A DNA stretch of 63,896 bases, filler included, from Dimargaris cristalligena (GCA_003614675.1; 13 parts of 13 records of this genome joined end to end with filler, not necessarily neighbours in it); one strand, 5' to 3'. Shown: positions 1-63,896, counted from the whole stretch's first letter. Numbers and translations: made by a program. Notes: generated from the letters alone by a model not told the origin.

Positions 1-280
1 TTCTTTTTTCTAGCTACTAACATTGTCCTCTTTAGCACACGACACTATTAAGGATTCATGCAGCACTAGCCCCACGGCTATATAATACTTGTTAAGCTAA
101 GTGTCCCTTATCTAAAAAAATTTAGGAGAGTATAATCATAAATAGATATCACCAGGGGATTGTTATTTCTTGGTATTACCTATTATACTTAAGGGGTAAC
201 TGTCTAGTCTGTAATAACTGAAAACCCCATTATATAAGTTTGTAAAGAAGGTGGCTGGTAATAAGGTTTAATAGTAGAAA

Positions 281-861
281 TATTAGCCCTTCTAATCTAC
301 CTTAATCCAGATACCATGCCATCCATCCTTATTGGGCCTTATAATACTATATTAACCTTCCCATAGTCATCCCCAGTACTATGGGGTTATCCTATATCAT
401 ATAACCCTTCCCTTTCTGGACTCTGGAGTTCCCATAAATCACTCCCAGGCTGATTTAACAACTCTTCCAGTTCCTAGTAGAGTCTTCTATGCCCTTACAC
501 CATCTGGTTAGTATTTTATCTACCAATATTTATAGTAGTATCTTCCTTTTAGGGCCTCCCTTTGGAGTAGTCCCCTGTATATATATAACTGGCCCCCACT
601 GGGACCAGTTAGATTCCTTAGCTTATTCCTATCCCCCCTGTTTATCTCAATAAATATCTCATATATGCTCACCCATTGTACTGACCAGTAAGTGTACACT
701 GCTGCATGTCCCTTGCATAATGGACTACATAAGCCTTTATTAGTTAGTACTGCCCCATACCCAATATTAGTAGCCTACTTAGCTGAGCCTAAGCCCCACC
801 TACTGTTGGAAGCCTATCCTTAGGACTCTTGATGGACTAAGAGTAGTAAACCCGAGTGACA
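281..861 (+). mobile_element. LTR family A copy (~580 bp), transition-mutated
   Basis: Aligns end to end in inverted orientation with 35354..35938. Ends in ...GTGACA. The 5' end reads TA, probably a mutated TG. A TATATATA (~578) is followed by AATAAA (~649), as expected for U3-R-U5. CpG is nearly absent. No matching TSD is visible. Confidence 0.75.
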
Positions 862-913
862 TTCTTTAATATAAACTTTGAAATGCTAATTAAGGAAAAC
901 TATCAGGTAGTAA

Positions 914-1180
914 TTATGTAGTATAGGGTGGCCTCATATTCCATGTACCAGGCTGGGAGAGATGTGAGGTAGAGTTGACACCCACCTCAGGTTGCTTCAA
1001 TGCTGCAATGGAGGGTCCGAACTTAAAAGGTTTCAGGATGTTCAGGGACGCGGATTGGGTGATCTCAGGGTTGCTGAAACTCATAGTTAATGTTGGATAT
1101 AAATGTAGGAAACAAGGAAATAGAATTACCAAAGCGCTTAGAATAATACTAGCAAAAATAATAATGGTTTATTAAAAATG
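914..1180 (-). repeat. Dispersed short-ORF repeat family 1 (homologous to 57870..58070)
   Basis: Translation VILFPC..PEITQSASLNILKPFKFGPSIAALKQPE matches VIKFPC..SETTQSAPSSIRKLIMLGPSISALKQQE at 57899. The upstream DNA also aligns. Confidence 0.6.
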
Positions 1181-1743
1181 TATAATAGTTTCAAATATGA
1201 AATATGAACCTCAACTGGCAGATGTTTTTTTGTTTCCTTCACAGGATTTCATTATTTTTATATGTAATTTCGAATATTATAGAACATACTAGCTAAATTG
1301 CAAAAGTGGATATAATAGAATTGGCAGGAATGTTTGATAGCTGATTCTGTTGGCATATATCAACAATCAAAGAATAGCAAATTTTAATTGCAATGGTGAC
1401 ATAAAATCCGTCGCTAGGCGTAGATATGATAAAAACAAGCTAAGTATACCACTGACAAATAGGCCATGCGTAAGGTACAATATCAACTGCTAGCAATCAG
1501 TTATGGCATGCCGGACGGCACTATATATATTTAGACTCAGTAGGACCTGCGGGCCTGTCGGCCAATTTAAACCTGGGCAATACACCAATCATGGCATATT
1601 TCAAAGATGATTTACGGGGCTTTGTGGAAGAAATCGATATAGTGGTTTTCATCAACAGCCGCGAGCAAGAATAGTTTTATATTCCCTAGGACACAGAGAA
1701 CATGACTCAGTCTTATGAAGACTAAGCTGCCGCCATAAATGAA

Positions 1744-2712
1744 CTACTCGGACAACACGTACTCATTACACTCTTTACAATAAAATTCGCCTGTAATTGT
1801 TTCATACACGCTGTGACCATCATGGTCAGTTGTATTAGAACCATGGCTATAACTGGAATCATTGTCTGAGCCATCACTAGATTCACGTTCGGAGTCATCA
1901 CTGGATTCACGGTTGGGGCCATCATTGGGTTCACGGTCGAAGCCATTTCTGGATTCACTGTCAGGGTCATTTCTGGAACTATCATGGTCGTCCGTATTGG
2001 TGTAGCGACCATTGGGATTGGTCATATTTCCGATGGATATCGATTGAATCTGGCTAATGACATTGTGGAAATCATCAGTGCGTTCGACATGGTAGGAAGT
2101 GTTGCTGCTGTTTCGGGTCATTGAAGTACCGGTGTATCGCACTGCATCGATGGTGAGGACATTACCTTGGTTTAGTACTCCGATCACCGGCTCGTTATAT
2201 TCAGTGTCCCGATTATATTCTACACCCATCAACATATACTTATCAAGCTGTATCTGCGATTTACTCCTTTGGATGCTAGGGGATGCTGATTTGGATTCTC
2301 CCACCGCTATAATATATTCCATATCAGGTCGGTCGGCATTGGGATTGTCCGTGCGATATACCGTCCAATCAGGCCGTAAAAATGAATCCGTCGTTGCGGT
2401 ATTGGGCTCGGCGATGATAGTATTGTCTTCGGTTTCATATGTGGCATTGAATACATGGCCCGTTATGGAATCAAATGGATGCTCACGCCTTGGTGTACGC
2501 GAGGCCTGACGAAACAATGACGGAAGGGCAGCTAAATTGGATGTCACGCGAAATGCATTGGTGTCTAAGACGTGGTTCACAGGGTAACGTTCCTCCAAAG
2601 GGGTGGGACTGGTAGCAAATAAATCGCTATTACGCTCAGAGTGTGCTGGACGCCTTTCACCATCATCGCTATCTCGTTCACGACGGGTATACGCTCTATC
2701 AGAAAATGACAT
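1744..2712 (-). CDS. Intronless orphan protein (322 aa) with a putative PD-(D/E)xK restriction-endonuclease-like domain, acidic repeat tail and terminal CxxC
   Basis: Long intact ORF. Motif order RPDWTVY...IIAVGESK...QIQLDKYM...VIGVL fits PD..(E)xK..QLxxY of REase-fold proteins. The C-terminus reads HDGH..FYCKEC. Confidence 0.55.
   Translation of the reverse strand: MSFSDRAYTRRERDSDDGERRPAHSERNSDLFATSPTPLEERYPVNHVLDTNAFRVTSNLAALPSLFRQASRTPRREHPFDSITGHVFNATYETEDNTIIAEPNTATTDSFLRPDWTVYRTDNPNADRPDMEYIIAVGESKSASPSIQRSKSQIQLDKYMLMGVEYNRDTEYNEPVIGVLNQGNVLTIDAVRYTGTSMTRNSSNTSYHVERTDDFHNVISQIQSISIGNMTNPNGRYTNTDDHDSSRNDPDSESRNGFDREPNDGPNRESSDDSERESSDGSDNDSSYSHGSNTTDHDGHSVYETITGEFYCKECNEYVLSE
1855..1980 (-). 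repeat. In-frame 24-bp tandem repeat (~5 copies) encoding Asp/Ser/Glu-rich octapeptides
   Basis: On the minus strand GTGAATCCAGTGATGGCTCCGACC-like units recur every 24 nt (DSESRNGF/DREPNDGP/NRESSDDS/ERESSDGS). Confidence 0.8.
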
Positions 2713-3794
2713 TCCTGTTTGTTCACTTGTTTGTATCTGGCCAGTGTACTAACTTGTACTCGAATCTCCTTCTGTATTTCCAACTGTTGTCACAGTTAGT
2801 ATTATAAAAACAACCAAAGAAAAAACTGGTAAGGCTATCATGGAGGATGTCTACACAACCTAGTCTATAAATTTCCACGCTTAATCAACATTCGATTAGA
2901 CTTACTATACAGTGGTGTCAGAATATCAGAACTGATCGGCACGACGAGTTTGGTCAATTAACTGGTACTTAGAACAGAAAAACTGAAGGAGCCGAAGATC
3001 CGGATACTAAAAAAAGGAAAGGTCCAAGGCCTTGGTAAATATGAATAATAAAGGCCCGGCAATAAGTGTCAATTGGTATTGCCGCAGATGAAAGAGGAAT
3101 ATAAAATGATTGTAGGTCTGCAAATGTGTAGAAAAAATGCTTGATCATTTATGAATGGGACAATAGGGGTAGGTTTTTATACCCGAGTGATTACCTACTA
3201 TGTTGACTGGCACTGCTGCGTTCTTGAATTCCCGCAGTGCATATCCTACTACTAAACTAAAGATTATTATGAAGGGGTGTGTAGCTTCAGGCGGGAAGTT
3301 TACACTGCTGCTAACATGGATAAGCAAAAAGGGGAAGGTCCTTTGACCTTCCCATGGTCAATAATAATAGAACATAAATTTGGATAGTTGATAAATGAAT
3401 AATATATGGGAATAGTGGTTGCATGGCCATATCTAGTCATTGGTAAAAGAACCATTTGAATAGGAGGCTGAAGCATTGGAGAAATGGCCTTCCAGTTTCC
3501 ATGGGTAGAGTAGAAGGCCTACCCCATGACATTAGGCCAAATAGGTTTTAACCAATTCCAAAAACTCCACCTGGATTACCTAATAAGGCTATTAGCTACC
3601 TACCACAATATCTTCCTCCCCTGTGGTACATCTATATAGTAATACCTAGCATGGAATCATCAATCACTAATGATCAATATCACCCCCTCCTACATATGGC
3701 CCATCCATCATTTCTATATTTAGTTTGATGATATCCCATTAATATCTTTTATGCCTACTATTTTACCATTAATATTATTAATAATATTCCACGT

Positions 3795-4055
3795 ACTAAC
3801 TAGACTGGATTAAGTCTAGTTAGTAGTGACTATATTAGGCTTTATTGTATCATATTACCATTCCCATGACTACACCTAGTACTATGGGACTATTAATTAG
3901 TATAACCTTTCTAGCCCTGACCCCATCTTCCCACTATTCACCTTAGTGTAAACCTAAAGACTCTTCCAGTTCCCATAAGAGTCTTCTAGACACTACTAGG
4001 CCCTAGCTGGCCTATTTACCTAGATTATTAGTATTAGTAGTTTTCCTTTTAGGAT
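3795..4055 (+). mobile_element. Degraded partial LTR family A copy
   Basis: Shares blocks with 300..555 (TTCCCAT-AGT...AGTACTATGGG, ACTCTTCCAGTTCC..AGAGTCTTCTA, TTCCTTTTAGG). Boundaries are approximate. Confidence 0.6.
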
Positions 4056-4233
4056 ATGGGCTTTATATGATATTATTAAGATATTAAAATAAATAAAAAA
4101 ATGTTATTAAAGGGGTAGGTTAACCTCTCCAGCTAAACTAGATAGCTACTTTATATAAAAATTAATATAAATTATAGTAGCAATAGTCCCTATTTAGAAG
4201 CTTAGAAGAACTATTCCTTAGTAACTACAATAT

Positions 4234-4440
4234 GGAAGAAGTTCATTCAAGCTGTATAACAAAAAATCCATTGGAAGAGGCCAATATTATTGGTTAAAAG
4301 ATATGGGAGTAGTTCAACCAGGCTGTATAACAAAAAATCCATTTGATGAGGCAAATACTACTAGTTGAAAATTAACATCCCACCGATTTTCCCATACACA
4401 TATTGGCTAAAACCTTATACAGCTAAGCTGAACTTTACCC
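4234..4440 (+). mobile_element. 136-bp MITE (4305..4440) preceded by a truncated copy (4234..4300)
   Basis: Imperfect TIRs GGGAGTAGTTCAACCAGGCTGTATAA / TTATACAGCTAAGCTGAACTTTACCC, with ATAT on both flanks. Confidence 0.8.
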
Positions 4441-4478
4441 ATATCAAAAGGGTATAAAATCTAAATAATATAGTTAAC

Positions 4479-4807
4479 TGTTACCTAGGTTAACTACTCT
4501 TAGTCTACTAAGAGTCCTAAGGATAGGCTTCTAATAGTAGGTGTGCCTAGGCTTGGCTAAGTAGTTACTAATATTAGTTATAAGGGTAGGGTATTAACTA
4601 ATAAAGGCTTAGCAATAGTATATATATAAAGGATATATAGTAATATATACTTACTTGTTAGTATAATAAGGTAAGTATATATAAGGGTTTATTAGATAAA
4701 TTAGGGTTAAGAATAAGCTAAGGTACTAATAAGTATTAATATAGTCCTATTATTACAATATAAGAATACCTCCAGTAGAAAGGTCCTAAGAATAATACTA
4801 TAAAGAC
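4479..4807 (-). mobile_element. LTR family A copy, interrupted by LTR family B
   Basis: Starts TGTTACCTAGGTTAACTACTCTTAGTC, the reverse complement of the 861 end. It is the most TpA-rich copy. Confidence 0.7.
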
Positions 4808-4920
4808 TGTAAAGAACTGAACTCAAATCCTTGAAAACTGAACTTTATTTGAAAAAATAGATAATAAAAGGGAAAGGTGATAATAGACTTGCTGTTCCAA
4901 GAGGTGGCAGCAAGGGGGAG
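4808..4920 (-). mobile_element. LTR family B terminus (runs into the contig end)
   Basis: Begins TGTAAAGAACTGAACTCAAATCC and matches 35009..35092 in inverted orientation. AATAAA is present on the minus strand. Confidence 0.6.
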
Positions 4921-5020
4921 NNNNNNNNNNNNNNNNNNNNNNNNNNNNNNNNNNNNNNNNNNNNTTAATTAATTAANNNNNNNNNNNNNNNNNNNNNNNN
5001 NNNNNNNNNNNNNNNNNNNN
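4921..5020. other. Artificial contig spacer N44-TTAATTAATTAA-N44
   Basis: Identical 100-nt spacers also lie at 9932, 14938, 19943, 24946, 29937, 34909, 39881, 44851, 49815, 54781 and 59741. The 12-mer gives stops in all six frames. Confidence 0.98.
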
Positions 5021-5039
5021 TAGTTATATATATATTTCT

Positions 5040-5354
5040 CATTTCTTATAAACCTCGAATTAGCCGATTTTCCTCGCACATTATTTTCAATTCTCTTATA
5101 TTTCACTTAGTCTATTATTTTCATATTGCTCTATTTCTTTTTAGTAAATAAATTTGTAAAAAACCACAATGTCTTTCTCGCCGCAAAGCGCTTCTACAAC
5201 CCCACCGTTGGCTCCACTACAATCTGCCAATAACGAGATCCCTGATAGTAGTTCGAACCTCCCGCCGATTTTCCCAGCTTTTCCCCCCCATGACGTAATC
5301 CCTGACCTAACCGGTCCACCGGGTCTCGGCGCTACACAAACACTATCGTATTGA
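5040..5354 (+). repeat. Dispersed short-ORF repeat family 2 (ORF 5169..5354 plus conserved AT-rich leader)
   Basis: Leader CTATTATTTTCA..TAAATAAATTTGTAAAAAACCACA and ORF block AACCGGTCCACCGGGTCTCGGCGCTACA both match 33420..33770 on the minus strand. Confidence 0.55.
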
Positions 5355-5561
5355 AAAATGGGATTTATTGATTAATCTATACAATTGGACCACTCGACTG
5401 GTAAGGTTGAACTATTATGGAAAAGGGTGATCAAGCAAATGCTCCTCCGCCAAATGACCAGCTTACTAGTATTTCCCAAACCTTTCACCTCCTTCGAAAT
5501 ACAACCTGATGCATGGTAAATATATGTATTTATAAATGTGTGTGTGAGCCCATCCCATCCA

Positions 5562-8500
5562 TTAAGCGAGGTATTTATAAACGCGTCGATCATTCGCACT
5601 CCGTTCGAGGTAATCGCGGTCGATTAGTATTTCTATACGTTGCTTGATCATCGTAGGGTCAGCCAAAAAGCGCGGTTGTAATTGTCCCGTCACCTCGGCC
5701 AATAGGTGATTATGATTCAGCTGCTTACGCTGCTTCATGATACGTACAATAGCGGCCTCCACTAATCCTTTACGGCTCTCATTGACCCAGGCCTGGGTGG
5801 CCCGTCGCTCGGATTCGGATTCCACCCCGTTACTTTCACCAGCGAACACGGAAACGCCGGGGGGCGAATGGACGCCGGAGGGACAGTGGTCTTTACCACT
5901 ACCCCCTTGGGCATGAGGTCCACTGCCGCCGCCAGCATGTCCGGCATTTCCGCTGGAAGCGGCGGCCCGGAACTTGATTTTGGCCAGGGGTGACATGAAT
6001 TTCGCATTGACTTGAAACCGGTCCGTAGCGGGCTCAATATCGGACGAGGGTGGGTCTTTAGTCAACACCTTATATTTGCCACACGCGAGGGTCCGCAAGT
6101 TGCGACGGAGCTCGTATTCAGGGACACTGGTGCGCTGGACGAGGTCATTAAAGGTTAACCATGTCGATTCGTCGGTTTCTTCGTTAAAACACAGGAGAAT
6201 AAGCATTTGGAAGGTAGATACGTTCAGGATATACTTTTTCGTACCGAAACAGCAGCGAATGTCGGCATGCCCCGCGTTAAGTTGCCAGGTCAACCGGCGC
6301 CCGTTGTGTTTATTCAGGTAAAACCGGTTGTAGGCCTCCAGTCCCGATAATAGCTCTAGAGGGAGTTGGATGGTGGAGGTAACGGGGGCGGAGGAGCTGG
6401 TTGGCGCATTAGTCGAGTTCGTGGAGGTCGTGAACGCCGTGACTGAAGTAGCCGGCATCGGCCAGTAGGATGCCGTCAGTACTTGGACGTTCAGTTTGAA
6501 ATCTACTGCGTCGAGAATAGTGTGCTGGTGGTAGGTCTGGAATTCATCGTTACTTTCGGCGGATATGCGCATATCGTTGAACATTCCCTCCAGTTTCGAC
6601 GTGAATTGGTAGCCACATTCCACTTTGAGTTTGGTGATCATAGATCGCTCGGCATCTTCGGACAAACTGCGTTGAAGCAAGAGACGCTTGGCTAAATGCT
6701 GCTTGTAATACCGCTCGAATACATCCTTATCGTTGAGGTAACGAAACACAGTCACCGTAGAACTTAAAGCAGCGTCTGTGTCTGCCTCACTCTTGCCTCG
6801 GCCCCCACGAGTCAGGTGGTCATCAATATAGAGGGACAGGAATTCAGGCGATTTGGCCTGCTGATTGATGAAATTGGCGAAGGATTGGTTAAAGCCGACA
6901 TCAAATGAGGTATCACCCCGGAAGCAGTCCGACACCAGGGTATGGGCCAACTGGACCAGTTCCAGTACTCGCTGGACCCACCGGGTGGAGACAGGTGAGC
7001 TGTTACCCCCTTTGGCGTTATTCTTGGATCGTTTAGCAGCCGCCGGGGTTGGCGGGGCTTCGAGCTCGGTCTTGGTTTGCTGGTTGATTTCCACCCCAAG
7101 CTGAAGAATTAGGGCGATGCACTCGGCCTTCAGCTCGGCTAAACTAGTGGGAGTCTCTTTAAAGAGGGTATAGAGAAGATTCAGCTCTTCGAATTGCCGC
7201 TGATTCACCATGGCCGCTAGACCGCTTGGCATCTATAAGGTGTCAGGAAAAAATTGCAAGCGGGTTAATATTCAGCCATGGAAGGCCCTCAGAAAGACTG
7301 GGTAAAACGAGTGAGGTTGCCATCTACGTGTGGCTATGCTGACGAACAGGGTTATCAACCTCCACGAAGTAGAGTCAGATCACCGGAGGTTTCAGCAGCT
7401 GTGGGCTGGGTCGGAATGAATAAACATATACTAACCTTGAGTAGTGTCGAACTATGCGCTGCGACAAGCTCGGCGTGGACCGCTTTGGTTAGCTGACTCC
7501 CGGTCTCGGGCGGTAGGTAATTCTGGCAGCGTTCCAGCTCACAGTCCAATGACCGGCTGGTAAATCGAAGGAACTGGATGGTCCCCAACTCCTGGATTTT
7601 CTCCGCACCCACTCGAGCGTAATACTGCATGGTACGGTTTACAATGGCCGGCTCAAATACAGTATGGTAAATACTCGTAGTGAACACCGTCGAAGTAGCC
7701 GGCACGGTATTAAAGAGCGTGATTGTTTTCTTCAGGAGCACCCGATCCACCAGATCCCCTCCTCTTTCTCGGTCAATATCGGCCAAAATCTGGTTCAGGA
7801 CACGGGGTTGAATTTGGTAGGTACTTGACTGGAGAACAACGTCTCTAAAAAGGGAAAGTCCCATATCGTAAGTCAATGGGACCTGGGCGGTGGTGCAGTA
7901 ATGACGGTCCTAGAATATCGGGATTGTATATTAAGGCAGGAGAGCATTGCCTCTGAAGGAATGGTGAGTCGATAATAACCAGAGGAGTCTCTATCGTTTT
8001 CTCTCGGGGATATTCTGTAGTACGATGGGGGGGGGTGGTCTGCCAACATAACCGAGCCAGTAAGTACAGGTACAGTTCCTATGAAATGCACGCTTGTCAA
8101 CAGATGTTAGCAATATAAACTATTACAAAACGACACGAACATACCATATAGAGCAATATAACCTTAATGAGTTGGATACAGGTGCTGTGCTCGGACCACA
8201 GACGGTCTAACATGGCCAGGAGATTCGGGTCATCGCCGGTGGGCATTGTAGATGAGTCTGTTGACAGTATTATTGTATCATTCAACTCCTTGGAGTCCGA
8301 ATTCAACTGATTCGGGCGGTTATTGGACAGCCGAAACCACTCCTGCAACCGCCGCGATAGATGTTCTTTAATTAACCGCTGTACCCCTTCATAAAGGGTA
8401 TGGCCTTCCTCGTCGTTGACCATGTTATACGTACTACGGTATAGTTCTTCATAGCTGAGATTGGAGTCGTCCTGTTGGAAAATATTCCTGATTGCCTGGG

Positions 8501-8951
8501 CTAGGACATCCCACGTGGTACGATTATCGGCTGGGCGAGTTGCCTATAGAAAGAACAACCCCAAGCATTCATGGCAGTATGTGGTATGAGAAGGGAGGTA
8601 TATATAAACATCTATAAATCCTTATTGCTGGAGCAACGCTACAGTGCAACTCGCCCTACTATCTCTAAAGGCTACGTATGCGCTTTGGTTTGGGTTTGGC
8701 GTGGCCAGGTTGGGGAGGGCTTTGTGCCCCCTTTTGAATCGTACCCAGGACTGGTCCGGCGCCAGTGTTAATGGCGATGGCAAAGGCAACGGGTTGAGAT
8801 TGAGTGGCCCGGCATGACCAAGGGCGAGAGTGATAGTAAGAGTAAGAGTTAAGTTACCGAACTCCGTTCTGCTAATTGGTTAGTACGGTGTACTTACCCG
8901 GGCTTTGGGTGGCCGTATACGGGGCCTTGACTTTCGGTTAATGGTCGACAT
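5562..8951 (-). CDS. CUL3: Cullin-3, 4 exons (8898-8951, 8145-8543, 7436-7909, 5562-7232), ~865 aa
   Basis: N-terminal RIRPP..LSYEELYR and LLYM|DRHY. Cullin homology KDVFERYYKQHLAKRLL and CGYQFTSKLEGMF. Neddylation motif AAIVRIMKQRK. All introns are GT-AG and keep the frame. Confidence 0.93.
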
Positions 8952-9070
8952 GGGTCGGGGTGAAATGGGAAGAGGTAGAGGAAGGTCCAGGGCAGGAGGG
9001 GAAGTTAGGTGTAGAGGTAAAGAAAGTAATAGGGAAGACTGCGCATTTCTTCCAGGTTAAGTCACGATTT

Positions 9071-9206
9071 GGGTGAACTTCAACCCAACTGTATAAGATT
9101 TTACACAATATGTGTATGGGAGAATATGTGGGAGAATAACTTTTGACCAGTAATATTTACCTCATCAAATGGATTATTCGTTATACAGCCTGGATGAATA
9201 TCTGCC
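9071..9206 (-). mobile_element. 136-bp MITE, ~120 bp upstream of the CUL3 start
   Basis: Reverse-complement copy of 4305..4440 and 37245..37380 with both TIRs. Confidence 0.8.
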
Positions 9207-12203
9207 ATATGGAGCCCATCCACCAGCTTTCAGTTAAACTTTGTTAACGCCTCCAAGTACAGGGGAATGTTCCATTCCAGCTTCCTTTCAACCAATACAC
9301 CGGCCACTTCAATACAATGGACCGCAGCACCTATCAATTTTAACGGATATCGCGATTAGAGTCCATCTTGGGGGGACTTTCTCCCAAGGCCCCCCCACTA
9401 GGGAATGTGTTAGTGGGTTACAATAAAGGCCACCAAAAACTACAGCAATTTACAGCTAAACCTTTAAGTTGAGGAGGCCATTTATCACCCACTTTTCAGA
9501 CATTGGTCGTTGCGCATATGGAACTATTAAGAAATATAGCTTGTATGGCAACATACGGGATGTCTTGTTAATTATGTACAGGGGAGGTTTAATGTGACTG
9601 TTTAAGCCGGCCTAATAGAGGCAAGACCTTACTATGCAGTTTGCCTATAGCAAGCCTTATTATACTATACCAGTTTCCCTCGGCAACACACTGTGCAATG
9701 ATGAACCTTTACTTCATCTCTAGTTAGTACCTTCAGACATTGCATCTTATTCCCAAGAATTGAACTGAAAATTATTGCATTCCTACCATAGTGTTTTAGA
9801 TACCGACAGCATCTGACAATATCTATATCATTACCTTCCGGATGATACGCAGGTACCATCTATACATACAAATGCCCCTACCGGGTTTACAACTAGTTAG
9901 TTTCATATCTTGTACTTCCCCCTTATTTATCNNNNNNNNNNNNNNNNNNNNNNNNNNNNNNNNNNNNNNNNNNNNTTAATTAATTAANNNNNNNNNNNNN
10001 NNNNNNNNNNNNNNNNNNNNNNNNNNNNNNNCAATTTGAATAAAACATCTTGATTTTGTACTTGTTTACTTTGTATAGAATTGTATCGACTTATAGTCTA
10101 CAGTTCTCCACCTATTTCAGACTATTGATTATTATTTACTAGAGTCTAGGTATTTTTCGCTACTCTATAGCTATTGGGACTTTTTTATTTATTTACTTCA
10201 TCAAATTTTTCCCATCACTGCACAACACTGTGTTGTGGCCAGATTAGCATGACCTTAGTAACCCTATTAATTCCTACATTTAACTTTCTTCAGTCTCGGA
10301 CCTTCCCTCCAAAAGAGGAAGACCTCCGAGAGTTTCTCAATTCCTTTAGTAATCAAATTGTTGTCTTCAGCATATTTTTCAATTCTTTATATTTTATGAG
10401 AATGGCAGACTTTCTGACCACATACCTTAGTAACACAATGCCCATTTATTGAGGAGTCATGTGGTCATAGTAGTAATAATTAGTAATATATAATCTGGCC
10501 ATTCCCCACTGGGTGGATGGCAATTCCTCTCCTAACTCCGATTTTTCTATTCCTTTTGAGTAATCATTATAACTAAAGTTATACTGGAAACTTCCTGTGG
10601 CTGTATTATTAATAAATCAGTTCTTATCTATACTTTAAAGCTGTGATTTGATTTATTTTCTTTTTTGGATGTCTTTGGCACAACATTCTATATGACAAAT
10701 AGTATATTAAATATATGTAAAACACTATAAATTATTGTATTAGTAGATGTAGGAATCTCAATATATATATTTGTCACTAATCACAATCGGGATTTGAAAA
10801 TAGCTAAATTAATTGAAGGCTTAATATCAGTATATCTATAAAATTGTAACAGTCTATACTTTACTTGGAGCTGCAACTCCTATTGGTATTTGTCTAAAAA
10901 CTGGCCTTATTTTGACTTATAGAGTGATACTTAGATGTAATATTTAATGATACTGAATAATAAATCAGGATAACTAAGGTGATAAAAGTGATATTGGTAG
11001 CATAACTTATGTTATAATAACTGAGGTTTAGATAGATTGCTGCCCATGAAATAAGTACAAGCAAAATAATCCGAAACCAGGATACTTTGATGATAAAGAA
11101 TACTGCCGGCATCACTGGTAATAAATCAGAGATCTGACTTGGTCCCAAGGTAAACTTTTTAGCTAAAATGGCCATTTGGGATTCTATGACCTAGACTCCA
11201 TACTTCAGCTGCTGTATGAAAGCCCGTACAGCCAGTTCCCAATTCACTAAACTAGCTATTATACTGCAAACAATTTCACCACATCCTATCTGGTCTATTC
11301 TTTCTTGGTGTGGGCTATTTTAATTCTTACTGGAAATTTTGACCTACTACAGGGGACGCTGCGGATGTATTCAAAGTGTCTTACTTCAGAGGGAACACAT
11401 GTCATGTGGATATTTTAGAGATGTCTATTCTTGATCACTATGATATTTCCTATAGGCAAATCTATTAAATCTACCCAGGCCCTGGTGCTATTTGGGGGGT
11501 CTTAGCCAAGTTCATTTTTGAGATGTAATATTGTTTGGCATAAATGAGCCCACATTACTTATCTTGTTCTAAGTAGTTCATAGTATTTAACTCCGAAGAG
11601 GCAATACCCATTCGACTTTGAATCATTGGTGGATTTATCCATTTGGGACTGGTGATTGAAATAGCTTGGAATACTCCCGCTACTTGATTTGCCCACCCCA
11701 CGGGATTTCTACCCCCGCTCCTAAAGAATCCGTCCCATCCCCCCAATCGCTAAATCGATTGTTACGGTGTGGTGCCTGTGGAGTTGAAGGAAGCTGAACG
11801 TGTACGGAGCACTTTCGCTCTGGCCCAGACAATCCCCGCTGTTAACCAACTCTTCCCCCACACCCTGCCCTTCTTCCGGTTTGTCTCTTCTGATCGAAGC
11901 ACATTTCTCTTTACCTTCTCCGCATCCCCCACTACTGTAAGTCTAGCCCGCTTGCCCTTTCTTATTTTATAAGACCCGTCTCCTAGCTGTGCGGTACCCT
12001 TTAGTTTGGCTGGGCTACTTCCCAGTACTATGTGATCCCGGACAGCTAGAGGGTTGCCGATTCCCTCTCCTAGACAGTTTCATCCGACCAAGGGGAAGGT
12101 GTACTAAGACCTTCCCCCATACAATTCCTTCAACTCCAAATCCGCCTAACTAACCTATACATCCGTTACTCTTTCTGCCACCACTAGTCCCAACTCCATC
12201 ATC

Positions 12204-12926
12204 ATGTTTACCCGCTCCATTGTCTCTGGACTTCGTCAGGCCAGCCGTGTGGCCCAGACCAGCCGCGCTTTCTCCACCGCCCGTGCCGCCGGTGCCCGCT
12301 CTTCCGGCGTGGCCCTGCCCTTGGGTCTGGCCACTGTGGGAGCCGGTGCTTTCCTGTACTACCAGCAGCAGCAATCTTCCGCCGCCCTGTTCAGCCTGGG
12401 GGGACCCTCCACCGTGGTGGCTCTGGATAGCCGCACCCCGTCCGCGGGTGTCAAGGGTACCAACCAGGAGCGTACCTTCATCGCTGTCAAGCCCGACGGT
12501 GTCCAGCGCGCTTTGGTCGGCGAGATCATCAAGCGTTTCGAGGCCCGTGGCTACAAGCTGGTCGGTCTCAAGCTGACCGTGCCCTCCAAGGCCCTGGCCG
12601 GCAAGCACTACGCCGATCTCAAGGGTAAGCCCTTCTTCAATGGCCTGGTCGACTACATGACCAACGGTAAGGCCCCCGTGGTGGCTATGGTCTGGGAGGG
12701 TAAGGACGTGATCCGCCAGGGCCGTCGCATGCTCGGCGCCACCAACCCCCTCGAGTCCGCCCCCGGCACCATTCGGGCCGACTTCTGTACCGCCATTGGC
12801 CGTAACATCATCCACGGTTCCGACTCGTACGAGAGTGCCCTCAAGGAAATCACCCTGTGGTTTAACGAGAACGAGCTCGCCGACTGGGTCTCCGCCAACG
12901 CCGAGTGGACCGATGCTGACAACTAG
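12204..12926 (+). CDS. NDK1: Nucleoside diphosphate kinase with mitochondrial presequence and hydrophobic segment
   Basis: [24 protein letters not shown] and catalytic NIIHGSD. The Arg/Ser/Ala-rich N-terminus is followed by [18 protein letters not shown]. Probable 5'UTR intron from GTAAGT (11937) to TAG (12187). Confidence 0.95.
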
Positions 12927-15419
12927 ATTTATTAATGCCCCTACCCTACCCCACGCCGCGGCATTTTTATGATTTTAATGACAGCATTGGCGGGGGTCGT
13001 GGAACCTGCCTATACAGCCTGGCATATTTATGGCCTTGCTGATTGCTGATCTTGGTGAACTGGACCATACTTTAAACAGGTTGACGTTTCTCCCCCCCCC
13101 CCGCACTATTTATGGGTCTTGATGAATCGACCTCACCATACCCCCCTTGGCCCATGGCATGCCTGGCCGCTTCATTTGATTGATTATTTATGAAGCCAAT
13201 AAACCGATATTTATTTGGTCATTTTATTAGGCCGTTGTTGAAACGTACCTAATGTTCGTTATTCGGCCGAGTCGGTGATAATACGGTGTGGCTGAAGAAA
13301 AATGGAGCTACCCCCCCCCAACTCAGTTGTTGCTGGATGCCGAGTTAACCCTTTTGACCACCCCAAACTCACTGATGTGAGCCACAAATGATGGCTATAA
13401 AATGAGGGCAAACCAAGGCCAATCATCCACTCCACGTAACTCAAATAATTGGATTTTGTTTAAATAGGGGGAGGTACGGTGGGTATGCTTTTGATCATGA
13501 TGTGGTGCTCTTTTCGCGGTGATCAGACGAGTTATACCATTTAATCAACCGCATCTGACTACTGAAAATCGGAGCGGGGTATAGTGATAGCGTGGTTCCG
13601 CGAATGGCATAAGTTATCACTTCGAGTAGGTTAAGTATGAGCCCCTAAATTATAATGTCACATATTCTATATACTTGCAATACGGCTGAGCTACTATCCG
13701 GGATAGTATTTTTGACCGTAAGCAGTCTAACAAAATTCCTACAAACTGACCACAAGAAGGGTCTGGAGAATTATGTTGAGAAGGATTGCATGCAGCTATT
13801 TGTAGGTGGTTTTGGTATGGATAAAACCAATATATTCAAATAATACTATCAGCGAGCGACTGATTTTCTACAGAATATAGCAGGGGCTGAATTACTAGGG
13901 TATTGCAGTAATTTGCATTCGCAAGTTAAGTTCAGCGGACCTTCCACTAGATTGCAACGTCGCCCAGGGGACTAAAGTTATCTGTCAATAAGTCTTTCGT
14001 AGTTCCACGGCTCTGTAGTTACAATCATGCATACCATAGGTCCATGGAGTCATGCTGGTGACTGGTTTATAAAGGCCCGTTTGGTCAGTTCGATACATTA
14101 CGACCGAATTTAAACCAAAGTGTTGAGATGTCTTCTTATCTCAGAACTATGCCACTTTTTTGGGGGGTTTTCAGACTACTACAAGAATCTGCCTTTCTCA
14201 TAAATATTGGAAAGTCGCGGGAATGTAATTAGTGAGTGTCCATGCGATAGAACTATCCTCCCATCGGCACCGGTGTTGTTATTGCCGTCAGCCACCAAGG
14301 TACCATGCGTATATGTTGAAATGTATGGTGGTGTCGGATGACAACAGAGGGTGTGCCGTTACGGTAGATCTCAGACCAACTATTATCATAGATGAGAAGC
14401 AAAAGCTGCCTGCGCACCACATGCTTCCCCACCCAACCATTTTGCTACAATGTGAAACTTACCCTTTCGTTTCCATCCACAGATGGATCTCTTCAGGCTG
14501 GTGGTTGGCACCAAAATAGGAAAAGCTGGAAGGTAACTATGGTGGGAAATGCAGATATGTATAGGAATAAAGCACCAGTACAGTGCCAAGCGAGAAGGTA
14601 ACCATTGACTCAACACTATCCAGTCATAAAACAATTATGGATTATTCGATATCACCTACCTCAATCTCCCACCTTCGCCTTTCAGCGATGGATATATATT
14701 GAGGACTGATTCCTTTGTTGTGGTCGCAATTAATACCACAAGGTAATATAGCCTGATAACCTTATCAGGGCCAACTGGAGCAGTCTCGGTCTAGTGGGAA
14801 AAACTAACTAACTAAGGGAAACGCGCACTCGGCAGGGACAATTCTTATCTGATCTTCAGATAGGGACAACTAGGGCAACCGGGGATCACACAGGGATCCT
14901 TCTAATGTATGGCAGATAAGGCACAATGAATGGACTANNNNNNNNNNNNNNNNNNNNNNNNNNNNNNNNNNNNNNNNNNNNTTAATTAATTAANNNNNNN
15001 NNNNNNNNNNNNNNNNNNNNNNNNNNNNNNNNNNNNNGAGGAAAACCCGCTGAAGTGAGAGCGTGTGTGTGCGTGCTTTATGTCCCAAGATGGGGCAGGC
15101 CCAAGCATCGACCCTTAGAAAGTGGTATACCCTAATCCTCAGTACCTTCCTTTGACCAAAGAGAGTGGAAGGTACCCAGTGTCAGACATGCCTCCTAGGG
15201 CAAACCGCAAAGCTGAATCCGATGGAGGGGGCAAGCGGGAGAGATCCGCAAAGTCCCCGATTCGGAAGCGGCGAAAAACCACCACCCGCTCCCCCTTTTA
15301 GTATTGGCCAGAGCCAATGTGCCCCATATTGGTTCACCGAATCAGTACCATTCAACCTAGAGTACATTGGGGGAGGTCAATCCGGTTTCTCCGAATCACT
15401 TCATATTTAACTTGTAAAA

Positions 15420-18093
15420 ATGCCGCCATTCCTTATTTTGCCCATTTCTAAATCCCCTCCCATCGGCCGCTTACCCTGGGCCCGTATCGCCCAGCAGCTA
15501 CGCCTTGGCCTGGAGACCAGCAGATCCGCGAAACAAGCCACAAATACTTTGAACTCCTCCTCCTCCCCTACTTTACTGCCGAGTAAACGTTCACTGGGCC
15601 CCAGATATACCGTTAGAATCCCCCTAATATACCACCGGCACCCTTTAACGAACACCTCTCCCGCCCAATTTTACTACGGTACCATGACCTCCCGCCCCAT
15701 GTCCAGTATGTTGAACCATATTATTATCCAGGCATATCCACAGGGCCATTGATTACAATTACCATTCGTTCAATTCTCGACACATTCGATAATTTATAAC
15801 CCGCCTTATCATAGCTGACCAAGTCGACACTATCTAACCAATACACGATGTATGTATGTGACTCCAAATGAATGGTGGCCACCATACAACACCCCGGATC
15901 TGTAGCCATATCGTATACCCAGCCCCTTAAAAACCCCGAAACTGTCAAGAAACTCGACAAAATCCTGGACAAATATAATGCCCTCAAGAAGAAATTAGAA
16001 AACGTAGGTGTAATTATCGGAAATTACTATATCCTGGTAGAGAGATGACTTGGCAGCCTTTGATCGGTGGGTCCCTGGAGATACGGGCGCTTAGCCTGTT
16101 TGTTAGGTGTTACTAGGTTCTTTAGCTAAACGCAATGCATCGACTGTTTCTATCCATATCCACCCTTTAACTACATCAGCCTGAGTTGTCCACTGAGAAT
16201 AAGATTGCCATTCAAAAGGATATGGCGAAAATTGAAAAAACAACCACGGCCTATGAGGATATAATCAAAGCCCGCCAGGTAAGAATCCCGTTATTGAGTC
16301 TTCTGATATGGAGAAAGCGTTGCCATTTTCTATACTTCCGTTTATTCACAAAGGAAAACCCCCTTCCAATATTTCATAACCGGACCATTAGTCAAAAAAC
16401 GCCCTACCCTACTTCTAACCATTCCACTATATTTATATTTATATTTATATAAAAAAATGTAAAAACCCCACAACCTCCATAGGAACAATCCGAAATCATG
16501 GCGCTGATGGAAGAGAGCCGCAAAGAAGCGGGTGCCCAGGACACCATCGCCATGTGCGAAGAAGAACTGACCCAGCTCGAGGATACCCTGAGCGAACTCG
16601 AGCAACGCCTTTTCCAGACCCTACTCCCGAAGGACATTTCGGAGATGGGCAGTGCCATCCTGGAAGTACGACCGGGCACCGGGGGTGACGAAGCGGCCCT
16701 GTTCGCCGACGAGATTTTCCGCATGTACCAACGGTTCGCGGCCGCCAGCCCCGACCTCCGCTTCGAGCCCGTCAGCATCACCCGCGAGACCAGTAGTAGT
16801 GGGGCGGGGGGCGGCGGCGGGGGCCACCAGTACCAACTTAAAGAAGGGATTGCGACGGTTACCGGGGAAGGGGTGTTCCGCCAACTGATGTTCGAGTCTG
16901 GGGTCCACCGGGTCCAACGCGTACCGGCCACCGAAAGCGCCGGAAGGATTCATACGAGTACGGTGAAAGTCGCCGTTTTGGCCCAGCCGTCCGAAGTGCA
17001 AATCGATGTGAGGGACGCTGACATTCGCGTGGATTTGTACCGTGCCAGTGGAGCGGGCGGTCAGCACGTGAATACCACAGATAGTGCGGTGCGTTTAACC
17101 CATCTACCCACGGGCATTGTGGTGGCGATCCAGGACGAACGTTCCCAGCATAAGGTAGGTTAAGGGCGGGTGGCTGGCTGACCAGCGAGCGAGTGGGGAC
17201 GGGGGATCATTACGGTTATGAAGGATAAAAATAGGGGGCAATTTAATAGCATTGGTTTATTTAAAAAGAGGAGATATGTTTTGATTGATTTTTTTAATAG
17301 TCTTGAACATTTACTAATTACCTAAACCTCTGTGATTATATATTTGGTCACTATTCACCGCTAACCCTCTCGGATGTGTTTAGAATCGAGCAAAAGCCAT
17401 GAAGGTCCTTCGAGCACGAATCTACGAAATGGAAAAGGCCAAGGTCGACAAAGAACGCCGCGATTACCGCTCCAAACTGGTAAGTCTGTGAAAATGCCCA
17501 CTATTACTCGTTCCTCTCTGCTTGGGTCATTTATAGGTCGTGCGCGATATTATACATATAGCCGTATCTATAGGAAATCAGTATATATGTCGTTGAATCT
17601 GAATGGAGGGACTGGCGATGACGGTGGCTTTAATATAACTCCAATAGGGAATAAACCATGGCCCTCTGGTATACCATTACCTTATTGTAATGGCTATATA
17701 TGGTTTTTTGTTATGACGTCCTGATGGTATCCATCGTATGACAATGACATTAATATCGTACACCATTACCACGGTCCGGCCACTTTACCTGTGCATTGCA
17801 TTCATTCTATAATACATATTCTCTGGATACGCCCCACTCACCCATTTCTCCCACACACTTATAACCCCTTTACTCCTGTATTTAAAAAGATTGGTCGAGG
17901 CGAACGGTCCGAAAAGATCCGCACATACAATTTCCCCAAAAACCGCGTCACCGACCATCGGATCAATCTAACCATGTATAACCTGGATAAGGTGATGGAG
18001 GGCACCGCCGCTTTGCAAGAGTTCATCGAAAACCTCCAAATGCAACACTATATGGATTTACTGTCCCATATGGATGACCAGATTTCCACTTAG
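15420..18093 (+). CDS. MRF1: Mitochondrial peptide chain release factor 1, 6 exons (15420-15678, 15906-16003, 16180-16278, 16483-17154, 17384-17479, 17890-18093), ~475 aa
   Basis: [24 protein letters not shown] (PxT), GAGGQHVN (GGQ), DERSQHK|NRAKA and [11 protein letters not shown]. Exon lengths preserve the frame. Exon 1 is the least certain (GTACCA donor). Confidence 0.9.
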
Positions 18094-19857
18094 TTAAACT
18101 AATATTTATATATATAACATATCAAATAGATGTGATAATAAAAGAAGGACTATAAAAGAAATGGGATGCCTGCATGGGCTTGGAACCTCAAAATGTGCGA
18201 TATCGCATCAGCTTTTTAAACAGTCCCGGCCTCCATATCAACTCACCCCCATCCCCATTCAGCTCGGCCGAAAGACCATCCGTATAAATAGACAATCGAC
18301 CGGGTGATAGCGGTGGCTATAAGATAGTATGCAATGCCCCCTTCTTCCTAACCATGCAACCTGAACCAACCCTACATTTCCACAATACGTATATAAATGG
18401 CTATTCTGATTAGTTATCCCTTTCGCCCCTCCATTCTTTTGACATGGGAAGACGATAAGCAACCGGTAGCCCTGTGAATCGCCCTGCTTCCAAGACCAGC
18501 CATATAGTGCGTTCCATTGTTAGTCAAGGAATATTTAAATGCCGGCTGGTTGTACACATTGGGAGTGAGGAACGTTGAAGGTCGTCCCGGAATATAGATC
18601 ATGAATGGGGGGCGTAGGTTGGAAGGATTCCCTCGAGCCTCCCTCACCAAGCCTTTTCTGCACCATTGGGGATGGGGTAGACTGTTGTATAGTCGTTAAT
18701 CGCGAAGGATTACCAATTGACATGACCCCCCTCCTCTCCTATCCCACCAACTATGTAAAAATGATTGGGGAGACGCATATCATTCTCATTCTAGTAAAGA
18801 GCGGCTGAACCCCACAAGGTGATTGTTGGAAAGCCAAGTTCCTTTGAACGAACTATTCGGCAATGCATCAAAACAGCGATCATTAGCCCTATCCCCCCAC
18901 CGGAACAATCGGCCAAGGAAAGATGGGCAATAATCCATTCGTTTTATGCAAAGATACCCATTATAGTAACATCGAGGCCGCCTCGGCCTGTATTATCTTC
19001 ATTAGGTTGATATCACGCATCGTAGTTAAATTGGGTATGTTTATATAATTACAAAAACCCACTGGGGGGCCTCTAGAAACACTCACAATCCGAATGAAGT
19101 AGGCCAGACAGGGGCTTCATGTAAGAATGTGTGGCGCCTGGGAGACTAACGGATAAGCCAGTGTAGTGGAAGTAAAGCAATAACGGATTGAAAAAAAAAA
19201 TGGGAGAAGAGGGTAAAGTATATCAGTGAAATAGGTCGAGTCAGAAGAGTTGTACAAAATTTGAAACAGCCAGTGGCGAACATACAAACGTGTAGACGAA
19301 AAAGAAAGAAAGAAATAGAGAGAGAGAGAGTAGTCTAATAGACCTGTAGTACCCAGGCCCAGAATAGTCTTCCAGGGATGGGGGAGTGGTAAAAATACCC
19401 CAATGAGCCGGACTTGGCGAACATGGGTGTACCACATAGCATACTTCCTATTTGCACCAGGGTATGGGCTGACATCCCTTGGAACAGGAGGGGCAGCCAA
19501 GTCAAGTGAACTTTGGTCACAACATTTGACTAAACAGGATACACCTAGGGGAAGAGTGAACCGAAAGCAGATTAGGAAAAGAGTCCGAGGAGGAGGGAAG
19601 GGATTAAGGGGAGAGGAAGACAGGTCAACAGGGGAGAGTGAGCCAAAGAAGGAGAGGGTGGCAGGCTCACCAAAGGGGCGTTCATCAAAAAGGAAATAAT
19701 GAACATTCGAAATTGCTAGCACCCAGAGGTCGGGAAAAGGCCATTGGCGTATATACCACGAAAGGTGGCCAAAGGCGCTGGAGGGGCGAGAACTAGCAGT
19801 TGGGGACGGGGAGGGGCATGCGGCCATGTAGTAAAGCGCAGGTGGGTAAGGGAACGG

Positions 19858-19883
19858 ATGTGTATGTGTGTGTGTGTGTGTGT
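19858..19883 (+). repeat. (TG)n microsatellite
   Basis: TGTGTATGTGTGTGTGTGTGTGTG read directly. Confidence 0.85.
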
Positions 19884-20109
19884 TGTATGGGTAGGTGGGC
19901 GTGTAAATCGAGACTGCACATGACCACCCAACAAAATAGTCANNNNNNNNNNNNNNNNNNNNNNNNNNNNNNNNNNNNNNNNNNNNTTAATTAATTAANN
20001 NNNNNNNNNNNNNNNNNNNNNNNNNNNNNNNNNNNNNNNNNNACGTTTATTACTGTTTAAACTTTCCTTTTCACTATTCTCCTGCTATTGCACAACACAC
20101 AAAATAGAT

Positions 20110-20181
20110 GGCTCGGTGGTTTAGTGGTATAATACTCCCTTAGGGTGGGAGTGGTCCCGGGTTCGATTCCCGGCCGAGCCC
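20110..20181 (+). tRNA. tRNA-Pro (anticodon AGG), intronless
   Basis: Acceptor stem GGCTCGG/CCGAGCC. A box TGGTTTAGTGG. Anticodon arm CTCCC-TTAGGGT-GGGAG. T arm CCGGG-TTCGATT-CCCGG. A Pol III T-tract follows at ~20193. Confidence 0.97.
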
Positions 20182-20586
20182 TTACTATTTAATTTTTTCC
20201 AATAATGTCCTTAAGTATTGTTACTTTTTTTCCCTTGGAATTAATTTAGGAGACATCTAAATAATGCTCGTTAATAGTACCTGCAGGTTTTATTTTTCTA
20301 ATAACTTACGTTTTTATTTTTTACTTCTATAATTGGAATCAGGGATCAAAGGGTAAACACAAGTGTTTCCTAGTGCAGCCTTCAAATATTGTAGAAGAGA
20401 GAAAGAACCACCAATGGTATTGTTAGCTCTGTAATATTTGTTTTATTGGGTTTGGCATAAGATATAATCAAGAATGACTATTGTCGTGGGCATATGATTG
20501 TATAATCAAAGCTATAGAATTGCTAGAACATGTTATACGAATTTCTATCGGCTATCCCATTACTAATAGTAAATATTTAGAGTGGG

Positions 20587-20979
20587 TTAGACGAAACCCA
20601 GTGTACTGGTGGTAGCTAAAAGACGTTGAAATTGAACTATCTCCCAAAAATCATTGTTAAACACGACAATGAAGTTACAAAGGTATTTGGCTGAGTTATT
20701 GACCTCCTGAAGGACCAGCTGGACTGGTGGTTTAGAGGGTCTTTGAATAGTGGGCTGTATGCCCGAGTCGTTGTGATGGAGATCGGTATGAGGGAAGAGA
20801 GGATGCTGGCGATGTGTTAGAATTCTGAGCTTTGAAATTGGAAATTTGGTTCGACTTGGGGCTGAAGGAATGGGTGATTTGGCGTCAATGAGGGCAGAGA
20901 CATTATAAACCAGAGAGGGGCTGGATAGGACAGTGATTTCCACAATAACAGCTGTAGAATATAAACAAGTGAACTTCAT
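20587..20979 (-). CDS. Possible small secreted protein or remnant of one
   Basis: MKF start with a moderately hydrophobic N-terminus and a TATA-like element ~180 bp upstream. No recognisable domain. Confidence 0.25.
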   Translation of the reverse strand: MKFTCLYSTAVIVEITVLSSPSLVYNVSALIDAKSPIPSAPSRTKFPISKLRILTHRQHPLFPHTDLHHNDSGIQPTIQRPSKPPVQLVLQEVNNSAKYLCNFIVVFNNDFWEIVQFQRLLATTSTLGFV

Positions 20980-21749
20980 TGGGAAAGAATATGGGGTTAT
21001 AGTATTAAATGAGCTGACCCAAAAAATGACCTTAATAGCAGTTTAAAGAGAGTATGCTAATTGGGGAAATTCAAAAGGTAAGGTAGCAGTTATCCAGGGT
21101 AATAATTAAAAGTAACAAGAAATGGCAAGCGCCTCAATGGGGGGCAAAGTGTGAGTTTACATATATAAAAGGTAAGTGGTCATATTCCGGCACATATCAG
21201 CCATGAGTTGTGATTCCCCTTTGATGTCCGTAGGTCCTAAGCATATTTACACTACGCCTGTAAAATGAGTATGACAATAGCCATCAATAATATCCAGACT
21301 TTTAACTAGGAGGAATAGGTGATCACCAGAATCATCCTTGAATGATCTTATCAAACGTGAAAATCGTGAACTGCACATTGTATTATTGGATATTTACACT
21401 GCTTGAATTACTATAGCCATGGTACTGCAGTTTGGTACAGCCAACCAGCACAGAATGCGTTACTCTAATATCACAGAACTGTTCACAGTACAATGGGACA
21501 GGCTGGTGAGACTTTCTGCATGCTGCTTGATCCACACTAAGGACGATATGCGTTAAATTGATGGGTGTGCCGATTAATGCCACACTTACATGCGGTAATC
21601 AGGGGATTATACCCATGGCCACCCATTCTTACTGATTTCAAAATAACAGGGGGTGTAATAAAGGCATTTTAAAGCGGGCGCCTAAATATATCGTAAGTTT
21701 ATTACATTAGCCCCAATGGTCAATGAGTCATTTGTGAGTGGACTGTCGG

Positions 21750-22940
21750 CTATCCGTGAATAGTAGGTGTAGACGAACTTGAAAAATGGGCATTGCGGAC
21801 AGCTACACCATCACTCACTAGACTTAACAGTTTGTTAACTGATTACTATAGCCGTGTTACCTTAGAGCCTACTTTGCCCACCCTTTCACAGGAGGACACT
21901 GCACTGTGCCGTTCATGCATCTTACCAATTCGATCCGGGTGGGTAATATTAGTATCCGAGACTGTTGAGCTCGCTGTGCTAGAGCAGTTAAAGTGAGTGA
22001 CATGCTGCCTGTTTTTTTGGGGACTTTGAAAGGACGCCTCGGACCCTGGCCTACAAGGCGGTGGTTTGAATGCCCTTTCCCAATATTGACCTAAATGTCA
22101 GTAGCTGGGCTTGTAAGAATCAACCTGTTGTCGAATCACCTGTGGAAACGGCTGCCTCCAACCTATTAAATGCAAGGGGATTATAATGGCAAAAGTCTGA
22201 CCGTTGGTCCGATTCGAGTAAAGCAGCCGGTTTCTAATGGAGTGAATGGTCGTAGCAGCCATGGACGCCTTGCACTGGTACTGATCAACATATTGCTAGT
22301 AAGTATGCGCTTAGATATGAGCAACTCGGACAATATGTATCTCATATAGAACCTAATAGTGTGGATATATTATTATGTCAACGCAAAACGCCGGTTTATC
22401 AGAGATGTTACAGGGTAAAAAGTACTATTGTAGCTGTAATTAGGTTAATATATTGTAGCAGTAGGGATTGCTGCAATAGGATAAGACCTTCATTTAATTC
22501 ATCAACAATAGTGCCAAAATACCTGGCCTACCCTTGCAACTAGATTCGCGGGGACAAAAGGCTTGTGAATCCAGATCGACCACGGCGGTGGTTTTATCGG
22601 GCAACTGCAAAGGCGGAAGTGGAGTACAGCGAATAACATATTGTTAATAAAATACAGGGTATTGGAGCGAGCGGTTAATAAACGTATATATTCAGGTACC
22701 ACTCTCCACTACATTATTAATATGCACCCAATCATTAAACTATCCAGGACCTGGTGCCATACTCCACCTTTACGATTATAGCTCATTCGAGTGGTATCCA
22801 AAGGCTAGTACAAATCCATAATAGAACTGCTGTTGACTCTGTTGAGCCATTTGAATTTGGGTTTAATGAAACTGCCGGATTATACCGTTTTATCGACTTG
22901 CGACTATAGTATTATTTCTTCTGTTTGAACCGCTTTAAAT
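21750..22940 (+). pseudogene. Decayed Crinkler/CR-effector-like (NTPase-REase C-terminal) gene remnant
   Basis: Fragments LLTDYY..DTALCR..ILVSETVELAVLEQLK, ..GLQGGGLNAL.., LHYIINMHP and LYRFIDL lie in the order I recall for expanded Mortierella-type CR proteins. Many stops and frameshifts; assignment is from memory only. Confidence 0.3.
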
Positions 22941-25045
22941 CTAGACAAGATACTCGCATTGTTAATCAGTGCAATTGTCAAGTACTTTTCCTATGTGTGA
23001 TGAACCGCCATCTGTGTCTCGATACAGGTAAAGCTAAATACGGGATTTATATGATTTGCACATCTTTAAACGTGATTAGCGAACTATACACTCCAATTTG
23101 GGGATTCATAGATTACTAGACCATGGCCAAGCCACACACATTATCGCACCTCCTTCATTACTGCACAGCACCGCATTTCGCCGGTGTAACATCCGCCCAC
23201 CATTTCAGAGGCGATGTCATAATCTTTCGTTGGTGCAAAAGGCAACGTCTCTGTTGCAAAAAAATTAATTAAATTATATCCTTTGACTGGGTTGGCCCAG
23301 AATATCCATATTATCGAGTGAGAGATGTCACGTTTAAGTTATATTTTAGGAAACAGAGAGCCAGGGATGGTGTGTGTTATTCCGCATCGCATAGTCGGAG
23401 CGTAACCATCATGAGGGGCCAGCGTTGCATTATTGCTTGATAAGGTCAAGGGACCACCTAAGTTTTAAAATGGTAGGCGCCCATGGGGTGCAATATGAGC
23501 GGAATTAAATCAGACTGTAAAATGAAAAAGCCGTTGACAGAGGCAAACATTATAGGTTCAAAAATAGTTTTACCACCGAGTTCCCATATACCTATCATGT
23601 AATACCATAGTCTGCGGGGCCGAATTTCACCCACATTGATTATGAAAAAAAAAATGTAGGCCATGAGTGCTACTGAGTAGTTTAGGTGAACTGTGGAGGA
23701 TGGCAATGAATAAAAAGGTTGATAGTCCCACAATAGCCACCGAATTGACCATGGTATATATATTTGCATGCACTTGGGCCAACTATGATACATCGATCAA
23801 AATGAGGACTTCAGTCACTGCGATTATAATGTGTCTAACACCTTTTTATCTTCGTTGCCAGGACAATCTTTGGATGTCAGAAGTCTAGATCATCAGGTAG
23901 CAATATAGGAATCAAACCCAGTAGACCTAAACCTGGGAAGCGGGCCACATGCCTGCCGACATATTTTTTATTTTACATAAAATCTAAACAAAACATCAAC
24001 TAAATTCAGCAGGCCTTAACGAGATCCAGTCGGCTCTTAGTATCCGTTTTGGTGGAATCTTAACCACCTGTTGAAGATACCATATACGTTGGAGAGGGAA
24101 CATTACTCATTATTGAGATGGTATGGCTAACTGGTATTCTATTTGACCCTTTGTCATTTCGCAATCCTCCTCGATTAGTGATGGTATGCAGCCAACAATT
24201 CAGTCTACATTTCAGTTCATTGGGAATTAATCAGTAAACCAGCAAATCCGAGTGTCTGGCCCCCAAAAATGGTAATCATACTATCAAAGCAAGCATAAAA
24301 TATCAGTGAGAAAATATACTTAATCACTGGCACCTTGTTTGGTTGGTATTAAGCCTGGGAGTACCTCTGTGTAGAGCTTAGTGACTATAATGCTTTAGAT
24401 TAACTATGGAAATTGTGTCATTATCAAACAGTTTGTGCCAGAATACCATAGGGTAGGCTATATAAACAACCAATCTATTAATAGTGACCAAGATAATTGA
24501 TAAGTGACTTGACAGGACACTCTATTCACTTTCTATTATTGCAGTCCATTATGGGGCACAAGAAAACCTAAAATCAATGAAATTTGAAACAAATGCAAAT
24601 TAATATAGCTTGCTTTTGATCAAAAATTACTATTTTTATTAATGGCTTAATATAGTTAAAGTAATAGGTAAATTTAAAATAATAGTTGCAGGCAAATACC
24701 AGTACAACTGCCAATAGTGATTGCTTAAAAGATATAGGAAAACTTGAGGTCCAGAGAGGAATCCCTGTTTACCCTGTGGAGTACAGCATGGTTATATATA
24801 TGGGTTATTACTACTACAATTATATGATTATATTAATAAAGGACTATGGTATTCCCAAGGTATGTAGTCATAAAGTTTGTAATTCTGGCCAGAAAATGAA
24901 TAGCAAAAATATACTGAAAACAAAGGTTTGAATACTAAAGGAATGNNNNNNNNNNNNNNNNNNNNNNNNNNNNNNNNNNNNNNNNNNNNTTAATTAATTA
25001 ANNNNNNNNNNNNNNNNNNNNNNNNNNNNNNNNNNNNNNNNNNNN

Positions 25046-28000
25046 GATAGTGCCCGACAGGAATCGGATCATTGTCATTAGTGAGCTGAGCAACCCACCC
25101 ACCTATGGCATAGTCGGAGGCATCATGGAAGACGTAGGTTTGGAGGATGGGACTTAAGTGGGTGACCACAGGTGCCTTGGAGATAGTGTTCTGGAGATGC
25201 TCAAAGGAGAACTGCTTGGGTTTGGTCCAGACCTAGGGTTTCTTTTCCGATCGTAGTTCTCCAAGCAGTGAGGTGATCTCCAAGTAGTTGTTGCCTAGGG
25301 TAGGAGGTAGTTGGTGAATCCTATGAAGAACTGGATATAGTGGGTGTTTTGTGAGCTTTCCCATTTGAGGACAGTGGAGATTGTAGAGGAGGCAATGGAG
25401 ACGCCGACAGGCTCGACTTGGTGACCACAGATAACAATTTCCTCCTTGCCCCAGAGGCATTTGCTTGGTTGGACGTCTAGCTGGTGCTTGAGCAGGATCG
25501 CCAGGACTTCTTCAACATATCAATTGTGCTCTTCTTTAGTATTCAAGTACATTGGTATGTTGTTGAGGTAGGAGATGACAAGCTAGTTGTAGAGGTGATC
25601 GAGGATAAAGTCCATGAGGCGTTGGAAGCAGGCCTGAGCGTTTGAAAGTCTGATCGGCATGACTATGAACTCGAAGTAGCCGTATTATAATCCAATTGCT
25701 GTTTTCTCTATCGTGTGTTCTGAGACCCGATAAGATGGCAGGCGTGTTTGACGTCCAAGAGGATCAAGTATTTGGCTTAGACAAGCCAGTTGCGCATTTT
25801 GAGTCAGCTGTGTTGCGGTGTCTGATCTGACCAGATGACAGAGTTGAGACAATGATAGTCAAGGCAGAACCGCACGCTGCGGTCGTTTTTCTGGTGAATA
25901 CATTGAGCACTCCCCATGCTGACCAAGAATACCAAATCCATCCTTTTTCTAGTTCACCACGGATCTGTTTTTTTAATTCCTCGAGCTCATCTTAGGGGAG
26001 CAGGGGGAAACCGGCAGCAGTTCCGCTGAGGGTATGCTCTGAGTTCGAGCTAGAAGTCTTGTTTGCCTTGATCAGGCGGGTGATAGACGTCTGGCTGGGA
26101 CAGGGTTGTTTTGTTGTATTTCTTGAAAAGCTCTTTGAGAAAGCCCTCCTGCCTGTCTGTTGCGATGCCGACCGTTGGTTTCATGATGATCTGATGGAGG
26201 AGCTCTTCCAGGGTGGCGAGATGAGTGGTAAGGATTTGGAGGACATTGAGGTTGTCTGGGCTGTATCACCTACACCCCAGGGTGTATCAGGCACAGTTGA
26301 ATTTTCCGTGGCGCCATGCTTTGACAAACCGGTCGGGCTTCATCTCTGTAGTGTCTGGAAACGGACTATATGAAGGGGTCTAGCATCTGAGAGTCTGTTT
26401 TCGAAACTTAAGTTGATGGCAAAATTTGAAGCTACAGGGGGAGTGCGATACGTGTCTGATTCTGGGAATAGGTATTTTCCTGATGCAGTAGTGGTTGCCA
26501 AGGTAGCATTGCGAGTAGGTACAGGAGGATGGCCAGCTAATCACCAGGGGGTACAAGGAGTTAGACCTGAGGGAGAGGCCAAGACCCTGCAGTGCTTCTC
26601 CGCCTGCTTGGTGACTCCTGTCTTGCATGATTTGATGAGGAATGCGTAAAAGACATCACAGAAGTCCTGGTTGGTGAGAGAGTAGACCGTAGGCAGCAAT
26701 GGTCAGTCGGCCACCTGGGCTACAAAAAGGGCTGCATCATCGAGGGCAATTAGCTCCAGGCTCTCTTTGTAGTATTCTTCCAGGTAGTTGCTCACAGAGT
26801 GGACGAAGTTTGCTACTCTTTCATTGCTTTGGGTGAGGCCTTCCTATTCCTCAACCACCCTGGTCTTGCCCAAGCGGATATCTTTTGGGAGGTTCTCGAA
26901 GGGCACGTTTAAGATGGTTGAGGATGTTGATTGGGGGAGGTCGATTTTGACAATGCTGAGGTTTTGGGCAAAGGCAGTGTTGACATTGGGTAAGTTGATG
27001 GTTGTCAAGGTTGGCTGGGCAGTGGCTCCACATCCAGGGGTGACTGCCCTTCCATTTGCTCAGCCGCCAGACTGCCAATATACCCAGTTGCTCCAACGCC
27101 CTCACTAGCTCCAGGCCCAACTCCAGACGTGTTAGTCAGCAAGATGCTTGTCGATGCCAAGGTCCCGAGTTGATCCTTGCTGGCCCTTGTGAGTACTGAC
27201 TTGTGTCACTACATCAAGGGGTCTTGTCTGGAGGAGTTACTTGAGAACAAAGATAAGTGGGGGTGAGGAAGGAACACAGCAGTGCTCCCATGTGGTGAAC
27301 CTAAGTATATCAGCGCTCAATGATAACGAGAGGAAAATGGAGTAAAACAAGCAAAGTAAGAAGTTGCTATTGTCCGTTTTAGCCACTCTCGGTCAGCCAG
27401 GCAACCCTCCTCAAGGTCCACGTCCAGCTGTGAATTGCTGGTATCACTCTCTCCCTCAGCTCCCCTCTCCTGCTCGCAACGCTTGGTTTTCTTCTGCTGT
27501 GTATGTGCCTGAACCTCATGTAGACACTCCATAGCCTCAGTCTAGGCCTGATGTTGGCGGTACTCAGCCTGAGCCTCCCAAGGTCTCAACGTGCATCAGC
27601 CTGGGCAAGCCATATCATGTACGACGACATGGCCTGTAGTGTGCAAGCGGCGGTTTCCGCAGGATCTGTCCGCACTGCCTTTGTCATCTTGTCTGATGAC
27701 AGCTCGTATTTGTGATCCTTAGTGCCCAGGGGAGGCCTCTCAGGTATGCTGCTGGTGGAGGACTTTAAGGAGGCTGTCGGGGCTTAGGCCATCATGAGAA
27801 TTGAGGTTCAGGCAGCAGCGTCTTTGCAGGAGCTATGGGGTTGTCAATCTTGTCCTGCGGCTCCTTGAGACTGTTCTCATACTAGTAGTTGGTAAAGTCC
27901 TTGCCAAGACTGGCAGGGGTAGGTGGGAGAAGATCTTCAGGCTCTAGAAAACTGGGTGGTTGCAGTGTGGAGGCGATTGTTGGCCGCGTTGTGGGCCTTG

Positions 28001-28500
28001 CCTGTGACGAAACCCCCAACACGGAGCGCAGCATCATGTTCATCATGGTACTTCATATATATCCCATAAACCTGTGAGATCCATATAAAAAACGGAATTG
28101 GGCCACCCTCCCCCCTCTGACCGTGTTCATCCTTCTCATCCCTGCCACCAGCCCTTGCCTCTCGACTCATTTTGGTTTTTCAGACCATAATTTGAAGCCC
28201 CTATTGGCTGTCTCTGGGCATAAATTGCGGATTTCCTGTTGGTGGCGGCACTCCAATTGTGATGGCAGAGAAGCAGACAAATAGAGGAGAACCCTCTGCC
28301 ATATACATACTTTAAAAGTTTCACTGACAATCCGCTTCTTATCCTTTAAGCTTTGCTTCTTCTCCTGGGTGACCTCCATAGCCTAACTGTGTTCAAACTC
28401 TGCCAGGATGAGGGTCAGGTCATGTGAGGTAGCCTGGGCCAGCTCCTGCAAAGGAGAGGGGCCATTGCACCCCTCATTGTCCCAGTCTGATTTAGAAGTG
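25046..28500 (-). mobile_element. Decayed Ty3/Gypsy LTR retrotransposon (gag-like region and RT; 3' end cut by the spacer)
   Basis: Minus-strand RT motifs VRFCLDYHCLN, GYFEFIVMPIRLSNAQACFQRLM and VISYLNNI (ex-YLDD) at ~25500-25880. A gag-like region with a degenerate Zn knuckle lies at ~26450-26900. Many stops; the 5' boundary is approximate. Confidence 0.85.
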
Positions 28501-30036
28501 TACTCAGGGTTGCTGCTACGCTAGTCAAGATTGGACATTAATGGGATGGAGGAACGGAGGGATGGAGGTGAGGAGTGATAGGTTTAGCTGGGTGAGAGGA
28601 TGCAGTAGGAGGCAGAAGGGGGGAGCGGCGGTCTCCAGGCGGCAGGACTTGACGTTGTGGCTTGGGAGTCAAGGATGGATGGGGGCTTTGGTGGTTGAGG
28701 TAGGAGGATAAGTGGGAGAGTGGTGGTCATATGGAATGGTTTGGGAATACTTCAACTAACTCGCGCCCAGCAAGCGCTAACACCAAAATGCTCAAATTAC
28801 CTTTCGGTCCTGCTAGACCTTTTTAGTCCAGTTTAGCAAACTGATCCCACCTCAGGAGTTGGGATTAAATCTCAATCCACAAGCAAGTGAATTACAATTC
28901 AGATGCGCGACAAATTCAATCTGAATCATTTTCCATTTCAAAACAAACCTCTATACTCGTTTATCAAGTCTCCGTAAAAAGCTGTCATTCCCACCCATGC
29001 ATCCCTCATCCAAAAAGCTTGCTTCAGCTTGGTATTCAAACGCCTCACCTTCTTTACTGAAAAAATTGTCTACCTCTCCCCCAGCTGTCTCATCTGAACA
29101 AATTTCATGATCTAATTTTCAACCTGTTGTTCTCGCCGAGGCCGCAAGGCTGCCTTGCACACTGGTGGACTATCAAACACTGCTTTGTCCCATACGGATC
29201 GTACAATGACACAGAAAATGTCAAAAGCCAGAAGATATTCGCCACATGCTGCAAAAAGGAACAAGCATCCTTTCCGGACCAACGTCGACTGAGATCCTCA
29301 AGCCGGCCCCCCACCCGCAGATATCTTGTTTTGAATCCCTGAACCCAGATCTTCCACATTTCAGAGGAGGTAGCTTCTCTTCTTTTGTTGTCAGGCTTGT
29401 TAAAGATTTTCTTCCCCCACTCCCCCTAGGTGTGTCCCTTCTAGCAATCTCATCATTCTTTTTTTGATCCGCTGGACTCTAAGTGCAAGGCACATGTGCT
29501 CACTGGTTACCTGCATGGGAGAGGCTCCATGAGACACGAACGACAACCTTTCTCTTATACCCAAATACCGCTACTCCCTTGTAGCTCACATACCACAAAT
29601 GTCTGCCTTCCTGGACATTCTCTATCATTCACTCTTTATCTCTAAAGAAAGCTTGGTTCAATAATCCAACACCAGAATGACTTTGCGACACTGATTTGTC
29701 CCATATGGCCAGCAGCACAACACAGAAAGGTGTCAACCGTTCAACAATATGTTTGACATACACCCATAAGCACTCCTTCTTGCCCATCATCAACTTCTGG
29801 TCCTAATCCATTGCTCCCCCTGAAAAATTGAATCGATTCTCCAACAACCCTGATTCTCGTGCAGTGTAGAGTTGGTAGCTCCTTGGTTTTTGTTGACAGC
29901 GACAGGCTTGATTATTCTTCCCCCCCCCCCAGCCCTNNNNNNNNNNNNNNNNNNNNNNNNNNNNNNNNNNNNNNNNNNNNTTAATTAATTAANNNNNNNN
30001 NNNNNNNNNNNNNNNNNNNNNNNNNNNNNNNNNNNN

Positions 30037-30935
30037 TGCTGCGACCAACTCCCCCGGCAGTGGTTGAACCCACGGGGTCCCCCACCACTACGCTCAAGAT
30101 CAACCCCGCTCACCTCGCCCCCTCGGAGAAATTTGTCGCCTGGCAACCCACCCTCACCGTTGCGTCATTGCCCGTACCGGGTCCGGCATTTGGTACCGCT
30201 CGCCGCTTCTCGGACGGTTGTTTACTCCCTTTCAATCGGCTTCCCCGCTCCCCTGGCCAAGATACGGTCTCGCAGAAACAGCAGCGACAACTGCAACGTG
30301 GTTCAAGGATCAGTAACCTGCCGGGCCTATCGGGTTTGGGACTTACATCCAACTCGACCGGCCTTCATTCCCGCAACTCAATGGACACCCCCCCTCTACC
30401 ATCATCGCCGCCACCCCAATCTCTGTCCGGCCATATCAATAGTCGCCGTTCCTCCCAAACCCCCTCCGTATTCACTCTTAGCGTGACCAATCACCACCAT
30501 ACCTCCTCCCCCTCCTCCCTGAACCGTCGGCGGTTTAGTACCAGTAGTAGCATGGCCCGCACGAGCCTTTCCTCTCTACATCGCCGGCGCGGCAGTCGCC
30601 GTCGTTCGGCCCGGGACTCTACCGACTGGCGCCACTTCCACGATGAAACCAGCTCCCTGTTGCTCAGGTTCGCCAGCCAAGACCGGGTGATTCAAACCTG
30701 GCACCATCAGTTGGAAGAAGAGGCACGGCGGTTGGACGAAGCATTGCGTCGCATGGAATTGGATGATTCGGCCTCCGAGACATCGGACATTGACACCAGT
30801 CACCACGATATCGACGAGATTGTGGAGGATTTAGATGAAATGGAGTCGCACTTAAGTGGTATGGACAGTGGCGAGGATGACCCGGTGGCCCTGGGGCCCG
30901 ATTCCGACACGAAAAAGAACCTTAAGCGTTATTAA
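30037..30935 (+). CDS. 5'-truncated hypothetical protein, Ser/Arg-rich disordered region with acidic/coiled C-terminus
   Basis: GC-rich open frame running from the contig start to TAA 30935 and followed by an AT-rich 3'UTR. No domain recognised. Confidence 0.65.
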
Positions 30936-33401
30936 CCGCCCTTTCCTATCTGCAACCTTCTCGCTTTCCCACTCAACGGTGATTTTTTTTATTGGAGCAC
31001 TACTACCACATCTTGCATTATATTTTAATGATCATTGCTGATTAGTCCATGGTTTTATAAAGACTAGTCATCGTGGTAGATTGCTCTTTTTCGCCCGTTT
31101 CTATACATAATTATGCCTCATGGGTTTCAGTTCTTATTTTCATTACATTTTATTTTAGATCATCGTTACGATTTTAATTATTGCCAAACTAGTTGTTGTT
31201 TTTTGTTGCTAATGTTATGTAGCATCACTGTCTCTGTTCACTTGTTTGCTTTTCGTTGACCCTTATGACTAAGCGTTTTCTTACGTTCTCTATACTTGTT
31301 AATTGATGTCGTCCAGTTTCCCTATTTCTACTTAACTCTACTCTTCTCCCGTGAATGGCGCTACAATTGAATAAATTGATGGCTGAAATGAACAGCCTAT
31401 TTCACTAATGAAATTACACCCAGATGAAAGGACAATTAATTGAACCGTCTGTATCTCAAGATAAATAATTTTAGAGTTCTAACTAGGCCATGTCATGCGA
31501 TCTATCCAATGATTTAGTTTTTACTATACATGGAAGTTCAGTCTAGAGTAACTAGTAGACGTCGGCGATAAAGAAAGGGCGGGACGCTCTGTAAAGGCCT
31601 TCAAATCCTACCACTGTCACAGTTCAAGGTCTTGGCCGCGATAAAGTTGTTTCAAGCACACAGGTGGGCATTTAAACGAGTATAGTTAGCTAAGTGACAT
31701 CGTAACTATCGGGCCGATGGATAGACTTGTTACAAAAGGCCTGCAACTCTACCGTCGGGTATACCGATTTCCGAACTAAACCACACATGTCTATTATTTT
31801 AATAAAAACTGCTCTAGCCATTCGATTAGAGTGAATATTTACAATGCTCGACACCGAATATATACTAGCTGTTAAATGGCCATAACTAGAGCCCCGAACC
31901 AATAGAATACTGACCGACACCAAGCCTATGTTGACTACCGATATTAGCATCAAACAAGTTGTCTATGGCGGCTAGAATGCGCCTTAGCCAGACTATATAG
32001 CCATATAATCTTAATCGCACCCTACCATTTAGACCGGTCGCTGCAGCCATTATGTACCATTCGCATGTCACTATTCCAAATATTTTGCACTACTGTATGA
32101 TGTATGTAGTAGCCGAAGGAATTTATCCTAAATGAGACCTTTGGAACACCTCTTATATTCAGAAATTATTACCAATATGTATATGCTTAGTATTCGCCTT
32201 CTTCGCGCACAGTTTTCATGTATATATTCGATAGTATCCCCGAATACCAGATACAGTGGCTCCTAACCCTGATAGGAATTACCGCTGCTAATAAACATTG
32301 ACACCAGACAACAGTTTGTGGTTCTAGAGTAATGGGTCTCGATTTATCAAACATCCTTAGTACACCGTGATGTTTTTATTATCAAAAAATAATAAAAAAA
32401 TAGGGACAGTTTATTACTTGGCACTAAATATCGGAAACTGGTTTATAGCCTATAAAACCTACGTAGTGTATAATTGGAGTAAATGCCAAAATTCTACTAT
32501 ATCTAGGAATTAAATAGAAACATGGTCACCATTAAGTAATTCCAGTGACGCATAATAACATTAATGGGGATTGTGGGGTGATAAGAGGCGAGTTAATTAA
32601 TAACAAATGTTGAATAGTCGATTATATAGCCAACTTTGGAGTACGGGATGCGGGAGAGTGAATATGTGATTATGGAAATACAGAGGCGGGAATTCCGAAG
32701 GCGTTCATCGCTTTAGACGCATCGATTCCCGAAGACAGCCTCGATATACTCGGGTCAGTAAATGACTGCGGACCGGGAAGATGGCACCAGCTTTAATCAC
32801 ACTGACGATTAAACCGAACACCCTATGTCACTCATATAACGAATATGCAGCTTCATTTATTCGACTGATCACTGCGATAACAGCTTGTAGGCTTATCAAA
32901 TATATAAGACACCCCTTCAGACAACCACCATGTACCTTAGCTGTGTCTTCTTGATTGAAAACTTGAATATTGAAGCTAGTTGGTCCATGGATCATTAGGC
33001 AATACTGTAGTCCCTACACCGCTTTGCGAATGGCTATTGGTATGTGTACGGAAGCCTGAATATCCCAGACAGCCCTAGTCGTACAATAGGGCCTAAATAA
33101 ATAGTAGTACCCCAAATTCAAAGCACAAGACCTAGTCAGTATATAAAGGTCGGCGCTTTTCTATCGGCTAACCTCTACATATCTATTGTAAAACTACCTA
33201 TAGAACTATATTCATATTGGATGGACATCTTGAAACCATGCAACGCCCAAAGTATACACATAGCACGCCAATATATTTGATTAATATAATAGGATTTTTC
33301 AATAATCTCGTCTGTAAAATATACGGATACGTTTGTTTATTAAATCGGCGGGGAATTGTTTATAAAATAAACATTGGTCCTGTTTCCAAGCGCATGTACA
33401 T

Positions 33402-33770
33402 TTATGGAATGAAATAGTACCCCGGCTGCGTGGCTGTAAATGCAGCGGCGAGACTCGGTGACCCGGTTGGGGCTGTTGTAATCGTTACACCATGCGACGC
33501 GCTGGCCGAAGTACCCGCCGGTGGGTTCATTTCCACGATCGGACTAGATTGGGCAGTAAGTGAGAGTGGTGATGTCTGCGGTAGAGGAGGAAGAATGTGA
33601 GGATATTGGTACATTCTCAGGCGTTATGGGGTTTTATAAATTTATTTAATAGAAAAGTAACCTAGAATAATTGAAAATAATAGGAACGGTAAATAATAAT
33701 AATAGATGATAAAAATGTTTAAACTTAGCTATATCTTTTTTTTTAACCGGCTAAACGTCGGGTTTAAATA
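33402..33770 (-). repeat. Dispersed short-ORF repeat family 2, second copy (ORF 33402..33614)
   Basis: Leader and AACCGGGTCACCGAGTCTCGCCGCTGCA block match 5040..5354. Confidence 0.55.
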
Positions 33771-34313
33771 GTTTTCTAATTTTTAGGGGTTATGGATTAA
33801 GCTAGAACTGGCACTAGTCCTAACTCAGGTATGAATTCTATCGGCGGCATTCGGTTATTCGAAAACATCCCGTCATATTGTTCATCCTGTTGGAACCGGT
33901 TACGAATTCTGGTGACATGATAGTTGGAAGAATTAATGGTAACTGGAAGATGAATAATAACTGCGAAGGATAAATAAATGGACACAATAGGACGGTAATC
34001 CATTCTCATTCTCAGGAAAGGTTTGGAAGGATAACTTCGTCGATATTTACGAACATAAGAGATTATATAATATATAAGATAATAATAGTTCGAACCTCGG
34101 AGGAGTATTGGGATCTTCAGTGGCCGAACTATGGCTTGAAGTACAAAGAGGATAGGTTTTCCATGAGAAATATCGACGAGTCCAATTAAGGAAACTCGTT
34201 AAACAAAATTAGACTTTCATCCTTCCTGCATCAAGCAGTAATATATAAACATATATTTTGCTTCCGCTATAGTAAATCCGTCGTATTAACCTATTGCGGG
34301 AGGAAGACAGCTC

Positions 34314-34908
34314 TCACATGAAGTAAAGAATATTGGTCAACTTATTCACCACTGGTACCAGTGCAGTGACCTGCCCTTGGGCAGCCGCGGAAATAGTACT
34401 ACCGGCATCATCATCCGTGGATTCCACTCGACCATGGCGGTGGTAACGGGCGCGGAAGGCCAACAGGTCCGCAAAGTAGGCGGGTGGACACAGGGATACG
34501 GAACGGGTACAGCGGGGGAACAGGTAGCACATTTGGTTGGTGAGCACCTGAAGGCTGTCGGCAGTGAACTTGTTCTCGTCGTGAAGCACTGTGTAGTGGG
34601 TGGGGCGTGAAGTGCCCTGGAGGCCACCGTGGGCCTGCAGGAAGAAGTCGAACTCCTTGGGGTGGGTAATGTCGCGGTCCACCACGGTACCCGCGGGGCA
34701 ATTGCCCGAGCGGTCGGCCCGGTTGGCCTGGGCGGGCATAAAGCGGATATGGTGGCGCTTCTGGCAAGTCACAAAGGTAACTGGGACCGAATTCTTGTAG
34801 AAGGATGCGGCGGCTTTTTTAATCGCCCCCAGTTCATGGGTCAGCACGGTTTGGAACTGGGATTCAGACACACCATCCCGGTAAAACAGGATACGGCGGG
34901 GGAACAGT
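34314..34908 (-). CDS. Argonaute, C-terminal PIWI domain (5' part missing)
   Basis: [30 protein letters not shown] and [17 protein letters not shown], ending in a hydrophobic YFM C-terminus. Confidence 0.96.
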
Positions 34909-35008
34909 NNNNNNNNNNNNNNNNNNNNNNNNNNNNNNNNNNNNNNNNNNNNTTAATTAATTAANNNNNNNNNNNNNNNNNNNNNNNNNNNNNNNNNNNN
35001 NNNNNNNN

Positions 35009-35092
35009 AAGTCTATCATCACCTTTCCCTTTTTATCACCTATCTTTTCGAATAAAGTTCAGTTTTCAAGGATTTGATTTCAGTTCTTTATA
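35009..35092 (+). mobile_element. LTR family B terminus
   Basis: Reverse complement of 4808..4890. The terminal ..CTTTACA reads ..CTTTATA here. Confidence 0.6.
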
Positions 35093-35353
35093 CCATCTCA
35101 TCAGGAGTGCTAAAAATGGGCAAACTACTAAAATAAACTAAAAGTGTAAAAGAGGGATTTCTTTTATAGAGTTTCCCATATAAGTACCCCTGCTCATTTG
35201 TGAAGAGGTAATAAACTATAGCACAGGTTTCTTTACACCAATTAAGTGCATAGATGAGTCTCAGAAATTCCAAGATGGATGTTTGAGCTATTAGGGATAT
35301 TGCAAGTTTCTTGGAATATAATTTTTCTTTAATATTATATAGATTAAGGTCAA

Positions 35354-35938
35354 TATTACCCAAGTTAACCACTCTTAGTCTGTCAAGAGTCTTGGGGATA
35401 GGCTCCTAACAGTAGGTGGGGCTTAGACTCAGCCAAGCAGGCTACTAGCATTAGGTATGGGGCACAGTACTAACCAATAAAGGCTTATGTGATTGGTTAT
35501 GTAAGGGACATGCAGCAGGCACACTTATGGGTTAGTATGAATGGGTAAGTATATATAGAGTTTATTGGGGTAAACTAGGGGGGTAAGAATAAGCTGAAGA
35601 ACCTAACTGCTCTTAATGGGGCCCAGTTATATATACATGGGGGACAACTCCAGAGGGAGGTACCCGGGGGAAGGTACTACTAAGACTAATGATATAATGA
35701 GTAAGCTAACCAGATGGCTGGGAGGACTTAGAAGACTCTAATGGTAACCGGAAGAGTCTTTGGATCAGCAATTGAGTGATTAGTGTGAAGAGGTAGAGTC
35801 TGGAAGGGGAAGGGTTATATGATATAGGTGGATCCCATAGTACCAGAGGTGACCATGGGAAGGTTAATAGGGTACTATAAGGCCTAATAAGGGCAGGCAG
35901 CATAGTGTTCAGATTAAGGTAGATTAGAAGGGCCAATA
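35354..35938 (-). mobile_element. Solo LTR family A (585 bp) with 5-bp target-site duplication GTCAA
   Basis: GTCAA at 35349-35353 and 35939-35943 flanks a full-length homolog of 281..861. Both termini read TA instead of TG/CA. Confidence 0.85.
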
Positions 35939-36399
35939 GTCAACACCTACTGTAATACCAGGCTGACCTATCTGGGATATATATGCAGATAATGCCCTTT
36001 TAATTGTGTTCAAAATGATACTGGAGGTATGGTAAGTATAGGGTTGTGAAAATGCTAGTTTGGAAAGGTTCAAACAAGTGCTCATGCTGTCCATTTTGGG
36101 TAAGAGAGGTGGCTGCTTAGGTTTTTTGGGGACTGACTTCACAGCTGAGCCAATGGGGCTTTAGCTTTATGTGGGGGGTGAACATGGAATCCAGTCATTA
36201 ATGTATTGGTATTTCTGCCTGCCACTTTTGTTACAAATTGGACCTCCTACCAATGTAGTGGGATGTGCATGTTTTCCCCTTTTACTGTTAACTATCTCTG
36301 ATTTATCAGATGGATATGTATAGCCAGATGTTTGGGAATTGGGGAAGGGAGAGGGGTTCAAAGGATATTCTTGTGATAAATATGTACTATCATGGTGGT

Positions 36400-36730
36400 C
36401 CAACTAGGTTCCAAAGGTTGAATGGGAGGTATAATCAAAGTCCATCAGGGTGTTTTGATAAGTGGCAGTTGATTCACCCTCACTGCCATACATTGTCACT
36501 GGTGCATTGATCTGGGGGCCAAGCTGTGCTCCAAAGATTGAGGGCAGATTATTATTGAAGGTCTCTGGGGTGCTTTAGTAGGTGGCAGTTGATTTGCCCT
36601 CACTATCATATATAGTCCATAGTGCATTAACCTGGTGGTTAAGCTGGGCTCTAAAGGTTGAGTACAGATTATTTTCAAAGCTGGCTGGGGTATTTTGGTA
36701 AGTGGTAGTTGACTCACCCTTGCCGCCATA
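36400..36730 (-). repeat. 120-bp tandem repeat (~3 copies)
   Basis: GTGG(C/T)AGTTGA..CCCT recurs at 36462, 36582 and 36702. Confidence 0.9.
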
Positions 36731-37244
36731 TTTTGTCTCTTACTCACCAACCCAATGATTGGATCTGGTACTAGTCTTGAAGTACCCTTCTTGGTACTCG
36801 GGGTGTGAAGGTGGGGGAGCTGGCCTCACTATAATACTCAGGATATACCAGCCACTTATTTGGTCCACTGTAGATTTGCAAAGATCCCTCAGGAACTGGA
36901 CCCAAGAAAAAAAGCCTTTCCCTGGAATAAAGTCACTAAGTGCATATTCATTTTGGTTGGTAGTTTTACCTGGACTGGGTTTGCACTATATTGAATGGTC
37001 ACTGTAATGGAAACAGTGAGTGATAGAAGGTAAGCTACAGTGACTATACCACCAATAGTTTAAAGTGTGGCATTCTGTAGTGCAGGGGGCTTAGTAGGGT
37101 AGTGGATGAATGATAAAGGGAGTATGATGCAGGCTAGAGGTGGATTCCTTGTGGATATCATAGTGAAAAGGTCAATTTGAAAGCAGGTGACAAAGTAAAA
37201 CTGAGATGAGGTATCAGGTAATAAAAATAGGTCACTATATATAT

Positions 37245-37380
37245 GGGAGAAATTCATTCAGGCTGTATAATGAAAAATCCATTGGATGCGGCCAATATTA
37301 CTGGTTAAAAGCTATTCTCACATATATTCGCCCATACACGTATTATGTAAAGCCTTATACAGCTGGTTTAAATTTCATCC
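37245..37380 (+). mobile_element. 136-bp MITE with AT flanks
   Basis: GGGAGAAATTCATTCAGGCTGTATAA ... TTATACAGCTGGTTTAAATTTCATCC. Nearly identical to 59609..59740. Confidence 0.85.
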
Positions 37381-37731
37381 ATGTACAGCAGTCCAGGTAC
37401 AGACCGCCTTGAACCAACTAGGAGAAGTATTTACATACATTTGATTTGACGTGAATTAGTTACGCTTGTACAGGTAACTGTGGATGATAATCTATCAGTA
37501 TTTCCGTCTAGGGTTTCACTATCCTGCATGGGTATACTTACATTGGGCAAAAATTTACCTCAGGTCTCCATGTACCATGTTTATGTAATCTTCTGGGCTG
37601 TCCAATTGTTGTTTCCAATACCAACCTACTCTTTTTTAACACCCCTAACATTTGTATAGATCAATGTATAGTTGCAAACCAAGCTTACGGCCCTAGGCTC
37701 GTGGGTGAGAAAGCGGTGTGCAACGGAAGAG

Positions 37732-37907
37732 GCGTAGTAGTTCAACCAGCCTGTTGTCCCATTGGCCTTATTCTATGTGACGCAAACGGCGGTTATCTAG
37801 GCCACGATTACATGGGTGAAAAAGCGTTTGCGCTTTTCGATTGAGGTTGAATGGGCGTGTAGATAAGTTGGTGAATTTGGGCAAGGGGGGTTGGGTTGAA
37901 ACGTCCC
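37732..37907. mobile_element. Possible related MITE (similar TIRs, different interior)
   Basis: GTAGTTCAACCAGCC ... GGTTGGGTTGAAACGTCCC resembles the 136-bp family termini. Confidence 0.35.
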
Positions 37908-40900
37908 TATTAATAATAAATCCGTATTACATGGTATTGTTCAGCTTGGTATACACTGGAGCGACTACAGCCATGTATTGCGGTATAGTTATTGTTGACT
38001 GATATGAGTGCGGTGATAATGGCCGATTAGTAGCAGGAAATATTAACGTGAAATAAAATCGTTTTAGTTGAGTAGATAAATATTAGGGAGATAGAGTAAT
38101 ATGTGAGATAGTTTCAGGTAGAGGGTAGCTGGTAAGGTCCGCAACCCAACCCCTCGAGTACCTTAATCATATTTGGAAGTGGGGATGGGGGTTCCTATAG
38201 TCGGTTTTCGTAAGGGAAAGTCAGTGAGTAGCGCTGTGACCAAATCCAAGTACAGGTCAACTGAGTACAGTGGCTAATGGTTACCAAGGGAGCGGAATAC
38301 AGCCAGGAACAATAAAATTACATGGGAATGAGCACCTAAACTGACCGCACCAAAAATGGCACCTCCCAGTGGGTCAACAAGTTCGTTAATAATAGGACCA
38401 GGCCATTTAAGTAAGAATGCGAGCAGACCTGCGTTGAGGCTCGTACTGAGCCCATTTCTTCAACCATGACCATATGGACTGGTTTGTGGCATTTTTTTCT
38501 TTGGAATTTTTTACGGGTTGTCAAATACTGCCAGCGACAGAAAGGATTATACTGTTACTACCACACCACCCGCTTAAGCACCAATTTTGTATTGCAATCA
38601 ACGTGTTTTGTATTTCCTCTATTGAATAGTTACTACCCCTTATCGGATTCTCTCTTCAAATTCTAATTCAGTTTGTTGACTCTTTTTCCTCACACTCACC
38701 TATACTTGACGCCCTTTGCCACTTTTATATTTGGGTATGACCCCTTATACTACCTACTACATTTAAAATTGTATGTCCTAGGTGCTGCTATCTCTCATCT
38801 AGCAGGGCCTTCAGACTGTGGGCATCTACTTGATTTTGGCTCCTTCTACCGGCATCAAATCAGACACTCTAAGTAACCAGTGAGCTTGCTGGTTTGTACT
38901 CATATTGGAGAATGAGGTGGTTCATAAAATGCTGAGCAAGGCAAATGCTGTCAAAATTGCTGTATCTGCTGGACCAGACATATCAATGCATGTCTGTGTA
39001 TCTGGGTGATGGTCAGCCCGAAGGTATAATGAAGAATCCAACTGATGCAGCAGGTATTGTGCCAGTGATTTGAGGTACCTCCATTCTGATATCAGAGCTG
39101 GGGTTGGATGCCCCACTCCCTTCTGGACTGGAAGGTTCACCAGACATCGGTTTCAAGGGGCCAGTGCCTGGATGTAACATGGAGAACTCGGGAAATGGTC
39201 CTTTGACTAGTCAGATTGGCTCGGAGCTGTTATCAGAGGTTGAACTGGGGTACAGTGCAAAGTGTTCCACATGAAATAATCATACACTCCCATCATCGGA
39301 GTTAGGTACTGGAGGAGCCATGGTGGCTGCGTGCTGAAAATATAAGATAATGAAATTTAGGAAAATGAAAAATTGACTTCCGGTTGAAGTCCTCAGCTGA
39401 TACTGGGTAAAACACTGGGTGAAGTTAAAATAGATATTTATTCTGAATAATAAAAACTTATCTCAAAGATAACTTGCCATTTTAAGGGCCAGCTGGGTAA
39501 CTATAAATAAGAAAAATCGATGTTACAGCCTTAAGACTATACTATGACCTTTTGGATGTCATCCTCAAATGAACTGACAACCATAAAACCACAAAGGGAA
39601 AAACTGGTTGGGTCCTTAAGTTTAAACAATGTACGAGAAGAGAAAGGAAAAATGGAAAATGGAAAAAACAAGAATGCCTCAGATCCTCCAGGGCATTCAT
39701 AGAAATAAGATGTAAATAAGGAAAAATTTTATGTCACTCCCTTATTCTAGTGTGAGGGCTATTTCCACTAACTCGTCTGGAATCACGTAGCTGACAAAAA
39801 TAGAAGTAGTTAGTGGGTCTGTTGGAAGTGGAAGTGATTAGGCCCAAACACTGATCAGCAAAATGGAGGTCTTCCAAGTGNNNNNNNNNNNNNNNNNNNN
39901 NNNNNNNNNNNNNNNNNNNNNNNNTTAATTAATTAANNNNNNNNNNNNNNNNNNNNNNNNNNNNNNNNNNNNNNNNNNNNCCCCATATTACCTAGTTACT
40001 GATTTAAATTTATTAGTCATCATCATTCTTCTCCTGCCCCTCGAGTTTGGATATAACCCCAACCATTCCCCCCACAGCTTGCTCTTTAGCTTGCAACTCC
40101 TCTTTTGTTTTCTCTTTCTGATATTTAGTCTAATAAACCTATATTCCATCTTTTGAAGTCCTGTCCATCTTGTGGTACCTGGTCTTACTTATAGCCCATC
40201 ATAACACCCAGGCACCTTGAGTCCTCCAAACCTGACAGCCAGTGACCCTGCCGACCCCGGAGAGGACAAGGGGTCCAACCCCAGCCTTAGTCCTGGAAGG
40301 GAGGGGCCTCAAACCACTGGCCCAACACCTCCCCTGTCCTCCCATGAACATAGAAGCACCACCATGGGGTCGGGATGAAAGGTTGATTAGTGAGTAGAGA
40401 GTGGTAATACAAATGGTACTTGTAGGTTACAGTTATTTGAGAATATCCAATATGAGCTCTTTATAATCCCTTCTCAATTTCTTGTTTCTGTTGCTGGTTC
40501 TCGGCCAATATACTCATATATGGAATATCACCAGGTATATAATACTGACTTGCCTCTATGGCTACCCCCATAGACACATTTTTTCGACCAGGTCAATAAA
40601 CAGGTGACCTTGCATTAGATTTGTATTATTTTAATTCCCTATTATTTTGGCGGAATGGGCACCTTTAGCTAAAGCTAACCATTTCATGTAATACGGAATT
40701 GGTCCCAGTTCTCTGTTAACTGGAAATTTCAACTTATTATTCAAAGGAGGGTGTTGCGGGCAATCAGTGGAACAGCATAGTCCCATTGTAAGAGTCTGTG
40801 TATCTTAGTTGAGTATAACGGGTATCTCCCTCTGTGTCCTTTGTAACTACTTTCACTTTGTACCATCGGCAACTCTGTTCCCCCCCCCAGACTCTCTGGT

Positions 40901-41139
40901 TTACTATAGTTGTGGGTGCCAGAGGCATCCAATAACCTCCCCGGCGGAATACAACTTGGGCTCCCACTACTCAATCCTCAATTCGCCACAAATGCATAGA
41001 TTGGGGGGCCTCCTGTTCTCTTCGTAATCTTCAAATTACCCTTTTACCATTCTTCAACTACTTGTTTTAATTAACCGCGTTCTGCCATGGATACCAATGG
41101 GGTAAGAGGTGTGTACTAACGATGAGTGCATATTTATAT

Positions 41140-41275
41140 GGGAGAGGTTCAACTAGGCTGTATAACGAAAAACTTGTTCCATACGGCAAAGACTACCAGT
41201 CAAAAATGAATCCCTCGCCTATTTTTCCACGCCCATTTAATGTCAACCTTTATACAGCTGGGTCAAATTTCAAAC
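41140..41275 (+). mobile_element. 136-bp MITE, diverged, ~250 bp upstream of CWC27
   Basis: GGGAGAGGTTCAACTAGGCTGTATAA ... TTATACAGCTGGGTCAAATTTCA. Confidence 0.75.
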
Positions 41276-41527
41276 ACAGTGAAATACATTAGGCTGGACC
41301 GAATTTGAGTCGAGTGAGTTTGCACTTGCTTTACTAGATTCATGCGTTTAGTGAATGTGTAGCGAAAACATCTATTGCCTTCTCCTTTACTACACATAGG
41401 TATTCATACTTCTTTTGCGAATGTACCTGCTTTCAAGTCCTTTCCCTTAGCCTAGCTTGGCCGCATTCTATAAACCGTCTTCTTGTTCTAAAACCCCCTG
41501 CCGATTGCCTCCGGACCGCTCTACCCC

Positions 41528-43736
41528 ATGAGCTCAATTTACAACCAGGAGCCCCTAACCAGGTAAGATCTAGTACGTCGGAGTGCCTCTTCAGCGAAAT
41601 TTGTTGTCGTACAGTTCAAAAACACGGCAGACATTGCGTCAATTGGTTTGCTTATGTCATAAGACGCGTGTTGTCTTCGGTTCCCCATGTGCGTCTCCTA
41701 TTTCCGTAACTGCTGACATTCATTTCGACCCCTCTCATTCCACCACTGCCCACAATATGTATGGCTGCCTTAGGGGCGAGGTAACACTCAGGACAAGTGT
41801 AGGCGATATCAATGTCGCCTTATGGCCCAAGGAGGCCCCCAAAGCGTGCCGTAACTTCGTTCAACTCTGCTTGGAAGGCTATTACGAGAACACTATATTT
41901 CACCGAGTTGTGGCAGATTTTATTGTTCAGGGTGGCGATCCCACTGGGACTGGGGAAGGTAAGTTATTCATTTCGTTGAAGTTGTACGGACGGTGCTCGA
42001 CAAAGGGCTGATAAGGTGGTATCGGCTGTACCCACATGGGCATTGGAGAATCACGGATGACGGGCAGTTGGCTTAATCTATTTCCCAATTTGCTTATATA
42101 ATTATGTATGCAATGGTTGATAATACTAGGGGGTGAGTCCATCTATGGAGAGCCCTTCAAAGATGAGTTTCACTCGCGACTAAGATTTACTCGACGTGGC
42201 TTACTTGCCATGGCAAACGCCGGCAAGAATGATAATGGCAGTCAGTTTTTTTTTACACTCGCCCCCGCCGAGGAGTTGCAGAGCAAACATACCATTTTTG
42301 GCACAGTAGGTTACTAATTTATTAGATGGTACTCCCAAACAGCGAGCTAATCACAATACCATGTTGGCCACGCTCACCCATTGCTTTAAGCCTATCCTAG
42401 GCCATCTCTAAACTTGTCCAATATCCGGGCCAATCTAGATTTGGCACTTATTGTTTAATGAATCTTTTATTATACTATCCTTTATTTATTTATGTTCGTT
42501 CTGGATATCTGGCAGGTCCTCGGTGACTCCATTTTTAACGTCCTAAAAATCGGCCAATTAGAAACTGATGCCGACGAGAGGCCCCTAAAGCCGCCTAAAA
42601 TACTCGAAATTACCGTAACCGACAACCCCTTTGACGATATCGTACCCCGGATAACCACCGCAGAGCGGCGGGAACAGCTAATAAGACAAGAAACTGCCGA
42701 ATCAGCCAATGCCCAATTCCGTAAACGCAAAAAGAAGAGTGTGGAAAATAAGAATCTGCTCTCGTTTGCCAACGATGAAGACGATGAGAGTGGCGAGTCG
42801 GGTAGTCCGGCTGTAGGGGCGGATGGCCCACCACCACCAAGTAAATTCAAGATGCGCAGTCTTCACGATGTAGTAAAGAATGATCCCAAACTGTCACAAA
42901 AGACCCACCACCAAGTCGAAGAGCCCCCCATCAAAGTAAGTGATTTACCATCAGTGAATTGGTCACGCCGCGTTAGGTCCTATCACTTATGTATATAATA
43001 TGGCATCGGCAATAACACCCAACTGACTTTTACTTTTGCTTGTTGAATATCTATTTTTTATCGGTTGATGTATATATGAATAGAAGCCCCGATCCTCGCC
43101 GCCACCCGAAGCCAAGAAAATTTCATCGCTTCAACCCTCACCTGAGGCCAATAGGTCCAATACTATTGATGAGGTGGCTGAGCCTAAGCTAGATACCACC
43201 ACCCCCGACCCGGATGCGTCAATCAATCCCGGCAGTGTCAAGAAATCATCTAAAAAGAAGGCCGCAGCGTTGTTTATCAATGAATTTAAAAAGGATAAAG
43301 GGTCGACCGGCCGCCGGCGGCCTGCGAATTATGAGGATGATGTAAGTTCGTTGATATGTGGTCATATGAATAGCTACTGTGAATTGAAGAGGGTTGTGGG
43401 GCAGTGCCGGCCAAACCAAAGCTTTAACTTAAGTCTAAACACCCCGGTTCCCTTCGTGACTAATCATTTCAATAATTCCGGCATTGCCACTGACTCGTAC
43501 ACCTATCCACTCACTAGCTAATGGCCAAATTGTCGGCCTTTAGGAATCGCATTCGTAAGGTTGGCCAAGCTGAGGCTTCGAGCGAGGCTGAGCCAGGAGA
43601 ATCCACCGATAAAAGCTGGCTAAACCACCGGTTAGTATTCAGCCAAGATAAGTCGGATAACAACGGGTCTGTATCTACTGGCAAGGACAAGCTCACTGAC
43701 TACGTTGTACTTGATCCGAAACGGCCAACCAAGTAG
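41528..43736 (+). CDS. CWC27: Spliceosomal cyclophilin CWC27, 6 exons (41528-41562, 41774-41958, 42130-42305, 42516-42935, 43084-43341, 43518-43736)
   Basis: [62 protein letters not shown] and KNKNLLSF-like motif. GT-AG junctions. Confidence 0.92.
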
Positions 43737-44950
43737 CTAAGAGGGAGGGTCTAAGCCGCAATAGACGGCTGATGTAGTGGAACGTGGCGAGATTTTTGAC
43801 TGGTCGTCGGTAGCAATGTATCCCACTAGCCAACTTAGTATATTACCTGGTATGGTGGATAAATCTCGCTCCTCCGACGACTCGTTAACTACTGACAGCC
43901 GAAAATTACAGCATAACCAAAAATGGTTCGCCGCCTTATTTTTATCCCCGGCCCTGAGAAAACACTAAAAATGACTAAGCCGGGTGGATCCTTCAGCAGT
44001 TTCTCAACAGCCAACTTTTCCGATCTCATCACAATCGATGTACTAGTTCTTCCTTCACATCCCCTCTTCTTCCGCTACGGCATCTCCTCTCCTCCCCCAC
44101 AAGGAATAAAAAAACCCCTATTTCAAAGTGCTACATTATGTTGTGCTGAGCGTTAAGCCTCTTAATAATATATAAGGTCGAAAATACCTGTTAATGCAAG
44201 ACGTTCATTGTCAGACTTTCCCAGTATTGTTGGTAAAATCAGGATGTTGGCAGGAACCTGGTCTGACAGGAAATAACTGGTTTTGGTGAGAACTTCAACA
44301 GTCAATAAGAGAAACTACCGAGAGGTCAAAAAGAGTGACTATGTCGTAATTCCACAGATCCTGTCACAAAGTCGCCACTACCAAAAGAGTAACATAGCAA
44401 CTGGTGTATTTATTTTGGTAATTCTCTATTCTCTGGTGCCTGTTTAATTTAGGCAACCACTGGGCCATTGCTACGAATTGCGTTGGCATTGTAGCCAAAT
44501 AGTGGAATTTCTTTAGCAAATGGGTGAAATTCAACCCGACTATATAGAGTAAAACCATATAGGTGGGCCATCATATTCAGGTCACGTGACATTTGGGTGA
44601 TGGACATAACCTTCCCCCCCCTCCTATGCTATCTACCCATCCATCACTGCTAATATAAGCCAAAGAGACTTGACCTATATTGTAATGGGGAGGGGGTATG
44701 CCTAGAAAGGGTAGGGGTAGTGCTGATACTTAATTGGTATTAGCATAGTAGGTGGTGTTATATTTATGCATATAATTGTATTAACCCCATAATATAATTA
44801 TAAGCCCTGTCCTTTTAAGCTCTACCCTATTTGTTTTAATTAGCTCTTTANNNNNNNNNNNNNNNNNNNNNNNNNNNNNNNNNNNNNNNNNNNNTTAATT
44901 AATTAANNNNNNNNNNNNNNNNNNNNNNNNNNNNNNNNNNNNNNNNNNNN

Positions 44951-47769
44951 ATGGCGGAAGCCTGGGCATCAGGCAAAATCACGGGGGTGGCGGAGGAGGA
45001 AGTATCCGACGGGGTTTTCGAGTTGGCCTCATCCAACAAGCGAGCCAGGACAGTTGACTGGGCCAGAATATTTTGCGGTTTGATGTCGCGGTGGACAATA
45101 TTACAGGTGTGTAAAAAGTGGAGCCCTTCGATAATGCCACGAAGGACCGGTCGGAAATCAAGCAGGCGGTAAGTATCCCCCAAGATCGACTCCGGGCGGG
45201 GCGCCACCACCAGGTCGTACAACGAGGCTTGGCACAAGTCCAGGGCAATGTAAAAGAACTGATCATCATGGGTACAGTGGCGGTACTGGATTAGGTTGGC
45301 GTGGCTCCGACTGGCCTCGAGGATGGAGACCTCCCGGGACGCAATGTCGTAGTTGGCCCGTAGGAGCTGTTTAATGGCTACCCGGTCCGCCCCGAACTTG
45401 CCCTGGTACACGCAGGTGCCATAGCTACCCCGCCCTAGGACGCGAGGTGAAATGAACAGCGATCCTACTCGCCGGGGATATTCCTCATCCGGTTCCGAAT
45501 GCAAAAAGGGGGCGGCTACGGGCAGCTCCGGGAGTGAAGGTGAACCCGATTCAGCCCCTTCTGTAGCGGGAAGAGTGAGGGAATCTACGGATGGGGGGTT
45601 GTCAGGTAGCGACAAAGTCGGGACTGCGGTCGATCCGGTGGAGGCTAGCGGGGAAGGCGGAGCGGAGTCGCCTGTGAGCTGTTTAAGGGGACCGGGAATT
45701 TCCGTGGGCATCGTATCCTGGGCGGGCGTCAAAAAGCGGAGAAGGGGTAGGAGTAATTTCTCGTACGCAAAGTGCTGGGGATTGCGGAAAAGTTGGGGCA
45801 TATGTAGCTCGATCACTTCACGCCACGTCCACTGGTGGTGGTCCACAACGAGATACATGAGGATCAAGCCCAATAGGACAGTGAATATGAGCGACCGCCA
45901 GACGTGGGCCCAGTAGGCATAGAGCCCGCTCACCAAAAGGCGGAGGAGGGCCCGGCCGATTGTAGGCTGGCGAGGCCCAGTGGCTGAACCCGGCATCTCG
46001 ACGGGGGGCAACGCGAGTTGGTTATTCTGATAGCGGGGGAGGTATCCGAAGTTGACGTAATTGGGAACCGAGCCGAGGGGGTTTGTATTTAAACGGGGAA
46101 TGAGCTGAGAAGGGGGCTGGGTGGCCTCAATAGTAGGTTGAAAAGGGGGCCGCTCCACCCGATCCTCCGTACTAGGGATACGAAACACGTTATAGCTACC
46201 AACAAGGCAGATGGGGTGGTGCCGGTGGCCTCGGGTGCATACCAATTCTTGGCCGACGTACCCATCGGTATCATTTTGGTAAGGGCCGTTGGCCGGATTA
46301 TTAAAGGTTCCGTTCCGCAGCATATCGGGGCAGGGAAAGGTCGAGGTCCCGCACAGTTCCTCGGATTCCGTCCCATGGGTATGGCCGGATTCATTGGATG
46401 AGCCCGTTGAAGAGCCGACCGACGACGAGTGGGAGGTCGACTTCGGGGCCTCGATGCGGTGGTGGGATTTGGGCCCATCGGACAGTTCAATTCTATCCAC
46501 GGCGCTAAAGGTATCGGGGTAGACATAGGCGCCGCCTTCGGTGATGCCCACGTACGCGGCAGTGGATAGGGACGGGGTGGAGCCGCCCGCCCCCGGTGTA
46601 CGGGACTTCCCGACCCCGGGGGGAACTGAGTCGATTTCGGATCGCTGGGGCGCGTGGGGCAGAACCACCCAGGGGCTTTGTCGGTCCAGGGTCCACAAAT
46701 CAAAAATACGGTTAACAGGGCTGGCCAACTGGTGCGACCACAGAACGCGCTGACTCCGACGGTCGCGCGCCACCACCGCCCCCTTGTGGGAGGTAAGTAC
46801 TTGGAAGGGGCGCAAGTCGACCCGGGTGGAGTCAAAGGGCATGGTATAGGGGGCGTCGGGCTCGTACTCGCTATAGATGACATTCCATTTGAGTCGGTTG
46901 TTTTGAATATCAAAAATCCGCAGCCGGTACTCGGTACGGGCTAGATAAATGGTGTTACGCTCGTCATGCGCGGCCGAGGAACCGGAGGAAGCATTGACCT
47001 CGGGGGAACCCGTGGCCAGTCGGTCCCCATCGTCGTCGATTGTGAAAATGTTGGCAATCTGGCCCGAAATTAGATTTACCGCGTAGTAACGGGTCCGTTT
47101 GGACCCCAGGTATAGTAGGCCATTGTGACGCGACGGGGAGCGGGCAACCATGTTCTTGATGGTCAATGACGAATCGATTAGGACGTTGTTAGCCTGTAAT
47201 TTGTAGATTTTGCCATCGCCGAACGGGGCCACCAGGTGGATATCGTCGCTAGGTGGTGGTGGCGGCGGCGGTGACGAATGGGAACCAGTCTTATTATCTG
47301 ACCGCTGGCCACGTGAATCCTCTTCCCTGGGAACTTCAGAGGTAATGTTTCGGGAGCCTTGTAAGGGTGGCGAGGGAACCCGGTTACGGGACTCACCAGA
47401 ACCACCCTCCTCCTGGGCGGAATCACTGTGGGTCGGCATATTCCGAACGATAGGTCCCCCGAACGAACTACGCGACCAAAGTAGCCGACCGTCGGTGCTA
47501 TTTAGGGCCGAGAGTCGGCCATCGACCGTGGTCAAGAGGATGATGTCGGAGTAGTAGGACTCTTTGGGAATCCCGGTGAAGTACTGGAGAGCGTTGGTGG
47601 TCTCCAGGGCCGGTACGGCAGGCGGCGGCGAAGACACCTCGGCGGCAGCTACAATCCCACCCCACGACCAATCTAAACAGCACCCAGGCGACTGAGCGGA
47701 CCAGTCCTGCCAAGACCAAAAGGCATTGGCGCCGAATGTTACGAGAGCAAGTGCCCAGAGTGGCCACAT
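44951..47769 (-). CDS. IRE1: IRE1 ER-stress sensor kinase/RNase (C-terminal kinase lobe and RNase cut off by the contig end)
   Basis: Signal peptide, lumenal motifs (TVDGRLSAL, LYLGSK, IYLARTEY), a TM segment, then LGRGSYGTCVY, VAIK, HANLIQY, IALDLC and HRDIKPQN. Confidence 0.93.
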
Positions 47770-49406
47770 TTCGCGTCAGGTTTATGGGGGCCGTGTATGC
47801 AAAGGTAAATATATATATATATATATATGTGGGTGTGTTTGAGGGCTCGCGCTGACAACACCGGCTAGCGAGCTGAGGATATTCTACAAAAATAAATAAA
47901 GTGTTTATATAGATATAGATGGGGTATGCATAGGCTAATAAAGTATGGGGAGAGAAGACAGAAAAACAACTAGGGAGGAATAAAGAGACGAGAATGAGAA
48001 AGATAGCTGGGACTCTCGCTATTGGCACAGGTAGCTGGAAAAGAAAACCACGGGACTGGACAACACGGTATTACGTTGAATATTAAAAGATGAGGAGAGT
48101 GCGCTGGTCCCGAAAGTCCGACTGACGAAAAGAAGACACTTTATTTATAAAAGGGTATAAAAGGGAGAGCTCTGCATTCCAGTGTTGAGCAGGGAATGGC
48201 CTAGTAAAGGTAGCAGTTACAACAGAGACAGAAGCAACTGACTCTACGGAAGAAGTGAGTGGAATAGAGACTAAGGACATCGGTCCCTGGATAGTAGGTG
48301 GGATGATTGCCCTACTTCTGAACCAAATATATTCCGCGCTTGACACGTAAACAGCGGGTGTGCACTCAGAGCCAATGCCTCTTACTTCGCCATAAATGTC
48401 CTAACTACAGACTGCAGCTACTTTAATCCCCCTCACCACCTCGGTCCGCTGGAACTGGCGGGTCTGTGGGGCACATACGCTTCAAGACGAAGAAATAGCA
48501 CCAATCCCCCTGTGGTAGAGGGGCATGGTAATACGCCGTCGCACTGAGGAACGGCCATCCTCGGAGCCTTGCACCAGAAGGTTCCAAGGCAGTTGGAGCG
48601 AGTGATTACACAATGGTTATGCTATCCTTTAGTATGCATTACCTCTCCTTGTCGACGCCCGCAGGGTGATCATTAATTGGATCGTATTGTTCATGGGCAG
48701 AGGAAAGAGGTGGCCCACTTAGGCCTGTGCTAGCTCTCCATACGAACACCCAAAAGGGGGAACTTGTTGACTATTGTTTGGGACATCTCCATAGCGAACT
48801 AGAGCAAGACACACACAAGCCCACGGAGTTCCCCGCCGAGACATCCCCCTCCTTTTCCCTACACATACGGAAGTCTGGCGCTCTCACGCACGATGCAACA
48901 TTCCTTTGACTCCCATAGGTACAAAGGTATGCCTTTTACCCTTAGTAACTGTAAATAATTAGGGCGAATGATTTTGTAGTAGGGCGGTATGTGAAATACA
49001 ACCATGGCGATGCTATATGGTTATACAGTCTATGACCTAATATATCCTACGGCTCTCTTTAAGTATTACAAGTCAGCTGTCTCCGTCAGTGATGCGCAAA
49101 CAGGTTACCTCTTGGAACCTTTAACAGCAGTGGCCTTGACAATACGGCTGGGCTATTTTAATCTGCCCAGGTCTAAGGGCAGCGTGCAACTCAACAATTT
49201 TCTTCAAAGTAAACTTTGCTTTATCACAAATAATTGGAATATTAAAATATATATGAATTAATCACAGTATATATATATATATATAATAGGGCCAGTAGAC
49301 CACCAAATGGGTAATGAGTTATCAGAATCAGGGTTCTGGCGACCAGTGAGGTCGGGCAGTGGGCGGTATGTGAGCGGGCCGCTACGCCCTCTCCATCCCG
49401 GCCAAA

Positions 49407-49814
49407 TTAATTGTACTCGTCGTGCTGATCTTCCGAGTCATGGAAGGTGTTACCCATGTCCTCGTCATCGTCGTAGTGGCGGAAGAAGTACCAGAACAAG
49501 CAGGCGGCGGCGAAGGCAATCACAGCCAGGATAGTGTACATGTACTGCAGGAAGGGATCCGTCAGGGCGGGCAAAAAGGCGAAGCCCAGGATACTACCAC
49601 CGCAGTTGGTGAAGAGGAAGATGGACATGACGATGGATTTCATGGAGGCAGGGGCCTTGGTGTAGGCGTACTCAAGTCCGGTAATCGAAGCAAAGATTTC
49701 CGAAATCGAAATAAACAGGTAACTGGGGGCCTGGGCCCCTACGGTAATGTCGTTCGGAACGTTGGGGCGTAGTTGGAAATCGACGGTTGATCGGCAATAC
49801 GGAGCGAAGCAATC
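49407..49814 (-). CDS. PTR2: POT/PTR2-family oligopeptide transporter, C-terminal part
   Basis: PNDITVGAQAPSYLFISISEIFASITGLEYAYTKAPASMKSIVMSIFL is the typical fungal PTR2 C-terminal signature. Confidence 0.9.
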   Translation of the reverse strand, partial: DCFAPYCRSTVDFQLRPNVPNDITVGAQAPSYLFISISEIFASITGLEYAYTKAPASMKSIVMSIFLFTNCGGSILGFAFLPALTDPFLQYMYTILAVIAFAAACLFWYFFRHYDDDEDMGNTFHDSEDQHDEYN

Positions 49815-49914
49815 NNNNNNNNNNNNNNNNNNNNNNNNNNNNNNNNNNNNNNNNNNNNTTAATTAATTAANNNNNNNNNNNNNNNNNNNNNNNNNNNNNN
49901 NNNNNNNNNNNNNN

Positions 49915-51627
49915 CTGGTCCCGGAAGGTTCCCAGGGGCAAGTAGGGCTTCTGGGGCACGTAGAAGAGCTCCTGCGGGCGGGGTTTTACCACCGACCCGG
50001 CAAACTGGGGCCATAGGTCACCAAGAATACGGAACAGCGAGCTCTTTCCACAGCCGTTGGGGCCGGTGATTAGACAGTTCATACCTGACTCGATACGGAA
50101 GTTCAGGTCACGGACTAGAATGTCACCATTGGGAGTAACTACGGGTACATGAACAAAATCAATCACGCCGTCCTGGTATACCACATGGCCGCTCAGGGCT
50201 CGGGTATCCACCGTACCACTAGTGACCATGGCTTCCACTTCTTGGCGCTTGCGGTCAGCCGCGGTTTCGTCAAAGTCTTGGTCGGGATTGGCCGCCTTGT
50301 GTGCAGCAAGAAGGTTGGCCAAATCGGCGCCACCCTCCACCATCGACCGCTCGTACTTGCCAGCGCTGACGTCGTTCAACACCGTGAACAATTCCGACAC
50401 GCGGGCCGTGTAACCGGCGAATCGGGTAATGTCCCGACCGGCCAGAATGAGGCGACCCACGGCCTGGGACAGGTTGATTAGGAAACCGGAGTTACGCGAG
50501 TAGTCCTCCATAATCTGGGTCGGATCAACGGCTCCGCTGGCAACCTGGCCGGCATATTTCGGATCGAAAGCGGGGCGGGCGAGAATGTAGTAGGCGATCA
50601 TGGTGGCGCCGTATTTAACTAGTACCGAGTCGAACACACCGTTGAGGAAGCGTAGCTTATAGACCTTCTTGATGTGCTGCACAATGCGGCGGAAACTGCT
50701 GTTGACTAACTCCCGTTCGCGTTCACCGCCGTCGTAGAAGGCGATTTCTTCGGCATGGGTAATGATGCGCGAGTGAGTGTAACGGAACTGCCCCTCCAAG
50801 CTCTGTTCCATGGCCGTGTATTTACCGAACGGAGGTGAGATGTTGCGCAGAATGACGGCCGAGCAGAAGAAGTAGCCAACCATGGCCAAGGGGGCAGACC
50901 CACCAATGGCCTGGCCCAGCTTATAGGCGAACAGGAAAATATCCACCAAGGGCTTGAGGGTATCCGAGTACAAATGGCTGAGACTGTCCGAAAACTTGCT
51001 AATGTCCTGGGTGATGAGTTGGTCGACGTTCTGGATACGGGCATCCAGGTTGGTCATTTTATAGAAGGTAATGCCCTTGAGGTATTCGCTATGGGCGTGG
51101 CGGGTCAAGCGGGTACGGAACCGCAGGGACAGAGCATTGATAATTAATTTGAGCGAGTTGTTGACGATGGAAAGGGGCCACATCATAAATCCGAACTCCA
51201 GGGCCACTTTGGAGATGAACCGGGCCCGGTCTCGGGATACGATGGCCTTGACCACCATGCCGTTGAAGGAAGAGAACCAGATATCCAGCCATGACCGGAC
51301 AATAAGTACTGATGCGAGGGCAATTAGCATACCAAACTCGGGGCTTTTGAAGCCGGGAACACAGATGGGGAGGAGTCGCTTGATTTCAGCAATAAACTGG
51401 GCGTCGACTCCAATTTTCCGGGATCGCTTGCCACCAGCAGTCTTGCTGGAAAGGCCGGCCGCTTCAGGGGCCTTTTCCTGGGCCGACTTGGCGGCGGCGG
51501 CTTGTTTCTGTTTCTGCTGCCATTGGCGATGCAATTTGCGAACAGCAATACTGGCCACTAGAACCGCAGCGAATAACGATGTTTTGGACCGCTTAGAGCC
51601 CGCGAGAAGGGAAATGACGTGGGCCAT
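49915..51627 (-). CDS. Peroxisomal ABCD half-transporter (PMP70/PXA-like), 3'-truncated
   Basis: [18 protein letters not shown]-like [14 protein letters not shown], Walker [10 protein letters not shown] and FYVPQKPY. First ATG at 51627. A possible long 5'UTR intron spans 51721..52661 (GTAAGT..ACTAAC..TAG). Confidence 0.93.
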
Positions 51628-54600
51628 GGGGGTATTGGGGAAGAAAAAGAGGGCGAAGTCACGATGTAAACAAGGGAGCCACAATCGGCGGTTGGCTCCA
51701 AGTGTTTGCCAAAATGGGCGCTAAAGTAATGAGGAGATATATGGAAAGAGGGATAAGGGACGAATGAGGGTAGAAACAACGTTAGTCCAACGAACCCGTT
51801 GTAGCAGAGATGAGGGATGATAATAGAGGAGTTCGATTTGGATAGTCGGAAAAGGCAAGGGGTAGGAAACGGGACATAGGGGGGGTAGTAAAAGGACAAT
51901 GTTTAAAAGCCAGCAGACTCTTAAGGGATGGAACGAGCAAAATAAAAATGCAAATAGCAAGGCGTTATCATAGAGACAGGCCAACCGAAAGAGGGAGGAG
52001 TTAACTATGCGCCGCCCTAATCGACGAGCAGTGGCATATTCATCCGGAGCCAAGTACCCTTGATGACGAGAGGCCCTCACGTGAAAATCAGGCTGAATAA
52101 TAAAGGCAGAGGTGTACTAATAATCCACAATCCGCATATGAAAATAGGACGCGGAGAAAGTAAAACAGGGGGGAGAGCGAGAGAGTAGAGGAGAGGACAT
52201 GTATGACAAAGAATGACTGGCCAGCGCATCTGATAGACCTCTTCCTGCTTTACATTTTGGCGACCAGTCACATCCAAGCGGGCTGAGCCAATAGCCCAAG
52301 ACAAGGTAGGGTCGCCTTAGCGGATAGCGTAAAATAAAGTCGATCAATCCCTGGCTAAAGCGCCTGTTTTAAACTCGTCTAGGGTAATAAGCATTCAGTT
52401 GTACTATTCTAGTCTACTCCGCTGATGCTCGTTTGGGGTCAGCTTACAGGATTAAATCATAGCAGCCCGCATTGGAATACCCCTTGCTAGCATTATTAAC
52501 CACCCGACAACCCTGCCAGTCCAATGGCGGAGGGATTGGGTAAACTGTAACCAAAAGGCATAGGAAAGGCCACGGCAGGTAGGGGGTTCCCTGTCACTCC
52601 CAAAAGAAAGGAAAAACAGTAGGAGAGGAGAGGCGAGAAAAGGAAGAGGAAGGGGACTTACTGTTTTGAAACCAGGGCGAGTCAAAGGGCGGGCGTTAGG
52701 TCTAGGTCGGATGGAGATGGACTGGGTCAGTCGCTACGGCGCTCTGGTTGGTTAAAGCGATGTTCAAACCAGTAAAGAGGGGACGAGTTTAGTTAGATAT
52801 CTTCACAACATACGAAAACGTGAATAAGGAGAGGGTAGGGCCAGATGGCTTAGTTAAACTGGTCTCGATGAGGGAAGGTAGGTGGAGTACTAGAAGAAAG
52901 CCAATGAAGGAGGGGGGAACTCGCTGCTCATTCACAACCCAAAAAAGGTAACGTCGGGGGAGCTGAAGGCGCGTTGAAGTATTTAAGTGTATATGACGGA
53001 TATGCGAAAGGCAGGGGCAACAAGTATGTACCCAGTAAGAAAAATATAACACACAGTATTTAAAGACCAAGGGATAGGAAAATATAAGGAGAGATATATC
53101 TCTTTCTCGGAAAATAGGAAACAATTATTATTTATGGGGATCTGGGCCAAATGTAATAAATTGAGAATGGCAGTCTGATAGAAGAAGTAGGACGGGAGAA
53201 GTTAGGGTGAAACAGTCGCCCTTTAAATGGCCCCCTGTCTCCAATTATGAATAGGGCAAGTTTGGAGAGAATTTCTGGACCATCGACACCATGGAACACC
53301 CCTGTCTACTATCTAGAATACTGGTAGGAAATGTGGAACTGAATGGCGGAGAAAAGGGAATAGGCAACAACAGGAGCGGAGGGTACATGCCAAATTCCGG
53401 GCCAGTAGAGGCATGAGATAGTGTGGGGCACACTACACTACACTATATTGACTGAGAAATTGGCTGGCTATTCGCAAGACCCCCGGGATACAGACCATAA
53501 AAATATGTATGGGTGGATAGGCCAATGGAAGATGACTTACCACTGAAATTATATGCCTAGTAAAACTAGCGGAGTGGTTGGGTGAGTTGAGTGGCCAAGA
53601 ATGAATATCAACAGAGTTACTACATAAACAGAACGGAGGAGAACAAACCAAGATAAAAGGGCGAGAAAGCCGGCTGGAGCGGTTATATACTCTAGCCATG
53701 GGGGTTGCTTATATGCGGTGCTATATGCCAATGATAGGAGTATGTATGGTTTGTCTATATGCGCTGGACCCCTATACAACTCTACAGGCATTCACACAAC
53801 CGCCCCGGAACGGCCTTTGCGATTCCAGTACGAGCCACCTGATGGTCTGGTTGGGTAGCTATAGCCATCAGAGTGCGCTCTACATAGTAAGCCACCAATA
53901 GAGCACTACTCCTGCAAATCCACCCTCCACGGGCAATTTTGATAGAGAGGAGGCCCCTCGCCTAAGCAGTTGACCGGCTCAGATATACAAAGACCTTTGG
54001 ATACGCGTGACCTGCGCGAGTCTCTTACAGCCCCGCTTGTTTTCACGAGCCAGCTATTTTTTTTGTGCGGTATGCGACGCCAAATAAAGCAGCGACTCAT
54101 CCAGTCTATTTATTATAGGCCCCTTGTTTCCTATCCCAGGGCCCAGAGTATTGAGTGACAATGTCACATGTCGGCCATTATAACCAGTCAATTAGTGGAG
54201 AGTGATCCATGCCAACTACTCTATGCCCCATATATTATACATGCAAAGCCCCCCCCCGCATCCCTGAACCGCGCCTTTCCAATGAAACCCGCTATATACT
54301 ATGGATCCCCGTAACATCTGTCCAGGTATTACATCCAATTAATTGGTGGGATTTGGCGGTTGTTTTATTGAAAGTGGCATGAGTTTAGCCCGTCAAATAA
54401 AAATACTCGTCCCCCAATGACAGGTGAATATCCGATTTATTCTAACAAATAACTGCCCCTCCTCCAGTATATCTACTTGCTACCCCCTACACCAACACCA
54501 GCAGCAGCCCTGAACCCCCCCCCCCCACCATCTCTGCACTTTCGGACATTGTCTACCAACTTGACAGGCAGGCTTCATATATGATCTCCTAAGTGGCCGA

Positions 54601-54880
54601 GTCATCTTGAGCAATCCATGCCCAACCAATGAATCATGGGAGTGGCCCGCTGAGCAGCCGCCGTTGCATTATCACCCTATTATTTTACCTGGGTTTTGAA
54701 CAAGGCCGCGTGGATGTTAACAAAGGCTGAAGTGGGGGGGGGGGGGGGTTCTTCGACCCTGCCATCTATATACTCATTGGNNNNNNNNNNNNNNNNNNNN
54801 NNNNNNNNNNNNNNNNNNNNNNNNTTAATTAATTAANNNNNNNNNNNNNNNNNNNNNNNNNNNNNNNNNNNNNNNNNNNN

Positions 54881-56851
54881 AGCCTGTGCGCGGGACGATC
54901 CCGTACCGAAATTGAACCCGCCTACTAGAATGTTACCGGCGTGGGCCCGGGTGGTGAATAAGGGGTCGTAGTTTTCCATGACCACGCGTTTCATGTCATC
55001 CGCAGTCATGTGGTCGTTGTAGGTGTATTTGCCCGGGTAGATGCCGTCGGTGTTGAGGTTGTCCTGGGGACAGAAGACAAGGTCCCCAGTGAAGGTGGCG
55101 GGGAAGCCTGGGACGATGGGGATGGTAGTGGTAGAAGTGGTGGTGACGGGTTCGTTTTCCGCGGCAGTGGGCTCAGCCGTATGATCCTGGATGGAATATA
55201 CTGGTTTGTTGGACGAGGTGGATGGGGCGGTGGTTTCGGGTCCCCGAATATAACCGGCCAGGGCAGAGGCGGCCACCACGGACGGGGACGCCAGATACGC
55301 TAGGGATTGGGGCGACCCCATACGACCCTTGAAGTTCCGGTTGGTGGCCGAAATGCCGACTTCACCGTCCTGGAGTAAACCGGTGCCCAGCCCGATGCAC
55401 GGGCCACACCCGGGAGGCAGTTCCCGGGCGCCGGCCTCAACCAGCGCCTGCCAATCACCCCGGGCGGTCGCCTCCCGCTGAACCTCAGCACTCGCCGCGG
55501 CAATGTAGAATTCGACCTGGGGGTGGACCCGGTGGCCCCGAAGGACAGCAGCGGCCTGGGCCAAATCCGAGACGCGGGAATTGACGCATGATACCAGGTA
55601 GGCCTTTTGAATAGCGATGCGTTGGGCCTCCAGCGTGGGCAGGTCTGTGGCCACCTTCACGGAATTTGGGCCTGAGACGTGGGGAACTAGCGTAGCTAGG
55701 TCGAGGTGCAACGTTTTGGCGTAGCGGGCCCCGGGTTGGGGGGTCAGGGTTCGGGCCTGAAGTTCGGCAGCGGCGGCTTGGTTGACCCGGGGGTGGGTGA
55801 AATCGGGAGTCTGTACTTCAGCGGCACTTAAATTGGGGTTCAGGTACCGGGTCACTTTGGCGACCTGGTCGATGCGCGTTTGCAGCCAGGCGTGGGTGAC
55901 TTCATCGACGGGGAACACTCCAGCCAGGGCTCCCCATTCGGTCGTCATATTGGCGATCGCCAGCCGATCGTCTACGGATAGTTGCTGCACACCCTGCCCG
56001 CTAAACTCAATGGCCGTATTCAGCACTTCGTCGTGGGCGAATAAGCCGCAGAGGGCCACAATCACGTCTTTCCCCACCACGCCCGGGGGCAACGTACCGT
56101 CCAAAATGACTTGGACCACGGGCGGGATTTGCCACCACGTCCGACCGGTGGCCCAAATGGCCGCCGCGTCGGTACGTACAATGGGGGTACCTAAACAGCC
56201 GATCCCACCGTACATGTTCGAATGCGAGTCACTGGCGACGGTAAGGGTTTGGGGGAATGCATAGCCTTCCTCAATCATGATTTGGTGCCCGATGCCCCGA
56301 CCGGCGGGATAAAAATCCACGTGGTGGGTGCGGGCAAACGCCGCGATATCCCGGTACTTTTTTAAATTGGCGGGGGATTTGTTTTGCACGTCGTGGTCTA
56401 AGGCAAACATGGCCTGGCGGGGGTTGTGGAACCGGGTCGCTCCGATACTGGCGAACTTCTGCATAACGGCTCCGGTGTTGTCGTGGGTTAGTACATAGTG
56501 GGGCCGAATGGACACGAAATCGCTTGCGTACACGCGCTGGCCGGGTTCGAGACCGACGGCATGGCGCTGGACGATCTGTTCAATCAGGTTCTGCGGAGCC
56601 GACGTCGGGGCTGGTGAAGCAGGGGCAGAGGCAGCGGTGGGGGCGGCTGAAGCCTGGTGGGATCTATGGGTGAGGTGTAGGCTCCGCCGGTAAGCGGGCA
56701 ATTGGGTGCCGGAGGCCGGAAGGTGGTGGAGGGGAGCCAAAAGTGGTCTGCTGCTACTGCTGGGTCGAGTCTGGCTGAGTAGTCCCGGTGCGGAAGGGCG
56801 AGCCAGGCGAGTCAGGCCCCGCGAAGTGCGCCAAAGGGCATGCGTGGACAT
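54881..56851 (-). CDS. LYS4: Mitochondrial homoaconitase, 3'-truncated
   Basis: Mitochondrial presequence, QNLIEQIVQ, THDN, ASDSHSNMYGG, RTDAAAIWATG, SCVNSR, CGPCIGLG, NRNFKGRMGS and FGTGSSR. Confidence 0.96.
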
Positions 56852-57869
56852 GGCGAGAACAGGTTAGTAGGTGAATCGAGACGAAGTAAACTCTATTGGG
56901 AATACTCCCAAAGGACAAACGAGGTAAACCGGTAAACTAGTGGTAGCGCGAAATAAGGGAATGTAAGACACTCTAAAGGTCGATTAAATACGTTAAATAC
57001 AAACAACGACCTAATAATAACCTGATAGTAAAAAGAAGCTAGAGCAGTTCAACCGAGTAAGCAGTACAGGCTAATAATCGCTCTATATACAGCTTTATCG
57101 TTCTTCAGCTCGCCTTGTTGCCCCCAGATATTATATAGTCTATATACTTTAGTTGTGGTGCTCTCCCCACCTTAAAGACGCCTTTGGTAAGCAGACGCTT
57201 CCTTAGGGATTGGGGGGTTTCACCACCGATTTTGGTTCGTCGAAGTGAGTCACTTTCCTTAATTAGCATTGGCAAATAAAACCCGGTTGATAGGGTAAAG
57301 ATACCGGCAGCTGGTGATAACGAAGGGTAAGCATGCAGCCCAAGTCAAACCACAGCCAATAAGCACGGCTAACCCAAAGTGGTTGGAAATAGTGGTTCAA
57401 TGGATAGCGCAAATGGTACATTGCGGATGAGAAGAGAAGTGGATACCTAAAACCTCGCAAAACTCACTTCAATATGGCCTTACAAACAAAGTTGATAGAG
57501 CTTTATTCCAGTAGAGTCATGGTGAGGATTCAGCTCTCATTGCCTAAAAATCTAACGAGCGGCCTCATTATTTAAATCACCAGTTCATTCGCAACCACCT
57601 CTTTGCTGGCATCACTTCAATTATATAACACCCATATCTATTCATCCCGAATCTTCTTCCCGAATTTTCATTTTGATCTATGCCTCTCCTTTTACTCAAA
57701 TTAAATAGTAGCTGACAGCAAATAAGTAGTGCCATGATTGCTTGTTGGGGGTTGATGTTATACTCCGCTCATTGCTTTTCCATCAATCCCATGTTTAGCC
57801 TGCTTTCATCTTTTTAACGTCTATTGGGACAAATCCCACTTATACCATTATCTATTCTAACCCCCCCGT

Positions 57870-58213
57870 ATTGTTTTCGTTAGCATTATCAAAGGACTTT
57901 GGTGATTAAATTCCCTTGCACCTATAATTATCCCCAGCGTCTATCAACGGTACCAGTGCCATCTGAGACCACCCAGTCTGCGCCCTCGAGTATCCGCAAA
58001 CTTATCATGTTGGGACCTTCCATTTCGGCATTGAAGCAACAAGAGGAGGACGCCGAGGTCGTTTCGCAGATCCCTAAGACTAGCATGTCGAAGGTGGAGT
58101 TGCTCAGCACTACAACTCCATATTCTTTGCCGGTGACTATCATCTTTGTCGAAGGCGAAGGTTCAATTCGGACCTTAAATCGAGGTTTTAAGTTGGGTGC
58201 ACTTACAGTTTAA
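57870..58213 (+). repeat. Dispersed short-ORF repeat family 1, second copy (CpG intact)
   Basis: DNA and protein similarity to 914..1180. Confidence 0.6.
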
Positions 58214-58808
58214 GGCCTAAGCATCTAACCTGACTTGCTATAACACTTAACCTAGAGGAGTTTTCAGGGTGAGCACAGGGATGCTGTAGACGGCGGGCCA
58301 AAACCGGTTGATGGCTGAAGGACCAATCGAATGAAATGGAACAATTTTTGACAACTTGGCGAAGATTAATCATGCTAATCAAACTTAGACCATAGAAAAA
58401 TTAAGCCCGTATAGGATTGTGGCAGTGAAATTTTAGGTGTGAGCCAATGAGGGAGAGAGTATGTGCAGCGATTGGGGTATTGGGCATGTGCGCTTGTTAG
58501 GTAGCGGTATGGTAGGTCAGAAAGAGACCAGGCTATATTGCATTAGGTGACCCAAACCAGCACCATTTTTTTAAAAAAGAAACCATGCTGGGTCCAGCTT
58601 ATTTAGGGAAGCGCAAGCATTTCCTCAATATCGCCCATTTAACTATATTAGTCATCTCAGTTGCCTTTATTAAACGTTCCTAGTTGTTAAAAAGCAACTT
58701 AATTATAAATCAAAATGGAATTGCTAATGTGAATACTGACATTATTAAATGGCAAGTTTTAGACTAACGTGGTCTTGAATTCAAAAATCTTAGGGGCACG
58801 TTGGGTGG

Positions 58809-59432
58809 TTACGAACTAGTTTCAGCGGTTCCTTGATTCCCCGACTCACCTGCCCCACTTCCAGGACAGCTTCCTCCACAAGTAAATATACACGCCAGCA
58901 TTTGAGTGGGGGCAGCCAAGAAAATGTTGTAAAATGAAAACGGGATGATACAACTTATACAAAGACAACAGTGCGTACACTCCCCATTATCACCATCTTC
59001 TCCCCGCGCCCATTCCTCAACATCGAGACACGGAAGTGGGCATCCACCATCCGAACGACGGTGTAACTTTGGCAAAACGGATGTATCCTGGTTAGCAGCG
59101 ACGGCGCTAGCCCCAACCGTCATCATCGATGAGGCCAACGGGTTTCTTGCCACGTAGTTCGCCAGTTCGACTCGACGGCGGGCGCATTCCGTTTCGTCGG
59201 TACAAGCCTGGTCAGTGTAGCCCATTTCCTGAACGAATTTCTCCAGAATGTCTTGGATTTGGGTCTGGTCAAATTGGCCCAGAATTCCGTTAATTTCCGA
59301 AACAGCTGACTGCAGCCCACGGGTGGCCAAGGGGGAACACTGGAACGAGTCGGTATTCCGAACGATGGGGAGGCTCCCGGCGAGGGTGGACGCGACGGCG
59401 AAGGCCAGGAGGGTAACGGTGAACAACTTCAT
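58809..59432 (-). CDS. Secreted prepro-type protein (207 aa) with Cys-rich hydrophobic C-terminal domain
   Basis: Clear signal peptide MKLFTVTLLAFAVASTLA, a dibasic LHRR site and a C-terminal region with 10 Cys. TATA-like TATATAAATA ~145 bp upstream. Intronless. Confidence 0.8.
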   Translation of the reverse strand: MKLFTVTLLAFAVASTLAGSLPIVRNTDSFQCSPLATRGLQSAVSEINGILGQFDQTQIQDILEKFVQEMGYTDQACTDETECARRRVELANYVARNPLASSMMTVGASAVAANQDTSVLPKLHRRSDGGCPLPCLDVEEWARGEDGDNGECTHCCLCISCIIPFSFYNIFLAAPTQMLACIFTCGGSCPGSGAGESGNQGTAETSS

Positions 59433-59608
59433 GATGGTCGGTGAATGGCAAGAGAGACAGCTGAATAGAGTTCTTATGAAGGGAGAGAGAGTTGATGGGG
59501 GCGTCGATGGGATTCTTAAATCCGGTGGGCTGAGAAGGAATTGATTTAACTATTGAGGAGCCTGGAATCACAGTATTTATATATCGCAGTTGCAAGAAAA
59601 TAGGATAT

Positions 59609-59740
59609 GGGAGAAGTTCATTCAGGCTGTATAATGAAAAATCCATTGGATGCGGCCAATATTACTGGTTAAAAGCTATTCTCACATATTCACCCATACA
59701 CGTATTATGAATAACATTATACAGCTGGTTTGAATTTCAC
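59609..59740 (+). mobile_element. 136-bp MITE (last bases cut by the contig end)
   Basis: Nearly identical to 37245..37380. Confidence 0.85.
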
Positions 59741-62389
59741 NNNNNNNNNNNNNNNNNNNNNNNNNNNNNNNNNNNNNNNNNNNNTTAATTAATTAANNNN
59801 NNNNNNNNNNNNNNNNNNNNNNNNNNNNNNNNNNNNNNNNTAACACCATCCCAATTACCTTTAGGGTCAAACGTGAAAGCCGCGCCTCGGCGACGGTGAG
59901 CCTCTTCCGGATTCTATATGGGACACCATTCAATAAGCCGATAAAACAGGTTATGCCAGGCCCGAGGTAATAAATAAATACATTACTGTGGCTTATTTTA
60001 ATAGCCGGACACTGCCCCAACCCAATTGGGACATATACTAACGGGCAGGGTTGATCATTTCTTCATACTCACCCCAAAATTATCCAGCGCATTTTGTGGT
60101 AGATGGAATCCGTCCATTGGTAATATAACCGCCACCTCTAAATAAAATAGGGAAATAGGGTATATCAAGGGTGTATAGAGTACTTTTGAGTATTGTATAA
60201 ATAATGTCTGGTTGAAATGCGACTCGATGGGTTGCCCGATATAGCTTAAAAGTAAGTCTTGCAGAGGGGTCGGCGGTATAATGGAAGGCCGTATAATACT
60301 GTTTAAGCATATCCACCAGAGATTTTACGGGGTATTGTTCTACCTTGGCCCAGTGCGGCATTGACACCTTGGACGAGTTGGGTGCAAATCGTTGACTTTC
60401 CGGAGCCCGGTAGACCTGAGTGGGTCGGTTAGCAGGGGACACGTTCAGTTCTGGCGATTAAATATACAAAGTACCACGCACTGAATGCGAGAAACTGGGG
60501 CCGTTGTAGCCGACGCCAGGGGCATCCAAACAAGTCTTTTCTTTTAGATTCCCTGTAATCCGCCTATAGAACCCCAAGGGGTAGAGAGGGCCCTTAAGCT
60601 AACTTACCCGCAAGACCAACCAGGTATCGCCGATTTCGCGCCAGGCTTAGCATGGTAAATAATGGGAATGAATAGTTGAATACTGGATAGCAGTTAGTAT
60701 CCCTTGCCGAAGGGGTGGTGGATAACCGTGGACGACGCCTGAAACCATTTGTGACTCTTAAGGTATCGACCCTCCACCTGCACTGGTATAGGTACAAAAT
60801 TGGTGTCGCTCTACCCATTCAGTACAGTGGATTACGCTGGCTAACCTACCCGGAATAACGGTCAACCAAATGACTCACTAACATGTCCAAATTGGCTGTC
60901 ATTGGGGTGGAAGGGAACTCTTGTTACGTGGTACGAATGGCCGAGTTAGAAGTCAAATGGAACAGTGGTTAAACAATGGAAGAGTCGAATGCGAACTAAA
61001 GAGATGCGGAATGAGAAGCAGGCCCTAGGGAACTAACTGGCTTCGGTGAGAATATCCGCCTAGGCTGTACGTGGTACCACTCCCGCTACTAGCTCCTATT
61101 TGCCACAGTGGATAGGGATCGCTCCGGCTCTCTGCCACAAAGAAGTGGGTACCCAAGCATAGTGGAAAGAGTCAAAGATTCTGGATAAAACTTGGGTAAA
61201 TCTATAGCGGGTTATCGGGATGCTGAAAATTATAGCTCGATAAGATTGTTTACAAAGGGGGAGGGGCTCCAGGAACGCGCATTTGCGGCGGCAGCACTCC
61301 TGGTTATACTTTAATAGACCCCTTCCCTTTTACTAAACCCATAGCGGAGCCGTTTATCTACTGCGATCAGTAGCGAAACAAATCTAATTTCTTCGATTGA
61401 CGTATAATGGATTTTTCTTAGGTAAGTGAGCACAAATATATATATATATATATATTTAGGGGAAATGGGATGACGGCGCATTCCCGGCTGTTTTTAGCGT
61501 AAGAATTGGCCCCGAATTATCTGGTGGCCCCACTAAATCCGGAATTTGATCACCCATAAAACCTCTCATCGCAACTGGATCTATGACGCCTTCCTCCGAT
61601 AGGTACGTGTCTAGAGTAAACGGTAATTGCGGTAGTAGCGTGTGTCCGACAACTTTGATTATTTGTTTATTAAATGCCATCGTTCAGAGCGACTTCGCTG
61701 TTATTAGGTTTCCCAATGCTGCTCGACGTAGCCAGGCACCGTTGGGACAAATTGTTAGTGTAGAGTTAATGGCTTAGAGTAGACATCGGGGTTGGAATAT
61801 AGTAAATCCGCTGACTATCCATCTATATATAGAGAGAGGTAGGTGTATATGTTCTGTACCCACCAGTGAGGAGTGATTCACCTATCTGTTCTGGAGCCGC
61901 CCGAGGCCACAAGGCCCTTCGGATCGCCCAGGAGAATCGGTCTTGTATTTGGAGAATAGGGCTGCGACGACTGCGGAAATAAGCCTTTTCTACGGCTTCT
62001 GAATTTACACCAGATCGATACGACGAGACGGATCGAGGCCAACCGTATCCGATGGCCCTCTTCTCCCCAACCACCCTCGTTCCAGCCGTGACGTATGCCC
62101 CTGGTAACTTTTACTTGAGTCCGAAACTAACCGTTGTGGAACAGCCCTCCCCCCCCTTCGCCTCATGGAAAACAACGCTGCGGCTTGGATATAATCAAAG
62201 CTTCCTCCCACCACACCCCCTCCTCCCTTCTCGCTTGACTAAGACTATTATTACACCTATTCCGTTATTTTCATTCCTCAGTTGCATAGTTTGACGCCAG
62301 CGGTTCGTTTATCGCGGTATACACCAGTTCTCAGTACTTGAACCTACTCGGATATTTGTATAGACTGCTTGCCCCCATTGCCCGTCACC

Positions 62390-63896
62390 ATGCTGGCCAA
62401 CCTGATTGCGCCAGCCCGACATATTAGGCGTCCCCTTGGCCAGTGCCGATTCCTCCATGTCCGGGGTCCCAAGACCGTGGTGCTCGGCTCCGGCTGGGGC
62501 GGTTTCCAGCTCATGCGGGACCTGGACAAGAACCACCACGATGTGACGGTCATTTCACCCCGCAACCATTTCGTGTTCACACCCCTGTTGGCCAGCACGT
62601 CGGTGGGCACGTTGGAGTTCCGGTGTATTCTGGAGCCCGTACGGCGCAAGAACAACGATATCAAGTTTTATGAAGCCACCTGCGACGCCATCGACCCGGT
62701 AACCCAAACGCTCAGCTGTACCAGCAGCATCGAAGGGTCCCCGACGCAGTTCACCGTACCCTACGACAAGCTGATTATCGCGGTGGGCGCCGAGTCCAAC
62801 ACGTTCGGTATCCCCGGGGTCAAGGAACACGCCCTGTTCCTGAAGGAAGTGAAAGATGCCCGCAAGATTCGGCAACGGGTCCTGGACTGTTTCGAACAGG
62901 CCAGTCAGCCCAACGTGACGGAGGAGGAACAGCGCCAGATCTTGCACTTCGCCGTGGTGGGGGGCGGTCCCACCGGAATCGAATTCTCGAGCGAGTTGAG
63001 TGACTTTATCCGCGACGATCTGCGTAAACTCTATCCGCACTTGGTCGACCAGGTCTCCATGACCGTGTACGACGTCGCCCCAACGATCTTGAGCTCCTTT
63101 GACCACCACCTGGCCGACTACGCCGTCAAACGGTTCCAGCGCCGGGGGATTCGGATCCGTACCCGGACGCACATCACCGAAGTCACCGAGCGGGAACTGC
63201 TCGTGGACGGCAAATACCGGGTGCCTTACGGTATGTTGGTATGGTCCACTGGGATCACCGAGACTCCGCTGGTGCGTTCGTTGGGCCACCACCAGGTGGC
63301 TAAAGACCCCCTCTCGAAACGGCTGCTCACCGACAACTACTTTCGGCTGCTAAGTGCCGACGAAAAGACCCCCATCCCCAACGTGTTCTCCATCGGCGAT
63401 TGCGCCACCATCCAGGGCTACAATTTGCCCGCGACCGCCCAAGTGGCCACCCAAAAGGGCAAATACCTCGGGCGGGTGTTCAACCGTGTGCAGCGGTACG
63501 ATAACTGGTCCCTCAACGACGAGAAGCCCTTCACCTATAATCACATGGGTAGTATGGCCTACCTGGGCGGTTGGAACGGTAAGAAATAGGGCGATGGCGA
63601 TGGCCTTTTTAGTAATATTCTTCCGTATCCCCAGAATCGATAATTGGGCAACCATTGCAGTCGCTGAGATTAACCACTGTATTTTGCCTTTTTAAACTCC
63701 CCGTCTATTCCTGTCAATCTCGATACATCATCGGTTAGCGATTGTCGACTTGGGCGACAGTAAAACGAAGACCACCGCAGGAGCTGCCGCTACCAACGGT
63801 ACCGGAGTGGCCACCAAGGCCCCCGGGTTTAAAATTACCGACTACATTAGTGAGGGCCACATGGCCTGGCTCTTCTGGCGCACCTCCTACTTCACC
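62390..63896 (+). CDS. Type II (alternative) mitochondrial NADH dehydrogenase, NDE1/NDI1 family; intron 63579-63738; continues beyond the window
   Basis: VVLGSGWGG, SPRNHFVFTPLL, VVGGGPTGIEF, IGDCA, LPATAQVATQKG and YNHMGSMAYLG. The next exon gives IVDL...GHMAWLFWRTSY. Confidence 0.95.

Follow-up and report, generated by a model that had tools for sequence, protein, structure and literature searches.

Repeated DNA in Dimargaris cristalligena probably carries two layers of C-to-T decay, a general loss of CpG and a patchy conversion of CpA to TpA. The RIP-like signature in these repeats is real but thinly sampled, as the strongly affected material consists of one copy of about 250 nt of the LTR-A repeat family and the block of some 240 nt beside it, and nothing more. 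To our knowledge, a repeat-mutating defence with a CpA-to-TpA mark has so far been shown only in higher fungi; C-to-T change beyond CpG in LTR-A is a RIP-like outcome in an early-diverging, non-Dikarya fungus, seen in very few copies. The window, which is the whole stretch of 63,896 nucleotides analysed and the 64-kb genome sample behind all results, is made up of 13 unrelated contigs, each about 4.9 kb long, joined by N44+TTAATTAATTAA+N44 spacers. Positions 281–35938, given as a single range in an earlier note on this DNA, are not one locus; they cross 8 of these 13 contigs and hold about 1.65 kb of LTR-A sequence in total (273–861, 3833–4053, 4479–4726 and 35354–35951); the final 13 bases of these segments overrun 35938 slightly. 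A cullin open reading frame (ORF) matches a D. cristalligena protein at 100% identity, with the next matches (48–51%) in other Dimargaritales. The host thus belongs to Zoopagomycota and is non-Dikarya, which the earlier note had named as the condition for the finding to be notable.

Three LTR-A copies and one fragment define the family. Copy A1 (273–861, minus strand; nhmmer E=8e-204) is full length at about 590 nt and is classed as CpG-free and TpA-rich, with CpA not depleted; A2 (4479–4726, plus strand; E=2.6e-36) contains the 5′ 250 nt only; A3 (35354–35951, plus strand; E=1e-211) is the ‘solo LTR’ of the earlier note; and A4 (3833–4053, minus strand; E=1.6e-22) is an old fragment spanning LTR positions ~312–539. 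A possible distant relative at a contig end (9630–9931, minus strand) is weak (E=0.0033), aligning poorly with many transversions. A1, A2 and A3 are homologous at 73–78% identity (blastn), and their termini as quoted previously map to 851–861 (−), 4479–4489 (+) and 35354–35364 (+). As claimed, the ends differ as TG/CA versus TA, with A1 and A2 starting with TGT and A3 with TAT, and the copies diverge chiefly by transitions: the ratio of transitions to transversions (ts/tv) is 96/33 for A1–A3, 40/16 for A1–A2 and 48/17 for A3–A2. For A1–A3 it is 56/10 in alignment columns 10–345 alone and only 35/24 over the LTR's 3′ half, and comparisons with A4 are ordinary at about 1.2 (A1–A4, 55/47; A3–A4, 49/39). 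The 5′ boundary of A1 is sharp at 861. The 5-nt GTCAA reported as a target-site duplication (TSD) does flank 35354–35938, but A1–A3 homology extends ~20 nt beyond 35938 and the second GTCAA falls where A1 and A3 differ by a 5-nt indel, so that both the TSD and the solo-LTR reading are doubtful. An ‘LTR-B’ differing as ACA versus ATA was not located in the window.

Loss of CpG in the repeats exceeds chance. The observed/expected (o/e) ratio of CpG is 0.0–0.1 in repeats versus about 1.0 in genes; it lies at 0.00–0.08 in LTR-A, families C and E and the region 35939–37240, whereas coding sequence with Pfam support (11.8 kb) reaches 0.98, unique non-coding DNA (3 kb) 1.03 and the unique stretch 1200–3400 0.88. 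Within LTR-A (composition computed on 281–861 for A1 and 35354–35938 for A3), CpG was counted 1, 0 and 2 times in A1, A2 and A3 versus 23, 4.6 and 25 expected, and TpA 75, 57 and 69 times versus 48, 30.2 and 45, bearing out the earlier description of CpG-less, TpA-rich repeats beside CpG-rich genes. When contig 1 is divided into 30 bins, copy depth is correlated with CpG o/e (Spearman rho −0.80, p=1e-7) and with the composite RIP index (rho 0.55, p=0.002), which on this contig exceeds zero solely in repeat bins, including the LTR-A windows; the two deepest bins score −0.51 and 0.23. One column pair in the alignment of a miniature repeat (MITE) family reads CG in two copies, TG in three and CA in one.

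The loss of CpA in A2 likewise exceeds chance. Compared with A1, A2 has TpA at 21 of 23 CpA sites, the reverse change at 0 of 58 TpA sites and TpY at 5 of 49 CpY sites (Fisher p=2e-11); compared with A3, 21 of 22 CpA have changed versus 9 of 46 CpY (p=1e-9). Aligned YR dinucleotides number 52, and 49 of them are TA in A2, nearly all CpA and TpG having become TpA. Its 6 CA+TG (25.4 expected) and its 57 TA were each unmatched in 5,000 shuffles, its GC content is 0.30, and the two indices proposed earlier as a check, TA/AT and (CA+TG)/(AC+GT), are 2.11 and 0.21. C>T and G>A changes number 25 each without strand runs (runs test P=0.34), consistent with action on duplex DNA. The depth of other copies over A2 falls from ~55,000 across the first ~60 nt (4508) to ~400–550 at 4571–4578, which indicates that the hypermutated state is private to A2; the polarity of the A2 branch rests on this depth argument rather than on an outgroup root. 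That branch also carries 11 transversions versus 1–2 for A1 and A3, so A2 is older as well. The adjoining CpG-free block (3989–4229, of which only 3989–4053 is LTR-A) is similarly depleted, with 8 CA+TG (24.3 expected), 47 TA (31 expected) and 0 CG (4.8 expected), at a depth of ~10,000 over a baseline of 152 (run X2). Unique non-coding DNA has o/e ratios of 0.95 for CA/TG and 1.11 for TpA, so the genome-wide spectrum is not the source of the composition of A2. C-to-T change beyond CpG, as asserted in the earlier note, is thus upheld in A2, beside which the block is CpA-poor too, but the evidence falls short of a genome-wide feature directed at repeats.

Elsewhere in LTR-A the effect of context is slight. 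The CpA effect between A1 and A3 is only marginally beyond chance (unpolarised, 18% of YpA versus 11% of YpY sites differ, p=0.055), and the unpolarised effect for A3–A2 gives p=0.14. With deRIP-style polarisation the observed CpA/CpY ratio is 2.51, but a context-free null simulation already yields a mean of 1.62 (99th percentile 2.42, maximum 2.71), so polarisation of the RIPCAL/deRIP kind inflates CpA artefactually. The pooled deRIP counts of C>T, biased in this way, are 26/51 for CpG, 53/131 for CpA, 34/244 for CpC and 17/170 for CpT, without an effect of the 5′ neighbour (NCA 0.38–0.47 and NCG 0.40–0.60 for each 5′ base). A1 and A3 have 102 TpA in common versus ~7 expected under independent change, and hence the TpA-richness of the family was mostly inherited from a shared ancestor, not acquired after insertion. 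A1, which shares a contig with A2 at a distance of 3.6 kb, retains its CpA (60 CA+TG, 68 expected); A3 has 64 CA+TG (69 expected). The ~22–23 CpG lost from these copies nevertheless predict ~90 CA+TG, as against the 60–64 observed; this deficit of ~28–30 is close to their TpA excess of 24–27, and the region 35939–36447 balances without any gain of TpA. C>T:G>A counts are 21:35 in A1 and 19:21 in A3, again without runs. Logan contigs placed on contig 1 at a likeness of at least 80% gave transition/transversion places of 284/110 (X2), 273/112 (X1) and 237/84 (X4). Among 40 listed of 482 difference places, 25 lie in high-copy repeats (the tally omits 15 outside them, at 1062–1088, 2089 and 3393–3448), and 22 of these are transitions, 11 in CpA, 6 in CpT, 4 in CpC and 1 in CpG context. 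High-copy LTR-A copies at 75–90% identity persist, and A1, A3 and A4 do so at 50–100 contigs per site with mild change.

MITE family M (seven copies, 145 nt) serves as an internal control and is not hypermutated. Its copies lie at 4228–4445 (+; 1.5 tandem copies between the CpA-poor block and A2, found by nhmmer, with boundaries at 4301 and 4444 taken from loose ends), 9065–9214 (−; E=4.7e-44), 23489–23639 (+; E=1.8e-37), 37238–37385 (+; E=9.5e-45), 41133–41282 (+; E=6.2e-39) and 59603–59740 (+; truncated by the contig end, E=1.9e-41). They differ by 53 transitions and 45 transversions in total, and C>T counts per site-copy (CpA 11/96, CpC 7/78, CpT 4/48) reveal no preference for CpA. CpG-free repeats outside LTR-A show CpG-only decay, with CA/TG o/e of 1.28–1.38 and TpA near 1. 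The region 35939–37240, which includes a 120-nt tandem repeat (36448–36731, TRF), has o/e ratios of 0.03 for CpG, 1.28 for CA/TG and 0.96 for TpA, and its part 35939–36447 contains 0 CG (20 expected) and 81 CA+TG (63 expected). The two copies of family C (10340–10570, plus strand, and 24714–24944, minus strand; blastn 69.6%) differ by 47 ts/24 tv and are CpG-depleted without an excess of TpA (o/e 0.08 and 1.04). The ratio is 32/21 in family B and 27/10 in family E, and a preference for CpA is weak or absent in B, C and E.

In the explanation that we favour, methylation of CpG restricted to repeats, followed by deamination of 5-methylcytosine (5mC), would have erased CpG from multi-copy DNA but left it untouched in genes and in unique non-coding DNA. 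The second layer would have affected a portion of LTR-A, a long family of high copy number, after integration, converting CpA and its complement TpG to TpA on both strands, and would be nearly complete in A2 and the adjoining block (~3989–4726, minus a later MITE insertion). A putative cytosine methyltransferase or deaminase activity would act on duplex DNA, accept CpA as well as CpG and be directed to some long repeats, passing over short repeats like the 145-nt MITE. Enzymatic mutation as in RIP and slow deamination of non-CG 5mC would leave the same traces in the sequences analysed here.

Decay without any special non-CpG process, in which CpG methylation and AT-biased mutation act on a TpA-rich master LTR and A2 and its neighbour are older relics, is unlikely, though it deserves some weight. 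It would account for the marginal A1–A3 context effect, the polarisation artefact demonstrated by simulation, the TpA common to A1 and A3, the extra transversions on the A2 branch and the CpG-only decay of other repeats; moreover, subtracting ~16 CpG-type and 30 CA/TG–TA transitions leaves ~50 ts/33 tv for A1–A3, near the MITE background. Age alone is nevertheless inadequate for A2, since it would also have altered CpY, which is mostly spared where CpA is almost gone and reversals are absent. Unique non-coding DNA, expected to lie near neutral equilibrium, would have to approach the CA/TG o/e of 0.24 rather than 0.95, and no shuffle reached the CA+TG count of A2. Single hypermutated copies are typical of APOBEC-like or RNA editing of retroelements, and LTR-A has the appearance of an LTR family: it starts with TGT, its 5′ boundary is sharp and its copies are numerous. 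Editing before integration, whether of the cDNA by a deaminase or of the RNA, is even so highly improbable: changes are strand-symmetric without runs in A1, A2 and A3, and the context preference is for a 3′ purine without a 5′-neighbour effect. Integrase requires conserved element ends, so the TA found at the terminus of A3 in place of TG would imply change after integration. Reverse transcriptase, integrase and gag domains that might mark a retroelement were absent from the 148 (12 + 136) ORFs scanned against Pfam, among 219 stop-to-stop ORFs of at least 70 aa in the window, the 71 skipped mostly overlapping long ORFs.

The contigs of the window are short, the assembly is fragmented and repeats are difficult to assemble, yet it is hardly credible that chimeric joins, assembly errors or amplification produced the divergent copies. 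Runs of two studies supplied contigs that match without a single difference over 1–530, 823–3330, 3455–3985, 3957–4259 and 4514–4834, those over A2 (4514–4833) coming from 3 runs; 585–822 of A1 is uncovered among the exact pieces listed, beyond which there are 9,734 further pieces. Errors would also show no specificity for CpA. Canonical RIP as in Neurospora, in which a RID/Masc1-type enzyme uses homology to recognise duplicates premeiotically and mutates both copies, would make the pathway older than Dikarya, or acquired. The preference for CpA with CpC and CpT spared on both strands, the indices of A2, the contrast between the long LTR-A and the spared MITE and the restriction of positive composite indices on contig 1 to repeat bins all agree with it, and Entomophthorales, also in Zoopagomycota, are reported to have composite-index signals and two-domain DNA_methylase proteins (PMC11105155, available portion). 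We nonetheless consider it quite unlikely, as A1, which is linked to A2 and shares 76% identity with it, is not depleted in CpA, A1, A3 and A4 persist in many mildly changed copies, and a strand-polar tract is absent. A 2026 review, in its accessible part, lists RID for Ascomycota only (PMC13297926), and a kingdom-wide k-mer screen, as far as its available text goes, found repeat-specific enrichment in Ascomycota only (PMC12543289).

The two-layer reading has partial counterparts in known systems. RID-dependent RIP in Pezizomycotina such as Neurospora crassa resembles A2 in its CpA-preferring C:G-to-T:A change that gives TpA, in largely sparing CpC and CpT, in acting on both strands and in index values, and the short repeat is likewise spared in Dimargaris. 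It differs in that the host is not an ascomycete, in that CpG changed as hard as CpA in the biased deRIP counts, and in the nearly unaffected linked copy and the persistence of other LTR-A copies. CpG-biased hypermutation of transposable elements (TEs) in Basidiomycota (Microbotryum, rusts), like 5mCpG deamination in general, resembles the near-total, repeat-confined CpG loss, including the reciprocal gain of TpG/CpA in 35939–37240 and family E; Horns et al. in 2012 reportedly described the basidiomycete bias with a preference for TpCpG. The same trinucleotide preference in Basidiomycota appears in the accessible text of PMC4352252 and is not seen in Dimargaris, where the numbers are small (TCG 2/5, CCG 17/34, GCG 4/7, ACG 3/5), and CpG-only decay is unable to convert CpA to TpA.

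No report linking RIP or 5mC to Dimargaris was found in the literature. Entomophthorales, notably Zoophthora radicans, belong to the same phylum but to another subphylum than Dimargaris (Kickxellomycotina) and offer a hint from sequence composition that RIP may extend beyond Dikarya, for which the authors flag major caveats; in the portion of that source available, the evidence is a composite index in 1-kb windows only, whereas that in Dimargaris is alignment-based and context-resolved, in one copy (PMC11105155). In TEs of the ascomycete Tuber melanosporum, for which RID/Masc1 and Dim2 homologues are listed, the CpG signature is predominant and CpA is secondary in a subset of copies (Amselem et al. 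2015, PMC4352252, available part). Dimargaris, a non-ascomycete sampled here in 4 copies, resembles Tuber, as far as that text shows, in its main CpG and secondary CpA signatures, the latter in part of the copies, and in a Ts/Tv above 2 in only some of them.

The LTR-A repeat is represented in the window by four pieces, located by self-blastn and nhmmer: A1 (positions 273–861, minus strand), A2 (4479–4726, plus strand), A3 (35354–35951, plus strand) and A4 (3833–4053, minus strand). Searching the window with an nhmmer LTR-A profile added only the extension of A4 and a weak match at 9630–9931, and blastn at word size 7 returned no additional repeat families across the whole window. A stretch of apparent homology at 3500–3832, from a transition-tolerant alignment (z approximately 4), was dropped for want of nhmmer support. 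The 5′ boundary of the repeat is sharp: A1, A2 and A3 all start with T(G/A)T(T/C)AC, share no homology upstream of this point, and contigs from public runs break there. Judged as LTR termini (TG…CA with a 4–6-bp target-site duplication), the 5′ ends are TGT for the first two copies, A1 and A2, whereas A3 begins with TAT. The GTCAA duplication by which the earlier note delimited a solo LTR is present on both sides of 35354–35938, but A1–A3 homology continues for approximately 20 nt beyond 35938 and the second of these GTCAA sequences lies inside a 5-nt indel, which makes a 3′ end at 35938 doubtful; the flanks of A1, AAGAA and TTTCT, do not match each other. Internal gag/pol sequence was not found: a Pfam scan (E at most 0.001) of 148 of the 219 stop-to-stop window ORFs of at least 70 aa, the other 71 mostly overlapping long scanned ORFs, gave no match to reverse transcriptase, integrase or gag. 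The internal regions of LTR-A may lie on other contigs.

Copy depth was read from Logan contigs of three DNA runs from two studies (X1, X2 and X4), aligned to contig 1 (positions 1–4,920) at a similarity of at least 80%. LTR-A is high-copy, with approximately 50–100 contigs per site, as are a 145-nt MITE and a repeat at 4757–4920, which has the highest depth of contig 1 (approximately 345,000–670,000, against a baseline of approximately 115–720); positions 985–3772 are at or close to single-copy depth. The LTR-A copies differ chiefly by transitions, as the earlier note had observed, with 96 transitions and 33 transversions between A1 and A3, 40 and 16 between A1 and A2, and 48 and 17 between A3 and A2. 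The ratio is 35/24 in the 3′ half of LTR-A (A1–A3) and approximately 1.2 in A4. Other contigs differ from contig 1 at 284 transition and 110 transversion places in X2, 273 and 112 in X1, and 237 and 84 in X4, so that the dominance of C:G→T:A changes characteristic of RIP is seen both in the LTR-A pairs and family-wide.

A RIP-like conversion of CpA to TpA is solidly established in copy A2. Aligned with A1, A2 has TpA at 21 of 23 CpA sites and T at 5 of 49 CpC or CpT (CpY) sites (Fisher p = 2 × 10⁻¹¹), with none of 58 TpA sites changed to CpA; aligned with A3, it has TpA at 21 of 22 CpA sites and T at 9 of 46 CpY sites. A2 reads TA at 49 of 52 aligned pyrimidine–purine (YR) dinucleotides, retains 6 CA+TG where 25.4 are expected and has 57 TA where 30.2 are expected, neither figure being equalled in extremity by any of 5,000 shuffles. 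The adjoining block, 3989–4229, has 8 CA+TG against 24.3 expected. The conversion of CpA/TpG to TpA is near-complete, on both strands, in one integrated copy and its neighbouring block, and the extension of C-to-T change beyond CpG proposed earlier holds for A2, where the changes are not confined to CpG. A process acting on CpG only cannot turn CpA into TpA, since the site is no longer CpG after the first change. The general mutation spectrum of the genome does not drive sequence to this state, as the CA/TG observed/expected ratio (o/e) in unique non-coding DNA is 0.95. The depth of other copies falls from approximately 55,000 in the first 60 nt or so of A2 to approximately 400–550 at 4571–4578, which indicates that the A2 state is private and not a subfamily consensus. 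The A2 branch carries approximately threefold the transversions of A1 and A3, yet a similar amount of CpY change, and the two clocks therefore disagree.

Alongside this patchy conversion, repeats show a general loss of CpG. Their CpG o/e is 0.00–0.08, compared with 0.98 in 11.8 kb of coding sequence, 1.03 in unique non-coding DNA and 0.88 in unique DNA at 1200–3400, bearing out the earlier contrast between repeats lacking CpG and CpG-rich genes and following the pattern expected of 5mCpG decay. When contig 1 is divided into 30 bins, their copy depth is correlated with CpG o/e (rho −0.80, p = 1 × 10⁻⁷) and TpA o/e (rho 0.56). CpG-directed decay of the repeats is solid, and they would, by inference from this depletion, once have been CpG-methylated. 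The LTR-A copies are also TpA-rich, as claimed, with the highest TpA o/e of all window classes (1.5–1.9). TpA/ApT is 2.11 in A2, 1.34 in A1 and 1.53 in A3, against 0.81 in genes and 0.77 in unique DNA at 1200–3400; (CpA+TpG)/(ApC+GpT) is 0.21, 1.00, 0.96, 1.00 and 1.24, respectively. By the usual thresholds for these indices, the RIP pattern (TpA/ApT high, (CpA+TpG)/(ApC+GpT) low, composite index above 0) is found.

For A1 and A3 the evidence is weaker. A deRIP-style polarisation, in which any site with C in at least one copy is treated as originally C, gives changes at 26 of 29 CpA sites in A2 and 8–9 of 29 in A1 and A3, compared with 6–20% of CpY sites. When context-free, symmetric transitions were simulated on the same TpA-rich sequence, however, the null CpA/CpY ratio was 1.62 (99th percentile 2.42, maximum 2.71), so the polarisation itself manufactures much of the CpA effect; the ratio observed for A1–A3 is 2.51. 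This polarisation was accordingly rejected as biased for A1 and A3; majority rule with A2 as the third copy was also rejected, being misleading given the TA state of A2 at nearly all YR sites. As a general caution, polarising changes in the manner of deRIP or RIPCAL produces CpA bias when the repeats are TpA-rich. Without polarisation, the share of sites that differ between A1 and A3 is 18% for YpA (pyrimidine followed by A), 15% for YpC, 7% for YpT and 6% for YpG, and the difference between YpA and YpY is marginal (p = 0.055). They have 102 TpA in common, against approximately 7 expected from independent events (30 differing and 31 shared-CpA sites), indicating that the TpA-richness of LTR-A was mostly inherited from the common ancestor of A1 and A3.

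Two further comparisons favour a milder CpA-to-TpA effect in A1 and A3. The first is a mass balance: the loss of approximately 22–23 CpG predicts approximately 90 CA+TG, 60–64 are observed, and the shortfall is close to the TpA excess of 24–27, while in the region 35939–36447 the CA+TG balance holds without TpA gain. The other comes from 40 of 482 difference places, of which 15, lying outside high-copy repeats (1062–1088, 2089 and 3393–3448), were left out; the 25 in-repeat places comprise 22 transitions, 11 of them in CpA context. Against such an effect, the 96 transitions between A1 and A3 include approximately 16 of CpG type and 30 between CA/TG and TA, and removal of both classes leaves 50 transitions and 33 transversions, near the MITE background. 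For the LTR-A family as a whole, the evidence for a RIP-like CpA→TpA process is suggestive.

The MITE family, approximately 145 nt long and with seven copies in the window (4228–4445; 9065–9214, minus strand; 23489–23639; 37238–37385; 41133–41282; 59603–59740), served as an internal control. Its terminal inverted repeats start with ATATGGGAG..GTTCA and end with the reverse complement, its boundaries are sharp at 4301 and 4444, and its genomic copy depth is very high. With 53 transitions and 45 transversions (approximately 1.2), its ratio is ordinary; the corresponding counts are 32/21 in family B, 47/24 in family C (10340–10570, plus strand, and 24714–24944, minus strand) and 27/10 in family E. 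The 1.5 MITE copies located between the two CpA-poor pieces show no hypermutation and are either later arrivals or were spared. A CpG-only pattern, with CA/TG o/e of 1.09–1.38 and TpA o/e of approximately 1, is found in the CpG-free region 35939–37240 and in families C and E. The reciprocal excess of TpG/CpA expected from 5mCpG decay is present in 35939–37240 (CA/TG o/e 1.28) and family E (1.38) and absent from LTR-A (0.24–0.89), for which an additional conversion to TpA must be invoked. Within the CpG-free region 35939–37240 lies a 120-nt tandem repeat (36448–36731; 2.4 copies, 74% match). An 82-nt stretch shared at 91% identity and in opposite orientation by two contig ends (4757–4920 and 35009–35090) is CpG-free without TpA enrichment. 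Two observations bear on whether the signal is confined to duplicated DNA above a length threshold: in the contig 1 bins, copy depth is correlated with the composite RIP index (rho 0.55, p = 0.002), and the 145-nt MITE and the very high-copy repeat at 4757–4920 are not RIP-like.

As to mechanism, CpG loss is confined to multi-copy DNA, and we infer a second activity that would deaminate or methylate cytosines preceding A in a subset of the long repeats. The sequence does not distinguish slow deamination of non-CG 5mC from an episodic RIP-type mutator. Strict RIP, in which all copies are mutated and linked ones most, is disfavoured: A1, on the same contig, still has 60 of an expected 68 CA+TG, compared with 6 of 25 in A2, and many mildly changed copies persist. 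Later insertion of A1 could account for the first of these contrasts. The CpA preference typical of RIP is itself pronounced in A2 and borderline in A1–A3, where the ratio of 2.51 lies just beyond the null 99th percentile. Editing of cDNA by an APOBEC-type enzyme, which would be expected to leave strand-asymmetric G-to-A changes on the plus strand of the element, is disfavoured by the strand symmetry of A2, in which C>T and G>A changes number 25 each and are interleaved (runs test P = 0.34); a strand-run test found no strand-polar tracts among the LTR-A changes, nor did these show a 5′-neighbour effect (TpCpG or ApCpA). An assembly artefact is disfavoured by zero-difference contigs, present in runs of two studies, that match the window's own copies over 1–530 and 4514–4834.

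The observation of the earlier note is confirmed in part and its interpretation has partial support: a RIP-like process is backed by A2, but the marginal A1–A3 comparison, the CpG-only pattern of other repeats and the sparing of linked A1 count against a general property of the genome, and a RIP-like process as a genome-wide repeat-targeted system is unproven. We consider it unlikely that in D. cristalligena (Zoopagomycota, Kickxellomycotina) a genuine cytosine mutator, directed at repeats and preferring CpA and CpG, acts, or recently acted, on long integrated repeats. Were this the case, it would represent a RIP-type genome defence outside Dikarya, either predating the Dikarya/zygomycete split or independently arisen via a non-RID enzyme.

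To our knowledge, experimental RIP is known only in Ascomycota. A kingdom-wide k-mer screen from 2025 (Badet and Croll) describes repeat-specific RIP-like enrichment as unique to Ascomycota, and took only scaffolds longer than 50 kb (PMC12543289), a cut-off by which a fragmented assembly such as that of D. cristalligena would have been filtered out. Within Zoopagomycota, the only hint known comes from a composition index that its authors present with reservations: in a 2024 eLife study of Entomophthora muscae and allied Entomophthorales, 24% of the genome of Zoophthora radicans is scored as ‘RIP’ by the composite index (PMC11105155). CpG-plus-CpA signatures are described in Tuber by Amselem et al. 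(2015), who tie CpA signatures to RID/Masc1 (PMC4352252), and reviews place RID in Ascomycota and present early-diverging fungi as 5mC-poor (PMC7862722, PMC13297926), the lineage being usually summarised as 5mC-poor and 6mA-rich (PMC13297926). Searches of the literature on Dimargaris methylation and on RIP in Dimargaris/Zoopagomycota found no report of RIP or 5mC in D. cristalligena, and the signature is recorded here as RIP-like in a lineage without prior documentation. A context-resolved hypermutated copy in a dimargaritalean mycoparasite provides alignment-level evidence for a RIP-like outcome outside Dikarya, and the near-total CpG loss speaks for substantial CpG methylation of the repeats in the past, in a lineage regarded as 5mC-poor.

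The host was identified from a cullin ORF (5562–7232, minus strand), 100% identical to a D. cristalligena protein, with next matches in other Dimargaritales (48–51% identity) and then in Mucoromycota and Glomeromycota (42–43%); a comparison based on sequence features likewise ranked Zoopagomycota first. It is thus a non-Dikarya fungus of the Zoopagomycota, the circumstance on which the earlier note had made its interest depend. A second D. cristalligena protein, which could represent an allele, a paralogue or an alternative gene model, matches the whole ORF at 89%; D. cristalligena is described as possibly non-haploid (PMC10386755). The window genes are housekeeping genes, encoding the cullin, NDK, RF-1, a protein kinase, an ABC transporter, an aconitase-family protein, a pyridine-nucleotide oxidoreductase and a cyclophilin, in addition to a Piwi-domain fragment. 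The last (34317–34907, minus strand; E = 1.8 × 10⁻⁵²), truncated by the contig end, indicates an Argonaute gene and hence RNAi as an available alternative defence against transposable elements; no DNA_methylase domain was matched among the 148 window ORFs scanned with Pfam.

The 13 contigs of the 63,896-base window (4,056–4,920 bases each, ordered from longest to shortest) are linked by 100-nt spacers of N44 + TTAATTAATTAA + N44 (4921–5020 and 11 further, at 9932–10031, 14938–15037 and so on to 59741–59840), and any feature spanning a spacer is an artefact. The interval 281–35938, given earlier as the range of the finding, is not a single locus but spans eight unrelated contigs, and LTR-A makes up approximately 1.65 kb of it. 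In repeat finding the spacers turn up as a 36-copy ‘repeat’ with a spacing of approximately 4.99 kb. A 334-aa ORF (1747–2748, minus strand) between the inverted LTR-A copies belongs to no Pfam family, has normal CpG and single-copy depth, and contains a 24-nt tandem repeat (1852–1962, 4.6 copies). Contig 6 (25046–29936) has, over its entire length, a CpG o/e of 0.43, a TpA o/e of 0.62, a CA/TG o/e of 1.25 and a GC content of 0.49, a composition unlike that of either genes or repeats on the other contigs. Its ORFs of at least 70 aa match no Pfam family, and a protein search with ORF 25996–26370, longer proteins included, found no homologue; candidate explanations for the contig are DNA with gene-body-type methylation, an unrecognised element and a foreign origin. 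The sole Rfam/ARAGORN match of the window is a tRNA-Pro(AGG) gene (20110–20181, plus strand), and an opposite-strand self-match in blastn marks a perfect 24-nt palindrome at 61434–61457.
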